Source of the DNA: a bacterium
GTDB lineage: Bacteria > Patescibacteriota > Minisyncoccia > Moranbacterales > DUUL01
DNA: 64,000 nucleotides
Direction: 5' to 3'
Assembly (NCBI GenBank): GCA_018675685.1
Contig: JABGXP010000012.1
Location: 11,596-75,595, forward strand
Numbering within the stretch: position 1 is the first letter of the stretch; each line of letters starts with the position of its first letter. Below the pieces are notes generated by a model. That model had not been told where the DNA came from and searched no databases. It saw nothing but the letters and a program-made list of their open reading frames with translations. The translations under genes and the position numbers were made by a program. Positions 1 through 64,000 of this stretch are shown here, one piece after another.

Positions 1-1
1 T

Positions 2-1111
2 TTTGTTGCGAGAAGAAATGGTATCGCTTGTGAGGAATTTGGGATCGGTTTCCCTCCTAGAATTGCTGGTTTTTTTAAAGACAAAAAAGGGAAAAGAAGG
101 TGGGTGTTTGGAAATAAAAAAATCGAAGAAGCAATCAAAGAGAAGGACGAGACTGTCTATTCTTTAAACTTAATTCCAATCGGAGGATTTGTTAGGATTA
201 AAGGAGAAGATGGTGAAGACAAAAACGCCCGTGATTCATTTGCAAGCCAGTCAATTTTTGTTAGATTTAAAGTTCTGTTTGCTGGAGTAGCAATGAATTT
301 TATTGTAGGCGCACTATTTTTTGGCTTCGCTTTTTACTTAGGTTTGCCAGAAGCAATTGGTGATGAAGATGTTGCTCCTAATGCAAAAGTTCAAATTTCT
401 GTTGTGGCAAAAGACTCGCCTGCCTCCAAGGCAAAATTGCAGGTTGGAGATACCATTGTTTCAACATTAGAGAACGGGAAAGAAAAGGATGTTTCAAAAG
501 TTTCAAATATAAGAACTGCGACAGAGGAAAAGGGCGGTCAAAACATAGAACTCAAAATTCTGCATCCAGGAGAAGATGACCCGGTAGTAGTTTCAGTTTT
601 TGTTAGAAAAAAGGAGAATACCCCAGAAGGACAGGGAGCTATAGGAATTGAATTGCTAAGAACTTCTTTTGCAAAATATGGTTTTTTTCAATCGATGTGG
701 ATGGGGGTTGAAACAACCGGACGAATCGTTGTAGCAATTTTCCAATTCCTTGGAGATTTGATTGTTAGATTATTCACGCCAAAGCCAATGGTTGCAGATG
801 TTGCTGGTCCAGTCGGAATTGCTGTAATGACGGGACAGGTGGCTAAGATGGGTCTAGCGTTCACTTTACAATTTGTTGCGATGTTATCAGTTAATTTAGC
901 TGTTATCAATCTTTTACCCCTGCCAGCCTTAGACGGAGGAAGGATACTCTTTTTGATTATTGAAAAAATAAAAGGGAAACCAGTAAGTGAAAAATTTGAA
1001 GGGATAGTTCATACGGCAGGATTTATTTTTTTGATGTCTTTAATGATACTTGTGACAATCAAAGACTTCAAAACATTCGAGATTATCCAGAAAATAAAAG
1101 ATCTATTCTAA
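2..1111 (+). CDS. rseP: RIP metalloprotease RseP (M50, PDZ), 5'-truncated by window edge
   Basis: Frame open from base 2 (FVARRNGIACEEFGIGFPP); LIPIGGFVRIKGE, AGVAMNF and NLLPLPALDGG motifs. Confidence 0.93.
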   Translation, partial: FVARRNGIACEEFGIGFPPRIAGFFKDKKGKRRWVFGNKKIEEAIKEKDETVYSLNLIPIGGFVRIKGEDGEDKNARDSFASQSIFVRFKVLFAGVAMNFIVGALFFGFAFYLGLPEAIGDEDVAPNAKVQISVVAKDSPASKAKLQVGDTIVSTLENGKEKDVSKVSNIRTATEEKGGQNIELKILHPGEDDPVVVSVFVRKKENTPEGQGAIGIELLRTSFAKYGFFQSMWMGVETTGRIVVAIFQFLGDLIVRLFTPKPMVADVAGPVGIAVMTGQVAKMGLAFTLQFVAMLSVNLAVINLLPLPALDGGRILFLIIEKIKGKPVSEKFEGIVHTAGFIFLMSLMILVTIKDFKTFEIIQKIKDLF

Positions 1112-1129
1112 TATCACGAGTTACTTGCT

Positions 1130-1180
1130 TTGACACACCCTGATTTATCCTCTAAGATAAGGATAATTGGGGTGTTTTTT
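1130..1180 (+). promoter_or_regulatory. Sigma70-type promoter for proS (TTGACA-17-TAAGAT) overlapping a terminator-like hairpin of rseP
   Basis: TTGACA 1130-1135, TAAGAT 1153-1158; stem ACACCC...GGGTGT followed by a T-run. Confidence 0.5.
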
Positions 1181-1276
1181 AGTGAAAAAAGTTAATGAAC
1201 CGTGCTTTATCAGCAAAGAATACTCAGAATAAAGGTGAAATATTTGAAAATAAACTAACATAAACTATAGAAATTT

Positions 1277-2977
1277 ATGCGTCAATCTAGATTATTTGGA
1301 AAAACCTCTAAAACAATTTCAAAAGATTTGAAAGTAGCTAGTCATAAATACTTACACCAAGGTGGATTTATTAGGGAATCTGTCGCTGGTAGGTATTATT
1401 TTTTACCACTCGGGATTAGAGTGAGAGACAAGATTGCTAAAATTATCGAGGATGAAATGAATAAAGCTGGTGCTCAAAAAATGATCACACCAACATTGCA
1501 CCCACTTGAGCTTTGGAAAGAGACTAATAGAACCGACACTGCTGGATTTGAATTAATGACACTTGAAGATCGTCGTGGTTCAGCCTTCGCTCTTGGGGGA
1601 ACTGCGGAAGAAATGATTGTGGATTTAGTCCGTGGTTATAATATAAGTTACAAGGATTTACCCTTTAATATCTATCAATTTTCTTCAAAATTTCGTGATG
1701 AATTACGTGCGAGAGGAGGTTTATTGCGAGTGCGAGAGTTTGTTATGAAAGATGGGTATTCTTTTCATTCAAATGAGGAATGTTTCAAAAAAGAATATAG
1801 AGTGATGTGGGACACATATACGCGCATTTTTGAGCAATTAGGGATGAAATCTTATGCAGTAGAAGCCGATAACGGATATATTGGTGGAGATTATTGCCAT
1901 GAGTTTGTTGTGGAGTGTGATGCTGGTGAAAGCGTTTTCTTTGTTTCAGAAGATGAAAAATATGTTGCTCATGAAGATGTGGCTAAGTTTAAAAGAGAGG
2001 AGATGAACTCTGAAGATGAAATAAAGGATTTTGAGGTTGTTGAACAACCAGAGTGGGTAAAGACGATGGAGGACGTCAAGAAGCACTACGATTTGCCAAC
2101 TTGGAGGTTCTTGAAGAATGTTGTATACCGAAATCGTGTTTCAGAGGAAATCATAATTGCAACAATAAGGGGTGATTTGGAAATCAACAAGACTAAGCTA
2201 GAACAAGTGCTTGATATGGTAGGAACACTGGAGGACGCAACAGAGAAAGACCTTGCTTCAATTGAAACTAAGACAGGATATGTTCATGCCTGGGGACACG
2301 AGAAATGCAGATATATTGGCGATCTATCTTTATGGACTGTAAAGAATTTCATTGGTGGTCAGAAAGAAGAAAAAACAGACTCAATTAATGTTAATTACGG
2401 AAGAGATTTTGAGCATGAGATTACCGCTGATATTGCAATGGCAAAAAACGATTTCTTAACAGAAGATGGCAAGCAAAAACTGAAACGAAAAAAAGGAGTA
2501 GAAGTGGGGAATATATTTCAACTTGGAAAACATTATTCTTCAAAAATGAATGCCACTTTCGTTGACGCCAAAGGAGAACAACAACAGTATTATATGGGTT
2601 GTTATGGCATTGGACTGGGAAGAAATATGGCAACTATAGTTGAGAAAAATCATGATGATAAAGGAATTATTTGGCCAGAGAAGGTCGCTCCTTTTAAGGT
2701 TCATTTGATCGGAATTGCAAATAAAGATGAATCTGTCCAAAAAGAAATAGACGAATTTTACAAAGAGCTGCAAGAGAAGGGCGTAGAAGTGCTATATGAT
2801 GATAGAGATATCAACCCGGGTGGTAAATTTGCAGACGCTGACATCATCGGATGTCCTTATCGAATTGTGATTAGCCAAAAAACAATCAAGGATGGGAAGA
2901 TTGAACTAAAAAGGCGAAAAGAAGATGACGTTAAAATGATTTTAAAGGAAGAATTATTAACAGAATTGTTGAAATAA
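1277..2977 (+). CDS. proS: Proline--tRNA ligase (bacterial type with editing insertion)
   Basis: MRQSRLF N-terminus, KFRDELRARGGLLRVREF motif 2, MGCYGIG motif 3, anticodon-binding domain. Confidence 0.97.
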   Translation: MRQSRLFGKTSKTISKDLKVASHKYLHQGGFIRESVAGRYYFLPLGIRVRDKIAKIIEDEMNKAGAQKMITPTLHPLELWKETNRTDTAGFELMTLEDRRGSAFALGGTAEEMIVDLVRGYNISYKDLPFNIYQFSSKFRDELRARGGLLRVREFVMKDGYSFHSNEECFKKEYRVMWDTYTRIFEQLGMKSYAVEADNGYIGGDYCHEFVVECDAGESVFFVSEDEKYVAHEDVAKFKREEMNSEDEIKDFEVVEQPEWVKTMEDVKKHYDLPTWRFLKNVVYRNRVSEEIIIATIRGDLEINKTKLEQVLDMVGTLEDATEKDLASIETKTGYVHAWGHEKCRYIGDLSLWTVKNFIGGQKEEKTDSINVNYGRDFEHEITADIAMAKNDFLTEDGKQKLKRKKGVEVGNIFQLGKHYSSKMNATFVDAKGEQQQYYMGCYGIGLGRNMATIVEKNHDDKGIIWPEKVAPFKVHLIGIANKDESVQKEIDEFYKELQEKGVEVLYDDRDINPGGKFADADIIGCPYRIVISQKTIKDGKIELKRRKEDDVKMILKEELLTELLK

Positions 2978-2981
2978 AAAT

Positions 2982-3299
2982 ATGATAAAGCATTTATCAG
3001 CAGAGGAATATAAAGAGCTTATCGAAAGTAAGAATGTTTGGAATCTCGATATAAGGGAGGGATATGAGTTCAACGAAGAACGTATTGAGGGAGCGAGACT
3101 TGTTCCTTCGACAAAATTTGAGGATATTTTTGAAGAGCTGAAGATAAAAAAAAGTGAAAAAATCGCGGTATATTGCAGGAGTGGTGCCAGAAGCGCTTTC
3201 ATTGCCCAGAAACTTAGCGATAAGGGCTATGAAAATATTTTTAACCTAGAACTAGGACTGATTGACTGGAAAAAGAATGGTTTTAATGTTGAGAAATAA
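2982..3299 (+). CDS. Rhodanese-like domain protein
   Basis: LDIRE...RIEGA, active-site loop YCRSGARS, LELGLIDW. Confidence 0.88.
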   Translation: MIKHLSAEEYKELIESKNVWNLDIREGYEFNEERIEGARLVPSTKFEDIFEELKIKKSEKIAVYCRSGARSAFIAQKLSDKGYENIFNLELGLIDWKKNGFNVEK

Positions 3300-3364
3300 T
3301 TTTTTGTAGAGGAGGCGTAAGTGTTGTGAGAAAGAAAGTCTAATAAAGTCGAAATAAAAAGAAT

Positions 3365-4417
3365 ATGTGGAATAAAATTTTCGGGAAGATCTCACAGGAT
3401 ATCGGAATAGATCTAGGAACAGCTAATACGTTGGTCTATGTCAAAGGAAAGGGTATTGTTATTAATGAGCCATCCGTGGTTGCTGTTAATAAAAGAACCG
3501 GACAAATTTTAGCGATTGGAAAAGAAGCAAGAAAAATGGTTGGGAAAACTCCAGGTCACATTGTAGTTTCGCGCCCCTTAGTAGACGGGGTTATTTCTGA
3601 CTTTGAAACAACAGAACAGATGTTGAAATATTTTATTCAAAAAGTTCATGCCGATACTTTCACTCTTCTACCAAGACCCAGGGTTGTAGTCGGAGTGCCT
3701 TCTGGTGTCACTGAAGTTGAAAAGAGAGCTGTGTTTGACGCCACAATCAGTGCAGGTGCAAGGGAGGCGTTCCTTATCGATGAGCCAATGGCTGCATCAA
3801 TTGGAGCACGTTTGCCAGTTCAAGATGCAGCTGGTAATATGATTGTTGACATTGGAGGAGGGACAACTGAAGTAGCTGTGATTTCCTTAGGAGGCGTCGT
3901 TACTAGCCGAAGTTTAAGAATAGCTGGGGATGAAATGAATGAGGATGTGATCCGCTTTGCACGTGATAAACACAACCTGCTTTTAGGAGAGAGAAGCGCA
4001 GAAGATATTAAGATCGCGATTGGAAGTGCCTATAAAATGGAAGATGAGCTAGAAATGACGATTCGTGGGCGAGACTTAATCAGTGGTTTACCAAAAGAAG
4101 TTATTATAAATGATTCGCAAATTAGAGAAGCTCTTTCCCGATCTATAAAAATTATTGTTAACAATATCAAATCTGCAGTTGAAGAAACACCCCCAGAATT
4201 GGTTGGGGACATTATGCAAAGAGGAATTATATTAGCTGGGGGAGGGGGATTAATTAGAGGACTCGATCGATTGATCGCGGAGCAAACTGAGATGCCAGTT
4301 AAGAGAATGGAAGATCCGTTAACAGCGGTTGTTCGGGGCACGGGAATAGTACTAGAGAATCTCGATGAACTAAGAGATGTTTTGATAGAATCCAGTGATG
4401 ATAAAAAACTTCGATAA
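3365..4417 (+). CDS. mreB: Rod shape-determining protein MreB
   Basis: DIGIDLGTANT, INEPSVVA, VDIGGGTTEVAVISLGG. Confidence 0.98.
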   Translation: MWNKIFGKISQDIGIDLGTANTLVYVKGKGIVINEPSVVAVNKRTGQILAIGKEARKMVGKTPGHIVVSRPLVDGVISDFETTEQMLKYFIQKVHADTFTLLPRPRVVVGVPSGVTEVEKRAVFDATISAGAREAFLIDEPMAASIGARLPVQDAAGNMIVDIGGGTTEVAVISLGGVVTSRSLRIAGDEMNEDVIRFARDKHNLLLGERSAEDIKIAIGSAYKMEDELEMTIRGRDLISGLPKEVIINDSQIREALSRSIKIIVNNIKSAVEETPPELVGDIMQRGIILAGGGGLIRGLDRLIAEQTEMPVKRMEDPLTAVVRGTGIVLENLDELRDVLIESSDDKKLR

Positions 4418-4449
4418 TTTGATTCGATGTTTAACCAAAATAAAATAAT

Positions 4450-5259
4450 ATGAAATTGTCTAAAAAAAGCAATTTGATTGTCTTACTTACAGTTATTTTG
4501 GTTGCACTCGTACTGATGTTTATCGGGAGAAATGCTAAAAATAAGCCATTTGAAGGTCCAGTGCGTAGAGTGACAACTCCGGTCGCTGGTTTTTTTTCCG
4601 GAATTGGCGTATGGGCTGATGATAAATTTTCCTTCCTAACTGAGATTGGAAATTTAAAAAAACAGAACCGAGAATTATTCGAGGAGAATTCTAAGATAAA
4701 AAGCCGCCTTGCAAAACTAGATGGAGTTGAAAAAGAAAACACAGAATTGAGAAAACAGATTGATCTAGCCCCAAAAGAGAAATATATATTGATCAGTAGT
4801 TTGGTGATAGGAAAAGATTTAAGAAATCAAGAAGAGACAATCCATTTAAATCGAGGAAGGAAGGATGGAATTAAAACTCAAATGGCCGTAATTGTTGACG
4901 AAGGAATCTTAGTGGGAAGGGTCTCAAAGGTTTTTGAGACATCATGCGATGTGGAATTATTGATAAATAGAAATTCCAAAATCAACGCAGAAATTATCCG
5001 TACCGAGACGAAAGGAATCGCAAGGGGACAATTTGGAACTTCAATCGTCTTAGACATGATTCCTCAAACAGTGAAAATAGAACATGGAGACTCTGTTGTA
5101 ACTTCAGGTATAGGAGGTTTATTACCCAGAGGTCTTTTGATTGGTTATGCTCAAGATGCATCGCCGACTCCAGACCAACTTTTTCAGAAAACTTCGCTAA
5201 TTTTACCTTTCCAACTTGATGAACTTAGAATGGTTTGGGTTGTGGAAGGAAAGAAATAA
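4450..5259 (+). CDS. mreC: Rod shape-determining protein MreC
   Basis: N-terminal TM, coiled coil, GDSVVTSGIGGLLPRGLLIG; follows mreB. Confidence 0.93.
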   Translation: MKLSKKSNLIVLLTVILVALVLMFIGRNAKNKPFEGPVRRVTTPVAGFFSGIGVWADDKFSFLTEIGNLKKQNRELFEENSKIKSRLAKLDGVEKENTELRKQIDLAPKEKYILISSLVIGKDLRNQEETIHLNRGRKDGIKTQMAVIVDEGILVGRVSKVFETSCDVELLINRNSKINAEIIRTETKGIARGQFGTSIVLDMIPQTVKIEHGDSVVTSGIGGLLPRGLLIGYAQDASPTPDQLFQKTSLILPFQLDELRMVWVVEGKK

Positions 5260-5264
5260 ACGGT

Positions 5265-5798
5265 ATGAAGAAAACAATTTTTTTACTTATCTTACTTATA
5301 TTTTTTGCGCAGTATTCACTTTTGTCTATGATTGGTGGTGCCAAAAACATAAGTCAGGGAATATTACTAACCCTTCTTTTAGTTGTTTTTCTTCGTAGAA
5401 ATTACTTGGAAAATATCGGATGGGCTTTGTTTGGAGGCTTGTTAACTGATTATTTCTCTAGCGTCCCTTTCGGCTTTAACGTTATAAATTTTACTGTTTT
5501 AGTTTTTGCAATGGATGTTTTAAAACAAAAAATTGCTTTAAAGGAAATGCACTTTTCCATTGTTGCATTCGTAGTTTTCTTGGGACTGATTTTGTCTAAT
5601 TTGTTGGCTATGTCGTTTTCTAGTATTCTTAGTGTAGTTAAGATTACAGCGCAAATTTCATCAATTGATTTCTCTGTGCAATTTATTATAATCAATGCAT
5701 CTTTAGCTATAATAGGTTTTTTATTTTACAGATTGGTATTGATTATTGAAAAAGTTTTTGGTATTGGAGCTATGGAAATTAAAATAGACAAATTGTGA
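5265..5798 (+). CDS. mreD: MreD-like membrane protein
   Basis: Hydrophobic; GGLLTDYFSSVPFG motif; between mreC and PBP2; start moved to ATG 5265. Confidence 0.75.
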   Translation: MKKTIFLLILLIFFAQYSLLSMIGGAKNISQGILLTLLLVVFLRRNYLENIGWALFGGLLTDYFSSVPFGFNVINFTVLVFAMDVLKQKIALKEMHFSIVAFVVFLGLILSNLLAMSFSSILSVVKITAQISSIDFSVQFIIINASLAIIGFLFYRLVLIIEKVFGIGAMEIKIDKL

Positions 5799-7774
5799 TG
5801 TTTGGCAAGAAAAAAAGTTTTACAGACAGAGATTTTGATATTGAAAATCCTTTAGAATATGTTTCAGAGGATGCTGATTTTAATTTTGAAGATGACGAGA
5901 AAGAGATTAATGTTACGAGTTGCGATAAAAATTTATTATGGATTGCAATTTCCTTCTTACTCATAATATTGTGCGCAAGAACTTTTTATTTGCAGGTAGC
6001 CAAAGGTCCTTATTACAAGGAGATTGCTGAAAACAATAGAGTAAGAGAAGTTGTGATAAAAGCTCCGAGAGGGATTATTCGTGATAAATACGGTGAAGTT
6101 CTAGCTAGAAATATTCCAAGTTTTGAAGTTGTTTTTGTCCCCTTGAATTTGCCAGAGAACGAAAGTACCTGGAAAGTCTTAACTGCAAAACTAGGTGAAC
6201 TTTTGGGGCCAGAACTTAACCAAGAGGAGTTATTTTTGCAAATGATGCAAGCGTCTAAAGTTGATAGGAGAAGCTATCTTATTCAAAAAAATGTGGAGAG
6301 AGATAAGGCATTCGAGATTATTGAGAGGTCAGTTGAATTTCCTGGCATTTACATTGGGAAAACTGCAAGAAGGGAATATGTGGAAGGAGAAATTTTTTCA
6401 AAAGTAATCGGATATGATGGGAAGATTACCAAGGAGGAGTTAAAGGAGAATCCAACATATTTAATGACTGACTATATTGGAAAAAGTGGGATCGAATATA
6501 GCTATGAAGATAATTTGCATGGGAAGCACGGGATGCGTCGTTTTGAGGTTGATGCAACAGGGAACATCAAAGAGGATTTAGGCGAAGTAGTTCCAATTGC
6601 TGGTGACGAGCTAATTTTGCACATTGATGCTGAATTACAAAAAGAGATCACAAAGATAGCAGAAAAGACATTGGTCGATAATAAGGATGCAACAGGTATA
6701 GCAGTTGTAGCACTCGATCCTCGAACAGGAGGTGTTAGAGCCTTGGTTAGTTTGCCATCATTCGATAACAATATGTTTGCGCGCGGGATTTCTAATAGTG
6801 AATATGCCGAATTGATTAATAGCAATAAAAAACCTCTTTTAAACAGAGCTATAAAAGGAGAGTATCCACCAGGGTCTCCATATAAAATCATGATGGCTGC
6901 TGCTGCACTGGAGGAGGGTGTTGTGACAGAGCATACAAGTATTAATTGCGGAGGAGCAATTCACGTTGGTGCTTGGCCTTTTCCTGACTGGAAAACACAT
7001 GGTAGTACTGACGTTAGAAAAGCAATTGCTCAGAGTTGTGATGTTTTCTTCTATACAGTAGCCGGTGGCTGGGGAGATATTGGTGGGCTTGGAATTAAGC
7101 GTATGGAAATTTATGCGAAAATGTTTGGATATGGCGAAGTAACAGGAATTGATCTACCTGGAGAAGAAAATGGCAATGTCCCAAGCGGGGACTGGAAATT
7201 TAAGCGATTTGGTGAAAAGTGGTACATAGGTGATAGTTACCATGCTGCTATTGGGCAGGGCTATGTCACAACAACTCCTTTGCAGGTTGTCCAGTCAATC
7301 TCCGTGATTGCAAATGGGGGTAAATTGATCCGCCCTAAAGTTGTTGATAAAATTTTACACCCTGACGGTGAAGAAGAAGTACTATTGTCAGAAATAATTA
7401 CAAAACAAGTTGTTTCCAAAAAAACTGTAGAGATTGTTCGAGATGGGATGAAGGACACTGTATATTCAGTAGGAGGCTCTGGCGCGAGCTTGAGAAGTCT
7501 CAAAGTTGAGAGTGCTGGAAAAACAGGAACGTCACAGTTTGGAAATGAAGATAAATTACATTCTTGGTATGCTTCATTTGCGCCATTTGAGAACCCAGAA
7601 TTAGCAATGATAGTTTTAGTTGAAGGTGGAGGAGAGGGGCACACTTGGGCAGTGCCGATTACAAAAGAAACATATGAATGGTATTTTGATAGAAAGCGGG
7701 GAGAGATTGAGAAAGAGGGGGTTAATAGAACAAAGGAGGAAATCGAAGAAGAGATTATGGAAGAGGAGGTTTAA
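5795..7774 (+). CDS. mrdA: Penicillin-binding protein 2
   Basis: APRGIIRD, PPGSPYK (SxxK), SCD (SxN variant), KTGT. Confidence 0.95.
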   Translation: MMFGKKKSFTDRDFDIENPLEYVSEDADFNFEDDEKEINVTSCDKNLLWIAISFLLIILCARTFYLQVAKGPYYKEIAENNRVREVVIKAPRGIIRDKYGEVLARNIPSFEVVFVPLNLPENESTWKVLTAKLGELLGPELNQEELFLQMMQASKVDRRSYLIQKNVERDKAFEIIERSVEFPGIYIGKTARREYVEGEIFSKVIGYDGKITKEELKENPTYLMTDYIGKSGIEYSYEDNLHGKHGMRRFEVDATGNIKEDLGEVVPIAGDELILHIDAELQKEITKIAEKTLVDNKDATGIAVVALDPRTGGVRALVSLPSFDNNMFARGISNSEYAELINSNKKPLLNRAIKGEYPPGSPYKIMMAAAALEEGVVTEHTSINCGGAIHVGAWPFPDWKTHGSTDVRKAIAQSCDVFFYTVAGGWGDIGGLGIKRMEIYAKMFGYGEVTGIDLPGEENGNVPSGDWKFKRFGEKWYIGDSYHAAIGQGYVTTTPLQVVQSISVIANGGKLIRPKVVDKILHPDGEEEVLLSEIITKQVVSKKTVEIVRDGMKDTVYSVGGSGASLRSLKVESAGKTGTSQFGNEDKLHSWYASFAPFENPELAMIVLVEGGGEGHTWAVPITKETYEWYFDRKRGEIEKEGVNRTKEEIEEEIMEEEV

Positions 7775-7810
7775 AGTTATTTTTTGTATAATATTTTAAC
7801 TTAAAGATAT

Positions 7811-8527
7811 ATGTCAGGACACTCTAAATGGTCAACAATTAAACATAAAAAGGCAGCTTTAGACGCAAAACGATCTAATGTTTTTACGAAACTCGCAAAG
7901 GACATTTCTGTCGCAGCTCGTGAAGGTGGAGATCCAGATATGAACTTCAAATTGCGAATGGCAATGGACCGAGCTCGGAGTTCAAATATGCCTAAGGATA
8001 ATATTGAACGAGCAATAAAGGCTGGGACGGGGGAGAACAAAGATGGTGTTATTATCGAAGAACTTATTTATGAAGGCTATGGCCCTGAGCAAGTTGCAAT
8101 TTTGATTAAGACTGCAACTGATAATAAAAATAGAACTCTTTCTGAGGTTAGAAATGCATTAAATAAGAACGGTGGGAAAATGGTTGAGGGCGGCAGCGTG
8201 AGTTGGCAATTTTCGCAAGTTGGAGTTCTGGAGATCGAAAAATCAAAAATAAAGGACGAAGAGTTAGAAATGATCTTTATCGAAGCTAATGTAAATGATT
8301 ACAAAAAAGAAGAAGATGGTTGGGTTGTATACACAGAAATGACAGATCTTCAGAAAGTAAAAGAGTCACTAGAAATCGCTGGCTTGAAAGTTCTAACTGC
8401 TTTTATTGGATATGTCGCAAAGGATACAATTGAAATAAGCGACAAGGCTCAAGAGAGTTATGAAAAGCTCCTAATGGCGCTTGATCAACAAGATGACGTT
8501 GTTGATATATTTGATAATTTAAATTAG
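7811..8527 (+). CDS. yebC: YebC/PmpR family protein
   Basis: MSGHSKWSTIKHKK, YEGYGP, TDNKNRT. Confidence 0.96.
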   Translation: MSGHSKWSTIKHKKAALDAKRSNVFTKLAKDISVAAREGGDPDMNFKLRMAMDRARSSNMPKDNIERAIKAGTGENKDGVIIEELIYEGYGPEQVAILIKTATDNKNRTLSEVRNALNKNGGKMVEGGSVSWQFSQVGVLEIEKSKIKDEELEMIFIEANVNDYKKEEDGWVVYTEMTDLQKVKESLEIAGLKVLTAFIGYVAKDTIEISDKAQESYEKLLMALDQQDDVVDIFDNLN

Positions 8528-8566
8528 CAATTGATATTTGGAATTAAAAGAGGAATAAAAAATAGA

Positions 8567-9082
8567 ATGGAGAAATCAAAGAAAGGAATAACTATTCTAG
8601 GAATCGATCCTGGAACAGCAACAACTGGTTGGGGTGTAATTCGTGAAGTGGATGGAGACTGCCAACTTGTTGCATATGGAGCAATCGAAACCTCAAAAAA
8701 TAAAACAAACGTTAATAGGCTTAAGGAAATTGCAAATGACCTAGAGACATTAATTGCCACATATAAACCAGATGAAGCTGGCATTGAAGATTTGTTTTTT
8801 TGCAACAATGTTACAACAGCGATTAAAGTTGCTCAAGCAAGAGGTGTAATGCTTCTGGTTTGCGGTAGGGCAAAATTGCCGATTGGAGAGTATACACCAT
8901 TGCAGGTAAAACAAGCTCTAACTGGTTATGGGAGGGCAGACAAGGCTCAGGTCCAACAGATGGTCAAGGAGTTTTTGCGATTGAAGAAAATTCCAAAACC
9001 AGACGATGCAGCAGACGCTCTAGCTGTCGCAATTTGTCATCAAAGCTCTCGAAGAATAAAAAATCTTAATAAAATAGGTTAA
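8567..9082 (+). CDS. ruvC: Holliday junction resolvase RuvC
   Basis: ILGIDPG, AQARGV, YTPLQVK, DDAADALAVAICH; start moved to ATG 8567. Confidence 0.96.
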   Translation: MEKSKKGITILGIDPGTATTGWGVIREVDGDCQLVAYGAIETSKNKTNVNRLKEIANDLETLIATYKPDEAGIEDLFFCNNVTTAIKVAQARGVMLLVCGRAKLPIGEYTPLQVKQALTGYGRADKAQVQQMVKEFLRLKKIPKPDDAADALAVAICHQSSRRIKNLNKIG

Positions 9083-9175
9083 GCAGATTCTTTTAAGAGA
9101 AAGGAGTGCTTGTAAAAAGTTGAGCGATTGGATATACTGTATTATTGAAAATATGAAAAAGATATCACAAAAGAA

Positions 9176-10570
9176 ATGAATAAAATAGAAGAAAAAGGAA
9201 CATATAAAAAGAAAAAATCCACATCGCTTCACCGCGATCGTTTGCGTATGCCACCACATAACTCTGAAGCTGAAGAATCGGTCTTGGGATCAATTATGTT
9301 AGACAAGGACGCAATTATTAAAATTGCCGATCTTATTTCACCTAGTGATTTTTATAACGATAAAAACAGAATGATCTATGAGGTGGTTCAAGAACTTTAT
9401 AATGAGCAATTGCCCTTAGATATTTTAAATATCTCATCACGTTTAAAAGAAAAAAGTCTTTTAAAGACTGTCGGTGGTCGAAGTTATCTTACAGAGCTCA
9501 TTAACACCGTTCCAAGTGCTTCAAATGTTGTTTCCTATGCAAAGCTTGTTCAGAATAAATCTTCGTTGAGACGCTTAATTTCAGCCGCCTCTGATGTCGT
9601 TGAGATGGGGTATGAAGAATCTCGACCTATAGATGATATTATGGATAGTGCACAACAAAAACTTTTTGCGATTGCGCAAACTTCCACAAAACAAGAGTTT
9701 GCAAAGATCAACTCTTTACTGGAAAGTGCTTTTGTGAGAATTGATGATATGCACAAGAACAAAGATAAGTTCCGTGGAGTTGAAACTGGAATGCAAGATA
9801 TCGACAATCTTCTGTCAGGTTTACAGAAATCTGATTTAATTATTTTAGCTGCAAGACCTGCCATTGGAAAAACTTCTTTCGCATTGCAAATTGCTCGACA
9901 CGCTGCAGTAAAAACAAAGGCTGCGGTTGGTGTGTTTTCCTTGGAGATGTCCTCAGATCAATTAGTTGACAGGATGTTGAGCGCTGAAGCCAAAGTTAAT
10001 TTATGGGCACTACGAACAGGAAACTTGGATGAAGAGGATGATGATTTTCAGAAAATTGGTGATGCAATGGGGGTTTTATCTGAGGCACCAATTCACATTG
10101 ACGATAGTGCTACTGCTAATATTATGGAAATGAGAACCATGGCTAGACGTTTACAGTCTGAGCATGGCTTGGATCTATTAGTTATCGATTATTTGCAACT
10201 AATGGAGGGCCGGGGAAAGTCAGAATCTCGGGTGAATGAGATTTCAGAAATTTCTAGAGGATTAAAAAACCTTGCGAAAGAACTTAACGTACCAATTTTA
10301 GCTCTCTCTCAGCTTTCTCGTGCTGTGGAGTCACGAAGTCCGCAAATTCCAAAATTATCAGACCTAAGAGAGTCTGGTTCAATTGAGCAAGATGCTGATA
10401 TTGTGATGTTTTTATATCGTGAAGATCGAGAGAACCCTGACACAGAGAACAAAAATATTATTGAGGTTCATGTTGCAAAACACAGAAATGGTCCAACAGG
10501 TCAAGTCAGTTTATATTTCAATGAAGAATCAACATCTTTTCACGCATTGGACAAACATCATTCACAATAA
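9176..10570 (+). CDS. dnaB: Replicative DNA helicase
   Basis: PPHNSEAE, AARPAIGKT, IDYLQL, LSDLRESGSIEQDAD, KHRNGPTG. Confidence 0.98.
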   Translation: MNKIEEKGTYKKKKSTSLHRDRLRMPPHNSEAEESVLGSIMLDKDAIIKIADLISPSDFYNDKNRMIYEVVQELYNEQLPLDILNISSRLKEKSLLKTVGGRSYLTELINTVPSASNVVSYAKLVQNKSSLRRLISAASDVVEMGYEESRPIDDIMDSAQQKLFAIAQTSTKQEFAKINSLLESAFVRIDDMHKNKDKFRGVETGMQDIDNLLSGLQKSDLIILAARPAIGKTSFALQIARHAAVKTKAAVGVFSLEMSSDQLVDRMLSAEAKVNLWALRTGNLDEEDDDFQKIGDAMGVLSEAPIHIDDSATANIMEMRTMARRLQSEHGLDLLVIDYLQLMEGRGKSESRVNEISEISRGLKNLAKELNVPILALSQLSRAVESRSPQIPKLSDLRESGSIEQDADIVMFLYREDRENPDTENKNIIEVHVAKHRNGPTGQVSLYFNEESTSFHALDKHHSQ

Positions 10571-10616
10571 AACTGGAAATAAATCAAACTAGCTTAATAA
10601 AAATAAAATTAAAACT

Positions 10617-11213
10617 GTGTTTCCAAAAACATTTCAGAAATTAATAGATCAATTTTCAGCCCTCCCTTCAGTTGGACCAAAAATGGCTGAAAGATTGGTT
10701 TTATATCTTTTCAAACAAAATACAGACACCACAAAACAATTCGCAAGAGATCTGCATGAATTTGCAACAAATGTACATTATTGTTCGAGATGTTATAATA
10801 TATCTGAAGAAGAAGGTGAGTGTTCTATCTGCCGAGACAAAAAAAGAGATAAAAAAACAATTTGTGTTGTTGAGGAACCACTGGATATAATCGCTTTTGA
10901 AAAGACTAGACGTTTTTTGGGCTTGTACCATGTGCTTGGCGGAAACTTAAGTGTGATGAGTGCAGAAGAAATTAAAAAACTCAAAATCAATCAATTGGTT
11001 CAAAGAGTTAAGGACGAAGAAATAGAAGAAGTAATTGTCGCTACAAATCCAACGACCGACGGAGAAACAACATCCTTATATCTCGGTAGAATCCTAAGAC
11101 CTTTAAATGCTAAAGTAACAAGAATCGCTAGAGGACTGCCAACTGGCGGTGACATCGAATATGCCGACGAAATGACACTGCTCGGTGCTCTTGATGGAAG
11201 GAGAGAAATCTAA
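10617..11213 (+). CDS. recR: Recombination mediator RecR
   Basis: HhH LPSVGPKMAER, C4 zinc finger, Toprim ATNPTTDGE. Confidence 0.97.
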   Translation: MFPKTFQKLIDQFSALPSVGPKMAERLVLYLFKQNTDTTKQFARDLHEFATNVHYCSRCYNISEEEGECSICRDKKRDKKTICVVEEPLDIIAFEKTRRFLGLYHVLGGNLSVMSAEEIKKLKINQLVQRVKDEEIEEVIVATNPTTDGETTSLYLGRILRPLNAKVTRIARGLPTGGDIEYADEMTLLGALDGRREI

Positions 11214-11252
11214 TATTTATTTTTTTAAACTTTAAACATTAAAAATAAAAAA

Positions 11253-11909
11253 ATGACAAAAAAAATCGGAATGTTTCTTGTGATGGGTCTGTTTTGTGTT
11301 TCTTTTGTTGGTTGTGGTAAAGAAGTAGCGAAGACTGACGATGCAAATCAAGGTAAAGCCATTGAACATATGGAAAAAGAAATGGCAACAAAAACAGAAA
11401 AGATGGTTGAGAAGAGTGGTATAGCTGGTTTATTGGAAAAAGGCGATAAGATAAAATGTGAGTATAAAATAGAAACAGGAGATGATAATGCTACGGTTCT
11501 TACATATATTGATGGAGAAAAATTTAAGACAGAATCAAATATGGGAGGAATACAAGCAGTTTCAATTTTTGATGGAGAAAGTTACTATAGTTGGACAACG
11601 GGGAAGACAAAACAAGGGAGTAAGATTGATAAAAGATGTATGGAGGAAATGGAGGCTGAAACAATGGGTGATGAAATGGATGAGGATGACGACGACGACA
11701 TGACATTTGGGGATGTGGACGATATTGTTGCCTGGGAAAATGATATGCAAATGAATTGTTCTAAGACGGGTAACATCGACTGGACTATTCCAACAGATAT
11801 AAAGTTTATAGACACTTGCAAGATGATGGAAAACATGGAAAATCAAACACAAAACATGGAACAAATACAAAAAGATATGGAGCAGATGCAAAAAGACATG
11901 GGAATGTAG
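11253..11909 (+). CDS. Hypothetical lipoprotein, Met/Asp-rich
   Basis: Signal peptide with FVG-C lipobox; followed by terminator. Confidence 0.75.
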   Translation: MTKKIGMFLVMGLFCVSFVGCGKEVAKTDDANQGKAIEHMEKEMATKTEKMVEKSGIAGLLEKGDKIKCEYKIETGDDNATVLTYIDGEKFKTESNMGGIQAVSIFDGESYYSWTTGKTKQGSKIDKRCMEEMEAETMGDEMDEDDDDDMTFGDVDDIVAWENDMQMNCSKTGNIDWTIPTDIKFIDTCKMMENMENQTQNMEQIQKDMEQMQKDMGM

Positions 11910-11940
11910 GTTTGTTTTAAGTAGGTTTCAGATAAGTATA

Positions 11941-11968
11941 AAAGCACCAGTTATTGCTGGTGTTTTTT
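11941..11968 (+). terminator. Rho-independent terminator
   Basis: GCACCAG-ttattg-CTGGTGT stem plus T-run. Confidence 0.75.
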
Positions 11969-12071
11969 CTTTTATCACTATCAACATCAACCTTGCACCA
12001 ACCCTAAACACAAGCTAATATTAATCATTCCTCAAACACCCCTTATAATAAGGGTAAACAGCACCTAAATA

Positions 12072-12119
12072 TTTTTAGATACATCTATAGATGCCTCTAT
12101 AGTGACCTCTGTAGATGTT
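12072..12119. repeat. Four imperfect tandem 12-bp units (consensus ~TCTATAGATGCC)
   Basis: tttttagataca / tctatagatgcc / tctatagtgacc / tctgtagatgtt; contains palindrome CATCTATAGATG. Confidence 0.6.
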
Positions 12120-12296
12120 ACTATTATTGTTGAAGATAGATTCTTGTTTTTTTAAAGAAATATTTATTAAATTTTCGTTTTGCTGAACTGGGCTTGATGT
12201 AGAGAAATTAGAAGGCTGGTATTTGTCAAGTTTGAGCAAAAGTTGTAAACTGAAAGCAGACTTTCTGTGTGAGTAGAAACTTCAACACAAACCAGT

Positions 12297-12323
12297 GGAC
12301 CGGGCTACAAGCCCGCTCCAGCG
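12297..12323. repeat. GC-rich REP-like hairpin
   Basis: GGAC-CGGGCT-aca-AGCCCG-c-TCC-AGCG; 3' part GCTCCAGCG recurs at 13728-13736. Confidence 0.5.
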
Positions 12324-12368
12324 TGAACTTTTTTAATTTTGATAAAATAACAACTTAACAATGAATAC

Positions 12369-12839
12369 ATGATTGCTATAATCATTTTTTCAATTTTAGT
12401 CCTATGTTTAAACGGATATGCAATTTATTATGCGCTATTCAAAGACATGGATGGTTTGGGGGGCTATGTCGTGATTTTTTTTGGTTTTTTAGGGTTTGTG
12501 CCAACAATTTTTTGTTATGCGTTACTGATTACAAAATGGAAAACGTTAAGCAAGAAAATTAAAATTCTAGGCTTGATTTCAGTTTTATCAATATTTTTTA
12601 TTCCCATATCAATATATCACAGAGACTATCTTGATTGCATTAACAGAAAGAGCCACATAACCAACCGGATGGATTCAATTACACAAAATATTCAGTCATG
12701 GTATTTCAATGCTGATACAAAGAAATTCTATCTTTTGAAAGAGTATGGATATCAATTTTCTTCCAAAGATATTCCGGCTAATGGCGATTTTGATCAAACT
12801 GTTGTCCCTATGAGTTGCAGGAAATGGCTTAAAAAATGA
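12369..12839 (+). CDS. Hypothetical membrane protein (3 TM plus soluble C-terminus)
   Basis: 156-aa ORF with three hydrophobic segments. Confidence 0.65.
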   Translation: MIAIIIFSILVLCLNGYAIYYALFKDMDGLGGYVVIFFGFLGFVPTIFCYALLITKWKTLSKKIKILGLISVLSIFFIPISIYHRDYLDCINRKSHITNRMDSITQNIQSWYFNADTKKFYLLKEYGYQFSSKDIPANGDFDQTVVPMSCRKWLKK

Positions 12840-12884
12840 CATTAGGATAAGTAGCTGTCTGTCTCCTGGCACCAAGACCCAAAA

Positions 12885-13043
12885 ATGACTAATAAAAATA
12901 AATCCAAATGGTTTAGAATAGAAAGTATAGTACTAGTTCTTACTATAGTATTACTTGGGATTATAAGATCGTTTATTACTGTTGTTCCAGGATATGAAAA
13001 CAAAACAAATAAACAGTCGGCTCTAGACCATCAAACTATTTAA
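12885..13043 (+). pseudogene. Short single-TM ORF or gene remnant (52 aa)
   Basis: MTNKNKSKWFRIESIVLVLTIVLLGIIRSF...; below the ORF-track cutoff. Confidence 0.35.
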
Positions 13044-13375
13044 ATTTTCCTGTAATTATTTTTCATCTCTCTTCCATCTCCATTTGCACTCTTTTAAATG
13101 TAAATAGAAATATTTTTTAACACCATTAAATTTTGCAAGTCTCCTTTTGGTAAAAGACCAAAAAGATTCAATGCCATTAATGTGAATATGACCATTCCCA
13201 AGCAGTTCTTAAACGCCAGTTAAAATTCAATTTAGGAAGTTTATGTAGCAAAAAATTAATCATAGATTTAATTCTAATATAAAAGACATATTTCTTGCTG
13301 GGGATAAAAAATTTATGTCAAAGTTATTGATTCTCGCAGAAGATTGTAAAAATAACTTAAACACTAACTAAACAT

Positions 13376-13703
13376 ACGACATCTAAGTCAAACACAAAAG
13401 ATATTATTAAAATATTAATTACCGCGTTATCATTGGGTTGGATAGCTGTGGTTATAATCAATCTTTTTTCATATATCCCAATCTTTCTTTATTATAGATA
13501 TTATTTTAGTATTTTTGGAACTGGCATATTTCCTTTTATCTTTCCGAGTATAATTTTTTATTTTTTGGTAAAGCTTATCGCTAAAAAACACCCCGCTCTG
13601 TTTGAAAAAGTTTTCTTTTTTTACTTTATTTGCTCTAATTCCAATATTGATATGGATAATTCGGTCCATTTATTTCATAGTAACTTATAGTCCGATGGGG
13701 TAA
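13376..13703 (+). pseudogene. Membrane protein pseudogene (ACG in place of ATG; one extra base in a T7 run)
   Basis: Frame open from ACG 13376; hydrophobic sequence continues in the shifted frame after T-run 13616-13622 (TLFALIPILIWIIRSIYFIVTYSPMG*) to TAA 13703. Confidence 0.55.
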
Positions 13704-13754
13704 ATATGAGTCATTAAGTACCCCCCAGCTCCAGCGCAAAGTAGGAGAACTATA

Positions 13755-13779
13755 AGGTTCAGGTTGTAAACCTGAACCT
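13755..13779. repeat. Perfect 11-bp REP-like hairpin
   Basis: AGGTTCAGGTT-gta-AACCTGAACCT. Confidence 0.6.
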
Positions 13780-13857
13780 GCAGAGGTTATTCAAGTAATC
13801 ATGTAATTAATTACTTACATGATTTGTTTTTTATTAATAGATACTCTTAAAGATATC

Positions 13858-14826
13858 TTAAAATTTGGCCAAAATTGTCTTGATTTCTTCCAAATTTTCA
13901 ACTTGGAAGAACTCAGCTCGAAGCTTCTTAGCTTCTGGGAATCCTTTAAAATACCATCCAAGATGCTTTCGCATTTCTACAACATTTCCTTTTCCTTTAT
14001 ACTCCTCGATCAATTCGCAATGTCTCAGTGCGACTTTTTTTATTTCCTCAAGTGTTGGCTTAGTATATGTTCCAGTTGCAAAATATTCTTTGATTTGAGA
14101 AAAAATCCAAGGATTTCCAAAGCAACCACGAGCGATCCCAAGACCATCAGCAGCCGTTTTTTCAAAAACCTCTTTAGCTGTTTCTGGCGTAAAAATCCCA
14201 CCATTTGCAATCACTTCTTTTTTTGGATACTTCTCTTTTATTTTTTTGATTAAACCAAAATCGATATCGCCAGAAAAACCTTCATGGAAAGTTCTGCCAT
14301 GAACCATGATTGTTTTCCAATTTAAATCTGAAACTTCTTGAAGGAAATCAAAAGCTGAGACGTCATCGATACCTGCTCTGATCTTAATTGAAACGGGAAG
14401 GGAAGTGTTGTCTATGACAGCTGCTATTATTTTTTTTGCATGTTTTGGGTCTCGCATTAGCGCACAACCACTGTCTTGTTTCATTACTTTTTTTACAGGA
14501 CATCCAAAGTTAATATCAATTCCTTCTGGTCTGCGAGGGGTTGAACTTTTATTGATTTCATCAATCTTGGGCAAGTTGTCAATTATTTTTGTCGCCGAAG
14601 CAAAATGTTTAGGATTATTCCCAAAAAGTTGAATAATCAAAGGAAAATCTTGTTTACAGGAGTTGACAAGAGAGATGTTTTTCTGTAAGGTGTAATGCAG
14701 ACCAGTTGAGCTTAACATTTCTGAATACAGGGTGTCCGCACCAAGTTCTTTGCAGATAATTCGAAATGGTAGGTCGGTGATTCCAGCCATAGGGGCGAGG
14801 ATCAAGTTTGGAATTTCTTTTTTCAT
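13858..14826 (-). CDS. dusB: tRNA-dihydrouridine synthase (DusB-like)
   Basis: LAPMAGITD, IDINFGCP, MVHGRT, IANGGI; start placed at ATG 14826 rather than 15096. Confidence 0.93.
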   Translation of the reverse strand: MKKEIPNLILAPMAGITDLPFRIICKELGADTLYSEMLSSTGLHYTLQKNISLVNSCKQDFPLIIQLFGNNPKHFASATKIIDNLPKIDEINKSSTPRRPEGIDINFGCPVKKVMKQDSGCALMRDPKHAKKIIAAVIDNTSLPVSIKIRAGIDDVSAFDFLQEVSDLNWKTIMVHGRTFHEGFSGDIDFGLIKKIKEKYPKKEVIANGGIFTPETAKEVFEKTAADGLGIARGCFGNPWIFSQIKEYFATGTYTKPTLEEIKKVALRHCELIEEYKGKGNVVEMRKHLGWYFKGFPEAKKLRAEFFQVENLEEIKTILAKF

Positions 14827-14839
14827 ATGGAGGTTTAAT

Positions 14840-15115
14840 ATGGCTGAGTTAATTTTAGAGGCAAAAGAAGCTGCTAGCGAGTGGTTTAAGGGTAAAACAA
14901 AAGACAAAACTCTTATCCAATTAGCCATAGCCTTTGCTATGCTAGCACTGGATTCCGAAGAACATGAAGTTCGTGGAATTCTAAAAACACTCATTGAAAC
15001 ATTAAAAAGATTCAAAACAAAGGGAGCAGAAAAAATGATTAAGGCTGTTACAGAAGAGATGGAAATGCATTGGACGAATAAACCAGCTTCTAACAAACCT
15101 TTTCTCTTACTGTAA
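14840..15115 (+). CDS. Orphan 91-aa helical protein, divergent from dusB
   Basis: GGAGG SD at 14829-14833 before ATG 14840; candidate promoter TTGACA-17-TAAGGT at 14663-14691 inside dusB; hairpin downstream. Confidence 0.6.
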   Translation: MAELILEAKEAASEWFKGKTKDKTLIQLAIAFAMLALDSEEHEVRGILKTLIETLKRFKTKGAEKMIKAVTEEMEMHWTNKPASNKPFLLL

Positions 15116-15166
15116 AGAGGAATCAGAAAATGAATATGAAAACCACCAGTGGTGGTATATTCGGCA

Positions 15167-15201
15167 GGTGGCTTGGAAATATTATTTTCAAGCCACCCTT
15201 T
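15167..15201. terminator. Hairpin between the convergent orphan ORF and cysS
   Basis: GGTGGCTTG...CAAGCCACC 9-bp stem. Confidence 0.65.
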
Positions 15202-15207
15202 AGTTTT

Positions 15208-16647
15208 CTATTTTTTCATAACCACAAACCCCGCTGACTCATCTTCCACGACAAAACCTTGTTGAAGAATCTTATCTCTTAGTTTATCGGCTTTTTCAAA
15301 ATCTTTTTCTTCGCGTGCTTTTTTTCTTTGGTTTGCTAAATCAATGATTTCAGCAGGTATTTGCTCTTTTTTCTTTTCAATCAACTCCAATCCCAAGACT
15401 TTATTAATTTTATTCCAAAAGGATAGAAGCTCTTTTGTATCTGTTGAAGACAGGCCTTCTTCTGCGATAATCTGATTCACTTTCGTTATTAACTCGAATA
15501 CAACACTGAGAGCCTTTGGTGTATTTATGTCATCATCCATTGCCTCAACAAAACCTGCTTGAACTTTATCTAAATTTAAATCCTTTTGTTTTTCTGATTG
15601 AATCTCTTTTCCTTTGATTTCCTTTAAACTTTCTATTAATCGAGAAATTTTCTCCAGATTTTTTTGTGCTTGCTCCATCCCATCCCAAGTGAAGTTAATA
15701 TTAGAACGATAGTGCGAGCTGAGAATTAGGAGACGGAAAACCATAGGATCATATCCTTTTTTAATGATATCACGCAAGATATAAAAATTTCCTTTTGATT
15801 TTGACATTTTCTCTCCATTAACTAAAAGATGTCGGAGATGTAACCAAAACCTAGCAAAAGTTTGACCTGTTGCACCTTCAGATTGAGCAATTTCATTTTC
15901 GTGATGGGGGAAGATATTATCTTCTGCGCCAGTGTGGATGTCTAACGTTTCACCAAGATACTCCATACTCATTGCGCTACATTCGATGTGCCAACCTGGA
16001 TAGCCTAATGACCAAGGACTTTCCCATTTCAAAATATGCTCTTTCGGGGCCTTCAACCAAAGAGCAAAATCGTAAGCATGCTTTTTATCAGGATGCTTTT
16101 CAAGTCTTGCTCCATGCTTGAGTTCCTCAACTTTTTTGCCAGAGAGTTTCCCATAGTTTTTAAACTTTTCAACATCATAGAAAACATTTCCATTGCTTTC
16201 GTATGCCAAGCCTTTTTTGATTAAAGTCTCGATAAGATCAATCATTTGAGGGACATGTGCAGTGGCACGAGGATAGAACTGAGCTTTTTGAAAATTCATC
16301 TTCTTTGCATCTTCGAAAAACAAATCGATATAGAATTCTGCAATCTCCAAAGGAGACTTTTTTTCTTTTATTGCAGCCCTTAGCATCTTATCTTCGCCAC
16401 TATCAGCTTGATTTACTTCGTCATCAGTTAAGTGTCCAACGTCTGTAAAATTAAAAATATGACGGACCTCATACCCTTTAAATTTCAGATACCTTTTAAG
16501 TGTGTCTGCGAATGTGTATGCAGTAAGATTCCCAATATGTGCATGGTTATAAACCGTTGGTCCACAACTGTAGAACCGCACCTTTCCTTTTTCAATTGAG
16601 TTAAACTCCTCCTTCTCCCCCGAAAGGGTGTTGAATAATTTGAGCAT
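15208..16647 (-). CDS. cysS: Cysteine--tRNA ligase
   Basis: CGPTVY, HIGN, GWHIECS, FPHHENE, KMSKS. Confidence 0.98.
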
Positions 16648-16651
16648 ATAT

Positions 16652-17569
16652 TTATTTTATAAATTGGCTTAGATATTTTTCTCCTCTGTCCGGAAACACA
16701 CAAACAATATGAGCTTTTTTGTTTCCAGAAAATTCTATTTTTTTAGCAATTTCAAGTGCACCATGTAAGGCAGCAGCAGAAGAAATTCCATAAAATAAAC
16801 CTTCTTGTGTGCAAAGTTGTTTATGTATTTTATGGACCTCTAGTTCATTTCGAATTTTGAATCCTTGATCAATAACCGTGAAATCAAGAATTGGTGGGAT
16901 ATATCCCTCTAAACTTCTTGGTCCAGGAATTGATGAATTTGAACCAACTTCAACTCCAACTACTTGAATTTGATTGTTAAAGCTCTTCATTCGTTTTCCA
17001 ATCCCACTAATTGTCCCACCCGTCCCAACAGTTGCAACTAAGTGAGTGATGTTCGGGATTTGCTTTGTGATTTCCTTCCCAGTTGTTTCAAAATGAACTT
17101 GAGCACATATTTGATTCTCATATTGATTGGGCATTACTAAAGAGGTATCACTTTTTGCTAACTCCTTTATTTTTTTGATTGCAGTTTCCCCAACCCACTC
17201 TTCTTTTTTGCAGAACTCAACTTTAGTACCAAACATCTTCAAGATCGCAATTCTCTCAGGAGTAGCATTTTCGGGGAGCACTATTCTAACGGCGTATCCT
17301 TTTTTAGCAGCTATCATCGCGAGTCCAATGCCCGTATTACCCGATGACGGTTCGATTATAGTTTTGTTCTTTTTGAGGAGTTTTCTTTTTTCTAAATCAG
17401 TTATAAGGGCGAGCGCAACACGATCTTTAATTGAACCTCCAATATTTTCTCCTTCTAGCTTTGCATATATATTATACTTCTTGGTGCAAAAAGAATCCAG
17501 CTGTATTAGCGGAGTATTGCCAATTAACTTCGTCAGATCAGTTGGTTTTCTGTTTGCCATAGCCAGCAT
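16652..17569 (-). CDS. PLP-dependent cysteine synthase (CysK/CysM family)
   Basis: IGNTPL, GGSIKDR (PLP lysine), EPSSGNTGIGLA, GTGGT, PDRGEKYLS. Confidence 0.92.
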   Translation of the reverse strand: MLAMANRKPTDLTKLIGNTPLIQLDSFCTKKYNIYAKLEGENIGGSIKDRVALALITDLEKRKLLKKNKTIIEPSSGNTGIGLAMIAAKKGYAVRIVLPENATPERIAILKMFGTKVEFCKKEEWVGETAIKKIKELAKSDTSLVMPNQYENQICAQVHFETTGKEITKQIPNITHLVATVGTGGTISGIGKRMKSFNNQIQVVGVEVGSNSSIPGPRSLEGYIPPILDFTVIDQGFKIRNELEVHKIHKQLCTQEGLFYGISSAAALHGALEIAKKIEFSGNKKAHIVCVFPDRGEKYLSQFIK

Positions 17570-17587
17570 TTTTAAAATTTAGAAAAT

Positions 17588-17868
17588 AAAAAAATCTCTC
17601 GTCCTTCATGAAAAAATACTTTTCATAAAAGGGCGAGAGATTTCGCGGTTCCACCTTTCTTTCGTATTGCAGAGAGTAGTAGTCGATTTTGATATTCACC
17701 AAAATGCTAGCTAAAAAACTAAATACGCTTAATTTGAGCTATTACGGAGCAAGACCGGCGAGAGTTGTCTACGAAGTTAATCGAGGTTTTATTTTCTCGC
17801 AATCTGTCTTTTGGAAAAGACTAGCAAGGCGCACACTTCCTTGCTTTGATTTTTTTGAAAAAAAGAAC
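17588..17868 (-). ncRNA. T-box riboswitch leader (Cys) for cysteine synthase-cysS
   Basis: Minus-strand AAGGTGGAACCGCG (17657-17644) pairing with CGCCCTT; alternative terminator TCTCTCGCCCTT...AAGGACGAGAGA plus U-run; CCGTAAT stem IIA-like loop; UGC in a 5' hairpin loop. Confidence 0.88.
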
Positions 17869-17874
17869 AATCTA

Positions 17875-17903
17875 AGCATATAAGTTTTTTAATAAAATGT
17901 CAA
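17875..17903 (-). promoter_or_regulatory. Sigma70 promoter of the T-box leader
   Basis: TTGACA (17903-17898), 17 nt, TATGCT (17880-17875). Confidence 0.75.
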
Positions 17904-17975
17904 AAATTATCAACAAAAAGACCCGCGAGTTTATAACAAGCGGGCCACAAAGCTCTTTGTAGGATTAGTTTTAAA

Positions 17976-18893
17976 CTATAACCATTTTTTTCTTCGAAAG
18001 AATGTAAGTAAGGAAACAACAGTAAAAAACATCAAGCCGAGAATAAACCAGAAAGTTGTTTTTTCATGGGCAATCGAGAAGGAGTCGAATGGTGCCATTC
18101 CAAAAATCCCAACTGTTACTGAAAGTGTAAAAGTTATAAGTGAAATAGCCGTCAAAAAACGCATTGCCTCATTAATCTTATAAGAAACAAGAGCATTGTT
18201 AGTTTCTTCAAGTGATTCAATTACTTCTTTGGTATTTTCAAGAGCATTCCAGACCCGGATATTGACACCTATGAGTTCTTGAAAATATTTATTCAAACTA
18301 TCATCTAACAAGTTATAGTGTTTTTGTACAAGAGATTCAAGGATGCTTCTTTGGGGTTTGAGAGTTCTCCTAAAAGCCAAGATATCCCTTTTCACAACTG
18401 AAGTTTCGCATACCATTTCTTTTTCTTTCCCGCTAAATATCTGTTTTTCTATTTCACTTAATTGTTCATTAATATGATCAATCTTTGGGAAACAAGAATC
18501 AAGCAATTTTTCTAAAATAAAATAAAGAAGATAAGCAGTTGATTCGGACATCGCTTGATTTTTAACTACCTCATTTTCATTAAACTCTTTAATGATTGCT
18601 TTGAGCGGTATGTTATCACCAATGTGGGCTGTAAAGAGATGATCCTTGGTAATTACAATATCCAATTCTCCTGGTGTAGTAACTCTTTTGGAGCGATCAA
18701 AGAGGGGGATATGTATCACGACGTATAGACAATTACTGAATTCTTGAGCTCGTGGACGTTGTGATGGGGAAGTAAACTCATCAAGAACAAGTGGGTCTAA
18801 TTTGAAATTATCTTTCACATATAAAATATCTTGAGGTGTCGGGTCTTGAATATCAATCCAAGTTAACTTATCTCCGCTGATTTTATTCATCAT
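17976..18893 (-). CDS. corA: CorA-family Mg2+/Co2+ transporter
   Basis: WIDIQDP, INEAMRFLT, two C-terminal TMs; signature reads GMA instead of GMN. Confidence 0.85.
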   Translation of the reverse strand: MMNKISGDKLTWIDIQDPTPQDILYVKDNFKLDPLVLDEFTSPSQRPRAQEFSNCLYVVIHIPLFDRSKRVTTPGELDIVITKDHLFTAHIGDNIPLKAIIKEFNENEVVKNQAMSESTAYLLYFILEKLLDSCFPKIDHINEQLSEIEKQIFSGKEKEMVCETSVVKRDILAFRRTLKPQRSILESLVQKHYNLLDDSLNKYFQELIGVNIRVWNALENTKEVIESLEETNNALVSYKINEAMRFLTAISLITFTLSVTVGIFGMAPFDSFSIAHEKTTFWFILGLMFFTVVSLLTFFRRKKWL

Positions 18894-19032
18894 GAATTTA
18901 TCGTTTATATTTTTCTTATTTTCTCTATTCTAGCAAGAAAGTTCATTATTTCAAAGCTTTATATTTTTGAATAAAATTTCAAATACCCGTACTTGCTAAA
19001 TATCTAAAAAAGTATTTAATTAAAGCAGTGAT

Positions 19033-19314
19033 ATGATGACTAATTTGAATCAAATGAAAAAAGTCTTAATTTTTTTGATAAAACTCTATCAAAAAACTCT
19101 CTCAAGAGACACCGGCCTCCTTTCTTATTTTTATAGTGAAAGAACTTGCAGGTTTCATCCCACTTGTTCACAATACACACTGGAAGCTATTAAGCGTTTT
19201 GGTTCTCTTAAGGGTTGCTACCTAGGTCTTTCCCGAGTGCTTCGATGCCATCCTTGGAGCGAGGGAGGGATTGACGATGTTCCAGAAAAATGTGAGAATA
19301 GAAAGCACAGATAA
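19033..19314 (+). CDS. yidD: Membrane protein insertion efficiency factor YidD
   Basis: [24 protein letters not shown]. Confidence 0.93.
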
Positions 19315-19363
19315 AAAAACCACTCAACAATAGATGATTGTTAAGAATTAGCCCCAAGATTGA

Positions 19364-20881
19364 ATGTCAGAAGTTATACAACCAAAGACATTAAAAGAAT
19401 TGATCTCTCTGAGAAAAATTCCATATAGTAGTAAGAGGATCGAGCGAATCTCGAAAGCTTATGCGATGGCCAAAAAAGCACATCAAGGACAAAAGAGAAA
19501 GTCAGGGGAAGACTATTTTGTCCATTGTGTGGAAACTGCTGCAACATTAGTTAAAATGGGTCTTGGTTCAATCACGATTAGCGCGGCATTATTACATGAT
19601 GTTCCAGAAGATACAGAGATTAAACTCGAGGAAATTGAAAAGGAGTTCGGAAAAGAGGTCGCTTTCATTGTTGAGGGTGTGACAAAGTTGGGGCATGTTA
19701 GGTTAAAAGGAAGTATTGAAGAGTATTATTTGGACAACCTGCGAAAGATGTTTATGGCAATGGCGGCTGATATACGAGTGATTCTAATCAAACTCGCCGA
19801 TAGATTGCATAACATGAGGACACTAGAAGCGTTACCTGAGAATAAACGATTTAGAATTGCAAAAGAAACAATGGAAATTTTCGTTCCAATTGCAAACCGT
19901 TTCGGTATCGGTGAGGTTAAGGGAGAGTTGGAAGATTTGGCATTTAAATATATAGAGCCTGAAAAATACAAACACATAGTTGAGTTAGAAACAGAGGCGT
20001 ATAAGCTGCGTTCACAGTACGTGAAATCTGCAATCAGGGAATTAAAGGAGGAACTGAAAACGTCAGGGATAAAATTAATTGATGTTCATGGCCGAGCAAA
20101 GAGATATTTCCGACTGTATAAAAAGTTGGAGAAATATGACATGAATGTTGATAAGGTGTATGACTTAGTTGCAATTAGATTGGTTGTAACAACAGTTGCT
20201 TCTTGTTATGAAACCTTAGGAATTGTACACAAAAAGTATAAACCGCTTATTGGTAGAATTAAAGATTACATTTCTTTGCCAAAGCCAAATGGATATAAGT
20301 CGATTCACACGACGGTTTTTGGACCCGAAGGGAAAATTTTGGAAATTCAAATTAGAACAGAAAGAATGCACGACGAAGCCGAATTCGGGATTGCTGCTCA
20401 TTGGATATATACACAGGGCAGAACATGGAAAGATATAATGTTCAGAAGAGAACCAAGGGCCGCGGAAGTACCCGAGAAAGAGCTTGAGTGGGTGCAACAG
20501 CTAAAACAGTGGCATACTGAGACGGGGGGGCAAACAGATGAATTCTGGCGCTCAATTAAAATTGATTTTTTCAAAAATCATATTTTTGCCTTTACTCCCA
20601 GTGGAGATGTAATTGAATTGCCAGAAGGTGCAACACCAATTGATTTTGCTTATCGAATTCATTCAGAAGTAGGTGACAGAGCAATGGGAGCAAAAGCTAA
20701 CGGAAAAATGGTCTCTCTGGACTACATTATTCATAACGGTGATTTAATTGATGTTGTGACGTCTAAAGATAAGAAATTACCAAGTCGTGATTGGTTGAGA
20801 TTCGTAAAAACAGCGCATGCTCAGGCCAAGATAAAAAACACATTAAGAAAGGGCGGAGTGAGAGTGGTTGGCTCAAAATAA
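19364..20881 (+). CDS. rel: RelA/SpoT family (p)ppGpp synthetase/hydrolase (HD-SYNTH-TGS, no ACT)
   Basis: LLHDVPED, KLADRLHNMRT, KPNGYKSIHT, EIQIRT, TGS TPIDFAYRIH. Confidence 0.93.
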   Translation: MSEVIQPKTLKELISLRKIPYSSKRIERISKAYAMAKKAHQGQKRKSGEDYFVHCVETAATLVKMGLGSITISAALLHDVPEDTEIKLEEIEKEFGKEVAFIVEGVTKLGHVRLKGSIEEYYLDNLRKMFMAMAADIRVILIKLADRLHNMRTLEALPENKRFRIAKETMEIFVPIANRFGIGEVKGELEDLAFKYIEPEKYKHIVELETEAYKLRSQYVKSAIRELKEELKTSGIKLIDVHGRAKRYFRLYKKLEKYDMNVDKVYDLVAIRLVVTTVASCYETLGIVHKKYKPLIGRIKDYISLPKPNGYKSIHTTVFGPEGKILEIQIRTERMHDEAEFGIAAHWIYTQGRTWKDIMFRREPRAAEVPEKELEWVQQLKQWHTETGGQTDEFWRSIKIDFFKNHIFAFTPSGDVIELPEGATPIDFAYRIHSEVGDRAMGAKANGKMVSLDYIIHNGDLIDVVTSKDKKLPSRDWLRFVKTAHAQAKIKNTLRKGGVRVVGSK

Positions 20882-20957
20882 CTTGATTGACAGAGACCCT
20901 TTTTTATGTAAGAATGGAACTAAGTTGGTTCATGAGGCAACTGATATATTTTTTGAT

Positions 20958-21031
20958 CGCGGGGTGGAGCAGCTTGGTAGCTCGACTGGCTCATAACCAG
21001 TAGGTCATCGGTTCAAATCCGGTCCCCGCAA
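20958..21031 (+). tRNA. Initiator tRNA-fMet (CAT)
   Basis: CGCGGGG/CCCCGCA acceptor with C1xA72 mismatch; CTCATAA loop; promoter TTGACA...AAGAAT upstream. Confidence 0.92.
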
Positions 21032-21129
21032 CAAGATTTAATTTTCAATTTTCAATCCCCAGTTTTCAATTCGTAAACAAGTTGAAAATTGTTAAAGAAA
21101 ATTGATTTTTTTATGTAATTTAATGATTT

Positions 21130-21203
21130 GGCGGCGTAGCTCAGTTGGTTAGAGCGTGGGACTCATAAGCCCGAGGTCAGAGGTTCAAATCCTCTCGCCG
21201 CTA
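21130..21203 (+). tRNA. tRNA-Met (CAT), elongator-type (Ile2 not excluded)
   Basis: GGCGGCG/CGCCGCT acceptor, CTCATAA loop, GTTCAAAT T-loop. Confidence 0.88.
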
Positions 21204-21296
21204 CAAAGAGAAAATTCGAGAAAGTGTTCTGATGTTCTTGTTTTTACAAATACAAAAAAATAAAAAGTACGTCCCAATAATTTAAAATGTTTTATT

Positions 21297-22478
21297 ATGA
21301 AGATAGGTTTCGATATTCGAACTGTAGGGAAAAATCGAACAGGTGACGAAACTGTAACTATACAGTTGATGAATAATCTTTTGGAAATTGATAAAAAAGA
21401 TGAATTTTTGTTATTCACAGATGAAAGTGACCAAACAGTTTTGAAGGAAATCGAGAAAAAATTCTATCGAGATAAAAAGAAAAAAAAGAAGTTCGAAATT
21501 TTTTCAATTTTGCCTTCAAAAAAAGCTTTTTGGACATTCTGGTCTTTGCCGAAGTTTATAAAAAAAACAACTATCAATATATTGCACGTGCAATACATCA
21601 CACCTTTGTGGATTCCAAAAAAAACCAAACTAGTAACAACAATTCATGATATCTCCTTTGCAAGATATCCAAACTTTATTGCAAAAAAGGATCTATTTCT
21701 CTTAAAGACTTTCATTCCATTGTCCTTAAGAAGAGCAGACAAAATCATTACTGTTTCAGAATTCACTAAACAGGAAATTATCGATGTTTACAGAATTGAT
21801 GAACAAAAAATTGAAGTTGTACATAATGGTGGTGCGACAGAAGAGTTTTTCAAAAAAAGAGTAGAGACGGAAATTATTCAATTCAAAGAGAAAAATAATC
21901 TTCCAGAAGATTTTATTCTATACATTGGAACGTTGCAGCCAAGGAAAAACATTCCTTTTCTTTTGCAAAATTTTGTTAAATTTAAACAGAAATTTGCTGC
22001 AGATAGAAAAGTTGCAAGAATGAATTTAGTGTTAGCAGGAAATAAGAGTGGTCACAACTACGACAAATCAATCGACTCTGAGATGACTGAAATAGAAAGA
22101 AGGTTTCCTCAAATTGCCAAGCAGATAATTTTCACAGGCTTTATTGATGGCAAGGATTTACCATTGTATTACAAGTCAGCTACAGTGGTTTGTATTTGTT
22201 CTAACTATGAAGGTTTTGGGTTGCCAGCAATTGAAGCAATGGCAAGTGAAACTCCTGTTCTGTCAACAAACGCATCCTGTATGCCAGAAATTTGCCTTGA
22301 CGCTGCCATGTTTTATAAACAAAGTGACCCAGAGGATTTTATTGAAAAATTGTTTCAAATAATAAATGATAAAGATTGTGCAGAAAGATTAATTGAAAAG
22401 GGGAATAGAAGAGCCCGGCAGTTTAGTTGGAAGGAATCAGCAAAACAAACTATTAAAGTCTATAATCAATTTAAATAA
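21297..22478 (+). CDS. Glycosyltransferase family 4
   Basis: TIHD, GTLQPRKN, EGFGLPAIEAMAS. Confidence 0.92.
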   Translation: MKIGFDIRTVGKNRTGDETVTIQLMNNLLEIDKKDEFLLFTDESDQTVLKEIEKKFYRDKKKKKKFEIFSILPSKKAFWTFWSLPKFIKKTTINILHVQYITPLWIPKKTKLVTTIHDISFARYPNFIAKKDLFLLKTFIPLSLRRADKIITVSEFTKQEIIDVYRIDEQKIEVVHNGGATEEFFKKRVETEIIQFKEKNNLPEDFILYIGTLQPRKNIPFLLQNFVKFKQKFAADRKVARMNLVLAGNKSGHNYDKSIDSEMTEIERRFPQIAKQIIFTGFIDGKDLPLYYKSATVVCICSNYEGFGLPAIEAMASETPVLSTNASCMPEICLDAAMFYKQSDPEDFIEKLFQIINDKDCAERLIEKGNRRARQFSWKESAKQTIKVYNQFK

Positions 22479-22601
22479 AAAATAAAGTACAATCAAAATC
22501 CTTGAAATTTGACTACAGAAAGTGTATATTTGATATGTTAAAGCTAAAAATTACAAAACCAAGTAACATAGTGATAAAACAATAAATTAAAGTTCCTAGA
22601 T

Positions 22602-23993
22602 ATGAGTATATTTTCAAACAAAAAGAAAAAGAAGCAGACTGGATTCAGAGTTCATGGAAATGAAAAAATAAGCTTTTACCAAAAGAAAACCTTTTGGTTT
22701 TTTACCGTTTTTATTTTTGCTATTATTGTCGCTGGAGGAGGATTTTTGTATAAATCCGGTAGTATTTTGAGTAAGATGTCTGGTGGTAAAGAGTCTGTTT
22801 TTGGAAGTCTTTTAGGTGTTGCATCAGGAGAAGAGATTAAACAAGAAGGCGATGGAAGAACAAATATTTTGCTTTTAGGGATGAGAGGAACAGAAATCTT
22901 AGGAGGAGACTTATTGGCGGATGTCATTATGGTGGTTTCTTTAAAGAAAGATGAGGATAAAATTGCCTTAGTTTCGATACCAAGAGATTTATATGTAAAA
23001 ATTCCTGGAAGCACTGATTCATCAAAAATTAATGCTATCCATGCGTATGGTGAACAAGCAGGCAAAAAAGAAGGCATCTCCCAAATGAAAAAAGCAGTCG
23101 GAGAAATAACTGGAATGAATATTCATTATGCTACTACAATTGATTTTGTTGGATTCAGAAAGCTAATCGACGCAGTGGACGGCGTTGACGTTACACTGGA
23201 AACTCCTTTCTATGAAGTTTCCCAGTTTGTTAAAGGGAATGAGTGTGGCGGAGAGTTTACGTTGCCTGCCGGAAAAAATCATTTAACTGGTGAAACAGCC
23301 CTTTGCTACGTTAGGGCCAGGGAGAATACTTCTGATTTTGATCGCGCAAAAAGGCAACAAGTTGTTTTGCAATCTTTGAAAAGTAGATTAATTTCGCTTG
23401 GAACATTGACTGACTTTGGAAGGGTGAGTAATATTCTTGATGCAATTGGAGATAATGTGAGAACTGATATGCCAGCTGGTGAAATGAGGGGTTTTTTTGA
23501 TGAATATGTGGGAATGCAAAATGCTGAAATTTACCAGAGAGTTTTGGAAAATACAGAAGAGGGCCTTCTGAGGGTCCCAGAAGATATTCATGGAGCAGGA
23601 TATGTTCTTGTCCCAAGAGCTGGAAACTATGATTATTCAAAGATACATGAAATTTGCAAGAACATTTTTGTCGTTGCAAGACAGAGCGATGTCGGTCCTG
23701 TGAATCAATATGCCAAGCCACAAAGAAAAATTAGAACAATTCCCATCAAAGTTATCGGAGAATTAGAAGCCTCGAGTAAATATAAAGCAAAAGCAACCCA
23801 AAAAATATTCCAGATAAAAATCGAAGGGAATTATGCAGGGAACCAGATTACGATCGATCTTAGTAAGCTGCCAAAGGCAAAAGACGAAGGTACTGTGAAT
23901 GTAAAAATTGAAGACCTGAGTATACCAGAAGGCACGAAGGTTATTTCTCACATGCCAACAAAAACTGTCGTAAAGATAAAAATAGAGAAATAA
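22602..23993 (+). CDS. LCP (LytR-CpsA-Psr) family phosphotransferase with extra C-terminal beta domain
   Basis: NILLLG, SIPRDLYV, KINA, YVRAR, DFDRAKRQQ. Confidence 0.9.
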   Translation: MSIFSNKKKKKQTGFRVHGNEKISFYQKKTFWFFTVFIFAIIVAGGGFLYKSGSILSKMSGGKESVFGSLLGVASGEEIKQEGDGRTNILLLGMRGTEILGGDLLADVIMVVSLKKDEDKIALVSIPRDLYVKIPGSTDSSKINAIHAYGEQAGKKEGISQMKKAVGEITGMNIHYATTIDFVGFRKLIDAVDGVDVTLETPFYEVSQFVKGNECGGEFTLPAGKNHLTGETALCYVRARENTSDFDRAKRQQVVLQSLKSRLISLGTLTDFGRVSNILDAIGDNVRTDMPAGEMRGFFDEYVGMQNAEIYQRVLENTEEGLLRVPEDIHGAGYVLVPRAGNYDYSKIHEICKNIFVVARQSDVGPVNQYAKPQRKIRTIPIKVIGELEASSKYKAKATQKIFQIKIEGNYAGNQITIDLSKLPKAKDEGTVNVKIEDLSIPEGTKVISHMPTKTVVKIKIEK

Positions 23994-24007
23994 GGACAAC
24001 CTAATTT

Positions 24008-24850
24008 ATGCAGAGAACAAATCCCAAGCTATCAATTATTATCACTTCATATCAAAACCCAGAGTTATTAAGACTTTGTTTGGAGTCAATAAAGAAAAAT
24101 GCCAAAGATTTGGAGTATGAAACAATTGTTGCTGACAGTAGCACAGGCGAACAAACATATGATCTCTTTAAAGAGGACTTTAAAGAGACCCTTTTTATTC
24201 CTAATCAGAAAAACAAAGGCTTTGGTGGGTTAGTTAATCAGGGGCTCAAAAAGGCAAAAGGAGATTTTTTGTTTATTATCAATGCTGATATTATAATCAA
24301 AGATAATGCTATTAAAAAACTACTTGAGTTTATCGAAAAAGACGATACAGTCGGCATTGTAGCTCCAAAGTTGATTAATTTTGATAATTCTGTGCAACAG
24401 TCTTGTTTTAGATTGTATTCTCTACTGACAATTATCTACAGAAGAACATTTCTTGGAAGAATGAGTTTTGCAAAAAAACATCTAGCTAATTTTTTGATGA
24501 AAAAAGAGCAAAAACTAGGGAACATTTTTGATGCTGATTGGGTAATGGGCAGTGCTATGATGACGAGAAGAAAAGCCGTTGACAAAATTGGCCCTTACGA
24601 TAAAAGATATTTCATGTATTTCGAGGACGTAGATTGGTGTAGGCGTTTTTGGGAGAGTGGCTATAGGGTGGTTTATAATCCGAAGGTAAAAGTTTTTCAT
24701 TATCATGGAAGGGCTAGCGCAAGTAGAAATGCTTTTAGTTCAGTTTTATTTAATAAATACACAAGAGCTCATATTAGCAGTTCAATAAAATATTTCATTA
24801 AGTTTGCGGGAAAGAAAAATCCACACATTGAATTTAATCAAGGAAATTAG
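24008..24850 (+). CDS. Glycosyltransferase family 2 (rhamnosyltransferase-like)
   Basis: NKGFG, INAD, DWVMGS, YFMYFEDVDWC. Confidence 0.9.
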   Translation: MQRTNPKLSIIITSYQNPELLRLCLESIKKNAKDLEYETIVADSSTGEQTYDLFKEDFKETLFIPNQKNKGFGGLVNQGLKKAKGDFLFIINADIIIKDNAIKKLLEFIEKDDTVGIVAPKLINFDNSVQQSCFRLYSLLTIIYRRTFLGRMSFAKKHLANFLMKKEQKLGNIFDADWVMGSAMMTRRKAVDKIGPYDKRYFMYFEDVDWCRRFWESGYRVVYNPKVKVFHYHGRASASRNAFSSVLFNKYTRAHISSSIKYFIKFAGKKNPHIEFNQGN

Positions 24851-24855
24851 AAAAA

Positions 24856-26235
24856 ATGAAAAAAGAAAACCAAGGTTATCGAGAAGAAACACAAGAACAA
24901 CAAGGCGTTGAAAGTACTGATAGCGACAATCAAGTAGAGGAGAACTTACTAGATAACTCTAATGGGGAAAGCCTTATCTCAATAAGTAAAAAAACAACCA
25001 AAAAAAATAACATTGGGATGATTGTTTTGCTTTTGTTCGTTTTTGCTGTTGGTTTTATGTGGGGAGGAAAAACTTTTGAAAAAAAGAGTCTTTCAAACAG
25101 ACTCTCAAGTTTTATTAAGCCCTCAGGTAGTAGTGTAAATATTTTCGACAAGGGAAAACCTGAAGATGTTGACTTTTCTGTTTTTTGGGAAGCATGGAGA
25201 CAAATGGATGATAAGTTTGTTGACGTTGATGAGCTAGATTCCCAAGAAAGAGTCTTCGGCGCTATTAAGGGAATGGTGTCAGCAGCAGGTGATCCGTATT
25301 CAGCATATATGAATCCGGAGGAAACTCAGGATTTTAACACTGATATGGGCGGTAGCTTTGAAGGAATCGGTGCGGAATTAGGAATGAAAAAAGGAATGCT
25401 AACAGTAATTGCCCCCCTGGAGGGAATGCCTGCAGAAAAAGCTGGTTTGCGAGCAGGAGATGTAATCGTGAAAATTTTTGACGAGATGACTCTTGATATG
25501 ACCGTTGATGATGCAGTAAAAAGAATTCGTGGTGAAAAGGGTACAGAGGTTAAATTGACAGTTGCCAGAGAAGAAACAGGAGAAACTTTGGAAATCGCAA
25601 TTATTCGTGGGAAGATAGAATTACAGAGCGTAAAGTATGAGAAAAAGGATGAAGGAATCGGATATATTAAGATTTCAAAATTTCTTGAAAATACGGGTGG
25701 GAAATTTGACAAAGCAATTATAACAGCTATAAACGATAATGTTGATGGTTTAATAATAGATGTAAGAAATAATCCTGGAGGATTCTTGAATGTTGCAATT
25801 GATATGACTTCAACGTTTATTAAGAAAGGCGATGTTGTGGTTTGGGAAAGAGGAAGAGACGGCAAAAAAACTCCCTTTAGAGCATTGGGAAAAAGTGATA
25901 AGCTGCTTGATTTGCCAATAGTTGTACTAATGAATGGTGGTAGCGCAAGTGCTTCGGAGATTATGGCAGGAGCATTAAGGGATCTTAGGAATATTAAATT
26001 AGTCGGAGAAAAAAGTTTTGGGAAAGGTTCTGTTCAACAATTGCAAGGGCTTACCGACAAATCAAGCATGAGAATCACTATTGCGAAATGGTTAACTCCA
26101 AATGGAGATTCTATTCATGAGGTTGGATTGGAACCAGATATCGAAGTGAAGATGTCCATTGATGATTATAAGGAAGAGAGAGATCCTCAGCTTACAAGAG
26201 CGCTGGAGGAACTGAAAACGGAGATAAGTAACTAA
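24856..26235 (+). CDS. ctpA: C-terminal processing protease (S41, PDZ)
   Basis: DPYS, GIGAE, DVRNNPGG, SASASEI, SFGKGSVQ. Confidence 0.93.
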   Translation: MKKENQGYREETQEQQGVESTDSDNQVEENLLDNSNGESLISISKKTTKKNNIGMIVLLLFVFAVGFMWGGKTFEKKSLSNRLSSFIKPSGSSVNIFDKGKPEDVDFSVFWEAWRQMDDKFVDVDELDSQERVFGAIKGMVSAAGDPYSAYMNPEETQDFNTDMGGSFEGIGAELGMKKGMLTVIAPLEGMPAEKAGLRAGDVIVKIFDEMTLDMTVDDAVKRIRGEKGTEVKLTVAREETGETLEIAIIRGKIELQSVKYEKKDEGIGYIKISKFLENTGGKFDKAIITAINDNVDGLIIDVRNNPGGFLNVAIDMTSTFIKKGDVVVWERGRDGKKTPFRALGKSDKLLDLPIVVLMNGGSASASEIMAGALRDLRNIKLVGEKSFGKGSVQQLQGLTDKSSMRITIAKWLTPNGDSIHEVGLEPDIEVKMSIDDYKEERDPQLTRALEELKTEISN

Positions 26236-26240
26236 GCGGA

Positions 26241-27239
26241 ATGCAAAAAAAAATTGTAACAATCGGAGGAGGAACGGGAAGCTTTGTTTTATTATCTGGA
26301 CTAAGAGAACTTGCCTTTGATATCAGTGCTATTGTTTCTATGGCTGATGATGGTGGGTCTACTGGTCGTTTGCGTGATGAATTGGGTGTTTTGCCGCCAG
26401 GAGACATTAGGCAGTGTTTAGTCGCTTTAAGTGAACAGCCATTAATTTGGCGTGATTTGTTTAATTATCGTTTTGAAACGGGAGATTTAAAAGGACATGC
26501 AGTGGGAAATATTTTTCTTTCCGGCTTGGAGAAAATGAAAGGTGATTTCTCTGAAGGTCTTGATGTAGCAATGAAAGCGTTAAATGTACACGGGAAAGTT
26601 ATCCCTGTAACAAAGGATAATGTAAATTTACATCTAGCACTTAACAACGGAAAGGTACTGACTGGAGAAGCCGAAATAAATAAAAATAACAGCATCGAGA
26701 GGATTGGTTTTGAGCAGATATATCTAGAACCACGTGCTCAAGCAAATCAAGACGCGATTAAGGCTATCATGAAGGCAGACGTTGTTGTGGTAGGGCCAGG
26801 AAATCATTATTGCAGCATAGTTCCAAATTTATTAATAGATGAAATTTCAAGAGCTATAGCCAAGACAAAAGCTAAAGTTGTTTATGTGGCAAATCTCGTA
26901 AATAAAAAAGGTCATACGGAAAATTTTTCATTGAATGATTATATTGATTCAATCAATAGTTTTATTGGTAAAGAGAGAGTTGATTTTGCAATTTTTAATG
27001 TGCAAAAACCTTCCATTGAACTGAAGAAAAGGTACGAAAAAAGAGGTGAAGAGATCCTAAAACTCAAGAAAGCTGTCAAAGGAAAGGAGGAAAGGCATAA
27101 AGTGATCACAGCCAACCTACTTGGTAAAGAAGAGGAATATAGCAAAGCTGATAAAATTTCGCACGTTAGATCTCTGATTAGGCACGATCATAAAAAATTA
27201 GCAAGAGTCATTGAAAATATTGCTAACCTCAAGGATTGA
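26241..27239 (+). CDS. yvcK: YvcK/GlmR-family (CofD-like) protein
   Basis: IGGGTG, DDGGSTGRLR, PPGDIRQCL. Confidence 0.9.
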   Translation: MQKKIVTIGGGTGSFVLLSGLRELAFDISAIVSMADDGGSTGRLRDELGVLPPGDIRQCLVALSEQPLIWRDLFNYRFETGDLKGHAVGNIFLSGLEKMKGDFSEGLDVAMKALNVHGKVIPVTKDNVNLHLALNNGKVLTGEAEINKNNSIERIGFEQIYLEPRAQANQDAIKAIMKADVVVVGPGNHYCSIVPNLLIDEISRAIAKTKAKVVYVANLVNKKGHTENFSLNDYIDSINSFIGKERVDFAIFNVQKPSIELKKRYEKRGEEILKLKKAVKGKEERHKVITANLLGKEEEYSKADKISHVRSLIRHDHKKLARVIENIANLKD

Positions 27240-27311
27240 TTAATAAAATCACTAGGAATATTGACGGAAACATCTTTTTGGGCTATGCTCAATTTTGTAG
27301 TTTATATTTTT

Positions 27312-27384
27312 GCACCATTAGCTCAGTTGGTAGAGCAGTCGCCTCTTAAGCGAACGGTCGGGAGTTCAAATCTCTCATGGTGCA
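27312..27384 (+). tRNA. tRNA-Lys (CTT)
   Basis: GCACCAT/ATGGTGC acceptor, loop CTCTTAA. Confidence 0.92.
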
Positions 27385-27403
27385 CAGTTTTGATAATCAT
27401 ATT

Positions 27404-27477
27404 GCGCTTGTAGCTCAATTGGATAGAGTACTTGACTTCGGATCAAGGGGTTGCAGGTTCGAGTCCTGCCAGGCGCA
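27404..27477 (+). tRNA. tRNA-Arg (TCG)
   Basis: GCGCTTG/CAGGCGC acceptor, anticodon arm CTTGA-CTTCGGA-TCAAG. Confidence 0.92.
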
Positions 27478-27483
27478 CGAAAG

Positions 27484-27513
27484 AAAACACGAGAATTTTA
27501 TCTCGTGTTTTTT
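27484..27513 (+). terminator. Terminator after tRNA pair
   Basis: AAAACACGAGA...TCTCGTGTTTTTT. Confidence 0.8.
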
Positions 27514-27562
27514 GTTCCCTGGTGCTATAATTAAGTTCAGTATAACAAGTATAGTAAAAAAT

Positions 27563-28567
27563 ATGAAAATTTTATTTTTTGAAACGAAAAAAGAGTCCCA
27601 GGCTTTTTTTGAAGATAAACTGTCTGAGCACGAAACTATTTTTTTTAAAGAAACTGTCCAAGAAGCAAATATAAAAGAAGATGATCTAAGTGCAGAAGTG
27701 CTTTCAGTTTTTATTTATTCACAATTAACGAAAGATGTCTTGGCAAAATTTAAAAATTTAAAAATTATTGCAACTCGATCAACTGGCTTTGATCACATAG
27801 ATATTAAGGAGTGCCAAGAAAGAGGAATAAGCGTTTTAAACGTGCCTTTCTATGGTGAAAATACAGTTGCTGAGCATACATTCGCCCTAATTCTTTCGCT
27901 TTCTCGTAATGTACATAAGTCATATCTAAGAGGAAAGAGAAATGATTTCTCAATTACCGGGCTACAAGGCTTTGACCTTAGAGGGAAAACATTAGGAGTA
28001 GTCGGTGTCGGGCATATAGGAAAACATATAATCAAAATCGCAAAAGGTTTTGGGATGAAAGTGATTGCCTTTGATAAATTTCGAGACGAAATGTTGGCCG
28101 AAGTTTTGAATTTTGAATATACAAACGAGTTAGATGATCTATTGGGGAGCTCGGATATTGTTTCTCTAAGTCTTCCTTTGAATAAAAAAACTCAACATTT
28201 AATGAATGAAGAGCGTTTTAGTAAAATGAAAAAAGGGGCAATACTAATCAATACTAGCAGAGGAGGGCTTGTAGACACAGAGGCTCTGTATAAAGCGCTA
28301 AGCGAAAATAGGATTGCTGGAGCGGGATTAGACGTGATAGAAGGAGAGGAATCTATTCAGGAAGAGAAAGAGTTATTATCATCTGAACGTAATAGCGAGA
28401 AGTTGAGAGAAGTTTTTCGAGACAAGGCTATTTTCGAAATGGAGAATGTTGTTTTTACACCCCATAATGCTTTTAACAGTGCAGAGGCAATTGAAAGGAT
28501 CTTCTCGACAACTGTTGAGAATATTAAGGGATTTGAAGCTGGGAAGCAAAAAAACGTCATAAGCTAA
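27563..28567 (+). CDS. D-isomer-specific 2-hydroxyacid (D-lactate-like) dehydrogenase
   Basis: TRSTGFDHID, GVGHIG, INTSRG, GLDV, TPHNAF; start placed at ATG 27563. Confidence 0.9.
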   Translation: MKILFFETKKESQAFFEDKLSEHETIFFKETVQEANIKEDDLSAEVLSVFIYSQLTKDVLAKFKNLKIIATRSTGFDHIDIKECQERGISVLNVPFYGENTVAEHTFALILSLSRNVHKSYLRGKRNDFSITGLQGFDLRGKTLGVVGVGHIGKHIIKIAKGFGMKVIAFDKFRDEMLAEVLNFEYTNELDDLLGSSDIVSLSLPLNKKTQHLMNEERFSKMKKGAILINTSRGGLVDTEALYKALSENRIAGAGLDVIEGEESIQEEKELLSSERNSEKLREVFRDKAIFEMENVVFTPHNAFNSAEAIERIFSTTVENIKGFEAGKQKNVIS

Positions 28568-28588
28568 CCCAGGGTTTTGTAAAAAGAG

Positions 28589-28625
28589 AAAGTCCCGTCT
28601 CCGTAATAGAAGATGGGACTTTTTT
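28589..28625. terminator. Bidirectional terminator
   Basis: AAAGTCCCGTCT...AGATGGGACTTTTTT. Confidence 0.75.
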
Positions 28626-28653
28626 AGTTCATATAGACCTTCGAAAGATCTAT

Positions 28654-29154
28654 TTATGCTTTAGATTTCTTTGGGTGGCACTTCACACAGCTTGTTGGTG
28701 CGGGGCCTTTCCCTTTGGGATCACCCTTTCTAATATTAAACTCTTTGTGGCATCCAATGCAGTTGGCATGGAGAGCTTCTTTGTGATACTTCACGATTTT
28801 TTCTGATTTACTGAGTTTTTCGCCTTTAACCTTTTTAGTCTCTTTGTGGCAGGTGGAACATTTTTCAGCAGAGTCTCCAATTACCAGAAACAAGGGTTGC
28901 CCCTCCGCGTCATGATGGCATTTATCGCAAGTAGCTTGATAATCCTGAGCGTGTTTTGCGTGAGTAAAAGTCACAAGTCCTTTGGCATGTCTCTTATAAT
29001 CTGGATTATTCATTTTCCAACTCGGAAGAAGTAGACCTTTCTGAGGGATTGTTGTGGCCGAATTGCTATTCGCGATGGATGGTTGATTAAAAAGCAGAAT
29101 CAATGCCAGTGCTACAAGTAGCCCGATTAGGGTAAAAGTAATTCCTTTTTTCAT
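28654..29154 (-). CDS. Tetraheme class III cytochrome c (cytochrome c3 family) with signal peptide
   Basis: VTFTHAKH distal ligands; CDKCHH, CSTCH, HANCIGCH, CVKCH; SD AAGGAGG; promoter TTGACA-17-CATAAT at 29283-29255. Confidence 0.92.
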   Translation of the reverse strand: MKKGITFTLIGLLVALALILLFNQPSIANSNSATTIPQKGLLLPSWKMNNPDYKRHAKGLVTFTHAKHAQDYQATCDKCHHDAEGQPLFLVIGDSAEKCSTCHKETKKVKGEKLSKSEKIVKYHKEALHANCIGCHKEFNIRKGDPKGKGPAPTSCVKCHPKKSKA

Positions 29155-29409
29155 GGTTTACCTCCTTGATAAGCGTCTTTACGCTTTTTAAAATGTTTAA
29201 GAAGAATAAAATTCCCATTGCAGAAGCACGTTCTTGGGAAAGTACTATAATTTTATTATGTAGTGAAGAGGGCTTTTTGTCAAGCTTAGGAGGTATTTAA
29301 AGGTTTTATCAAAAGAAAGTGATACAAGTATTATAATGAGTATTGCCAATTTCACTATTTGTGATATAATTCTTTCTGTGATAGACCTTTTTGTTTATCC
29401 AAAAAACAT

Positions 29410-29481
29410 GGCGACTATAGTTCAATGGTAGAACGACGGTTTGTGGTACCGCTAATGAGGGTTCAATTCCCTCTAGTCGCC
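29410..29481 (+). tRNA. tRNA-His (GTG)
   Basis: G-1 plus GCGACTA/TAGTCGC acceptor, C73, loop TTGTGGT. Confidence 0.9.
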
Positions 29482-29632
29482 CATAGCAACAAAACAAAAA
29501 CTAAAAAAGTTACAAGAAAACCTAAGAAAGGATTATCGGAATTAAAAATGAAAAATTTGGTTTGTCTTGATTTTTGCTTTATGGTAAAATTATCATAGAA
29601 ATTCAAAAAATAAAATTTAAATAAAAATAAAA

Positions 29633-30130
29633 ATGTCTTCAAAGAAAGATAAAAAGGTTTTGCCGGAAGGCGTTGTTATCGCAATTGGGATTGTTTTTAT
29701 TTTTTTATTCTTTACAACAACAACCTTAACTTTAACGCAAGTAAGGAATAAGAGCGCCCAGCACGAAAAAATGCTTGAAAATGCAAAGAACGAAAAGATT
29801 TTACGTTTAGGGGTAGCAAGGAAAGAAAAGTTGCAAATGAAAGAGAGAATGCTCAATGAAAAGAAGGGCGTCCTCCTTTCTTTTTCCGATAAGGAAATTG
29901 TTGTGGAAATCGGAAAACCAAAAGAAGAAGGGGAGAGTGAAATTTTGTCCTATAAAATAACAGATAATACAATTGTAATTTTGACAAGTAAAGAAAGTTA
30001 TGGAAAAGAGGGAAGTGATGATATGGTTGGTAATGTGGAAAATTTAACAGAAGGAGCTACGATTTCGATAAGAGAAGGCGATGGAGAGTTGAAAAAAACT
30101 AATGCAAAAATTATTCGTATTTTTGAGTAA
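29633..30130 (+). CDS. Hypothetical single-TM protein with beta-rich C-terminus
   Basis: 165-aa ORF with N-terminal TM; terminator follows. Confidence 0.65.
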   Translation: MSSKKDKKVLPEGVVIAIGIVFIFLFFTTTTLTLTQVRNKSAQHEKMLENAKNEKILRLGVARKEKLQMKERMLNEKKGVLLSFSDKEIVVEIGKPKEEGESEILSYKITDNTIVILTSKESYGKEGSDDMVGNVENLTEGATISIREGDGELKKTNAKIIRIFE

Positions 30131-30147
30131 AAATACGCTAAGTAAAT

Positions 30148-30179
30148 AAAAAAACAAGACTTGCGAGTCTTGTTTTTTT
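30148..30179. terminator. Bidirectional terminator
   Basis: AAAAAAACAAGACT-tgcg-AGTCTTGTTTTTTT. Confidence 0.8.
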
Positions 30180-30188
30180 ATTTGGGAA

Positions 30189-31040
30189 TTACTGCGCCAG
30201 TTTAGAGTTTAGATATGCAATTGACCCTTGAAGCCCACCCAGATCACCAAGTTGAGACCCTTGTATTTTTGGAAGCTGGGGATAAATAGTGAGATATTTT
30301 TGAAGATATTTTTCAACCAAAGGAATAGATATTTTGTGCATCACGGAACCACCAAGAATGAAGGTATCCAGTGACCAATGAACTGCAGAGTTTGTTAATC
30401 CGATAGCTAGATATCGTGCAATGTCGTCCCAAAAAGCCTCATCGTTAATTTCCTCGGGTAATTTACCAGTTCTTTCTTCTATATAGTTTCCTCCGATTAG
30501 ATCCTCCAATCTTCCTGGTTTTTCACAGCCAGGGCAGAGTGTTTGCAGAGGGTCGATAATTTGGTTACCTGGTTCAAAACCCATAGTATTGGATGATATC
30601 TCTCCATGGTCTATAAGTGAACCACCAACACCAGAGCTTATCGTATAATAAGCGATGATTTTATTTTTATAATCGTCTATTTGAGCAGCTTCCGCTAAGC
30701 CAATAACCTCTGTGTCATTTTCTAAGAATACAGTCGCTTGTAGCTCAGTTTCAAGAGCACTACGCAGAGGTTCGCCAGCCCAGCTAGAGAGAGATTTGTT
30801 GATAGTTGCATATGAAGTGACAACTCCAGTCTTGTTTTTATTCAAAGGCGCACCAATCCCTCCAGCAATTGCTGTAATTTTTTGGCCGCCAGAAAGACCA
30901 CGAGCTGCTGAAACAATCATTTCAACGCCCTCCGAGAAGTTACCTGGAGTACTAAAAACCTTGTAATCCGAGATAGTTTTCTTGTCAGTGGAAACAGCAA
31001 CTCTAATTTTAGTTCCTCCAATGTCGAATACAAAATACAT
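30189..31040 (-). CDS. ROK family sugar kinase
   Basis: FDIGGTKI, LEND, SSGVGG, CPGCEKPGRLE. Confidence 0.85.
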   Translation of the reverse strand: MYFVFDIGGTKIRVAVSTDKKTISDYKVFSTPGNFSEGVEMIVSAARGLSGGQKITAIAGGIGAPLNKNKTGVVTSYATINKSLSSWAGEPLRSALETELQATVFLENDTEVIGLAEAAQIDDYKNKIIAYYTISSGVGGSLIDHGEISSNTMGFEPGNQIIDPLQTLCPGCEKPGRLEDLIGGNYIEERTGKLPEEINDEAFWDDIARYLAIGLTNSAVHWSLDTFILGGSVMHKISIPLVEKYLQKYLTIYPQLPKIQGSQLGDLGGLQGSIAYLNSKLAQ

Positions 31041-31057
31041 GTGTTTATTTTTAAAAC

Positions 31058-32461
31058 TTAAAGATTGTGTTCTTTTTTATACACCTTCCATTGTTTATTT
31101 GACCAATTATCTGGTTTTATCTTCAAGACTTCTGTTTCATGATATTTATCAGGGTTATCATAGACGCTTTTGAAAGTATCTTCAAAGACGAGCTCCCCAT
31201 TCTGGTCTCTAACAACTTGCTTGAGGGTTACCTTTAAACCACCGTCCGGTGTCCGTGCGGTTACTCTTGGTCCTTCCATTTTCACTTCTCTCCCATCTGA
31301 TTCACCAAATACATCAAAAATTAATTTACTACCTACTATAGAGGTTTGAAAAATTATATACCCAGGAGTATTATTGATGAATCTCAAGTCTGGTTTTGGT
31401 AGATATATTGTGGCATCAGTTCCTTGAGGACTATAATACTGAACGGGGTAGGCATGATTTCTACGCTCCGTGATTTTGAAGCCCGTATTTAAAGCTGCTC
31501 GAAAGACTGTTGTAGAGACTTGGCAAATGCCACCACCATACTCAGGAATTGTTTTATTATCCTTAATAACAAGCTCCTCCTTGTAGCCAGTTTCTTTCTC
31601 AACTGGTCCTAGAATTTCCACGAAAGAAAATTCTTGCCCGGGTTCCAATAGAAGCCCATTAAATCTATCGACTGCCACGTTAATATTATGAATCCTATTC
31701 CTAGGTGACCCTCTGAAATTTGACTCACCATGTCCAATTTGTTCTTTCACATTCAATCTCTCAAGCGTCTTTTGAGAGATTTTCGCTTCATCCTCCTTAG
31801 TTGGTAGATGAAGAATAATTTTTTCTTCCGATTGGCTCAATGCCGTTAATATAATAGAGACAGTTTTTTCCTCATCAAGAGAGAACCCTGATTTAGCAGG
31901 AGAAATAATCTCTATTTTTCTTTGTAGTGTTCTGTCGTCTCCATCCTTGTTCTCAGTAGTTACTATTTTCAGTTTAGCATTTTTTGGAGCAGAGACAATT
32001 TCTTCACTTAATGTTGACACAAAGCTATTAATTCTTGGAGCGTCAATTTTCAATAAAGCACCTTTTTTGAGGTGACCGACAGAACTTGTGGTGTTAATTA
32101 AATTGCAAATAGAGGAATATTCTCTGAGTGGGGAATTGTTAATATTTGAAACTCCGTCTGCCTGATCCAGACACAGAGAACTTTTTTCAATTTCAGAGGA
32201 ATAACTAGCATCGAAAGAGAAGTTAGTCTCTTTGTTGAAAAAATCTTTTGGACTAAATTCAAAAGCTTTTTCTTGGAATTGCAAAACAATCTTTTTTGCT
32301 AAATATGCTTGCAAGGAAGTATTATTTGAAAAACGCAATTCTTGAGTTTTCAAAAAAAGACTTCCCCTTGTTTGTTCCTTTGCAATACAAGTACTTGTAC
32401 TTGCCAAAAAAAGAATAGGCAGAGAGACTAGTATAAATATTTTTTCAAAAGTGTAATTCAT
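31058..32461 (-). CDS. VanW family protein
   Basis: RIHNI, GGGICQVSTT, ERRNHAY, DATI, DLRFIN. Confidence 0.9.
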   Translation of the reverse strand: MNYTFEKIFILVSLPILFLASTSTCIAKEQTRGSLFLKTQELRFSNNTSLQAYLAKKIVLQFQEKAFEFSPKDFFNKETNFSFDASYSSEIEKSSLCLDQADGVSNINNSPLREYSSICNLINTTSSVGHLKKGALLKIDAPRINSFVSTLSEEIVSAPKNAKLKIVTTENKDGDDRTLQRKIEIISPAKSGFSLDEEKTVSIILTALSQSEEKIILHLPTKEDEAKISQKTLERLNVKEQIGHGESNFRGSPRNRIHNINVAVDRFNGLLLEPGQEFSFVEILGPVEKETGYKEELVIKDNKTIPEYGGGICQVSTTVFRAALNTGFKITERRNHAYPVQYYSPQGTDATIYLPKPDLRFINNTPGYIIFQTSIVGSKLIFDVFGESDGREVKMEGPRVTARTPDGGLKVTLKQVVRDQNGELVFEDTFKSVYDNPDKYHETEVLKIKPDNWSNKQWKVYKKEHNL

Positions 32462-32560
32462 ATACTTAGGATAGCTTAAGTTGAGTATTTTTCAAGTCCT
32501 GTGAAGATATGGATTAAAAAATAGTTTTTGTGAGAGAATGAAACCGTAAGGCAATAAAAT

Positions 32561-32586
32561 AAAAACCAGCTCACTCGCTGGTTTTT
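32561..32586 (-). terminator. Terminator after hsp20
   Basis: AAAAACCAGC...GCTGGTTTTT. Confidence 0.7.
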
Positions 32587-32611
32587 ATTATAGAAAGTTC
32601 AAAATAAATAT

Positions 32612-33202
32612 TTAGAAACCGCGAACTTGAATTTTCCGTGTCTTTGTTGTATCAGCTTTTGGTAATTTTAATGTTAGAATACCATTTTTCATTGTAGCTT
32701 CTGCTTTGTCGGAGATGATTTCCACTGGGAGAATAACACTTCTTGAAAACGGCCCCCAGTAACACTCTTGATAGTAATAGTTGTCAACGGAAATTTCTTC
32801 ATCTTGCTGCCTTTCTCCCCTGATTGTAACCATATCATTATTAATGTTTACATCAAGGTTTTCAGGTTTTACACCAGCGATTGTTGATTTGATGACAATA
32901 TCGTCATTTGTTTGATACACGTCGATTGTCAGTTGACCTTCTGACTCGATTGGTTGCTCAAATTCTTGTTGTGGTTGTTGCATAGTTTCGTTTTGAATAT
33001 ATTGTTGAATTTCTTGTTCCTCTTGGGGTTCTTCCTGAGCTTGTTCAGGGAATTCATACATGTCGCTTTCTTGTGATTCAAACTGTGTCACAAAACCCCC
33101 TTCTGGTGATTCTTGTAACTCCAATTCCTCCAACTGATCTTCATCCGTAATTTTCTTTATACCCGTCAGTTTTTCAAAAAAGGATTTCTTTTGTTTTGTC
33201 AT
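32612..33202 (-). CDS. Hsp20/alpha-crystallin small heat-shock protein with acidic Q/E-rich N-terminus
   Basis: IDVYQT, GPFSRSVILP, ATMKNGILTLKLPK. Confidence 0.92.
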   Translation of the reverse strand: MTKQKKSFFEKLTGIKKITDEDQLEELELQESPEGGFVTQFESQESDMYEFPEQAQEEPQEEQEIQQYIQNETMQQPQQEFEQPIESEGQLTIDVYQTNDDIVIKSTIAGVKPENLDVNINNDMVTIRGERQQDEEISVDNYYYQECYWGPFSRSVILPVEIISDKAEATMKNGILTLKLPKADTTKTRKIQVRGF

Positions 33203-33242
33203 CTGCTACTTTTATTTTTTATGCTCCTTTTATTCCTAAGAT

Positions 33243-33725
33243 TTAGATAATCTTAACTATAGTCACATTGTAACATATATGTATAAAAACTGCCAAGAGG
33301 AAAAACATCAGAGCATACACTCTCGAAACGTGTTTATTGAGGATATTTATTGCAAAAGTAAGAAGGATGGCAGAAGTTATATGAATGATCATTGGGAAAA
33401 AAGCTTTCATCTCTAAAGGAAAGTTCGTTCCTCCGAAAAGAACAAGAGAAAGCTCAAAAAAGCCAAAGCCTAGTCCTAAAAACACAGGAAACAAGAAAAG
33501 CCTTGAGCTTTTGCGAAACGCATTCAATGAATGCGTTGATAGAATGAAATACAGAAGCGAAAATTTAACAACTTCCTCCAGTAAGGCTAGAAAAGAGATG
33601 CTAAAAATGCTTTCATTGCTGGCAATTTTCTGGGGAAGCAAAATCATTATTATCAGCGACAGAAAACTTGAAATGACTCCAAAAACAAAAAAGATTAGAA
33701 TCGTTTGTAGTGTTTTGTTTTTCAC
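33243..33725 (-). CDS. PrsW-like glutamic intramembrane protease (short)
   Basis: LEEVVK, GLGFGFFE and two conserved His in TM helices (HICYN). Confidence 0.7.
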   Translation of the reverse strand: MKNKTLQTILIFFVFGVISSFLSLIIMILLPQKIASNESIFSISFLALLEEVVKFSLLYFILSTHSLNAFRKSSRLFLFPVFLGLGFGFFELSLVLFGGTNFPLEMKAFFPMIIHITSAILLTFAINILNKHVSRVYALMFFLLAVFIHICYNVTIVKII

Positions 33726-33757
33726 TTTTTGTTTTGTAATTTTAAAACTTTTGATTT

Positions 33758-36430
33758 TTAGGAAAGTTGTTGCAATAAAGCCTTTGTTTTGGATAGTTTG
33801 CTTTTTGTTGACGCAGCCTTTTTCTCTTCTCTTGCAATAACTTCCGCAGGAGCATTTTTGGTAAATGCTTGATTTTTAAGCTTTCTTTCAATTGAAGCTA
33901 GATATTCTTCAGCTTGTTCAAGCTCATTCTCGAGGCGAAGTTTTTCTTTTTTACTATCAATTAAACTTCCAAGCGGAAGATAGATTTCAATCTCTCCCAC
34001 TGTTAGAGGAACGGCATTTTTCAAGCACTCTCCTTTTTCTGTAATGGTTAGCTTTTCAATTCCGGTTTTAAGCTTTTTAATAAGATGTTCTTGCGAACGA
34101 ATGAATTCAGTTTGCTCCCCGGCATAAATCACAACCTCAATCTTTTTGTCTGGTGCAACTTTATGCGCAGCACGAACATTTCTGATTCCCTTAATAATTT
34201 CAATTATTTCACCAAAAAGCGAAGCTTCTTTAGAGTGCCCAAGAAGTTCACGGTATTTCTTTGAAGAAGGCCATTTTTCAGTTAATAGCAAGGAATCATT
34301 GAAGTTGCTCCAAATAGTTTCTGTTATAAAAGGAGCAAAGGGGTGCCAAAGTTTCAAAAGGTCGCTAAGAATAAGAGTTAGAACCTTCTTTTTTTCAGTG
34401 CTATGGTCATATTTTGTAATCTCTAAATACCAATCCGCAAAGTCATTTCGGGAAAATTCTCGCAAATATTCAGCAGCTTTTGAAAAACGATAACCCTCAA
34501 GATCTTTTTTGATCTCATCAATTAAGTCTTGTACTTTTACTATTATTGCTTGATCAGCAGCTGTTAGATTTTCTTTTTTGATCTCACTTTTATCTATGCC
34601 AATCGTTTGGATGATGTATCTTGAAATATTCCAGAGCTTATTTACCATATTTCGTAGCCCTTCGATTTTTTCCTCGGAAAGTTTCATATCATTTCCTGGA
34701 GTAGAACCAATAATAAGAGAAAGCCTAGTTGCATCAGTTCCGTATTTATCAATCATGTCGAGCGGATCAATCACATTTCCTTTCGATTTTGACATTTTTT
34801 TACCCTTTTCATCCAACACAAGTCCATGAAGATATACATTTTTAAAAGGAATATCGTTTATTGCATAGGTTGTCATAATAATCATGCGAGCCACCCAGAA
34901 AAACAAGATATCATAACCAGTCTCCAGAACAGCAGTGGGATGGAAATTCCTAAAATCTTCGGAATCAATATATAATTTCCCATCTTTAATAGAAATTTGT
35001 TCTGGTTTGTTTGCAAGAGTAGAAAAAGTCCACATTCCAGAAGAAAACCAGGTATCAAGAGTGTCTTCATCCTGAACCCATCCTTCTCCTTTTGGTGCTT
35101 CGACTCCTACAAAAATCTCCTCGTCTTTGTACCAAACAGGAACTCTATGTCCATACCAAATTTGCCTTGAAACACACCAATCGCGCAGATTGTCCATCCA
35201 ATGGAAATAATTTTTCTCAAAACGGCTTGGAATGATATTAATCTTTTCTTTCTTAAAAACCCCTTTTTTCACAGCATCAACACAAGTTTCCTTAATTGAT
35301 TTACCTAACAATTTGTCAGTTTTTTTATTTACATCAATAAACCATTGCAAGGAGGGGAGTGGTTCAATCACAGTATCACAACGATAACAAAGGGATAATT
35401 TATGCTTATAGTCTTCCTCGATATGATCGATAAGACCCATTTCTTGCATATCTTCAACAATTGCTTCTCGAGCTTCAAGGGTTGTCATCCCAGCATATTT
35501 TCCACAATTATCCATCATCTTACCGTCTTCATTGATAATCTTTTTTGTTGGAATTCCATGACGTGTCGCCATTTCGCTATCAATAAGACTGTGAGCAGGG
35601 GTCACTTTAACTACTCCTGAGCCAAACTCCATATCAACTGAGCGGTCCGCAATTACCTTCACCATAAATTTTCCAAGGACGCCTTGAATTTCATAATCTT
35701 TGCCAACCATCTCTTTGTAGCGTTTGTCACTAGGGTGAACAGCAACGGCGGTGTCACCAAGCTTTGTTTCTGGACGGGCTGTGGCAAGCACAAAAGGACC
35801 GTATTTAAGCCAATAAAGTTTCCCTGTCACCTCTTCATACTCAACTTCATCATCAGCTAAGGTACTATGGCAACGCGGACACCAATTCACCACACGCTCA
35901 CCACGATAAACCAAGCCATCTTCATACATCAATTTAAAGACAGAATTCACAGCCTTATTTCTGGTTTTATCTAAGGTAAAGGCTTCACGTGACCAATCGC
36001 AAGAGGAGCCGATTTTTTTAATCTGATTTTCGATTGTGTCATGAGATTTTTGCGCAAATTCATCAACTTTTTTCAAAAATTCCTCACGTCCCAATGAATG
36101 TCTGGTCAAACCATCTTCTTTGATGATTTTCTCAACCTTTGTTTGTGTCGCAATCGCTGCATGATCAGTTCCGGGGAGCCAAAGAGTCCTAAAACCATCC
36201 ATTCTATGGAAGCGAATCATGATATCTTCATATGCTAACATGCCCGCATGTCCCATATGCAGAGTCCCAGTTACATTTGGCGGCGGCATTACAATGCAAT
36301 AATCACCTTTTCGAGATTCTAAATTATCAGAATTAAAGGCACCTGAATGTTCCCATTTTTTGTAAACTGCATCCTCATATGCTTTTGGAATATAGGCTTT
36401 TGCAAGTTTTTCGATATTTTCTTTTGACAT
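33758..36430 (-). CDS. valS: Valine--tRNA ligase
   Basis: PPPNVTGTLHMGH, DWCVSRQIWYGH, KMSKS, C-terminal coiled coil. Confidence 0.98.
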   Translation of the reverse strand: MSKENIEKLAKAYIPKAYEDAVYKKWEHSGAFNSDNLESRKGDYCIVMPPPNVTGTLHMGHAGMLAYEDIMIRFHRMDGFRTLWLPGTDHAAIATQTKVEKIIKEDGLTRHSLGREEFLKKVDEFAQKSHDTIENQIKKIGSSCDWSREAFTLDKTRNKAVNSVFKLMYEDGLVYRGERVVNWCPRCHSTLADDEVEYEEVTGKLYWLKYGPFVLATARPETKLGDTAVAVHPSDKRYKEMVGKDYEIQGVLGKFMVKVIADRSVDMEFGSGVVKVTPAHSLIDSEMATRHGIPTKKIINEDGKMMDNCGKYAGMTTLEAREAIVEDMQEMGLIDHIEEDYKHKLSLCYRCDTVIEPLPSLQWFIDVNKKTDKLLGKSIKETCVDAVKKGVFKKEKINIIPSRFEKNYFHWMDNLRDWCVSRQIWYGHRVPVWYKDEEIFVGVEAPKGEGWVQDEDTLDTWFSSGMWTFSTLANKPEQISIKDGKLYIDSEDFRNFHPTAVLETGYDILFFWVARMIIMTTYAINDIPFKNVYLHGLVLDEKGKKMSKSKGNVIDPLDMIDKYGTDATRLSLIIGSTPGNDMKLSEEKIEGLRNMVNKLWNISRYIIQTIGIDKSEIKKENLTAADQAIIVKVQDLIDEIKKDLEGYRFSKAAEYLREFSRNDFADWYLEITKYDHSTEKKKVLTLILSDLLKLWHPFAPFITETIWSNFNDSLLLTEKWPSSKKYRELLGHSKEASLFGEIIEIIKGIRNVRAAHKVAPDKKIEVVIYAGEQTEFIRSQEHLIKKLKTGIEKLTITEKGECLKNAVPLTVGEIEIYLPLGSLIDSKKEKLRLENELEQAEEYLASIERKLKNQAFTKNAPAEVIAREEKKAASTKSKLSKTKALLQQLS

Positions 36431-36470
36431 TATTTAGATGAAATTAAGTCCAGTTATGATATTTTTATCG

Positions 36471-37850
36471 TTATTTTTCTACTTTAGTAATCTTAGCCGA
36501 TGAGTGAAAAAACGCAAGACAAACCCAGAAAATAAGCACTCCCTGAGGCAATGTCCAGAAATAGTGATCAGCAAAACCAAGTATTAAAAAAGCAAAAAAA
36601 CATAAAATGAAAGGGTTGTGAAGTCTTCCGAAGAAGCCTTCTTGAAAAAATTGTGTTAAATGAACAATTAGGCAAAGAAAAAGCACTAAACCAATAAGTC
36701 CGATTTCACTAGCAATCAAAAGATAGATGTTATGTACTGGCTGTTGCTCCCATTTTTGTATGTTTTCAGGACTTCTTTCTTTTTGAAAAATAACAAAACC
36801 CCCCATTCCTACGCCAGTTAGAGGAGCAGAAGAGATTATCGAGGTGGCAGTTTTTGTATACTCAGAGCGTAGATCGATAGAATTGTCATTCTCGCAGTGA
36901 TCGAAGCAAATTCGAGGAGATAACATGTTGTAAGAGACGAAAAGTAGTGAAAACGCCAAAAGAATTCCAAAAGCACCTTGTAGAAGTCTAGGTATGTGGA
37001 AATGTTCACAAATTTGCTTAAAAACACGAACAAAGCTTCTTTTGTGAGCAATTAAAAGGATTGTTATGAAAATAACAAGAGCAATAACGACTGAGCGTGA
37101 ATATGAGAGTATAATCCCTGCTGCAAGAATAGCCAAAGAACTAGGGATAAATATATTTAAAAGCTTAGATTTTTTTGAAAAATTGACGTACAAAAGAAGC
37201 CAAACCCCTGCTGCAAGGGCAAGAAGTAAGAAAGCTGCAAAAATATTGGGATGAGGGAATGTTCCATATGCTCGAATAATCTTTGTTCCTGCTATTTCAA
37301 ACTTAGCAACTCCTAAGATCGAGGTTGAAATTTCGCTCTCCCCAAGAAATTTGAGACCAATTGATTTTTGGAAAACAAACTGAACAATCCCTAAAAGTGC
37401 TTGAAAAACACCCGAAACGAGTAACGCAGAGGACGCGTAGATGAAAGTTCTTCTTTTGTAATCAAGCGCTTTGCGAAGCAGAAAAAACGCTAAAATCCCC
37501 AGAAATAGGCGAGTTGTAACATAAAAAGCAATTTGAGGGTTAGTTGCTAAGAAGATGGAGATTAAAATCCAAAAAACAAACAAAAAGAAGGATTTTTTAA
37601 GCAAAAAATCAAGTTTAATTTTTTCCAAATAACGATCCTTGGATGGGAAAATAACTAGAACAAGAGAGAGAAATAATAGAAAAAGAACAATATCAAAAGG
37701 AAAGAGAGACCAGGATAAATTTTCTCGAAAGCCCTCAATATTGCTTATTTGCTCAAAATTAAAGATCTTCCTTACATTAAAAGGGAGTATGGTTAGGAAA
37801 AATAGCGCAAAACAAAGTGGTGCTCGCGTTAGAATTTTTTTAGTATTCAT
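36471..37850 (-). CDS. O-antigen ligase / O-oligosaccharyltransferase family membrane protein
   Basis: RAYGTFPHPN, SYSRS, PVHNIYLLIASEIG. Confidence 0.85.
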   Translation of the reverse strand: MNTKKILTRAPLCFALFFLTILPFNVRKIFNFEQISNIEGFRENLSWSLFPFDIVLFLLFLSLVLVIFPSKDRYLEKIKLDFLLKKSFFLFVFWILISIFLATNPQIAFYVTTRLFLGILAFFLLRKALDYKRRTFIYASSALLVSGVFQALLGIVQFVFQKSIGLKFLGESEISTSILGVAKFEIAGTKIIRAYGTFPHPNIFAAFLLLALAAGVWLLLYVNFSKKSKLLNIFIPSSLAILAAGIILSYSRSVVIALVIFITILLIAHKRSFVRVFKQICEHFHIPRLLQGAFGILLAFSLLFVSYNMLSPRICFDHCENDNSIDLRSEYTKTATSIISSAPLTGVGMGGFVIFQKERSPENIQKWEQQPVHNIYLLIASEIGLIGLVLFLCLIVHLTQFFQEGFFGRLHNPFILCFFAFLILGFADHYFWTLPQGVLIFWVCLAFFHSSAKITKVEK

Positions 37851-38056
37851 TTATATTTAAAAAGTATTGATTTTAAGGTGTTTTGAGACAAACCATCCAT
37901 TCTTTCGGTGTTTTTTAAAATCCGTTTATCCATAGTGTGATTCGCCTGCTTTTGCACACAAAGTATAGAATATTGTTGGAAAAAATTCAAGCAAGTGAAG
38001 CACTTGCCAAATATTTGATTTTATGTTATAGTAAAATGATTTCAAAATAGTAAGTT

Positions 38057-39634
38057 TTGAATATTCATACTTTTAAATTTAACAAGCAGAGAGTGGAATT
38101 AATAACTTTTGTTAAAAACACCTTAAAGGAAACCGCAATTACCTTAGCAGCAGGGCTCGTAGCTTTTGTTTTGCTTTTGGTTACAACGTTGAATTTCACG
38201 GTTGCAGCGGTGACATTACTTCTTTTTATCGCAGTTGCAATTTTTCAAAAGAGTTTTTCAAGGGGATGGCTATTTCTATTTTTGATTGTTATCATGTTTC
38301 CTTCGACTAAAATCACTTCAGATATTGCGACTGTTTCAGACTTACTCTTAACGCTATTGGCTCTAATTGGCCTTATTTCGATTATTTTTGAGGAAGTGAA
38401 AATAACACTAAATAAACTAACTTTCTATTTTTTGTTACTTTTAATTTCAGGCGGAAGCATCCTTTTTTTTGGTAAATTCTTTGGAGTAGAAATTGATAAC
38501 AGCGTTTGGTTTGTTAGCTTTTTGATTTTATTTTATTGGCTAGCTTTGACCACTTTTCATTATTTTTTTCAAACAGCTAAACGTTTGAAAAGGTTTTTTA
38601 CTATTATTATCACAGCAGGAGTTACACATTCAATTTTTGGGATTGTAGCTTTTCTAACAACCTGGCAATCATCTGGAGGTCTTGGAATTTCTGTGGGGAA
38701 AGTTCAGAACCTAGCATTTACCAGTGTCAAATATCAAATAAATGGATTTTTAGGTGATGGATTTGTTTTAAGGGTTGGAGCTAATGCATTAGCACCACTG
38801 CTTTTGATTTCAATCCCAATTACAATTGGTATGTTGATTAACACAAAACGTAAAGCAAAAAGAATTAGACCTTTAAGCATTATCGAAGAAAAAGTAAAGT
38901 TGTTTGATTCCGCATATTCAATTCAAAGAGCTAGTCTTTTGAAAGAAAAACTCATTTCTCGTATAAAAGAGAATTTTGCTTTCGAGAATTTTTCGAAGTT
39001 TTTCAAAAGTAGAAAATCGCTGGTGATTTTAATGATCATTCAGATCATTGCGTTAGTGTTAACTTTCTCATATATAGCATTGATTGCACTTGGAATCGGA
39101 CTTTTTATTACAGGGATTCTTTTGAGAAAAAATCGTCTAATATCAATAGCTGCTGGTTGCTTAATTGTGCTTACGCTAATCATCCCATCTTTTAGACCAA
39201 CCGCAAGTAATGAGCAAAAGGATGGTTTGAGACATTGGTTTTCTGGCTTTGAGCAAGTCAAACAAAACTTTGTTTGGGGTAGTGGCTGGAAGGTTGATAA
39301 GAAGAATCAAATTGGAAGTGAGGAAAGGATCCATAACTCCTATTTATTTATTTGGAACAATTTTGGTTTGATAGGGATAGCGATATTTCTAGGAGCCTTA
39401 TATCAATACTTTAAAGATTTAAGAGATATTTACATTAGATCCGATGGTTCAAAAAGAGTTTGGTTAGTGATGATTATTGCTATTTATTTCCAATTTATTT
39501 TAATGGGACTCACTAGTAATACACTGATTTTTGGCCCAGCGGCATTAATTTTTTGGATTTTATACGGAGCAACGCTTAACTTAAAGAGGCGACAAATTGT
39601 TTTTGGACTCACAGAGACCAAGTTAATAAACTAG
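38057..39634 (+). CDS. O-antigen ligase-like polytopic membrane protein
   Basis: More than 10 TMs, WGSGW, IHNSYL...GLIG; start uncertain. Confidence 0.7.
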   Translation: MNIHTFKFNKQRVELITFVKNTLKETAITLAAGLVAFVLLLVTTLNFTVAAVTLLLFIAVAIFQKSFSRGWLFLFLIVIMFPSTKITSDIATVSDLLLTLLALIGLISIIFEEVKITLNKLTFYFLLLLISGGSILFFGKFFGVEIDNSVWFVSFLILFYWLALTTFHYFFQTAKRLKRFFTIIITAGVTHSIFGIVAFLTTWQSSGGLGISVGKVQNLAFTSVKYQINGFLGDGFVLRVGANALAPLLLISIPITIGMLINTKRKAKRIRPLSIIEEKVKLFDSAYSIQRASLLKEKLISRIKENFAFENFSKFFKSRKSLVILMIIQIIALVLTFSYIALIALGIGLFITGILLRKNRLISIAAGCLIVLTLIIPSFRPTASNEQKDGLRHWFSGFEQVKQNFVWGSGWKVDKKNQIGSEERIHNSYLFIWNNFGLIGIAIFLGALYQYFKDLRDIYIRSDGSKRVWLVMIIAIYFQFILMGLTSNTLIFGPAALIFWILYGATLNLKRRQIVFGLTETKLIN

Positions 39635-39675
39635 AGTTTTCGACAGAAGGCTTATAATAAATTTAATTTAACATT

Positions 39676-41067
39676 ATGATCACAATGGATAGTGGGAAAA
39701 AAAGAAGACAAAATAGATTTCTGATAAAGTTTTGGGTTGTAGCAATCCTTTCTCTTACAGCATGGTATTCCTTTTTGCAATTGCAAGACAAGAAGTTTAC
39801 TTCAATAGCAAAGGTAGCAAATTCAGTAGTGAAAATATTGCCAGTAGACCAAGAGCGAAAAGAGGAGTTGAATATAATCTTTGGTATAATTCCAGAAATT
39901 GCGAACGAAGAAGAGAAGACCTTCCTAATTCTATTTCAAAACAACAATGAGTTGCGACCAGGAGGAGGATACATTGGTGCTTTTGGAATTTTGAAGATTA
40001 AGGGAGAGAAGGTTATTGCGATTGATACACATGACACGAATGTTTTTGATTCTGGAATCAGTACAAAAATAGAGCCACCATTTCCAATGAAAGATTATTT
40101 AAAAGTCTCTGATTGGGAACTAAGAGACTCAAACTGGTCTCCAGACTTTGCAACGAATGCTGAAAAAGCCGAAGAACTATATCAAATTGAAGGAGGGGAA
40201 GAAGAACTTTCAGGTGTTGTTGCTATTTCGACAAAATTACTACCATCCTTTCTGGAGATCACCGGTCCTGTCTCAATTCCTGGTTTTCCAGGTGAATACA
40301 ATTCGGACAACGCGATCGAAAAACTTCAATTTCAAGTTGAAAAAGGATATGTGGAACAGGGAATCGCACAGGGCAAACGAAAATATATAATGAAAGATTT
40401 GGCAAAAGCTATTCTATTAAAAGCCCAAGAAGGAAGTCTTTCAGACAAGAAAGCGCTAGTTGCAAAAATGGAAAAACATTTGAATGAAAAAGACGTAATG
40501 ATTAATTTCAAGGACACAAAGCTCCAAGAAAAGATCAAAAAATTGGGCTGGAATGGTGAATTAAAAAAATCCGAGCAAGACTACCTAATGATGGTTGATG
40601 CGAATATGGCTTCCTATAAAACTGATCAGGTGATCAAGAGGTCTTTTGAATATACAGCCGATTTTTCACGCGAGAAACCAAGAGCAACGTTGGATATTAA
40701 ATATCGTCACAATGGAAGATTGAGGAATTGGTATATAAAAGATTATAAGTCTTATCTGCGAATTTTTGTGCCAGACGGTAGTTGGCTAGCAAACTCAGAG
40801 AATCTCACAGATGTTCAATATGGATCAGAACAAGACAAAAAATTCTTTGGTGGAATTATCAATGTTCCGGTTGGAACAATCAAGACAGTTTCATTTAGTT
40901 ATGATTTGCCAGACAATGTAACATTTGAAAATTACAAGATTTTGATACAAAAGCAATCAGGAATTGATCTTGTTAAGGGAAAGATTAAACTTATTGATGA
41001 AAACGGAAAGGGAAGTGGATACTCAGTTGAACTGAAAGAGGATTGGGAAATTGAAAAAGAAGGATAG
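39676..41067 (+). CDS. DUF4012-like protein
   Basis: FQNNNELRPGGGYIG, RDSNWSPDF, YLRIFVP. Confidence 0.8.
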   Translation: MITMDSGKKRRQNRFLIKFWVVAILSLTAWYSFLQLQDKKFTSIAKVANSVVKILPVDQERKEELNIIFGIIPEIANEEEKTFLILFQNNNELRPGGGYIGAFGILKIKGEKVIAIDTHDTNVFDSGISTKIEPPFPMKDYLKVSDWELRDSNWSPDFATNAEKAEELYQIEGGEEELSGVVAISTKLLPSFLEITGPVSIPGFPGEYNSDNAIEKLQFQVEKGYVEQGIAQGKRKYIMKDLAKAILLKAQEGSLSDKKALVAKMEKHLNEKDVMINFKDTKLQEKIKKLGWNGELKKSEQDYLMMVDANMASYKTDQVIKRSFEYTADFSREKPRATLDIKYRHNGRLRNWYIKDYKSYLRIFVPDGSWLANSENLTDVQYGSEQDKKFFGGIINVPVGTIKTVSFSYDLPDNVTFENYKILIQKQSGIDLVKGKIKLIDENGKGSGYSVELKEDWEIEKEG

Positions 41068-41082
41068 AGCTTCGCAAAAAGT

Positions 41083-41124
41083 AAAAGAAGGTACCCCGAT
41101 TTAAATTGGAGTATCTTCTTTTTT
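41083..41124 (+). terminator. Terminator
   Basis: AAAAGAAGGTAC...GTATCTTCTTTTTT. Confidence 0.6.
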
Positions 41125-41250
41125 AATTAAAGTAATAACAAAAGAGACAATTGAACATGAAGATTCCTGACAATCTTTTAAAAATGGATCTAGCATGCTA
41201 AAATTGATTTACTAAGGTTAAATTCTTAATTGAGTAAATTCACTAAATCA

Positions 41251-41802
41251 ATGGATTTTATAAAAACAAAGCTGGCAGGTTCTTTTCTGATTGAACCAAA
41301 AACATTTGAAGATCAAAGAGGATTTTTTCTAGAATCATACTCCAAGAAAATATTCGAAGAAAATGGAATTAACGATGATTTTATTCAAGATAACCATTCA
41401 CTATCTGTGGAAAAAGGTGTTTTGCGAGGGTTGCACTTTCAACTTTCTCCCAATGCACAATCAAAACTTGTGAGAGTTGTGGCAGGAAGCGTTTTTGACG
41501 TAATTGTGGACCTGCGAAAGGACTCAAAAACTTTTGGGCAGTGGCAGGGGTTTGAACTTTCTGCAAAAAACAAAAAAATGCTTTATGTTCCAAGGGGCTT
41601 TGCTCATGCCTTTTGTACGCTTGAGGAGAACACGGAGTTTGTATATAAAGTGGATAATTTCTACGCTCCAGAATCTGATAGTGGCATTATCTGGAATGAT
41701 CGGACTCTTGCGATTGATTGGCCAATTGAGGGAGAACCCGTTATCTCAGAGAAAGACGGGAAGCTACAAACATTTGAGGAGTTTAAGGCTCTCATGAAAT
41801 AA
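41251..41802 (+). CDS. rmlC: dTDP-4-dehydrorhamnose 3,5-epimerase
   Basis: DQRGFF, QDNHS, LRGLHFQ, GFAHAF. Confidence 0.96.
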   Translation: MDFIKTKLAGSFLIEPKTFEDQRGFFLESYSKKIFEENGINDDFIQDNHSLSVEKGVLRGLHFQLSPNAQSKLVRVVAGSVFDVIVDLRKDSKTFGQWQGFELSAKNKKMLYVPRGFAHAFCTLEENTEFVYKVDNFYAPESDSGIIWNDRTLAIDWPIEGEPVISEKDGKLQTFEEFKALMK

Positions 41803-41825
41803 TATAAGTTGTAATAAGATAAGCT

Positions 41826-42836
41826 ATGAAAATTTTAGTTACAGGCGGTGCTGGATTTATTGGTGCTAATTTCGTTCATTATTGGCTTGAAAATAATATT
41901 GGAGATAAGATTGTAAATCTTGATGCATTGACATATGCAGGAAATCTAGAAAGTCTGAAGGATTTAACTGGAAATAAGGATTATGAATTTGTGAAAGGAG
42001 ATATTTGTGATGAAGAATTTATCGACAAACTTTTCAAAGAACAAAAGTTTGATTTAGTGGTGCATTTCGCCGCAGAGTCACATGTCGATCGTTCAGTTTT
42101 AAGCAGTAAAGATTTTGTTATCACAAACGTTGAAGGAACAATGAACCTTCTTGATGCAGCAAAAAACAATGGGAATGTCAGATTTCACCATGTCTCGACA
42201 GATGAAGTTTTTGGTTCATTGGGAGAAAAAGATAAACCATTCAACGAGAAGACACCATACGACCCAAGGAGTCCCTATGCAGCTTCAAAAGCATCATCAG
42301 ATCATCTTGTCAGAGCATATTTTCACACGCACAAACTACCAATTACAATTTCGAACTGTTCCAATAATTACGGACCATACCAATTCCCTGAGAAATTAAT
42401 TCCCCTGTTTGTGACTAATTTGATTGAGGATAAAAAAATTCCAGTCTATGGGACCGGTGAGGCTATCAGAGATTGGATTCATGTGGACGATCACAATAGA
42501 GGAGTCGAGATGATCATTAAAAAAGGGGTAATTGGCGAAACTTACTGTCTTGGAGGCTCATCTGAAAAACAAAACATTGAAATAACAGAAAGAATTCTCA
42601 AACTTATGGGAAAGGGAAGTGAGATGATTGAGTACGTTGAAGACAGAAAGGGGCATGATTTAAGATATGCAATCGATTTTTCGAAAGCAACGACAGAGCT
42701 TGGATGGAGTCCAGTAATTGATTTTGACAAGGGATTGGAAGCCACAGCGCAGTGGTATAAGGAAAATCAAGATTGGTGGAAAAAGATTAAATCAGGGGAA
42801 TACAAGGAGTATTATAAAAAACAATATCAAAAATAA
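41826..42836 (+). CDS. rmlB: dTDP-glucose 4,6-dehydratase
   Basis: GGAGFIG, AAESHVDRS, STDEV, YAASK, NNYGPYQFPEK. Confidence 0.97.
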   Translation: MKILVTGGAGFIGANFVHYWLENNIGDKIVNLDALTYAGNLESLKDLTGNKDYEFVKGDICDEEFIDKLFKEQKFDLVVHFAAESHVDRSVLSSKDFVITNVEGTMNLLDAAKNNGNVRFHHVSTDEVFGSLGEKDKPFNEKTPYDPRSPYAASKASSDHLVRAYFHTHKLPITISNCSNNYGPYQFPEKLIPLFVTNLIEDKKIPVYGTGEAIRDWIHVDDHNRGVEMIIKKGVIGETYCLGGSSEKQNIEITERILKLMGKGSEMIEYVEDRKGHDLRYAIDFSKATTELGWSPVIDFDKGLEATAQWYKENQDWWKKIKSGEYKEYYKKQYQK

Positions 42837-42838
42837 AA

Positions 42839-43540
42839 ATGCGAAGAAAAATTCTGCTTGGTCTTACGACAACTACAAATAGTGATTGGAGGAAAAAGAT
42901 AGCGGACATCCATAAGTTTGATTTGCATGAAATTGCACTTTTTTTGACAGGAGTGAGCAAGTTTGAAAGAGATGAAATCTATCGGAAGTTGGAACGTAGT
43001 CAAATTGAGAAAATTCCACATGTGCATCTAAGGGATGATTTCGGTGAAATTGAGCTGGACTATCTTGTCGAGCGATTTGGCGTTGAATATTTCAATATAC
43101 ATGCCAGGGGGAATTGCAAACATTTTTTGAAAATGGAGAAACATCTAGACAAGATGTACATTGAGAATTCCCCAACTATGTCCAAAAAGAACTTTGAGGT
43201 ATATCTAAGTAAGAGCGCTGGAGTCTGCGTCGATTTTTCGCATTGGGAAAGTTTCAAACGAAAGTTTCCTCACAAGAAATATGGTGATTTTATGCAGGTT
43301 TTGAAAACTCACAAGATTGGCTGTTGTCATGTTTCTGGGGTTAAAATCGAACCTTTTATTGTTGATTACACTAAGAGTTTTTCAGTGCACTTCTTAGATG
43401 ATCTATTCGAATTAGATTATATGAAAAAATACGTTGAATATTTGCCAAAATACGTGAGCTTGGAGTTGGAGAATTCATTTGAGCAGCAATTACAAGCGAA
43501 AAAATATTTGGAAAAAATAATTCGCGAGCATAAAGAATAA
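42839..43540 (+). CDS. Hypothetical protein, possible metal-binding TIM barrel
   Basis: HVH, IEN, DFSH, CHVS, SLELEN spacing resembles xylose-isomerase/AP-endonuclease-like barrels. Confidence 0.55.
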   Translation: MRRKILLGLTTTTNSDWRKKIADIHKFDLHEIALFLTGVSKFERDEIYRKLERSQIEKIPHVHLRDDFGEIELDYLVERFGVEYFNIHARGNCKHFLKMEKHLDKMYIENSPTMSKKNFEVYLSKSAGVCVDFSHWESFKRKFPHKKYGDFMQVLKTHKIGCCHVSGVKIEPFIVDYTKSFSVHFLDDLFELDYMKKYVEYLPKYVSLELENSFEQQLQAKKYLEKIIREHKE

Positions 43541-43549
43541 CCTAAAATA

Positions 43550-44419
43550 ATGAAAAAGAAAGTTTTGATTCTAGGAGCGAAAGGAATGCTTGGAAAGGAG
43601 CTTGTAAAAGTTTTTTATCGTGATGGTAACTATGATGTACAGGCTTGGGATAAAGAGAATCTTGATTTGTTAAACAAGAGAGCTGTAAAAGACAATATCA
43701 CTCTTGCTAAGCCAGATTTGATTATCAATTGTGTGGCTTTTAACGATGTCGATGCGGCAGAGAAAGACGAAAAAGCTTTTATAATGGCTAAGGAGCTGAA
43801 CGGTGAAGTGCCAGGGTTTCTTGCAGAACTCGCAAAGGGACTTGATGCAACTTTTATCCAGTTTGTGACAGATTATATTTTCGATGGAGAGAAAGGTGAA
43901 TACACGGAAGATGATAAGACAAGCCCAATTTCAAACTATGGGATTTCGAAAGTGTTAGGGGAAAAAAACGTGAAAGCAGTTGGAGAAAAATTCTATCTAG
44001 TGAGAATTTCAAAACTTTTTGGTAATCCTGGGATTTCAGATGAGGCAAAAAAAAGTTTCTTTTCTATTATGCTTGAGCTTGCAAGAGATCGAAATGAGTT
44101 GAAGGTGGTAGATGATGAAAGATCTTGTTTTACATACGTTGTTGATCTAGCAGAGGCAACAAAGAAGCTGTTTGAAAAAAAATATGCATATGGAATCTAC
44201 CATTTAGTAAACGAAAAACCGGTGACTTGGTATAAAGGAGTTTTGAAACTCTTTGAAATTGCAAAAATAAAAAACGTTAAAGTGTTTCCAGTTGGTGCTG
44301 ATGAATTTCCACGACCAGCCAAAAGAGCATCCTCAACGGTGCTTGTAAATACTAAATTTCCAAAGCTAAGAAGCTATGAGGAAGCAATAAAAGAATGGCT
44401 AGCAGAAAAAGGAGACTAA
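43550..44419 (+). CDS. rmlD: dTDP-4-dehydrorhamnose reductase
   Basis: GAKGMLG, TDYIFDG, YGISK, FPRPAKR. Confidence 0.92.
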   Translation: MKKKVLILGAKGMLGKELVKVFYRDGNYDVQAWDKENLDLLNKRAVKDNITLAKPDLIINCVAFNDVDAAEKDEKAFIMAKELNGEVPGFLAELAKGLDATFIQFVTDYIFDGEKGEYTEDDKTSPISNYGISKVLGEKNVKAVGEKFYLVRISKLFGNPGISDEAKKSFFSIMLELARDRNELKVVDDERSCFTYVVDLAEATKKLFEKKYAYGIYHLVNEKPVTWYKGVLKLFEIAKIKNVKVFPVGADEFPRPAKRASSTVLVNTKFPKLRSYEEAIKEWLAEKGD

Positions 44420-44450
44420 AAAGAATATTTTTAAAAAAGGAAAATCTAAA

Positions 44451-45497
44451 ATGGGGAAGTTGAAGTTATTCGTATTATTCCTACTGTTTTGTGTGTTAGC
44501 TTTTTTAAGTTGGCGTATTTTCTATGAATTTCCTGATGAGTGGTCAATTTCAAGTGAAAAAAAATTGCCAATTGTTTATTCAGATAACTATGATATTACT
44601 TTATTTGGTTTGCAGAAATTACACTCTTTTGATTCTCAGAAATATAGTAAGATAGCAACTTATTTAACAGAAAGAGTGGGAATTTCAAAAGAAAAATTCC
44701 ATGCTCCCAAGAAAATTGGAGATGATGATTTGTTGTTAGTGCACACACAGAAATATTTAGACTCTTTGCACAATCCAGCTGTAGTTGCTGGAATAGCAGA
44801 ACTCGGGGTGTTGGCAAAAATGCCAGACTTTGTCTTACAAGAAAGATTACTTGATTCTTTGCGCTTTGCTACAAATGGAACTGTCTTGGCTGCAGAGCTT
44901 GCAATGGAAGAAGGTTGGGCAATTAATCTTGCAGGTGGATACCACCATGCAAAAGCTGATAGTGGGGGAGGATTTGGTTTCTTTGCAGATGTTCCGATAG
45001 CAATCAAGAAGCAGCAAGAGAAAAACCCAAAATTGAAAGTTTTAATTATTGATTTCGATGCACATCAAGGAAATGGAAATGAAATGATCTTCTCAGACGA
45101 CAGAAGAATTTTTATTCTAGATATATATAACCGAAATAATTACCCGCAAGACGAAGAAGCAAAGAAATATATTGATTTTGATCGACCGATAGGAAGCCTG
45201 GGCAGTGACGAATATTTGGACGTAGTGTTGGAGTCTTTACCTTTGGCTATAAAAAATGCTCAACCTGGTTTGATTGTGTACAATTCAGGGAGTGATGCTT
45301 TATTGGGAGATTCTCTCGGGAAAATGAATTTAACAAGAGAGGGTCTTATCAAAAGAGATGAGCTTGTTTTTGAATATGCCCTTAAGAGTAAGATTCCCAT
45401 TTTGATGGTGCTTTCTGGCGGGTATTCTCCAGCAAGTGCAGGGGTTATCGGGGAATCAATTGAAAATATTTTAAAAAATAGGATCAAGGTGGATTGA
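44451..45497 (+). CDS. Zn-dependent histone deacetylase family protein, class IV (HDAC11)-like, with N-terminal TM/signal
   Basis: PIVYSDNYDITLFGLQKLHSFD, GWAINLAGGYHHA, DFDAHQGNG, SGGY. Confidence 0.88.
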   Translation: MGKLKLFVLFLLFCVLAFLSWRIFYEFPDEWSISSEKKLPIVYSDNYDITLFGLQKLHSFDSQKYSKIATYLTERVGISKEKFHAPKKIGDDDLLLVHTQKYLDSLHNPAVVAGIAELGVLAKMPDFVLQERLLDSLRFATNGTVLAAELAMEEGWAINLAGGYHHAKADSGGGFGFFADVPIAIKKQQEKNPKLKVLIIDFDAHQGNGNEMIFSDDRRIFILDIYNRNNYPQDEEAKKYIDFDRPIGSLGSDEYLDVVLESLPLAIKNAQPGLIVYNSGSDALLGDSLGKMNLTREGLIKRDELVFEYALKSKIPILMVLSGGYSPASAGVIGESIENILKNRIKVD

Positions 45498-45595
45498 ACT
45501 TTTTAAATCTTGACAAAATAACTAAAAGATGTCATACTTTAAACAGTTCTAGTCAGAATATTTAAAGAATAATCAGAAAAAAGGAGTAGGAAGCC

Positions 45596-45973
45596 GTGTT
45601 TGATATAAATGAGATTGAAAGAAGAGCAACTGTAGCTAAGAAAAAGCTACTGGCAGGCATCAAAGCTTCTTTTGCAAAAAGAGAATATGAAAAGATCTTT
45701 GGGAGAGGACTCATCGACTCTTATTCGCAAAAAACTTTAATAAAAAGCTTTTCCTTTTTGTATGAAAATGAACTTAAGATGCCCACAATCAAAACCACAG
45801 GGAAGGGTAAGTATGTTATGTTGGGATTTTTCCTTCTGCAAACAGAGAAAAATTTCTTAACTGATCAAGAGCTTATTGATTTAAGAAGAGCAGGTTTCTT
45901 AGAAGAGCTTCTGGTAAAAGACTTAAGCCAAGAAGACGCTATCAATAAAGTTTTTAAAAAATATTCAAAATAA
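45596..45973 (+). CDS. Orphan hypothetical protein (standalone unit)
   Basis: Promoter TTGACA-17-CATACT 45510-45538; SD AAGGAG 45581-45586; GTG start; terminator 45990-46028. Confidence 0.7.
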   Translation: MFDINEIERRATVAKKKLLAGIKASFAKREYEKIFGRGLIDSYSQKTLIKSFSFLYENELKMPTIKTTGKGKYVMLGFFLLQTEKNFLTDQELIDLRRAGFLEELLVKDLSQEDAINKVFKKYSK

Positions 45974-45989
45974 AGAAAGTTAACGTTTA

Positions 45990-46028
45990 AGAGGTCTTGT
46001 AAAAATTTTACAAGACCTCTGTTTTTTT
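45990..46028 (+). terminator. Terminator
   Basis: AGAGGTCTTGTAAAA-a-TTTTACAAGACCTCT followed by T-run. Confidence 0.8.
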
Positions 46029-46176
46029 ATTAAACATTAGTTTAAAGGAAAAGTCTCAAAAAGAAGGAGTCTACCCTGATTTTTCTTAGGGTTTCAGTTG
46101 ACAAACAAAAATAAAAGTGCGACGATAATTTTGGTTTTAGTTGGAGAAAATCAAAAGTAAAAAAAGGGGACATGTA

Positions 46177-46572
46177 ATGAGAGAAAAAGTGGTGCACCAA
46201 CTCTGTTCTAATGGGAGACAGGCAAGAGAGGCTTTGCTTGAAAAAATGCAAAGAAGTTACAAGGATGCTTCATTGAAAAGATTTTTTTCTTTCCATGACG
46301 ATAAATTATTTTACAGCAACTTTTCTTTTCTCTTGGAAGTTGAAGCAAACTGCATTTCTGCTACCAATGATATTGTGATGGTGGGAATGATCTTTTTTCA
46401 CAAAGCCGAAGAGCTGATTTCAAAAGTTCAGGCTGACTCAATCAAAAGAGAAGCTCGTCTAAAAGAGTTGAGTTTTCCTTTTGAAAAAGCAACATTCATC
46501 TCACCATCAAGAAAGGATTCGAGTTCAGCGATTTTGAAGCAAATATTTGCGGAGTATCCAGATGGAGATTAA
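46177..46572 (+). CDS. Orphan hypothetical protein (standalone unit)
   Basis: TTGACA at 46098; AAGGGGA before ATG 46177; terminator 46592-46628. Confidence 0.62.
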   Translation: MREKVVHQLCSNGRQAREALLEKMQRSYKDASLKRFFSFHDDKLFYSNFSFLLEVEANCISATNDIVMVGMIFFHKAEELISKVQADSIKREARLKELSFPFEKATFISPSRKDSSSAILKQIFAEYPDGD

Positions 46573-46591
46573 TCCTTCGACCAAACAAAAT

Positions 46592-46628
46592 AAAAGTCTC
46601 TTTTCAATAACATTGGAAAGAGACTTTT
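46592..46628 (+). terminator. Terminator
   Basis: AAAAGTCTCTTT...AAAGAGACTTTT. Confidence 0.7.
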
Positions 46629-46744
46629 AAATTAAGCAGTTGCTTGAATATTTCCTGTCAGAATGCTAAAATTCAATTGAAACAAAGCAGTTTCATCTTT
46701 TTTAGAAAAAGAAACTGTTTTTATAAGTATAAAAAAATAGTTAA

Positions 46745-47692
46745 ATGAATGTAAAACAGATTTATAAACTTGCTGTGAAGATTGGAATGGAAAATGATTT
46801 TCGGACCAAGACAGAGATGGTAGATCACCTCAAGAGGGAGCAAGAAAAATTTAAAGGCTTATCAAAAGAAGAAAAGATATATTTTGACCAAGAAAAACTG
46901 ACAAACCCATATGCTGATTCAAGAATCCATCATGATAATGGGAAAGAGGTGATCAAAAAAGTTCTTGTTGGAATAGATTTGACGATGGGCGGAGTGATGC
47001 TCGCGAAGGAATTAGGGGTTGATTTAATTATCAACCATCATCCGATCGGGGATGCGCTAGCAAATCTAGATGATGTGATGAACTTGCAAGTTGATATGAT
47101 GGAAAAATTTGGAGTTCCTGTGAATATTGCTGAAAAACTAATTCATAAGAGAATCTCCGAGGTTGCAAGAGGGATTAATCCTTCAAATCATAATGTTACA
47201 ATCGATGCCGCAAAGCTAATGGACATTAATTTGATTAACATTCACACCCCAGCCGATAACTGTGTCGCACAATTCATTGTTAAGAAGGTAGGGGAGGCAA
47301 AGCCTAGATATGTGAAAGATGTTTTGAAAGTGCTAAATTCAGTAGAAGAATATAAAATAGCAAGAAAAAGCGGGGTTGGACCAACACTCTTCGTTGGAAA
47401 CCCGAATAATCGTTGTGGAAAGGTTGTTCCTTCAGAAATAACAGGGGGGACAGAAGGTGCAAAAGAAATCTATGCTGCCATGGCAAACGTTGGAATAGGG
47501 ACGATCATTGGAATGCATCAGAGTGAGGCACATCGAAAAGAAGCAGAGAAAGCCCATGTGAATGTTGTGATTGCAGGGCATATTTCCTCGGATTCGATTG
47601 GAATGAATATCATCTTAGATGAATTAGAGAAGGAGAGAATTGAAATCATTCCTTTCTCAGGTTTAACAAGGATTTCGAGAATTAAAAAATAA
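46745..47692 (+). CDS. NIF3/YbgI-like dinuclear metal-centre protein
   Basis: NPYADSR, INHHP, IHTPADN, GMH, AGHISSDSIG. Confidence 0.82.
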   Translation: MNVKQIYKLAVKIGMENDFRTKTEMVDHLKREQEKFKGLSKEEKIYFDQEKLTNPYADSRIHHDNGKEVIKKVLVGIDLTMGGVMLAKELGVDLIINHHPIGDALANLDDVMNLQVDMMEKFGVPVNIAEKLIHKRISEVARGINPSNHNVTIDAAKLMDINLINIHTPADNCVAQFIVKKVGEAKPRYVKDVLKVLNSVEEYKIARKSGVGPTLFVGNPNNRCGKVVPSEITGGTEGAKEIYAAMANVGIGTIIGMHQSEAHRKEAEKAHVNVVIAGHISSDSIGMNIILDELEKERIEIIPFSGLTRISRIKK

Positions 47693-47699
47693 AAAATAG

Positions 47700-48971
47700 A
47701 TGAAATATACAAAGCATATCTTGAAAAATGGTACAAGGGTTATCATCACTCCGATGGTCAGCGTCCAAACTGTGACAATCCAAGTGTTAGTAGAGGCTGG
47801 TTCCAAATATGAAACCAGAAAGAATAATGGCATCTCACATTTTCTTGAGCATATGATGTTCAAAGGAACAGAGAAGCGACCAACAACTAAGGATATTACT
47901 GAAGAAATGGATAATGTTGGCGGTGAATACAATGCCTTTACTGGCAAAGAAGAAACGGGATACTGGATAAAAGTCCCTGTTCAACATTTTGAAAAAGCGC
48001 TTGATGTTGTGAGTGATCTATACTTAAATTCAAAGCTTGAACAAAAAGAGATCAACAAAGAAAGAGGTGTAATTTTGCAAGAAGCGGCTATGTATCGTGA
48101 CACGCCAATGCGTCATATTTGGGATGTTTTCGAACACCTTCTTTACGGAGATCAACCGGCTGGCTGGAATATTATCGGGACGAAGGAGAATATTGAAACC
48201 TTGAACAGGAAAGTTTTCAAGGAATATATCGAAACAATGTATCTACCGAAGGCAACTGTGATTTCAATTGCAGGGAATATAAACGAGAAGAAAACACTCA
48301 GACTGATTGAAGAACATTTCAAGACAAAGCCTCAAAGAAAGACTCAAAAGGAGAAGAAAGAAGTGATTGAATTTCAGGATAGACCGAAATTGAAACTGCA
48401 CCACAAGGAAACAGACCAAACACATCTCATTGTTGGCGTTAGAGGTCCAAACATGTTTAATAAGAATAGGTTTGCAGCAGCCCTTTTGGGGATTGTCTTG
48501 GGTGGAGGAATGAGCTCCCGAACTTTTTTGAATATTAGAGAAAAACATGGACTAACTTATTATATAAATTCCTCAGTCGATATGATGACTGATACAGGGT
48601 ATTTATACGTAAGCGCCGGAGTTGAGCATGGCAGACTAGAGGAAGCTATTAAGCTCATATTGAAAGAGTTGAAAAAAATTAGCAAGCAAAAAGTTCCAGA
48701 AAAGGAGCTCCAAAAAGCCAAAGAGTATTTCAAGGGGAAGACCGTTATGTCGCTTGAATCAACGAACTCAGTCGCATCATTCTTCGGAGATCAAGAATTG
48801 TTCAGGAAAGAACTTTCTTCTCCTCAAAAGCTCTTGAAGAAAATTGATGCTGTTAGTGCAGAGGAGATTCAAGCAGTAGCAAAAGAAATTATTGTAAATG
48901 AAAAATTGAACCTTGCTGTGATTGGGCCGCATAAGAATGAAAAACAAATCACTAAACTTCTAAGATTCTAA
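47700..48971 (+). CDS. M16 family zinc peptidase
   Basis: HFLEHMMFKGT (HxxEH), GGGMSSR, IREKHGLTY. Confidence 0.93.
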   Translation: MKYTKHILKNGTRVIITPMVSVQTVTIQVLVEAGSKYETRKNNGISHFLEHMMFKGTEKRPTTKDITEEMDNVGGEYNAFTGKEETGYWIKVPVQHFEKALDVVSDLYLNSKLEQKEINKERGVILQEAAMYRDTPMRHIWDVFEHLLYGDQPAGWNIIGTKENIETLNRKVFKEYIETMYLPKATVISIAGNINEKKTLRLIEEHFKTKPQRKTQKEKKEVIEFQDRPKLKLHHKETDQTHLIVGVRGPNMFNKNRFAAALLGIVLGGGMSSRTFLNIREKHGLTYYINSSVDMMTDTGYLYVSAGVEHGRLEEAIKLILKELKKISKQKVPEKELQKAKEYFKGKTVMSLESTNSVASFFGDQELFRKELSSPQKLLKKIDAVSAEEIQAVAKEIIVNEKLNLAVIGPHKNEKQITKLLRF

Positions 48972-48973
48972 CT

Positions 48974-50005
48974 ATGCTAAAAACGGTACAGAAAATTGAG
49001 ATCTCCCCTAGTATTATTTGGAAAACAATTCTGATTTTACTAGCTATTTCTTTTTTGTATTACATCAAAGACGTGCTTTTGTTGTTGTTCTTAGCGATCA
49101 TAATAGTCAGTGCTGCTGGACCAATTATTGATAAAATGGAATCTAAAAAGATCCCAAGGATTTTAGCGGTTGTTTTGCTTTATTTTTCTTCTATTTTACT
49201 CTTTGTATTAGTTCTGAGTATTGTAGTTCCAGTTTTGAGCAACGAAACACAAATGATCACCAAGGCTCTGCCAGAATATTTTACAGGTATCAACAACTTC
49301 ATCGAAAATGTGACAGATCTTGCGGCCAGCTATCATTTTGAGGAAAACTTCAATGATTTTTTAGCGAATTTTTCAAATGGTTTGACGAATTCACTCTCAA
49401 GCATTTTTTCAAACACACTAGGCTTCCTAGTCGGTGTTTTCAAGGCATTGGTAATTTTCTCTCTAGCATTCTATATGTTAATCAAAAAAGATGGCACGAG
49501 AGCATTTGTTAACGCAATTGTTCACAACAAGAAGCATAAAAAGAGAGTGATTGATCTAGTTGAAAAAATTCAAACAAAGATGGGGCGTTGGCTTGTCGGG
49601 CAATTCTCATTGATGTTTATAATCTTTGTGTTAGAGTTTATCGCCTTGTCAATCCTCGGTGTGCCATTTGCTTTGATATTAGCGCTCATAGGAGGCTTAC
49701 TTGAGATTGTTCCGTATATTGGACCTCTTGCAGCTTTTGTGCCAGCTGTTTTGATTGCAAGCACTGTTTCGCCCTGGACAGCACTTTTTGTTGCAATTTC
49801 TTATATATTAATTCAACAGATCGAGAATCATTTAATTGTCCCATTGGTAATGAAGAAAGCCGTTGGGCTTAATCCTGTCGTTATTATTCTTTCATTGCTC
49901 ATAGGAGGAAGGCTTGCTGGTGTTCCGGGGATCATTCTTGCCGTGCCATTTGTGACAGCAATGGAAATTGTACTTGAAGACTTTTTAAATAAGAAAGAAG
50001 AATAG
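48974..50005 (+). CDS. AI-2E family transporter
   Basis: EIVPYIGP, QQIENHLIVP, GLNP, GIILAVP. Confidence 0.9.
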   Translation: MLKTVQKIEISPSIIWKTILILLAISFLYYIKDVLLLLFLAIIIVSAAGPIIDKMESKKIPRILAVVLLYFSSILLFVLVLSIVVPVLSNETQMITKALPEYFTGINNFIENVTDLAASYHFEENFNDFLANFSNGLTNSLSSIFSNTLGFLVGVFKALVIFSLAFYMLIKKDGTRAFVNAIVHNKKHKKRVIDLVEKIQTKMGRWLVGQFSLMFIIFVLEFIALSILGVPFALILALIGGLLEIVPYIGPLAAFVPAVLIASTVSPWTALFVAISYILIQQIENHLIVPLVMKKAVGLNPVVIILSLLIGGRLAGVPGIILAVPFVTAMEIVLEDFLNKKEE

Positions 50006-50010
50006 AAACT

Positions 50011-50553
50011 ATGTTGAAAAATATTCAAATTGTTATAACGTTAGACAAATCCACTCAAAGTCATGTCGCAACAAAAATTAGAAACCTAGTTGAAACAGTT
50101 GACGCAAGATGGGTCAAGCCCGAGATTTATAGTATTCAGTTGGCAATCATTAAAAAAGTTGATGAAGAATCACTCTTTGAGATAGGAGAGATTCTGAAGG
50201 AAGAGCTTTGTGAAATCAAATCTTTTGATCTAAGTTTCGAAAAAATTGCATGGGGGCCAAACTCTCAAAATCCAAAAATGCTTTGGCTTGTGGGGCCACA
50301 AAGCGGAGAACTGATAGAGCTTAGAAATGTTATCGAACAATCTCTTAATGAAAATGCAAAAGAAATCAGTAAATTTTCACCACACATCAAATTAGCCAAA
50401 ATCCCCAAAAGAAGTTTCTCAAAAGAGATTGATTTATCTAAGATCAAGATAAGCGTCGACATATCAGTGGACAATATTGATATAATAGAGGTATTTCAAG
50501 ATGGCAGAACTCGTTCAACTGGTATTTTGCAAAGCATCCCACTTAGTTTCTAG
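50011..50553 (+). CDS. 2H phosphoesterase (ThpR/LigT-like), degenerate
   Basis: ARWVKPE, PKMLW, FSPHIKLA; first HxT motif replaced. Confidence 0.65.
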   Translation: MLKNIQIVITLDKSTQSHVATKIRNLVETVDARWVKPEIYSIQLAIIKKVDEESLFEIGEILKEELCEIKSFDLSFEKIAWGPNSQNPKMLWLVGPQSGELIELRNVIEQSLNENAKEISKFSPHIKLAKIPKRSFSKEIDLSKIKISVDISVDNIDIIEVFQDGRTRSTGILQSIPLSF

Positions 50554-50562
50554 AATTTACAC

Positions 50563-51321
50563 ATGAAGAATCAAATTTTTGGAATTAAAATTCACAATTA
50601 CACAAAAAAACAATTACATAAAATTGTTTTAGGCATAGTAAGGAAAGGGAGAAGCTTTTCTAAAATTCCAGTTTGTATTGTAACTTTGAACCCTGAAATT
50701 TTGCTAAAAGCCAAGCATGACCAAAGGTATAAAAAGTTTCTTGAGCAATTTGATTTAAGAATCGCCGACGGTTTTGGAATTGTGTTTTGCTCATTGTTTT
50801 TGAAAAGACAAGTGATACATAGATTCGCAGGAGCTGATTTAGCCGGAGTTGTTATTGAAGAAGCCTTGAAAAATAAACTTAAAGTCGCCCTTGTGATGGA
50901 CAAAGAAGGACTCAGCTCGAAAGAAGAGCTCAAGTTTTTTTTAAAGGAAAAGTTTGGTCAGAAAAAAAGCAATTTGTGCAGAATATATCTCGAAGACAAA
51001 GAAAGTGGGGAACAAGAAAAATTATCCAAGAATACGCAAGTTTTGTTTGTCGGATTGGGCGCCCCGTCGCAAGAAGAGTTTATCCTGAAAAATAAAGAAG
51101 ATTTGCCAGATTTAAGACTTGCAATTGGTACTGGGGGGACATTTGATTATTGGACAAAGAGAACAAGAAGGGCTCCAAAATTAATGAGAATATTTGGATT
51201 CGAATGGCTTTGGAGAGTGCTTATTTTGAGGGGATATTCCAAAAAGAAACAGCGTATCAAAAGAGTATTTTCTGCTGTGTTTATTTTCCCAATTAAATAT
51301 ATTTTTGATAATTCAAAGTAA
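50563..51321 (+). CDS. WecB/TagA/CpsF family glycosyltransferase
   Basis: TLNPE, ADGFG, GLGAPSQE, GTGGTFD, RAP, EWLWR. Confidence 0.92.
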   Translation: MKNQIFGIKIHNYTKKQLHKIVLGIVRKGRSFSKIPVCIVTLNPEILLKAKHDQRYKKFLEQFDLRIADGFGIVFCSLFLKRQVIHRFAGADLAGVVIEEALKNKLKVALVMDKEGLSSKEELKFFLKEKFGQKKSNLCRIYLEDKESGEQEKLSKNTQVLFVGLGAPSQEEFILKNKEDLPDLRLAIGTGGTFDYWTKRTRRAPKLMRIFGFEWLWRVLILRGYSKKKQRIKRVFSAVFIFPIKYIFDNSK

Positions 51322-51326
51322 TTAAA

Positions 51327-51848
51327 ATGAAGATTTCACAAAAAGAAATAGATACTGTGAGAAAAAGCAGCTTTCGACCGCAAATTGCTGTTTGTCTAGT
51401 GCATGACAAAAAAGTGTTCATGTTTTTCGATGAAAAGTATAAATTATGGCAATTTCCTCAAGGGGGGATTGATAATGGGGAGGACATAACGTCATCAGCA
51501 AAGCGTGAATTAGACGAGGAGCTGGGAAATGACATTTCAAAACATTTTGTGGGAGAACCAGAAATTTTGTTTGAGGATAAAATATCTTTTCCTGAGCGGT
51601 TGTGGGGAAGTCGCAAACTAAGATTAGATGATGGAATGAAAATGATGATGAAAGGAAAGCATTTTTTCTATATTGCACTGGAACTAGATTTGGATACGTT
51701 TGACCTAAAGGATGCCCAGTTTACAGACTATCGCTTAATGACTTCTAGTGAGGCGGATAAAACCATAGATCAAATTTACCAATTTAACAAGCAAAGAATT
51801 TCCAGAAAAGCAATCGATTTTTTAAAGGAAAAAGGAATAATCATATAA
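51327..51848 (+). CDS. NUDIX hydrolase (RppH-like box)
   Basis: WQFPQGGIDNGE...AKRELDEELG. Confidence 0.82.
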   Translation: MKISQKEIDTVRKSSFRPQIAVCLVHDKKVFMFFDEKYKLWQFPQGGIDNGEDITSSAKRELDEELGNDISKHFVGEPEILFEDKISFPERLWGSRKLRLDDGMKMMMKGKHFFYIALELDLDTFDLKDAQFTDYRLMTSSEADKTIDQIYQFNKQRISRKAIDFLKEKGIII

Positions 51849-51947
51849 TTGACACTACTATTTAGTGTGCAATACTTGATATATTAAGAATGTAATAGCT
51901 AATAATTTTTTTCAAATAGCAGGAAACTAATATTAAATTAAGAATAA

Positions 51948-53420
51948 ATGGAAGTTAGAACTAGATTTGCACCATCACCAACTGGGAACGTGCATGTTGG
52001 AAATTTGAGGACAGCATTGTATGCGTATCTTCTTGCAAGAAACCATCAAGGAAAATTTTTGTTGCGAGTTGAAGACACTGACCAAAAAAGATTGGTGGAT
52101 AACTCAATAGAAAAAATCCTAGGTGCACTGAATTGGGCTGGAATTGAAGTTGACGAAGGTGTGAGTTTCGACAAAGAAGGAAATGTTGCAGAAAATGGAG
52201 AATATGGACCGTACTTTCAATCAAAACGCTTAGACGTTTATCAAAAATATATCAAAGAGCTTTTAGCTAATGGACATGCATATCATTGTTTCTGTTCAGC
52301 TGAAAGACTCACTGACTTGAGAAACTCTCAGCAAGAAAAGAAGCAACCGACAAGATACGACAAAAGATGCGAATCACTTTCTGCCAAAGAAGTTGAGGAC
52401 AAGATTGCAAATGGTGAGTCATTTACAATCAGAATGAACGTTCCGCAAGGAGAATCAGTGACTTTCAAGGATGAGGTTTATGGAAAAGTTTCCTTCAAAA
52501 GCGACACAGTTGATGATCAAGTTTTAATAAAATCAGATGGATTTCCAACCTATCATTTTGCAGTTGTGATCGACGACCATTTAATGAAAATTTCACACAT
52601 TGTTCGAGGAGAAGATTGGCTGCCTAGTGCACCAAAGCATGTTTTGTTGTATAAATTTTTCCAATGGGAAACGCCAACAATGATTCATGTACCAAATGTT
52701 TTAAACGAAAATCGCAAGAAACTTTCGAAAAGACAGGGGGATGTGAGTGTAGAAGATTTTCAGAAAAAAGGCTACTTACCTGAAACAATTGTGAACTTTC
52801 TTTCCCTGTTGGGATGGAATCCAAAAACAAAGCAAGAACATTTTTCATTAGAAGAATTAGAAGAAAATTTTGATGTTTCTGGACTTCACAAAGCTGGCGC
52901 AGTTTTTGACTATAAGAAGTTGGATTGGATGAATGCTTACTATATCAAACAAAAAACTATCGAGGAATTGAAAATTTTAACAGAGAGTTATTTTGAAAGT
53001 TTTTTTAAAGAAAAGGGATTTGAAAAAGACGAGGAATTGGTTCAAAAAATCATAACAATAGAACAAGAAAGGATGAAAAAACTTTCAGATGTTACGGACA
53101 ATATTGATTTCTATTTTACTATTAAGAACTATGAAAAAGAATTCTTAATTTGGAAACAAAATTCTGAAATTCAAACAAAAGACTCACTTGGAATTTCAAA
53201 AAAGAACCTCGAGGAACTTTCAGATCAATTCACGTTGAAAGAAATCACAGATTCACTTTTGGCTGCAGCGGGTGACAAAAGAGGCGATTTGCTTTGGCCG
53301 CTTCGAGTTTGTCTTAGTGGAGAGAAATTCAGCCCCAGCCCCTTTGAACTTGCTTGGGCACTAGGAAAAACAGAAACTCTAAAAAGAATTGAAAAAGCTT
53401 TGGAATTATTTGAAAAATAG
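51948..53420 (+). CDS. gltX: Glutamate--tRNA ligase
   Basis: RFAPSPTG, HVGN, RVEDTD, KLSKR. Confidence 0.98.
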   Translation: MEVRTRFAPSPTGNVHVGNLRTALYAYLLARNHQGKFLLRVEDTDQKRLVDNSIEKILGALNWAGIEVDEGVSFDKEGNVAENGEYGPYFQSKRLDVYQKYIKELLANGHAYHCFCSAERLTDLRNSQQEKKQPTRYDKRCESLSAKEVEDKIANGESFTIRMNVPQGESVTFKDEVYGKVSFKSDTVDDQVLIKSDGFPTYHFAVVIDDHLMKISHIVRGEDWLPSAPKHVLLYKFFQWETPTMIHVPNVLNENRKKLSKRQGDVSVEDFQKKGYLPETIVNFLSLLGWNPKTKQEHFSLEELEENFDVSGLHKAGAVFDYKKLDWMNAYYIKQKTIEELKILTESYFESFFKEKGFEKDEELVQKIITIEQERMKKLSDVTDNIDFYFTIKNYEKEFLIWKQNSEIQTKDSLGISKKNLEELSDQFTLKEITDSLLAAAGDKRGDLLWPLRVCLSGEKFSPSPFELAWALGKTETLKRIEKALELFEK

Positions 53421-53483
53421 AAATGTGGTATAATCTATACTACAATTGAAGTTCGGGAGTTTGAGCGGAACTTAAATAAAAAA

Positions 53484-54761
53484 ATGGATAAAATTAAAAA
53501 TAAAAATAGTTTAACCAAAAGCAAAGTAGCTACTTTGATTTTTTGCTCTTTGTTTCTATGGATTGGTAGTTCAGCCAATGCATCGGTAGCAGAAAAAAGA
53601 TATGAAACATTAGAGGATAGAAAAAAGAATTACGAACTTCAAATACTGTACAAACAAAAACAAGGAACAACGTTGGGCAATCAACTGAAAATGATGGATT
53701 TGCAAATCGATAGTTTCAAGAACGATTTGGAGATTACGAAAGAAAAAATTGCCAAAAATGAAAAAGAATTGGGGTTATTAGACCAAGAAGTTGACATATA
53801 TCAAAAAGGGCTAGATGAGAGAAGGAAAGAACTTGCAGCAATGCTTAGATTCTTCTATCAAGCAGAAAAGAATATTACAATGTCTTTTTTGGCCCAAGAC
53901 TCAGATGTGTCTGCTGTACTTAATCAATCACAATACATCGATCAGGCCTCCGGAAAAATTGATGAAATTATCATCGATACTCAAAAGAGTAAAGAAAGTC
54001 TTGAAACTAAAAAAGGAGAGGTTGAGAAAAAGAACGAAGAATTGAAAGAGCATCAAGAAACTTTTGAGGAAAGAGTTGAATACTTGGAAGGAGAAGAACA
54101 ATCCAAGAAGGTACTTTTGCAAAAAACTCAAGGACAAGAGGCACAGTACAAGAAGTTGTTGACAAGAGTTGAACAGCAGATGCAAGAGTTGATTGGTGAT
54201 CTAGATGAACTTTCTGCTGAAGTTAGAAGTGATTTGGAAAAAATCAAAAAATCAGCATCAAAGCCAACATCGGGTACTGCTTCAAAAAAATGGTATTACG
54301 CTCAAAATGACAGCAAATGGGGGAATAAAAGAATAGGACTATCAAATACTTTAATGAAGGACTACGGATGTGCCGTTACGGCAGTTTCCATGGTCATGAC
54401 TTATCACAAAGAAAAAATCACACCAGGCAGTCTCTCTGGAAAGCAAATTTTTGCAAGAGATTTAATCGTTTGGCCAGCTTCCTGGGGAGATGTCGAACTT
54501 GATTCAACGACTTGGCATGGGAATATTGATTGGAAGGAAATCAATAAGTCTATAGATAAAGACAGACCAGTAATTGTCTTTATCCGTTCAAGGACTGGTG
54601 CTGGTCATTATGTCGTTGTTCACGGAAGAGACAAAAAAGGCAAATACGTTGTCCACGATCCACTTTTTGGTGCTAATATCTATCTAGATACTTCAAGGAA
54701 GTTGGTTGGCAGGATCTACAATAGCTCCACGACAATCGATCAAATGATTATCTATAAATAA
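53484..54761 (+). CDS. Secreted coiled-coil protein with C-terminal C39-like peptidase
   Basis: Signal peptide, long coiled coil, YAQND..W, GCAVT, GHYVV, HDP. Confidence 0.8.
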   Translation: MDKIKNKNSLTKSKVATLIFCSLFLWIGSSANASVAEKRYETLEDRKKNYELQILYKQKQGTTLGNQLKMMDLQIDSFKNDLEITKEKIAKNEKELGLLDQEVDIYQKGLDERRKELAAMLRFFYQAEKNITMSFLAQDSDVSAVLNQSQYIDQASGKIDEIIIDTQKSKESLETKKGEVEKKNEELKEHQETFEERVEYLEGEEQSKKVLLQKTQGQEAQYKKLLTRVEQQMQELIGDLDELSAEVRSDLEKIKKSASKPTSGTASKKWYYAQNDSKWGNKRIGLSNTLMKDYGCAVTAVSMVMTYHKEKITPGSLSGKQIFARDLIVWPASWGDVELDSTTWHGNIDWKEINKSIDKDRPVIVFIRSRTGAGHYVVVHGRDKKGKYVVHDPLFGANIYLDTSRKLVGRIYNSSTTIDQMIIYK

Positions 54762-54837
54762 CCATTTGGGTAAAAAGTCGATATTTTTTCAAATCTGACC
54801 CAAGAAGGGTAGTGTGAATTAAGTTTTAATACAAAAA

Positions 54838-55089
54838 ATGAAAATAAAAATGAAAAATCGCAAGGAAAGTAAAATTGCCTTGCTCGTGACAATTGGGATG
54901 ATTTTACTATTCATACTCTTTTTATTCTATCAAAACTTTCATGACATAGGGTATCGGGAAGAAAAATGTTCTCAAGATATTCTTGAAAAAGCAAAACTAT
55001 ATTACCAAGAAACTGGAACTGATCCAGAGACTGTTGTTTTGGATATGTTCTATGATGATTGCATGAGAGATGCAGGCTGGATAAAATAG
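54838..55089 (+). CDS. Small single-TM hypothetical protein
   Basis: 83-aa ORF with TM and two Cys. Confidence 0.55.
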   Translation: MKIKMKNRKESKIALLVTIGMILLFILFLFYQNFHDIGYREEKCSQDILEKAKLYYQETGTDPETVVLDMFYDDCMRDAGWIK

Positions 55090-55236
55090 ACCCTGGAACG
55101 CCAAGGAGTTTTTTCTTGATAACTTTATTACTAAGAGCAAAGTTTGCGCTCGGAGCTCAATTTTGAAGCCCAGCTTATTTAAGAAGCTATTACCGCTTAT
55201 TTAAAGGTATATTAGCTTAACTTTTCCTTTTGGTAT

Positions 55237-55268
55237 CCTTAAAACGCAATTTTGAGCCTCGTTTTTTG
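55237..55268. repeat. 32-bp exact direct repeat, copy 1
   Basis: CCTTAAAACGCAATTTTGAGCCTCGTTTTTTG; similarity extends imperfectly on both sides. Confidence 0.9.
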
Positions 55269-55498
55269 CCTTATATAAGGTGATAAACGGCAATCTTTCC
55301 AATGAGTATGTTTACAAGAAAACAGGAACTCTTTCAAGACAATCATCAAAAGAATGTCATGTGAGGACAACAAAGAGAATAAACACTGCCATAGAACAAC
55401 TACAGTTAAAAGAAGGAACTCAACACCTAAGGGGGGGGTAAAAACAGAAGGAGATAGCAAAGCATACACACATCGCCATTTGTTGGGCTTATAAATTG

Positions 55499-55536
55499 AT
55501 ACAACGTCGCATAATATACATTGTGCGACGTTGTAT
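55499..55536. other. Palindromic dif-like Xer recombination site
   Basis: ACGTCGCATAA-TATACA-TTGTGCGACGT (11-6-11); spacer is the reverse complement of the E. coli dif spacer TGTATA; CGCATAA matches the XerC arm; lies in a ~900-bp gene-free gap. Confidence 0.75.
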
Positions 55537-55825
55537 AACTATCATTTAAATAACAATTTAGTTACTAAGTGATCTAAATCTTTCTGGAAATCTATTATTC
55601 CCTACTTCAATTTGGGTACCCATGGTTGTTTTCGACACTCTTTTAAATTACACGTAGGTGTTTTCGAAGAACATATATTTGCTCTTTCTTTTCGGTGTCT
55701 TTTGTGAAAACTTTCCTTTTTGTATTAACTGGGTAACAAAATTTCCGATAAATAGAAAAGGTGGAATTTATACCGTAAATAAAGCATTTAAAGAGGTAGG
55801 ATAGCTCAACTTTTTCTTTTTATGC

Positions 55826-55857
55826 CCTTAAAACGCAATTTTGAGCCTCGTTTTTTG
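55826..55857. repeat. 32-bp exact direct repeat, copy 2
   Basis: Identical to 55237-55268. Confidence 0.9.
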
Positions 55858-55997
55858 GCTTAAATAAGGCATAAAACAGCTGTTTATCAAATGAATTTTT
55901 ATCAATAAGAGGGGGCATTTTTAGCCCTTTTCTCACGATAGTGAACTTTTTATTTTTATGTTAAACTTAAAGAGAAAATAAGAATAAGATATTTTCC

Positions 55998-56402
55998 ATG
56001 CAAGAAGGTTTCTCCAGGGGATTTTATATCACAATGCTGGTTGTTTCAATTGTTTTTGTGTACATTGTTTTCACAGTGCTTCCAGACACAACAAAAACAG
56101 TTTTTGTGGGTGAAGGGTCTTTGATGGAGCCAACACTCTTAGACGGGGACGAGGTTGTTGTAAGCACAGGAAAACTTCCAAGAGAAGGAGATATTATTGT
56201 TTTTAAGTGTAAAGATAAGTGCGTTGAATTCCCAGGAGAAATCATGACTAAACGTCTTGATACAATCAATGAAAATGGTTGTTACTGGGTGCTAGGAGAT
56301 AATAGCGATGTTTCCTATGATTCAAGGACTTTTGGCGAGTTATGCCCAAAAGATCTCGAATTATATGGAGTAGTTGTTGACGTTAAGAGGAAAGATAAAT
56401 AA
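55998..56402 (+). CDS. S26/S24 signal peptidase I-like protein
   Basis: GSLMEPTL, GDIIVF, TKR, GDNSDVSYDSRTFG. Confidence 0.8.
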   Translation: MQEGFSRGFYITMLVVSIVFVYIVFTVLPDTTKTVFVGEGSLMEPTLLDGDEVVVSTGKLPREGDIIVFKCKDKCVEFPGEIMTKRLDTINENGCYWVLGDNSDVSYDSRTFGELCPKDLELYGVVVDVKRKDK

Positions 56403-56440
56403 AATTATCTGCACTCCCCTATTTTATTAAAACAAACTAA

Positions 56441-57574
56441 ATGAAAACATCTTTTTCAGCCCTAAATACTTTCCAGAGCTGTCCCTTGAAATATAAATTT
56501 CAAGTTATTGATAAGATTAGCACACCAAAATCTCCCGAAGCTTTTTTTGGGACATTAATTCACTCAACGTTGCAATTTGTTCATGCTGGTGGTTTTTTGC
56601 CGCCTTCAGAGCAAGAAGCTCTGCAGTTCTTTGCCACTAAATGGAACCCAGACGTATTCAAAGAAGAACTTCAAGAGCGAACTGCTTTTGCTCAAGGAGT
56701 GCGTATAATCCAACGATATTTCCGAGAAAATGATCCTGCAAAAATCCAAATTGTTGATTTGGAATCACGTTTTTCAATTGAAATAGAGGATGAGGAAAGG
56801 GACGAGAAACATTTTGTTTCAGGGTTTATCGATCGAATTGATAAGACCGATGATGGATATGAAATTATTGACTATAAGACTTCTAAAAAGCTTCCTTCCC
56901 AAGAGATAGTTGATAACAACTTACAACTTTCAATTTATTTGCTAGCCTTTTTAAAAAGATATCCTAAATATAAGGAGATAGAAAAAATAAAACTCTCTTT
57001 GTTTTTTGTACACCACGGAACAAAGATCACGAGTATTAAAACGAAAGATGACCTAGAGAGCGTCAAAAATGAATTGATTGAGATTATTCACCAAGTTGAA
57101 GAGTCTGACTTCCCGCCTACCATCACACCTCTTTGTGCTTGGTGTGGTTATCAGAAAATTTGTCCCATGTGGAAGCATAAATTCAAAGAGGAATTCTCTG
57201 TAACAGACGAAGAAAAAAAGGAAATAATTCATAGGTACCTAGAGGCTCAAGAAAAATCGAAACAAGAACGAAGAAAAGCCACCGAACTACAAGGAAGAAT
57301 TTTGGAAATAATGGAAGTAGAGGAGTCAGAGAGACTTTTTGCGGAGGGTAAAATTATCACCAAAAGTTGCCGACAAACTTTTGGTTATGACGAAAAACAA
57401 TTGAAGTTAATTTTAGATAAAGAAAACCTGTGGGATGAAGTTGTTAAATTAAATCAAGTACAGCTCAAAAAGATCATAGGGACACTTCCCTCTTCGACGA
57501 AAAAGGCTGTAGAAAAAACACGGGAGTTAAAAAAGGAAAGTTTTGGTTTGAGTATCAAAAAAGGCGAGGAATAG
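56441..57574 (+). CDS. PD-(D/E)XK RecB/AddB-like nuclease with four Fe-S-type cysteines
   Basis: SFSAL..FQSCP, GTLIH, GFIDRID, IIDYKT, QLSIY, CAWCGYQKIC. Confidence 0.88.
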   Translation: MKTSFSALNTFQSCPLKYKFQVIDKISTPKSPEAFFGTLIHSTLQFVHAGGFLPPSEQEALQFFATKWNPDVFKEELQERTAFAQGVRIIQRYFRENDPAKIQIVDLESRFSIEIEDEERDEKHFVSGFIDRIDKTDDGYEIIDYKTSKKLPSQEIVDNNLQLSIYLLAFLKRYPKYKEIEKIKLSLFFVHHGTKITSIKTKDDLESVKNELIEIIHQVEESDFPPTITPLCAWCGYQKICPMWKHKFKEEFSVTDEEKKEIIHRYLEAQEKSKQERRKATELQGRILEIMEVEESERLFAEGKIITKSCRQTFGYDEKQLKLILDKENLWDEVVKLNQVQLKKIIGTLPSSTKKAVEKTRELKKESFGLSIKKGEE

Positions 57575-57601
57575 AAAAATAAAATAAATAAATTAAAAAA
57601 A

Positions 57602-58171
57602 ATGGTCATTAAGAATGAGGATTCAAAAACTGTTATTTACATTGCGCTTGGAGTTGGAGCAGCTATTGCTCTTTGCATTTTCTCCTTTGGGATTAAAATG
57701 TTGCTTGGGGTTAGCTCGAATCCTATCCAAAGTCCACCAATAGAAATTGTTCAACCAAAGCCGCTTGAGCAAACAAAGCAAACTCCCGTTGAAATTCCTG
57801 AAGCTATTGAAATAGTCCCCGCTTCCAAAATTAAGAGCGAGGCACTTTTTCAGATGAGCAAAAAGGAAGCCGCTGGAGAGAAATTGAGCGTTGAAAGCAC
57901 TTTTTCAACCATGGAAGCTTACTCTTTCAAAATAAAAGAAGTGACAGACGCTGGACTTTTAAAACTTGAGTATGATAAAGCACTTCTTGGAAGCCCTTGC
58001 TCTGCAGGCTCTGGCAAAGGGATCCTCGAAATTCCTCTTGCGGATATTCCAGTATGCCTAAAATCAACAACTTGTGATGCTGGAGAAACGGTTTGTTTCA
58101 AAGCCACAGAAGTAAGTGGTGGGATTAAAATTCAGCACACAATCACTAAATATGACGGTGAGGCGATCTAA
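57602..58171 (+). CDS. Hypothetical single-TM protein (Pro-rich linker, 4 Cys)
   Basis: 189-aa ORF; terminator 58189-58221. Confidence 0.65.
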   Translation: MVIKNEDSKTVIYIALGVGAAIALCIFSFGIKMLLGVSSNPIQSPPIEIVQPKPLEQTKQTPVEIPEAIEIVPASKIKSEALFQMSKKEAAGEKLSVESTFSTMEAYSFKIKEVTDAGLLKLEYDKALLGSPCSAGSGKGILEIPLADIPVCLKSTTCDAGETVCFKATEVSGGIKIQHTITKYDGEAI

Positions 58172-58188
58172 TTAACGCCCTCTTTTTT

Positions 58189-58221
58189 AAAAACCCTTCG
58201 GGACTATCCGGAAGGGTTTTT
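58189..58221 (+). terminator. Terminator
   Basis: AAAAACCCTTC...GAAGGGTTTTT. Confidence 0.8.
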
Positions 58222-58334
58222 ATATTGACAAAATAACATATTCGTGATATATTTCTCCTAAGTACATTAATATCTGCAGATACTTTTAAAGCTACGATAT
58301 ATAAACCAGAAACATTTTATTTTTGGAGGTAACA

Positions 58335-58970
58335 ATGGAAAAAAGAATTGTAAAAGATGTCTATTTGAATAAGAACATCTTTGAAACCGCGAGGATTTTA
58401 CCTGTGAGTTTGCTCATCATTGCGATAAGCTATTTGTTTACAGGTGTTACTCGGTTACTACTTTACAAAGAATATCTATTCTTTGTAAAAATGGCCCTAG
58501 TGATTGAATTTGCTGTGCTCTTTCGCTTGAGATTTCTTGTTTGGAACATCTCTTCGTTAAGAAAAAAGACAGTTGTAAAATTAGGCTTACTTACAGTGGT
58601 GATGAAAATAGCTATCTTGTTAGCGATTCCTTTGTTGGAGGTTCCTGCGGTTTGTGTGATTTTACTCTCCCTGGGCGTTATTTTTTTCATTTGGTCCATC
58701 GCCCTTCTTTTATCAAAAGTAAACTTCCTATCAATAAATGGCATAACTGGGATCACGGCTCTACTTTTCTTCAGTCTCTTGATGATCTATGATGCCAGTG
58801 CTCCATTTATCGTGATGGCGGTATTCATACTGCCTGTTCTCCTCACATATACATGGATTGTTTTGATACGAAGAGATATTTTTTCTAAAACCAATTTAGT
58901 GCCTGAAGATTTCAGATTCTCTTTTGGATTTTTTCAAACAGATAACACTGGGCTTAAGACCAAGCGTTAA
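58335..58970 (+). CDS. Orphan polytopic membrane protein (standalone unit)
   Basis: Promoter TTGACA-17-TATATT with TGn extension 58225-58253; SD GGAGGT 58325-58330; about 6 TMs. Confidence 0.7.
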   Translation: MEKRIVKDVYLNKNIFETARILPVSLLIIAISYLFTGVTRLLLYKEYLFFVKMALVIEFAVLFRLRFLVWNISSLRKKTVVKLGLLTVVMKIAILLAIPLLEVPAVCVILLSLGVIFFIWSIALLLSKVNFLSINGITGITALLFFSLLMIYDASAPFIVMAVFILPVLLTYTWIVLIRRDIFSKTNLVPEDFRFSFGFFQTDNTGLKTKR

Positions 58971-58988
58971 AAAACTGCTAAAACTAAT

Positions 58989-59026
58989 AAAATCCCTCCA
59001 GAGACATTGTCTTTAGGGGGGATTTT
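58989..59026. terminator. Bidirectional terminator
   Basis: AAAATCCCTCC...GGGGGGATTTT between convergent genes. Confidence 0.7.
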
Positions 59027-59046
59027 AAACTGAAAAATGCAAATTT

Positions 59047-59346
59047 TTATTTATTTACCTTTACTTTCCTTCGAGTTAATTTAAACCAAAAATGTTTCTT
59101 CTCAACATACACGACATACCACCATCTTTGACCAAGCGGAAAACCAAGAATCACACCAAGGAAAATAAAAAATACTTGAAACCAGAAAGGAAATGAAATT
59201 TTTGCTCCCTGCAAGAACCACAGATCATTAACGGTCAGACGCCCAATAGAAATTTGTGTAACCAGATACAATTCCATCGCCTTTAAAGATGCGAAATTCG
59301 TTAAACCCACCGCTACCATTGTTGTCAAAAGATAAAATCTTTTCAT
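59047..59346 (-). CDS. Small membrane protein
   Basis: Two hydrophobic segments, GQRWWYVVYVEK tail. Confidence 0.6.
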   Translation of the reverse strand: MKRFYLLTTMVAVGLTNFASLKAMELYLVTQISIGRLTVNDLWFLQGAKISFPFWFQVFFIFLGVILGFPLGQRWWYVVYVEKKHFWFKLTRRKVKVNK

Positions 59347-59372
59347 AATTTTGTTTTTGTTTGAATGCTGAT

Positions 59373-60023
59373 TTAGGCGAACATTTTCATCTGGTATAGG
59401 ACGAAAATTAGTGTTACTAACATAAAATATATCAAAAAAGTAGCTATTTGTGAAGAGGAATATAACTTCATTGCACTACCAAGCGATTTCTTGGAGCGAA
59501 AACGAAGATTGTCGAATGAAATTGAAGAATATATTTCATCTAGAGTTAGATGACCGATATATCCAACGAAAATAGCGCTTGAAATTAAAAAATTACTTTG
59601 ATTGTCAACCTTTAATACCTTTAAAACCCACATTGCTAAGAGACCAAAAACAAGAGCTGCTGGCAGTGAATGAAAAATTCCTCGGTGATGTGTCAGCTGC
59701 ATGAAGATATACCCAGCAACAAAGCGGATTGCTACAAAAATTGCTATTGGAAAACCAATCAGAAATTTCATTTCGGGGTCTTCTTGTTGGAACAAGTAAA
59801 AAAATCCATAACCAGAGAGAGACATTGCTAGGAGACCGAAAACAATTTTAAAAGGAATTCCTTCATCGACATCCAAATCGGGCGAAAATGATCCCAACAA
59901 GGTAGCGAGGAATATCCAAGCGATCATTTCAAAACCAAGCGAAACTGAATAAATCATACAAGCCACTATAAAAGAAATTCCAAGAATGACACCCCAGGAA
60001 ATATGAGTTTTAAAATTGGCCAT
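59373..60023 (-). CDS. Membrane-bound metal-dependent hydrolase (YdjM/DUF457-like)
   Basis: MANFKTH, SPDLD, HRGIFHS, GHLTLDE. Confidence 0.85.
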   Translation of the reverse strand: MANFKTHISWGVILGISFIVACMIYSVSLGFEMIAWIFLATLLGSFSPDLDVDEGIPFKIVFGLLAMSLSGYGFFYLFQQEDPEMKFLIGFPIAIFVAIRFVAGYIFMQLTHHRGIFHSLPAALVFGLLAMWVLKVLKVDNQSNFLISSAIFVGYIGHLTLDEIYSSISFDNLRFRSKKSLGSAMKLYSSSQIATFLIYFMLVTLIFVLYQMKMFA

Positions 60024-60030
60024 AACTTTT

Positions 60031-61353
60031 CTAGTTATCCTTCTTATGAAAATCGAGAACTTTTTGATCGATAATAATATCTCTTTGTCGCAAAGGGTTT
60101 CTCAAATATATCCCTTCTAGCTTCGTGCAACGACTGAGAGCTACGTAAGTCTGACCATGTGTGAAGGCTCCATTGCCAAGATCAATGATTGCTTTTTCAA
60201 AAGTTTTCCCTTGGCTCTTATGAATGGTCACTGCCCAAGCTAGTTTGAGTGGAAGTTGAGCAAAAGAACCTTTTTCGAACTTCTCAACTTCTTTTATTTG
60301 TGAATTATATTGATAATCATAAATTTCCCAAACTGCTTTTTGAACATGGTGACTTTTTTTGCCAATTTTCACTAAAGCATAGTGCTCCCCTAGTTTTTTG
60401 ACTACTCCGATGGTGCCATTTACCCAGCGCTTTGGAGTCTCTGAATCATTTTTAACAAACATCACCTGCGCTCCAACCTTAAGTTTCAAGTTTGAATCAA
60501 TTGGGCAATCTTTTTCCCTAAAATCTCCTTTTAGTGTCGCCTTAAATGCTTGCTCTACCCCACTGACAGCCCGTAATTTAGTAGAGTTTATTTGATCCGC
60601 AATAGCATTTGTGCTAGCTAGCGTGATTGCAGGAACGCCATCATTTTCGTAAGCGCGATGTCGAGTGTTGAAAAGTTCGAAATCCTCATAGGTCAAGAGA
60701 CTCTCCCTTGTCCTGTTAAGCAATCTTTGAAAAGAGGTGTCTTTTTGACGAAAAATCTTAGTTAACTGAACTGTTTCAAAATCTGCTTCCTCGAAACAAT
60801 TGGCATTAAAAAAATAAACACCATCATATTGATCGGAAAAATATTGACGTTCTTGCCCAATCACAACCGGTGGCAATTGGAAAAGATCACCAAATGCGAT
60901 TATTTGAATTCCTCCAAAGGGTAGATTTTTTCCAGTATTCATTCTCAGTGAATGATCAATCGCATCCATAATATCAGCTCTGACCATCGAAATTTCATCG
61001 ATCACAATCGCGTCTAAATTATTGAAAATCTCTGCCTTGTGATGCAAATGTTCAACGTCATCGCGCCTAACAACCCCAAAAGGAAAAAGAAAAAATGAAT
61101 GAATCGTGCTTCCTTGAATATTAACAGCAGCAATCCCAGTCGGAGCCAGCATGACAATTTTCTTGGAAGTTGTTGCGCAAAAATGTTTGAGCAAAGTTGA
61201 TTTTCCAGTTCCAGCTTTTCCAGTGATGAAGATATTACGAGTGGTTTCCTCCATAAGACATAGAGTATCTTCGAATTCTTCTGTCATCTCAATCTTCCCT
61301 TTGCGGAATAATTTTGTCACTTTCTCTACTATTGTTTCGTCCTTCCTTTCCAT
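60031..61353 (-). CDS. Pif1/RecD-like SF1B helicase
   Basis: GKAGTGKST, APTGIAA, IDEISMV, GDLFQLPPV, AVTIHKSQG, YVALSR; start placed at ATG 61353. Confidence 0.92.
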   Translation of the reverse strand: MERKDETIVEKVTKLFRKGKIEMTEEFEDTLCLMEETTRNIFITGKAGTGKSTLLKHFCATTSKKIVMLAPTGIAAVNIQGSTIHSFFLFPFGVVRRDDVEHLHHKAEIFNNLDAIVIDEISMVRADIMDAIDHSLRMNTGKNLPFGGIQIIAFGDLFQLPPVVIGQERQYFSDQYDGVYFFNANCFEEADFETVQLTKIFRQKDTSFQRLLNRTRESLLTYEDFELFNTRHRAYENDGVPAITLASTNAIADQINSTKLRAVSGVEQAFKATLKGDFREKDCPIDSNLKLKVGAQVMFVKNDSETPKRWVNGTIGVVKKLGEHYALVKIGKKSHHVQKAVWEIYDYQYNSQIKEVEKFEKGSFAQLPLKLAWAVTIHKSQGKTFEKAIIDLGNGAFTHGQTYVALSRCTKLEGIYLRNPLRQRDIIIDQKVLDFHKKDN

Positions 61354-61366
61354 TATTTTTGAGTAT

Positions 61367-62173
61367 TTAGAAAAACAGTTTTGTTTGTTGACCCGTGTCG
61401 ATTTTCTGAATCGAAACAATTTTCACTTTTGGTGTCTCGATAAGATCTTTTCTTTCAACAATTCCTTCCAATAGCACTGAACTTTCTTGGATAAAATCAT
61501 GAAATTGGGAAATTTCTCTGTTTTTGTCTGGTAATAAGCATCTTAAAATTCGATCTTGAGTTCGAAGCCCAATATCATTATATTCTTTATTGATTCTAGT
61601 AATCTCTCCTGTCAATTCAATCACTTCTCCATTCTTCATCTCGGGAAAGACCTCCTTCTTTTGAATTGTTTCAAAAAATTTAGCCCTCTTACTTCTTTGT
61701 ATCCGTAGCTTCTTGTTTCCGTATGCAAGGAGAAATTTTGACTCAGCCCTCTCAAGTGGAGTAAGGATTTTTTGAATTCCATCTAAGAATTTTGGATTGT
61801 TACAGGCTGCTAAAACTCTTGGATTCGCTACCTTTGAGATAACTTCCTTTCTTAGATTGAAAACTTTATCAATCCCAAATTCGCCAATTGTTTCAAGCGA
61901 GTCAGTGATAATTTTTACAATAAGCGAAGTTTTGTTTCGTGTTATTCCCTTGAACTTGAATTTCAAAAACAAGCCCTTGTCATAACCAGGAAAAACCAAA
62001 ATTTGAAAATTCTTAGCTTTCGCAATTTTCGCACATTCCTTCAGACAAATTCTCATTCCCAAAATTACCTCGGCCAACTCTTTTGCATCCACACCTTCGC
62101 TGGTTGAGTATACTAATTCTATAAACTCGTTGTCTTCGGCCTTAAAAAGCTGTTTTTTGTTTGTCCTGTGCAT
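61367..62173 (-). CDS. Hypothetical protein, possible C-terminal OB-like domain and QxxLF tail
   Basis: 268-aa ORF ending 13 bp before the helicase start; ends QQTKLFF. Confidence 0.7.
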   Translation of the reverse strand: MHRTNKKQLFKAEDNEFIELVYSTSEGVDAKELAEVILGMRICLKECAKIAKAKNFQILVFPGYDKGLFLKFKFKGITRNKTSLIVKIITDSLETIGEFGIDKVFNLRKEVISKVANPRVLAACNNPKFLDGIQKILTPLERAESKFLLAYGNKKLRIQRSKRAKFFETIQKKEVFPEMKNGEVIELTGEITRINKEYNDIGLRTQDRILRCLLPDKNREISQFHDFIQESSVLLEGIVERKDLIETPKVKIVSIQKIDTGQQTKLFF

Positions 62174-62391
62174 ATCTTTTCTTTTTCTTTTATTATCTTT
62201 TTGCTCCTTTTTTCATTGTTACGCAAAAACAAAAACGATTAAAACCCCCTTTTTAAATCTCCTTAACTAGTTCATTATAGCACACAAAACTTGCTTGGTC
62301 GCACCATCCGATTGATTGACATAGCTTTATATTCGTGTTATTTTTAAAAGAGTTCCTAAGATAAACTTTTTTGATATAAGGAGAATTTCCC

Positions 62392-62694
62392 ATGGAAAAT
62401 AAAACTTATAACATCGCTGATTTTTTGCGATTCGAAGAAATTATTGTGAAACATCTTGATAATGGTGGCAAGATCGGAAATACTGCTCTTTCTGAAACCG
62501 AAACACTGCTGCACAAAACGCTCGGAACTGTTGGATATAGAAAGATTACTAAGTCAGCAAATAAAGTGCTGCCTACTACATTATTTCCTTCAATGAATTA
62601 TCTAAAGAGTATTTGCATCTTCATAAAAGAATGGACCGAGCTTATGATCGAAGAAGGGATCATTGAGGGTCAAGCGGATCTCAAAGCTACATAG
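62392..62694 (+). CDS. Orphan hypothetical protein (standalone unit)
   Basis: Promoter TTGACA-17-TATTTT with TGn extension 62316-62344; SD AAGGAG 62378-62383; terminator 62754-62795. Confidence 0.68.
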   Translation: MENKTYNIADFLRFEEIIVKHLDNGGKIGNTALSETETLLHKTLGTVGYRKITKSANKVLPTTLFPSMNYLKSICIFIKEWTELMIEEGIIEGQADLKAT

Positions 62695-62753
62695 ATGCCA
62701 ATCAAAAAAGGTTGTAAATGAAAACTGATATTAAAAAACTATTGTTTAAAAAT

Positions 62754-62795
62754 AAGTCTGCGTGATATTAATACATATTGCGCAGACTTTTTTTT
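62754..62795. terminator. Terminator between convergent genes
   Basis: AAGTCTGCG...CGCAGACTTTTTTTT. Confidence 0.75.
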
Positions 62796-63834
62796 ATTTA
62801 TCTTCTCTTGCTTTTCCAGCCAATTGTCCGCAAGCTCCCTGGATGTCTTCACCCATGCTTTTTCTGATTGTGCAGTGCACTCTCTCTCTTTCTAAATCGT
62901 CCTTAAATCTCTTTACAACTTCTTTTGATGAAGAGTGCAGATTTTCTCCGATTGAGTTATAGCGAATCAAGTTTACATGAATCAACTGCATTTTGCCTAT
63001 TGATTTTAGGAATTTTGCTAATTGCAAAGCATCTTCTTTTGTGTCATTAACCCCTCCCAACAAAAGATATTCGATGAAAACTTTGCGAGTGTTGGTCTGG
63101 AAATAGCTTTGCAAAAAGTTTCGCAAATCGCTAAGACCATGCTTCTTGTTGATTGGCATGAACTCATCTCTTTTGCGATCATCTGCAAAATGCAACGAGA
63201 TTGCCAAGTTCACTTGTGGAAAATCTTTTGCAAACTCCTCCATTCCTTCGATGATGCCAGCTGTTGAAACTGCAATATTTCGACTTCCAAAGTTGAAAAA
63301 TTGCTCATCAATTAAGACTTTCAAACTTTCTTTGACGTTTTTCCAGTTTAAAAATGGCTCCCCCATCCCCATATAGACAATATTTGAAAATTGTCCAGGT
63401 AATTTGTTTTTTGCAAGATATTGTTTCCAAAATAATACTTGGCTAGTAATTTCATCGCCAGAGAGATCTCGCACCAAGCCATTTTTTCCGGTGGCACAAA
63501 AAGCACACCCTAGAGCGCACCCAACTTGTGATGAGATACAAGCTGACCAAGTCCCTTCTTTTGGTGAAAGTAATACTGTTTCAATGATATTTCCATCTTC
63601 AAGTTCCAAAAGAGCTTTGATCGCTTTTTTGTTCCTTGAAATCAAAACTTCTTTTTCCTTAAAAGGAAGAATATTCACTTCGTTTTCAAGTTCAATTCGC
63701 AATTTTTTTGAGATTGTTGAGATATCCAAAAATGAAGGAATTGCATCTTCAAAAACTGCTTTGCAAATTTGTTTAAAGCGAAATGCTGGTTCTTTCTTTT
63801 CTTTTAAAACTTCTGCTAATTTATTAGTATCCAC
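62794..63834 (-). CDS. rlmN: 23S rRNA (adenine2503-C2)-methyltransferase RlmN
   Basis: CISSQVGCALGCAFCATG, MGMGEP, SLH, GACGQL. Confidence 0.96.
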   Translation of the reverse strand: MDTNKLAEVLKEKKEPAFRFKQICKAVFEDAIPSFLDISTISKKLRIELENEVNILPFKEKEVLISRNKKAIKALLELEDGNIIETVLLSPKEGTWSACISSQVGCALGCAFCATGKNGLVRDLSGDEITSQVLFWKQYLAKNKLPGQFSNIVYMGMGEPFLNWKNVKESLKVLIDEQFFNFGSRNIAVSTAGIIEGMEEFAKDFPQVNLAISLHFADDRKRDEFMPINKKHGLSDLRNFLQSYFQTNTRKVFIEYLLLGGVNDTKEDALQLAKFLKSIGKMQLIHVNLIRYNSIGENLHSSSKEVVKRFKDDLERERVHCTIRKSMGEDIQGACGQLAGKAREDK

Positions 63835-63914
63835 GTTCTTTAGTTATTTTTGATTAAAGCATCTAAATTAAACCATGAATCGCTTAAACAATAAAGCCCC
63901 TTAGCTTTTTAACC

Positions 63915-63943
63915 TTGACAAAATGTGTATTATATGCTTTACT
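63915..63943 (+). promoter_or_regulatory. Sigma70-type promoter for a gene beyond the window
   Basis: TTGACA-17-TTTACT with TGn extension. Confidence 0.45.
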
Positions 63944-64000
63944 AAAGGTGAGATGTCGAGGCAATTTATAGCTTTTATAATAGTTATTTGCAAAACCAAC

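Follow-up and report, generated by a model that had tools for sequence, protein, structure and literature searches.

A gene class with its own start-site grammar in a patescibacterial genome, possibly written for a host's ribosomes

In a small, CPR-like bacterium, about 9% of the genes form a separate class: they are stand-alone and fast-evolving, and they usually carry a Shine-Dalgarno sequence (SD), their own promoter, a leader motif and a terminator. We found no description of such a core/accessory SD split in the literature. The class came to light in a 64,000-nucleotide stretch of one contig (the window), where the initial annotation proposed that certain genes are a class apart, formatted alike and possibly sharing a boxA-like element. 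This proposal is now supported genome-wide and in relatives. Our leading explanation, tentative and drawn from sequence, is that the genes are directed at a host, which would receive them through the T4SS, more likely as mRNA, and translate them on its own ribosomes. The host is probably a sulfate reducer of the Desulfobacterota. The genome is 96% complete, hence single gene absences are not proof.

Across the genome, an SD of at least 5 nt precedes 96 of 996 called genes. It correlates with orphan status, being found at 64/177 lineage-specific genes versus 10/521 core genes. The difference holds when starts are chosen blind to the SD (52/177 versus 7/521) and in a separate pairing-energy test at -7 kcal/mol or below (72/177 versus 17/521). 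As a chance control, an SD of at least 6 nt occurs at 75/996 called starts, compared to 1.1% of 16,960 internal ATGs. The split recurs in two relatives, G001 (40/213 lineage-specific versus 10/514 core genes) and G010 (58/374 versus 12/504). As first noticed, the core genes proS, mreB, dnaB, recR, rel, gltX, cysS and valS all score without an SD, and none of the 25 genes called on the contig that bears the S10-spc ribosomal-protein operon has one of 5 nt or more. In its original form the suggestion of a highly expressed regulon fails, since the genes for ribosomal proteins, EF-Tu and DnaK have no SD. An SD is kept in three of three genomes at rpsU (AAGGAGGT here, GGAGGT in both relatives), HU, a pilin and an 89-aa membrane protein gene, and 113 of the 177 lineage-specific genes have none, including those at 12369, 44451, 57602 and 61367 in the window. 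The N-terminus is hydrophobic in 37% of class members. The class genes lie scattered as 39 singletons, 16 pairs and 4 triples; this scattering, unlike T-DNA, counts against a host-directed reading.

Six window genes had been singled out as SD-led. Five of them (14840, 29154, 45596, 58335 and 62392) have a clear SD, but the AAGGGGA of the sixth, 46177, is not counted by our SD rule. TTGACA lies upstream of all six (14663, 29283 on the minus strand, 45510, 46098, 58225 and 62316), and each has a downstream hairpin. TTGACA is not exclusive to the class, as it also precedes the core genes proS, gltX and cysK and a tRNA. Among the six proteins Pfam matches the cytochrome c3 alone, and none of the six has a PHROG family match.

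The first unit (14829–15115, plus strand) has the SD GGAGGT at a spacer of 5 and a 91-aa genus-restricted four-helix protein (ORF 14840–15115). Its positional orthologues are 32–43% identical, and no relative was found on viral contigs. The gene lies head to head with the SD-less dus (tRNA dihydrouridine synthase, Pfam PF01207; 13858–14826, minus strand), whose start is 13 bp away. The promoter of 14840 lies antisense within dus, as a promoter-like TTGACA-17 bp-TAAGGT site at 14663–14691 (plus strand). Although it sits inside an opposite-strand gene, TTGACAA and TAnnnT at 17 bp are kept in all three aligned lineages (G000, G001 and L262). A terminator-like hairpin (15166–15198, strand unassigned) separates the unit from cysS. 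On the minus strand, a 166-aa class III (tetraheme) cytochrome c3 with the SD AAGGAGGT at a spacer of 5 (28654–29167) is preceded by a TTGACA promoter-like site with an AGTACTT leader motif (29240–29283, TTGACA at 29283) and followed by a terminator-like hairpin (28581–28622).

The remaining units are on the plus strand. At 45510–45551, a TTGACA-17 bp-CATACT promoter-like site and the leader word AGTTCTA precede the SD AAGGAG (spacer 9) and a GTG-started 125-aa orphan (45581–45973, ORF 45596–45973), with a terminator-like hairpin at 45990–46020; a homologue search with 23 candidates found only the orphan itself. The 46177 unit (46098–46629) is the weakest window member, with TTGACA at 46098, an imperfect -10, AAGGGGA at 46164–46170, a 131-aa orphan at 46177–46572 and a hairpin at 46591–46629. 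An upstream insulating hairpin, a TTGACA-17 bp-TATATT promoter-like site (58225–58253) and an AGTACAT motif (58261–58267) occupy 58188–58267, and the first 18 nt of this promoter are identical to those of another SD-class promoter on contig C13. There follow the SD GGAGGT (spacer 4), a 211-aa membrane protein (58335–58970) and a terminator-like hairpin, together spanning 58325–59026. Syntenic orthologues of this protein occur in G001 (22% identical, SD GAGGTG) and G003. Finally, a TTGACA-17 bp-TATTTT promoter-like site and an AGTTCCT leader motif (62316–62357) precede the SD AAGGAG (spacer 8), a 100-aa orphan (62392–62694) and a hairpin common to the convergent gene (62378–62790).

The AGT(A/T)C that the initial annotation saw after the -10 is real and class-wide. 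Motif search upstream of SD-led genes gave RGT(A/T)C(A/C/T)T in 34/72 SD-led accessory genes, compared to 9/222 core and 11/182 SD-less accessory genes, or 20/404 for the other genes pooled. It is strand-specific (3/72 in reverse), lies mostly 6–14 nt 3' of the -10, early in the transcript, and recurs in the class of G001 (19/42) and G010 (9/43). Two other shared promoter words, TTGACAAAATAAC (5 copies in the genome) and ATATTCGTG (8 copies), proved not to be class-wide. SD-led genes are also enriched for TTGACA and for terminators; those without database hits have TTGACA in 27/53 cases and a terminator in 47/62, and in class promoters an A-tract opens the spacer (TTGACA is followed by AAA in 19/35 versus 11/55). 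Under the scoring rules used, promoter, motif and terminator coincide in 16/72 SD-led accessory genes. The boxA core G[CT]TCTTT is present in 10/72, 10/42 and 11/43 class leaders, with few near-full boxA matches. Set against the consensus GYTCTTTAANA and the Desulfobacterota rrn form TG(A/T)TCTTTGAAAAC, about half of the motif copies are GTAC, off the boxA core; some class leaders match the Desulfobacterota form almost fully, and this genome's own rrn leader reads TGAACTTTGAAAAT. The motif is not a donor residue: Desulfobacterota promoter-like sites lack it (3/110, shuffle mean 6.2).

How old is the class? All 12 genus-only SD gene pairs are syntenic old orthologues, with a median identity of 34% compared to 66% for 135 SD-less genus-only pairs. 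Many SD-led genes are old syntenic orthologues evolving about twice as fast as their neighbors. GC at fourfold sites in two genomes is 0.333/0.335 for the class versus 0.254/0.214 for the core, an offset that holds on either strand. Class codon use is also nearer to low-GC Desulfobacterota than core codon use is. With their synteny, fast evolution and own codon composition, these many old genes are not fresh imports.

Several recognizable members, namely the cytochrome c3, an OmpA, a PEP-CTERM protein and a partial purine pathway, need machinery that we did not find in this genome. The cytochrome (PF02085, E 2.5e-12) has an N-terminal hydrophobic stretch and four CxxCH sites (CDKCH, CSTCH, CIGCH and CVKCH). 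Searches found no cytochrome c maturation gene (Ccm/Ccs family PF01578) in five genomes, no hemB for heme synthesis in three and no exosortase for the PEP-CTERM protein in five; purL-, purM-, purE- and purB-like genes are present, and purD and purH were not found. Desulfobacterota provide the nearest named relatives of the cytochrome (Desulfobacula/Desulfobacteraceae), fructose-bisphosphate aldolase and OmpA, and the affinities of purM, purE and uraA are not to this phylum in particular. The genome also encodes an SD-less VirB4 locus and VirD4-like proteins.

The organism's own 16S ends in GGATCACCTCCTTT (contig C21), so the anti-SD is intact. Together with the SD kept on rpsU, HU, the pilin and the 89-aa membrane protein, this makes it very likely that the cell's own ribosome reads SDs at times. 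Nevertheless, SDs ahead of ATG are still enriched in relatives that no longer have CCTCC in their 16S tail. We counted patterns without gene calls in eight such genomes, all related, an approach open to error from MAG rRNA or mobile-element genes. There are 141 occurrences of AGGAGGT-N3-8-ATG versus 50 in a backwards control, and 38 versus 4 of motif plus SD plus ATG; the spacer peaks at 4–5 nt in 50 of the 80 AGGAGGT-ATG cases listed. Three of the eight keep wobble pairing (-5.9), and one, G094, has no excess (5 versus 10). In the five genomes whose tail is farthest from an anti-SD, pairing energy is -0.2 to -4.2 kcal/mol, compared to -10.7 here, and the count is still 77 versus 32. Since the signals persist in relatives whose ribosomes lost the matching sequence, a host is the likely intended reader of the class. 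The once speculative option, expression by the SD-dependent machinery of a host, is now the best-supported reading, though one reached from sequence.

Under the host-directed reading, each unit would be transcribed at home, by the cell's RNA polymerase acting at the strong promoter. NusB/S10, loaded on the leader motif, would then keep home ribosomes off the transcript. In E. coli, a boxA in the 5' UTR represses translation up to 100 nt from the SD, according to work on suhB (PMC5725501). With no Rho in the cell to cut it short, the mRNA could then pass through the conjugation-type T4SS; chromosomal DNA transcribed in the host is a less likely carrier. We know of no case in which a T4SS moves mRNA from one bacterium to another. 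In the host, ribosomes would recognize the SD, and the products would be enzymes of purine, pyrimidine and phospholipid metabolism, diguanylate cyclases, envelope proteins, the cytochrome and many small orphans. These may act in the manner of phage auxiliary genes, and their fast evolution may reflect conflict with the host.

A less probable alternative is that the cell's own ribosome reads the class as a regulon: as in Bacteroidia, its anti-SD would normally be hidden and would be freed in bS21-less ribosomes, for example on host attachment. The proteins would be made at home and used at the host interface or passed on as T4SS effectors, and the boxA-like motif would add Nus control. The intact anti-SD, the SD-led HU and pilin genes, the presence of NusB, the well-established delivery of proteins by T4SS and the hydrophobic N-termini all agree with this, and the strong rpsU SD in three of three genomes matches autoregulation reported in Flavobacterium (PMC9976891). 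However, such a regulon is at odds with SD enrichment where the 16S tail cannot pair, and with four SD-led core genes that lack the leader motif and TTGACA typical of the accessory class. It also leaves unexplained the codon composition decoupled from the genome and the polytopic cargo (uracil permease and CdsA/PgsA-family proteins).

We consider it unlikely that the class came in horizontally, as host genes picked up by competence or as moron-like cassettes, and that it keeps its donor signals and drifts under weak selection with no delivery. The Desulfobacterota-like proteins and codon use point that way, as do SDs on 63/74 donor aldolase genes and patchy presence (a cytochrome c3 homologue in 1/60 relatives; 20/46 syntenic slots empty in G001). 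Yet the leader motif is foreign to the donors, and at a given locus both the SD and the reading frame survive while identity falls to 22–49%; SD-less accessory genes of the same age are core-like in codon use and rate. The class aldolase has a branch of 1.06 versus a median of 0.15 but keeps 133/141 invariant columns. The earlier option of modular acquired cassettes fits some members only, given the 12 syntenic pairs and the motif's absence from Desulfobacterota promoters. More unlikely still, and weighed apart from the mRNA version of which it is a variant, is that chromosome fragments enter the host and that only genes with portable signals are expressed there, by host RNA polymerase, Nus factors and ribosomes, while the motif protects them from the host's Rho: near-consensus promoters (TTGACAAAA..TGnTATAAT), the Desulfobacterota-like boxA leaders, Rho in 2/2 Desulfobacterota genomes but not here, and a T4SS homologous to conjugation machinery (PMC12102498) are in its favor, but relaxases are rare in Patescibacteria in the same report (109 in 103 genomes), and the genes are dispersed, with no common border sequence or block in an all-against-all upstream comparison.

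If the host-directed reading is correct, translation of the class by host ribosomes would parallel phage infection or T-DNA, but from cell to cell and between bacteria. With slightly more reserve, we suggest a dispersed, phage-like infection program in Patescibacteria, in which dozens of strong-SD chromosomal genes with a boxA-like 5' tag may leave through the T4SS in nucleic-acid form and, once translated by the host, redirect its nucleotide, lipid, envelope and c-di-GMP metabolism. The grammar would then flag candidate effectors, and their affinities in codon use and sequence would indicate the host, all from a genome alone. If bS21-less ribosomes read the class instead, it would be a specialized-ribosome regulon far larger than the rpsU case. 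A simple sequence signature singles out about 9% of genes, which gives candidate cargo that can be tested and a means of predicting which hosts uncultured lineages use. What looks like a partial pathway in a CPR genome (purines, lipids, cytochromes) may not reflect the metabolism of the CPR cell itself. These points touch on the ways in which Patescibacteria exploit hosts and on the cargo of their T4SS, which is essential and usually lacks a relaxase, both posed as open questions in recent work (PMC12102498).

Several known systems resemble the class in part. The cytochrome shares four CxxCH sites and 60–71% identity over the heme domain with Desulfobacula-type proteins of the Desulfobacteraceae, which differ in that hemB and a cytochrome c maturation family were not found here. 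Auxiliary metabolic genes (AMGs) are phage cargo that completes host pathways, and phage morons are described as self-contained transcription units between conserved genes (PMC3594210). The class resembles both in its own promoters and terminators, its position between core genes and its nucleotide, lipid, glycolytic and signaling cargo. Unlike them, it is chromosomal in a cellular organism, dispersed and vertically inherited in the genus; prophage context and recent horizontal spread are replaced by core flanks and synteny, 29 of 30 proteins searched lack a PHROG match, and no viral-contig match was found for the 14840 protein. T-DNA places genes with a recipient's expression signals in a bacterial genome, in a clustered, bordered segment. 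Like the Agrobacterium system (PMC3355731), this genome has VirB4 and a coupling protein beside putative recipient-type signals; here the putative recipient is a bacterium and the cargo is not clustered between border repeats. The mRNAs under boxA/Nus control, as in E. coli suhB (PMC5725501), likewise have a short G-Y-T-C-T-T-like 5' leader word at variable distance to promoter and SD, with NusB present; the word is degenerate here, half GTAC, and found in dozens of genes rather than 0–7 per genome, with no Rho. Closest in start-site usage are Flavobacterium johnsoniae and other Bacteroidia, for which anti-SD sequestration and rpsU autoregulation are described (PMC7797042, PMC9976891). They share an SD-less core genome, an intact anti-SD and a strong conserved rpsU SD. 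Sequestration there involves residues of bS21 (Tyr54), bS18 and bS6; the bS21 and bS18 sequences were read out in this genome. In Bacteroidia, rpsU is the notable SD-led gene; here strong SDs extend to about 90 accessory genes that have a promoter, leader motif and terminator of their own, and relatives without an anti-SD still show the pattern.

We wrote a gene caller for the genome under study (G000), with a start model trained without Shine-Dalgarno (SD) information, and obtained 996 genes. An SD of at least 6 nt precedes 75 of the 996 called starts, compared with 1.1% of 16,960 internal ATGs. Because these long SDs are enriched and 4-nt SDs are depleted at starts (1.1% versus 4.0%), the distribution of SD lengths is bimodal. 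With 1.16 Mb of a genome from the same genus (G001) and 1.30 Mb of one from the same family (G010) as orthology references, 986 genes were classed, 10 at contig ends being left out. The initial annotation had contrasted SD-less core genes with SD-led orphans, and genome-wide scoring shows that SD and orphan status are indeed correlated: an SD of at least 5 nt leads 64 of 177 no-hit genes, 22 of 288 intermediate genes and 10 of 521 core genes, the last having reciprocal best hits in both relatives (p = 3e-32). The split stays with SD-blind starts (52/177 no-hit versus 7/521 core), is repeated by pairing energy (72/177 versus 17/521) and recurs in both G001 (40/213 versus 10/514) and G010 (58/374 versus 12/504). 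The rule is one-way: SD-led genes are mostly accessory, yet most no-hit genes (113 of 177) have no SD.

In the window, none of the eight core genes described as SD-less carries an SD. Six genes had been described as SD-led (14840, cytochrome c3 at 29154, 45596, 46177, 58335 and 62392); the SD is clear in five, and 46177 has AAGGGGA only. All six have the TTGACA upstream and hairpin downstream that had been ascribed to them. Elsewhere, four core genes keep their SD in all three genomes: rpsU (C14:19608; L150:15969-16223), where it is strong, and the genes for HU (C9:28062), a type IV pilin (C21:66255) and an 89-aa membrane protein (C9:77198). The latter three lack the leader motif of the SD-led accessory genes (hereafter, the class), and several of the remaining six core SD genes look like start mis-calls.

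The class also has its own upstream and downstream signals. When only genes with 80 bp or more upstream are considered, TTGACA precedes 27/53 genes in the SD-led no-hit set, 3/58 in the SD-less no-hit set and 31/222 in the core set, and terminator-like hairpins follow 47 of 62, 41 of 104 and 141 of 502, respectively. The class promoter consensus is TTGACAAAA...TGnTATAAT. An AGT(A/T)C element noticed after the -10 in the window holds class-wide as RGT(A/T)C(A/C/T)T, found in the leaders of 34/72 SD-led accessory genes (reverse strand, 3), compared with 9/222 for core genes and 11/182 for SD-less accessory genes; in G001 and G010, 19/42 and 9/43 class leaders contain it. Promoter, motif and terminator occur together in 16/72 class genes versus 3/404 SD-less genes. 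The motif lies mostly 6-14 nt past the -10 at variable spacing, as would be expected of an RNA element, and its sequence resembles boxA, although about half of the copies have GTAC. Two longer sequences suggested as shared promoter elements, TTGACAAAATAAC and ATATTCGTG, have 5 and 8 copies, do not extend across the class and were discarded as class motifs, and an AACATTT leader word common to two cytochrome genes shows no enrichment. The 58225 promoter and that of an unrelated SD-led gene at C13:54337 are identical over their first 18 nt, possibly through promoter reuse.

The class is old and fast-evolving, and it also turns over. Twelve genus-only pairs with an SD in both members have a median identity of 34%, compared with 66% for 135 SD-less genus-only pairs, and all 12 are syntenic. 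Their fourfold-site GC is 0.333 and 0.335 (core, 0.254 and 0.214), a shift independent of strand; G010 shows the opposite direction (GC3 of 0.456 versus 0.498 in core genes). When syntenic slots were compared with G001, 20 of 46 were empty, and 17 of the other 26 held an SD-led gene. Divergence at fourfold sites (0.54-0.64, G000 versus G001) makes dN/dS unusable. Strain polymorphism is too sparse to be informative: among 40 of 57 variants, non-synonymous changes number 3 of 6 in SD genes and 5 of 26 in genes lacking an SD.

Gene 14840 illustrates this pattern. Its positional orthologue in G001 shares both the SD and the MAEL start, and a third lineage has AAAGGAGGTG at this slot. The family occurs in 4/4 genomes of the genus and 0/23 other family genomes searched, at 32-43% identity, compared with 80% for the adjoining dus; the promoter-like site of 14840, which lies within dus, is kept in all three aligned sequences. 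The two genes (13858-15115) stand head to head with 13 bp between them, so that any dus leader would be antisense to 14840, and a minus-strand frame is open across 14840. Gene 58335 has syntenic orthologues in two of three congeners. Five of the six window proteins had been called unrecognizable, and Pfam and PHROG likewise gave no match for them. ESM Atlas returned no usable match for 14840 or 46177, and a search with 45596 found no protein besides itself. A 14840 profile found 4 proteins among 1.84 billion and no relative in viral contigs. Its predicted structure, built from 4 sequences, is four-helix (pLDDT 73); Foldseek gave nothing at E 0.001, and the best VIA Z was 6.8, for a common helical arrangement.

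Two neighboring features were also observed. An SD-less gene at 44451-45497 encodes a Histone deacetylase-family protein whose N terminus carries a membrane anchor; it was found in two further genomes, G002 and G003, and not in G001. A 101-nt direct repeat (55205-55305 and 55794-55894, 79% identical) flanks 589 bp that are missing from one strain contig, and three congeners also have matches to pieces of the repeat at the corresponding position. With its internal 17-bp inverted repeat, 55205-55894 looks like a small deletable element.

Most of the 81 SD-led genes scanned with Pfam, from 91 outside the window, have no family. Those that do include nucleotide genes (PurL, PurM, PurE, a PurB-like lyase, a glutamine amidotransferase, PyrE, PyrF and uracil permease), lipid and glycolytic genes (CdsA-, PgsA- and PlsC-family proteins, GAPDH and class II aldolase), and a GGDEF protein, an OmpA lipoprotein, a MotA/ExbB protein and a PEP-CTERM protein. 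SD-led accessory genes of at least 100 aa in the relatives (n = 92) add PurC, PurN, PurL, FabA-like, GGDEF and cell-wall hydrolase domains. Searches of G000 for PurD, PurH, FabF, HemB, Ccm/Ccs and exosortase gave no match. Tandem PEP-CTERM proteins lie at C5:12090 and C5:13130 (L172) in this exosortase-less genome, and one is also in G001.

Some of this cargo resembles that of Desulfobacterota. The window cytochrome c3 keeps four CxxCH motifs, and most of its named relatives belong to Desulfobacula and Desulfobacteraceae; one of 60 relatives has a distant homologue with a similar leader word and a weak SD. Mis-assembly was rejected, as contigs of three studies, one of which may be the same DNA as G000, span the gene and its core neighbors. 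The best 80 aldolase loci are nearly all from Desulfobacterota or Deltaproteobacteria (61-66%), and the protein keeps 133 of 141 invariant columns despite a long branch; as a quick version built without an outgroup from 45 of the 74 hits, the tree shows this branch and not nesting. Three of four taxon-named OmpA matches are from Desulfobacterota. However, purM, purE and uraA are no closer to Desulfobacterota than to the other phyla tested (purM, 43-49% identity, compared with 49% to an Anaerolineales and 47% to a Spirochaetota genome), which counts against a single donor. Nor is the leader motif a Desulfobacterota promoter feature: it occurs at 3 of 110 sites (shuffle mean, 6.2), drawn from 75 of the 80 aldolase loci after 5 of other or unclear taxa were dropped. 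The boxA in three Desulfobacterota rrn leaders has the form TG(A/T)TCTTTGAAAAC, to which a few class leaders are near-full matches. That the class consists of relics of transfer seems improbable to us.

G000 (1.05 Mb, 36% GC, 22 contigs, rated 96% complete), in which the window spans C3:11596-75595, appears Patescibacteria-like from its size, missing pathways and VirB4 locus. Marine and seawater sequencing runs contain near-identical DNA; none of those listed is an RNA run. A Fe-only hydrogenase large-subunit family protein (C9:39148; L147:301-1890) is kept in G001 and G010. Downstream of the 16S gene (C21:250-600) are a spacer and a protein gene, not 23S; tRNA-Ile and tRNA-Ala are on another contig (C3:4896-5065). 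As a search of G000 for a 23S motif found none, the rRNA genes seem either to be unlinked or to be missing from the assembly. The 16S has an intact 3' end, GGATCACCTCCTTT, which retains the anti-SD.

Which ribosome reads these SDs? According to part of PMC9297842, only 48% of Parcubacteria have the anti-SD motif. Among 111 genomes of the taxonomic class we found eight 16S ends without CCTCC, the rest being mostly CCTCC-bearing or unassembled at that end, which the search cannot separate. Counted as a pattern in these related MAGs and not gene by gene, AGGAGGT-N3-8-ATG occurs 141 times in the eight genomes versus 50 in a backwards control, with an excess in seven (G094, 5 versus 10). Four comparison genomes, G000 and G043 with intact tails and G001 and G010 with tails not seen, give 111 versus 69. 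The control approximates the non-start background in three gene-called genomes (11/15, 16/19 and 17/13), and the spacer peaks at 4-5 nt (50 of 80 sites listed; five of the eight genomes). Three altered tails keep wobble pairing (-5.9 kcal/mol), whereas the other five reach -0.2 to -4.2 (G000, -10.7); these five genomes still give 77 versus 32. Three genomes of one genus (G110, G140 and G167) have the tail CACTTCTT, with two G-U wobbles to AGGAGGU, and GTTCTTT-led SD sites are numerous in them. Motif, SD and ATG combine 38 times versus 4 in the eight genomes (11 versus 2 in the five). Per base this is roughly double the density of three Desulfobacterota genomes rich in SDs (41 in 12.7 Mb), a comparison in which motif and SD effects are not separable. 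Persistence of SDs without an anti-SD would be predicted by a foreign ribosome and not by a model in which the cell's own ribosome reads them. This excess weighs against the class being a bS21-gated regulon of the cell's own ribosome, a model drawn from portions of PMC7797042 and PMC9976891, which we consider unlikely though still a serious contender. High expression, also suggested for these genes, was rejected as a class rule.

The likeliest of the readings weighed is host-directed: we tentatively favor, at somewhat under even chances, translation of class genes by a host, with mRNA the likelier carrier. Class units would be transcribed from their own strong promoters, and Nus factors would load on the leader, keeping the mRNA free of home ribosomes; the nucleic acid would pass through the T4SS, and host ribosomes would translate the delivered messages. 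G000 has NusB, no Rho, VirD4-like proteins and an SD-less VirB4 locus; class proteins did not show the C-terminal charge signal that protein substrates of T4SS typically have. Delivery as DNA, which consensus promoters and host Rho would fit, is the most doubtful alternative; scattered genes suit mRNA better than a T-DNA-like segment.

The class is real, extends beyond the window and fits no known family. Our full-text literature search, with subscription journals mostly outside its scope and supplements excluded, returned no paper that describes, for Patescibacteria, a class of SD-led genes, boxA motifs in leaders or translation by a host. PMC10783764 does not mention the group, and the relevant part of PMC12455944 covers gene transfer into it without mentioning SDs or promoters. 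Sections of PMC12102498 describe Patescibacteria T4SS as widespread and mostly without relaxase, and the 3-bp start element in a portion of PMC12641261 is distinct from the leader motif. A parallel to the proposed leader function, as described in part of PMC5725501, is the 5' UTR boxA that keeps E. coli suhB mRNA free of ribosomes. Outside the class, a strong conserved rpsU SD is common to all three genomes and Flavobacteriales, which suggests bS21 autoregulation in this CPR group.
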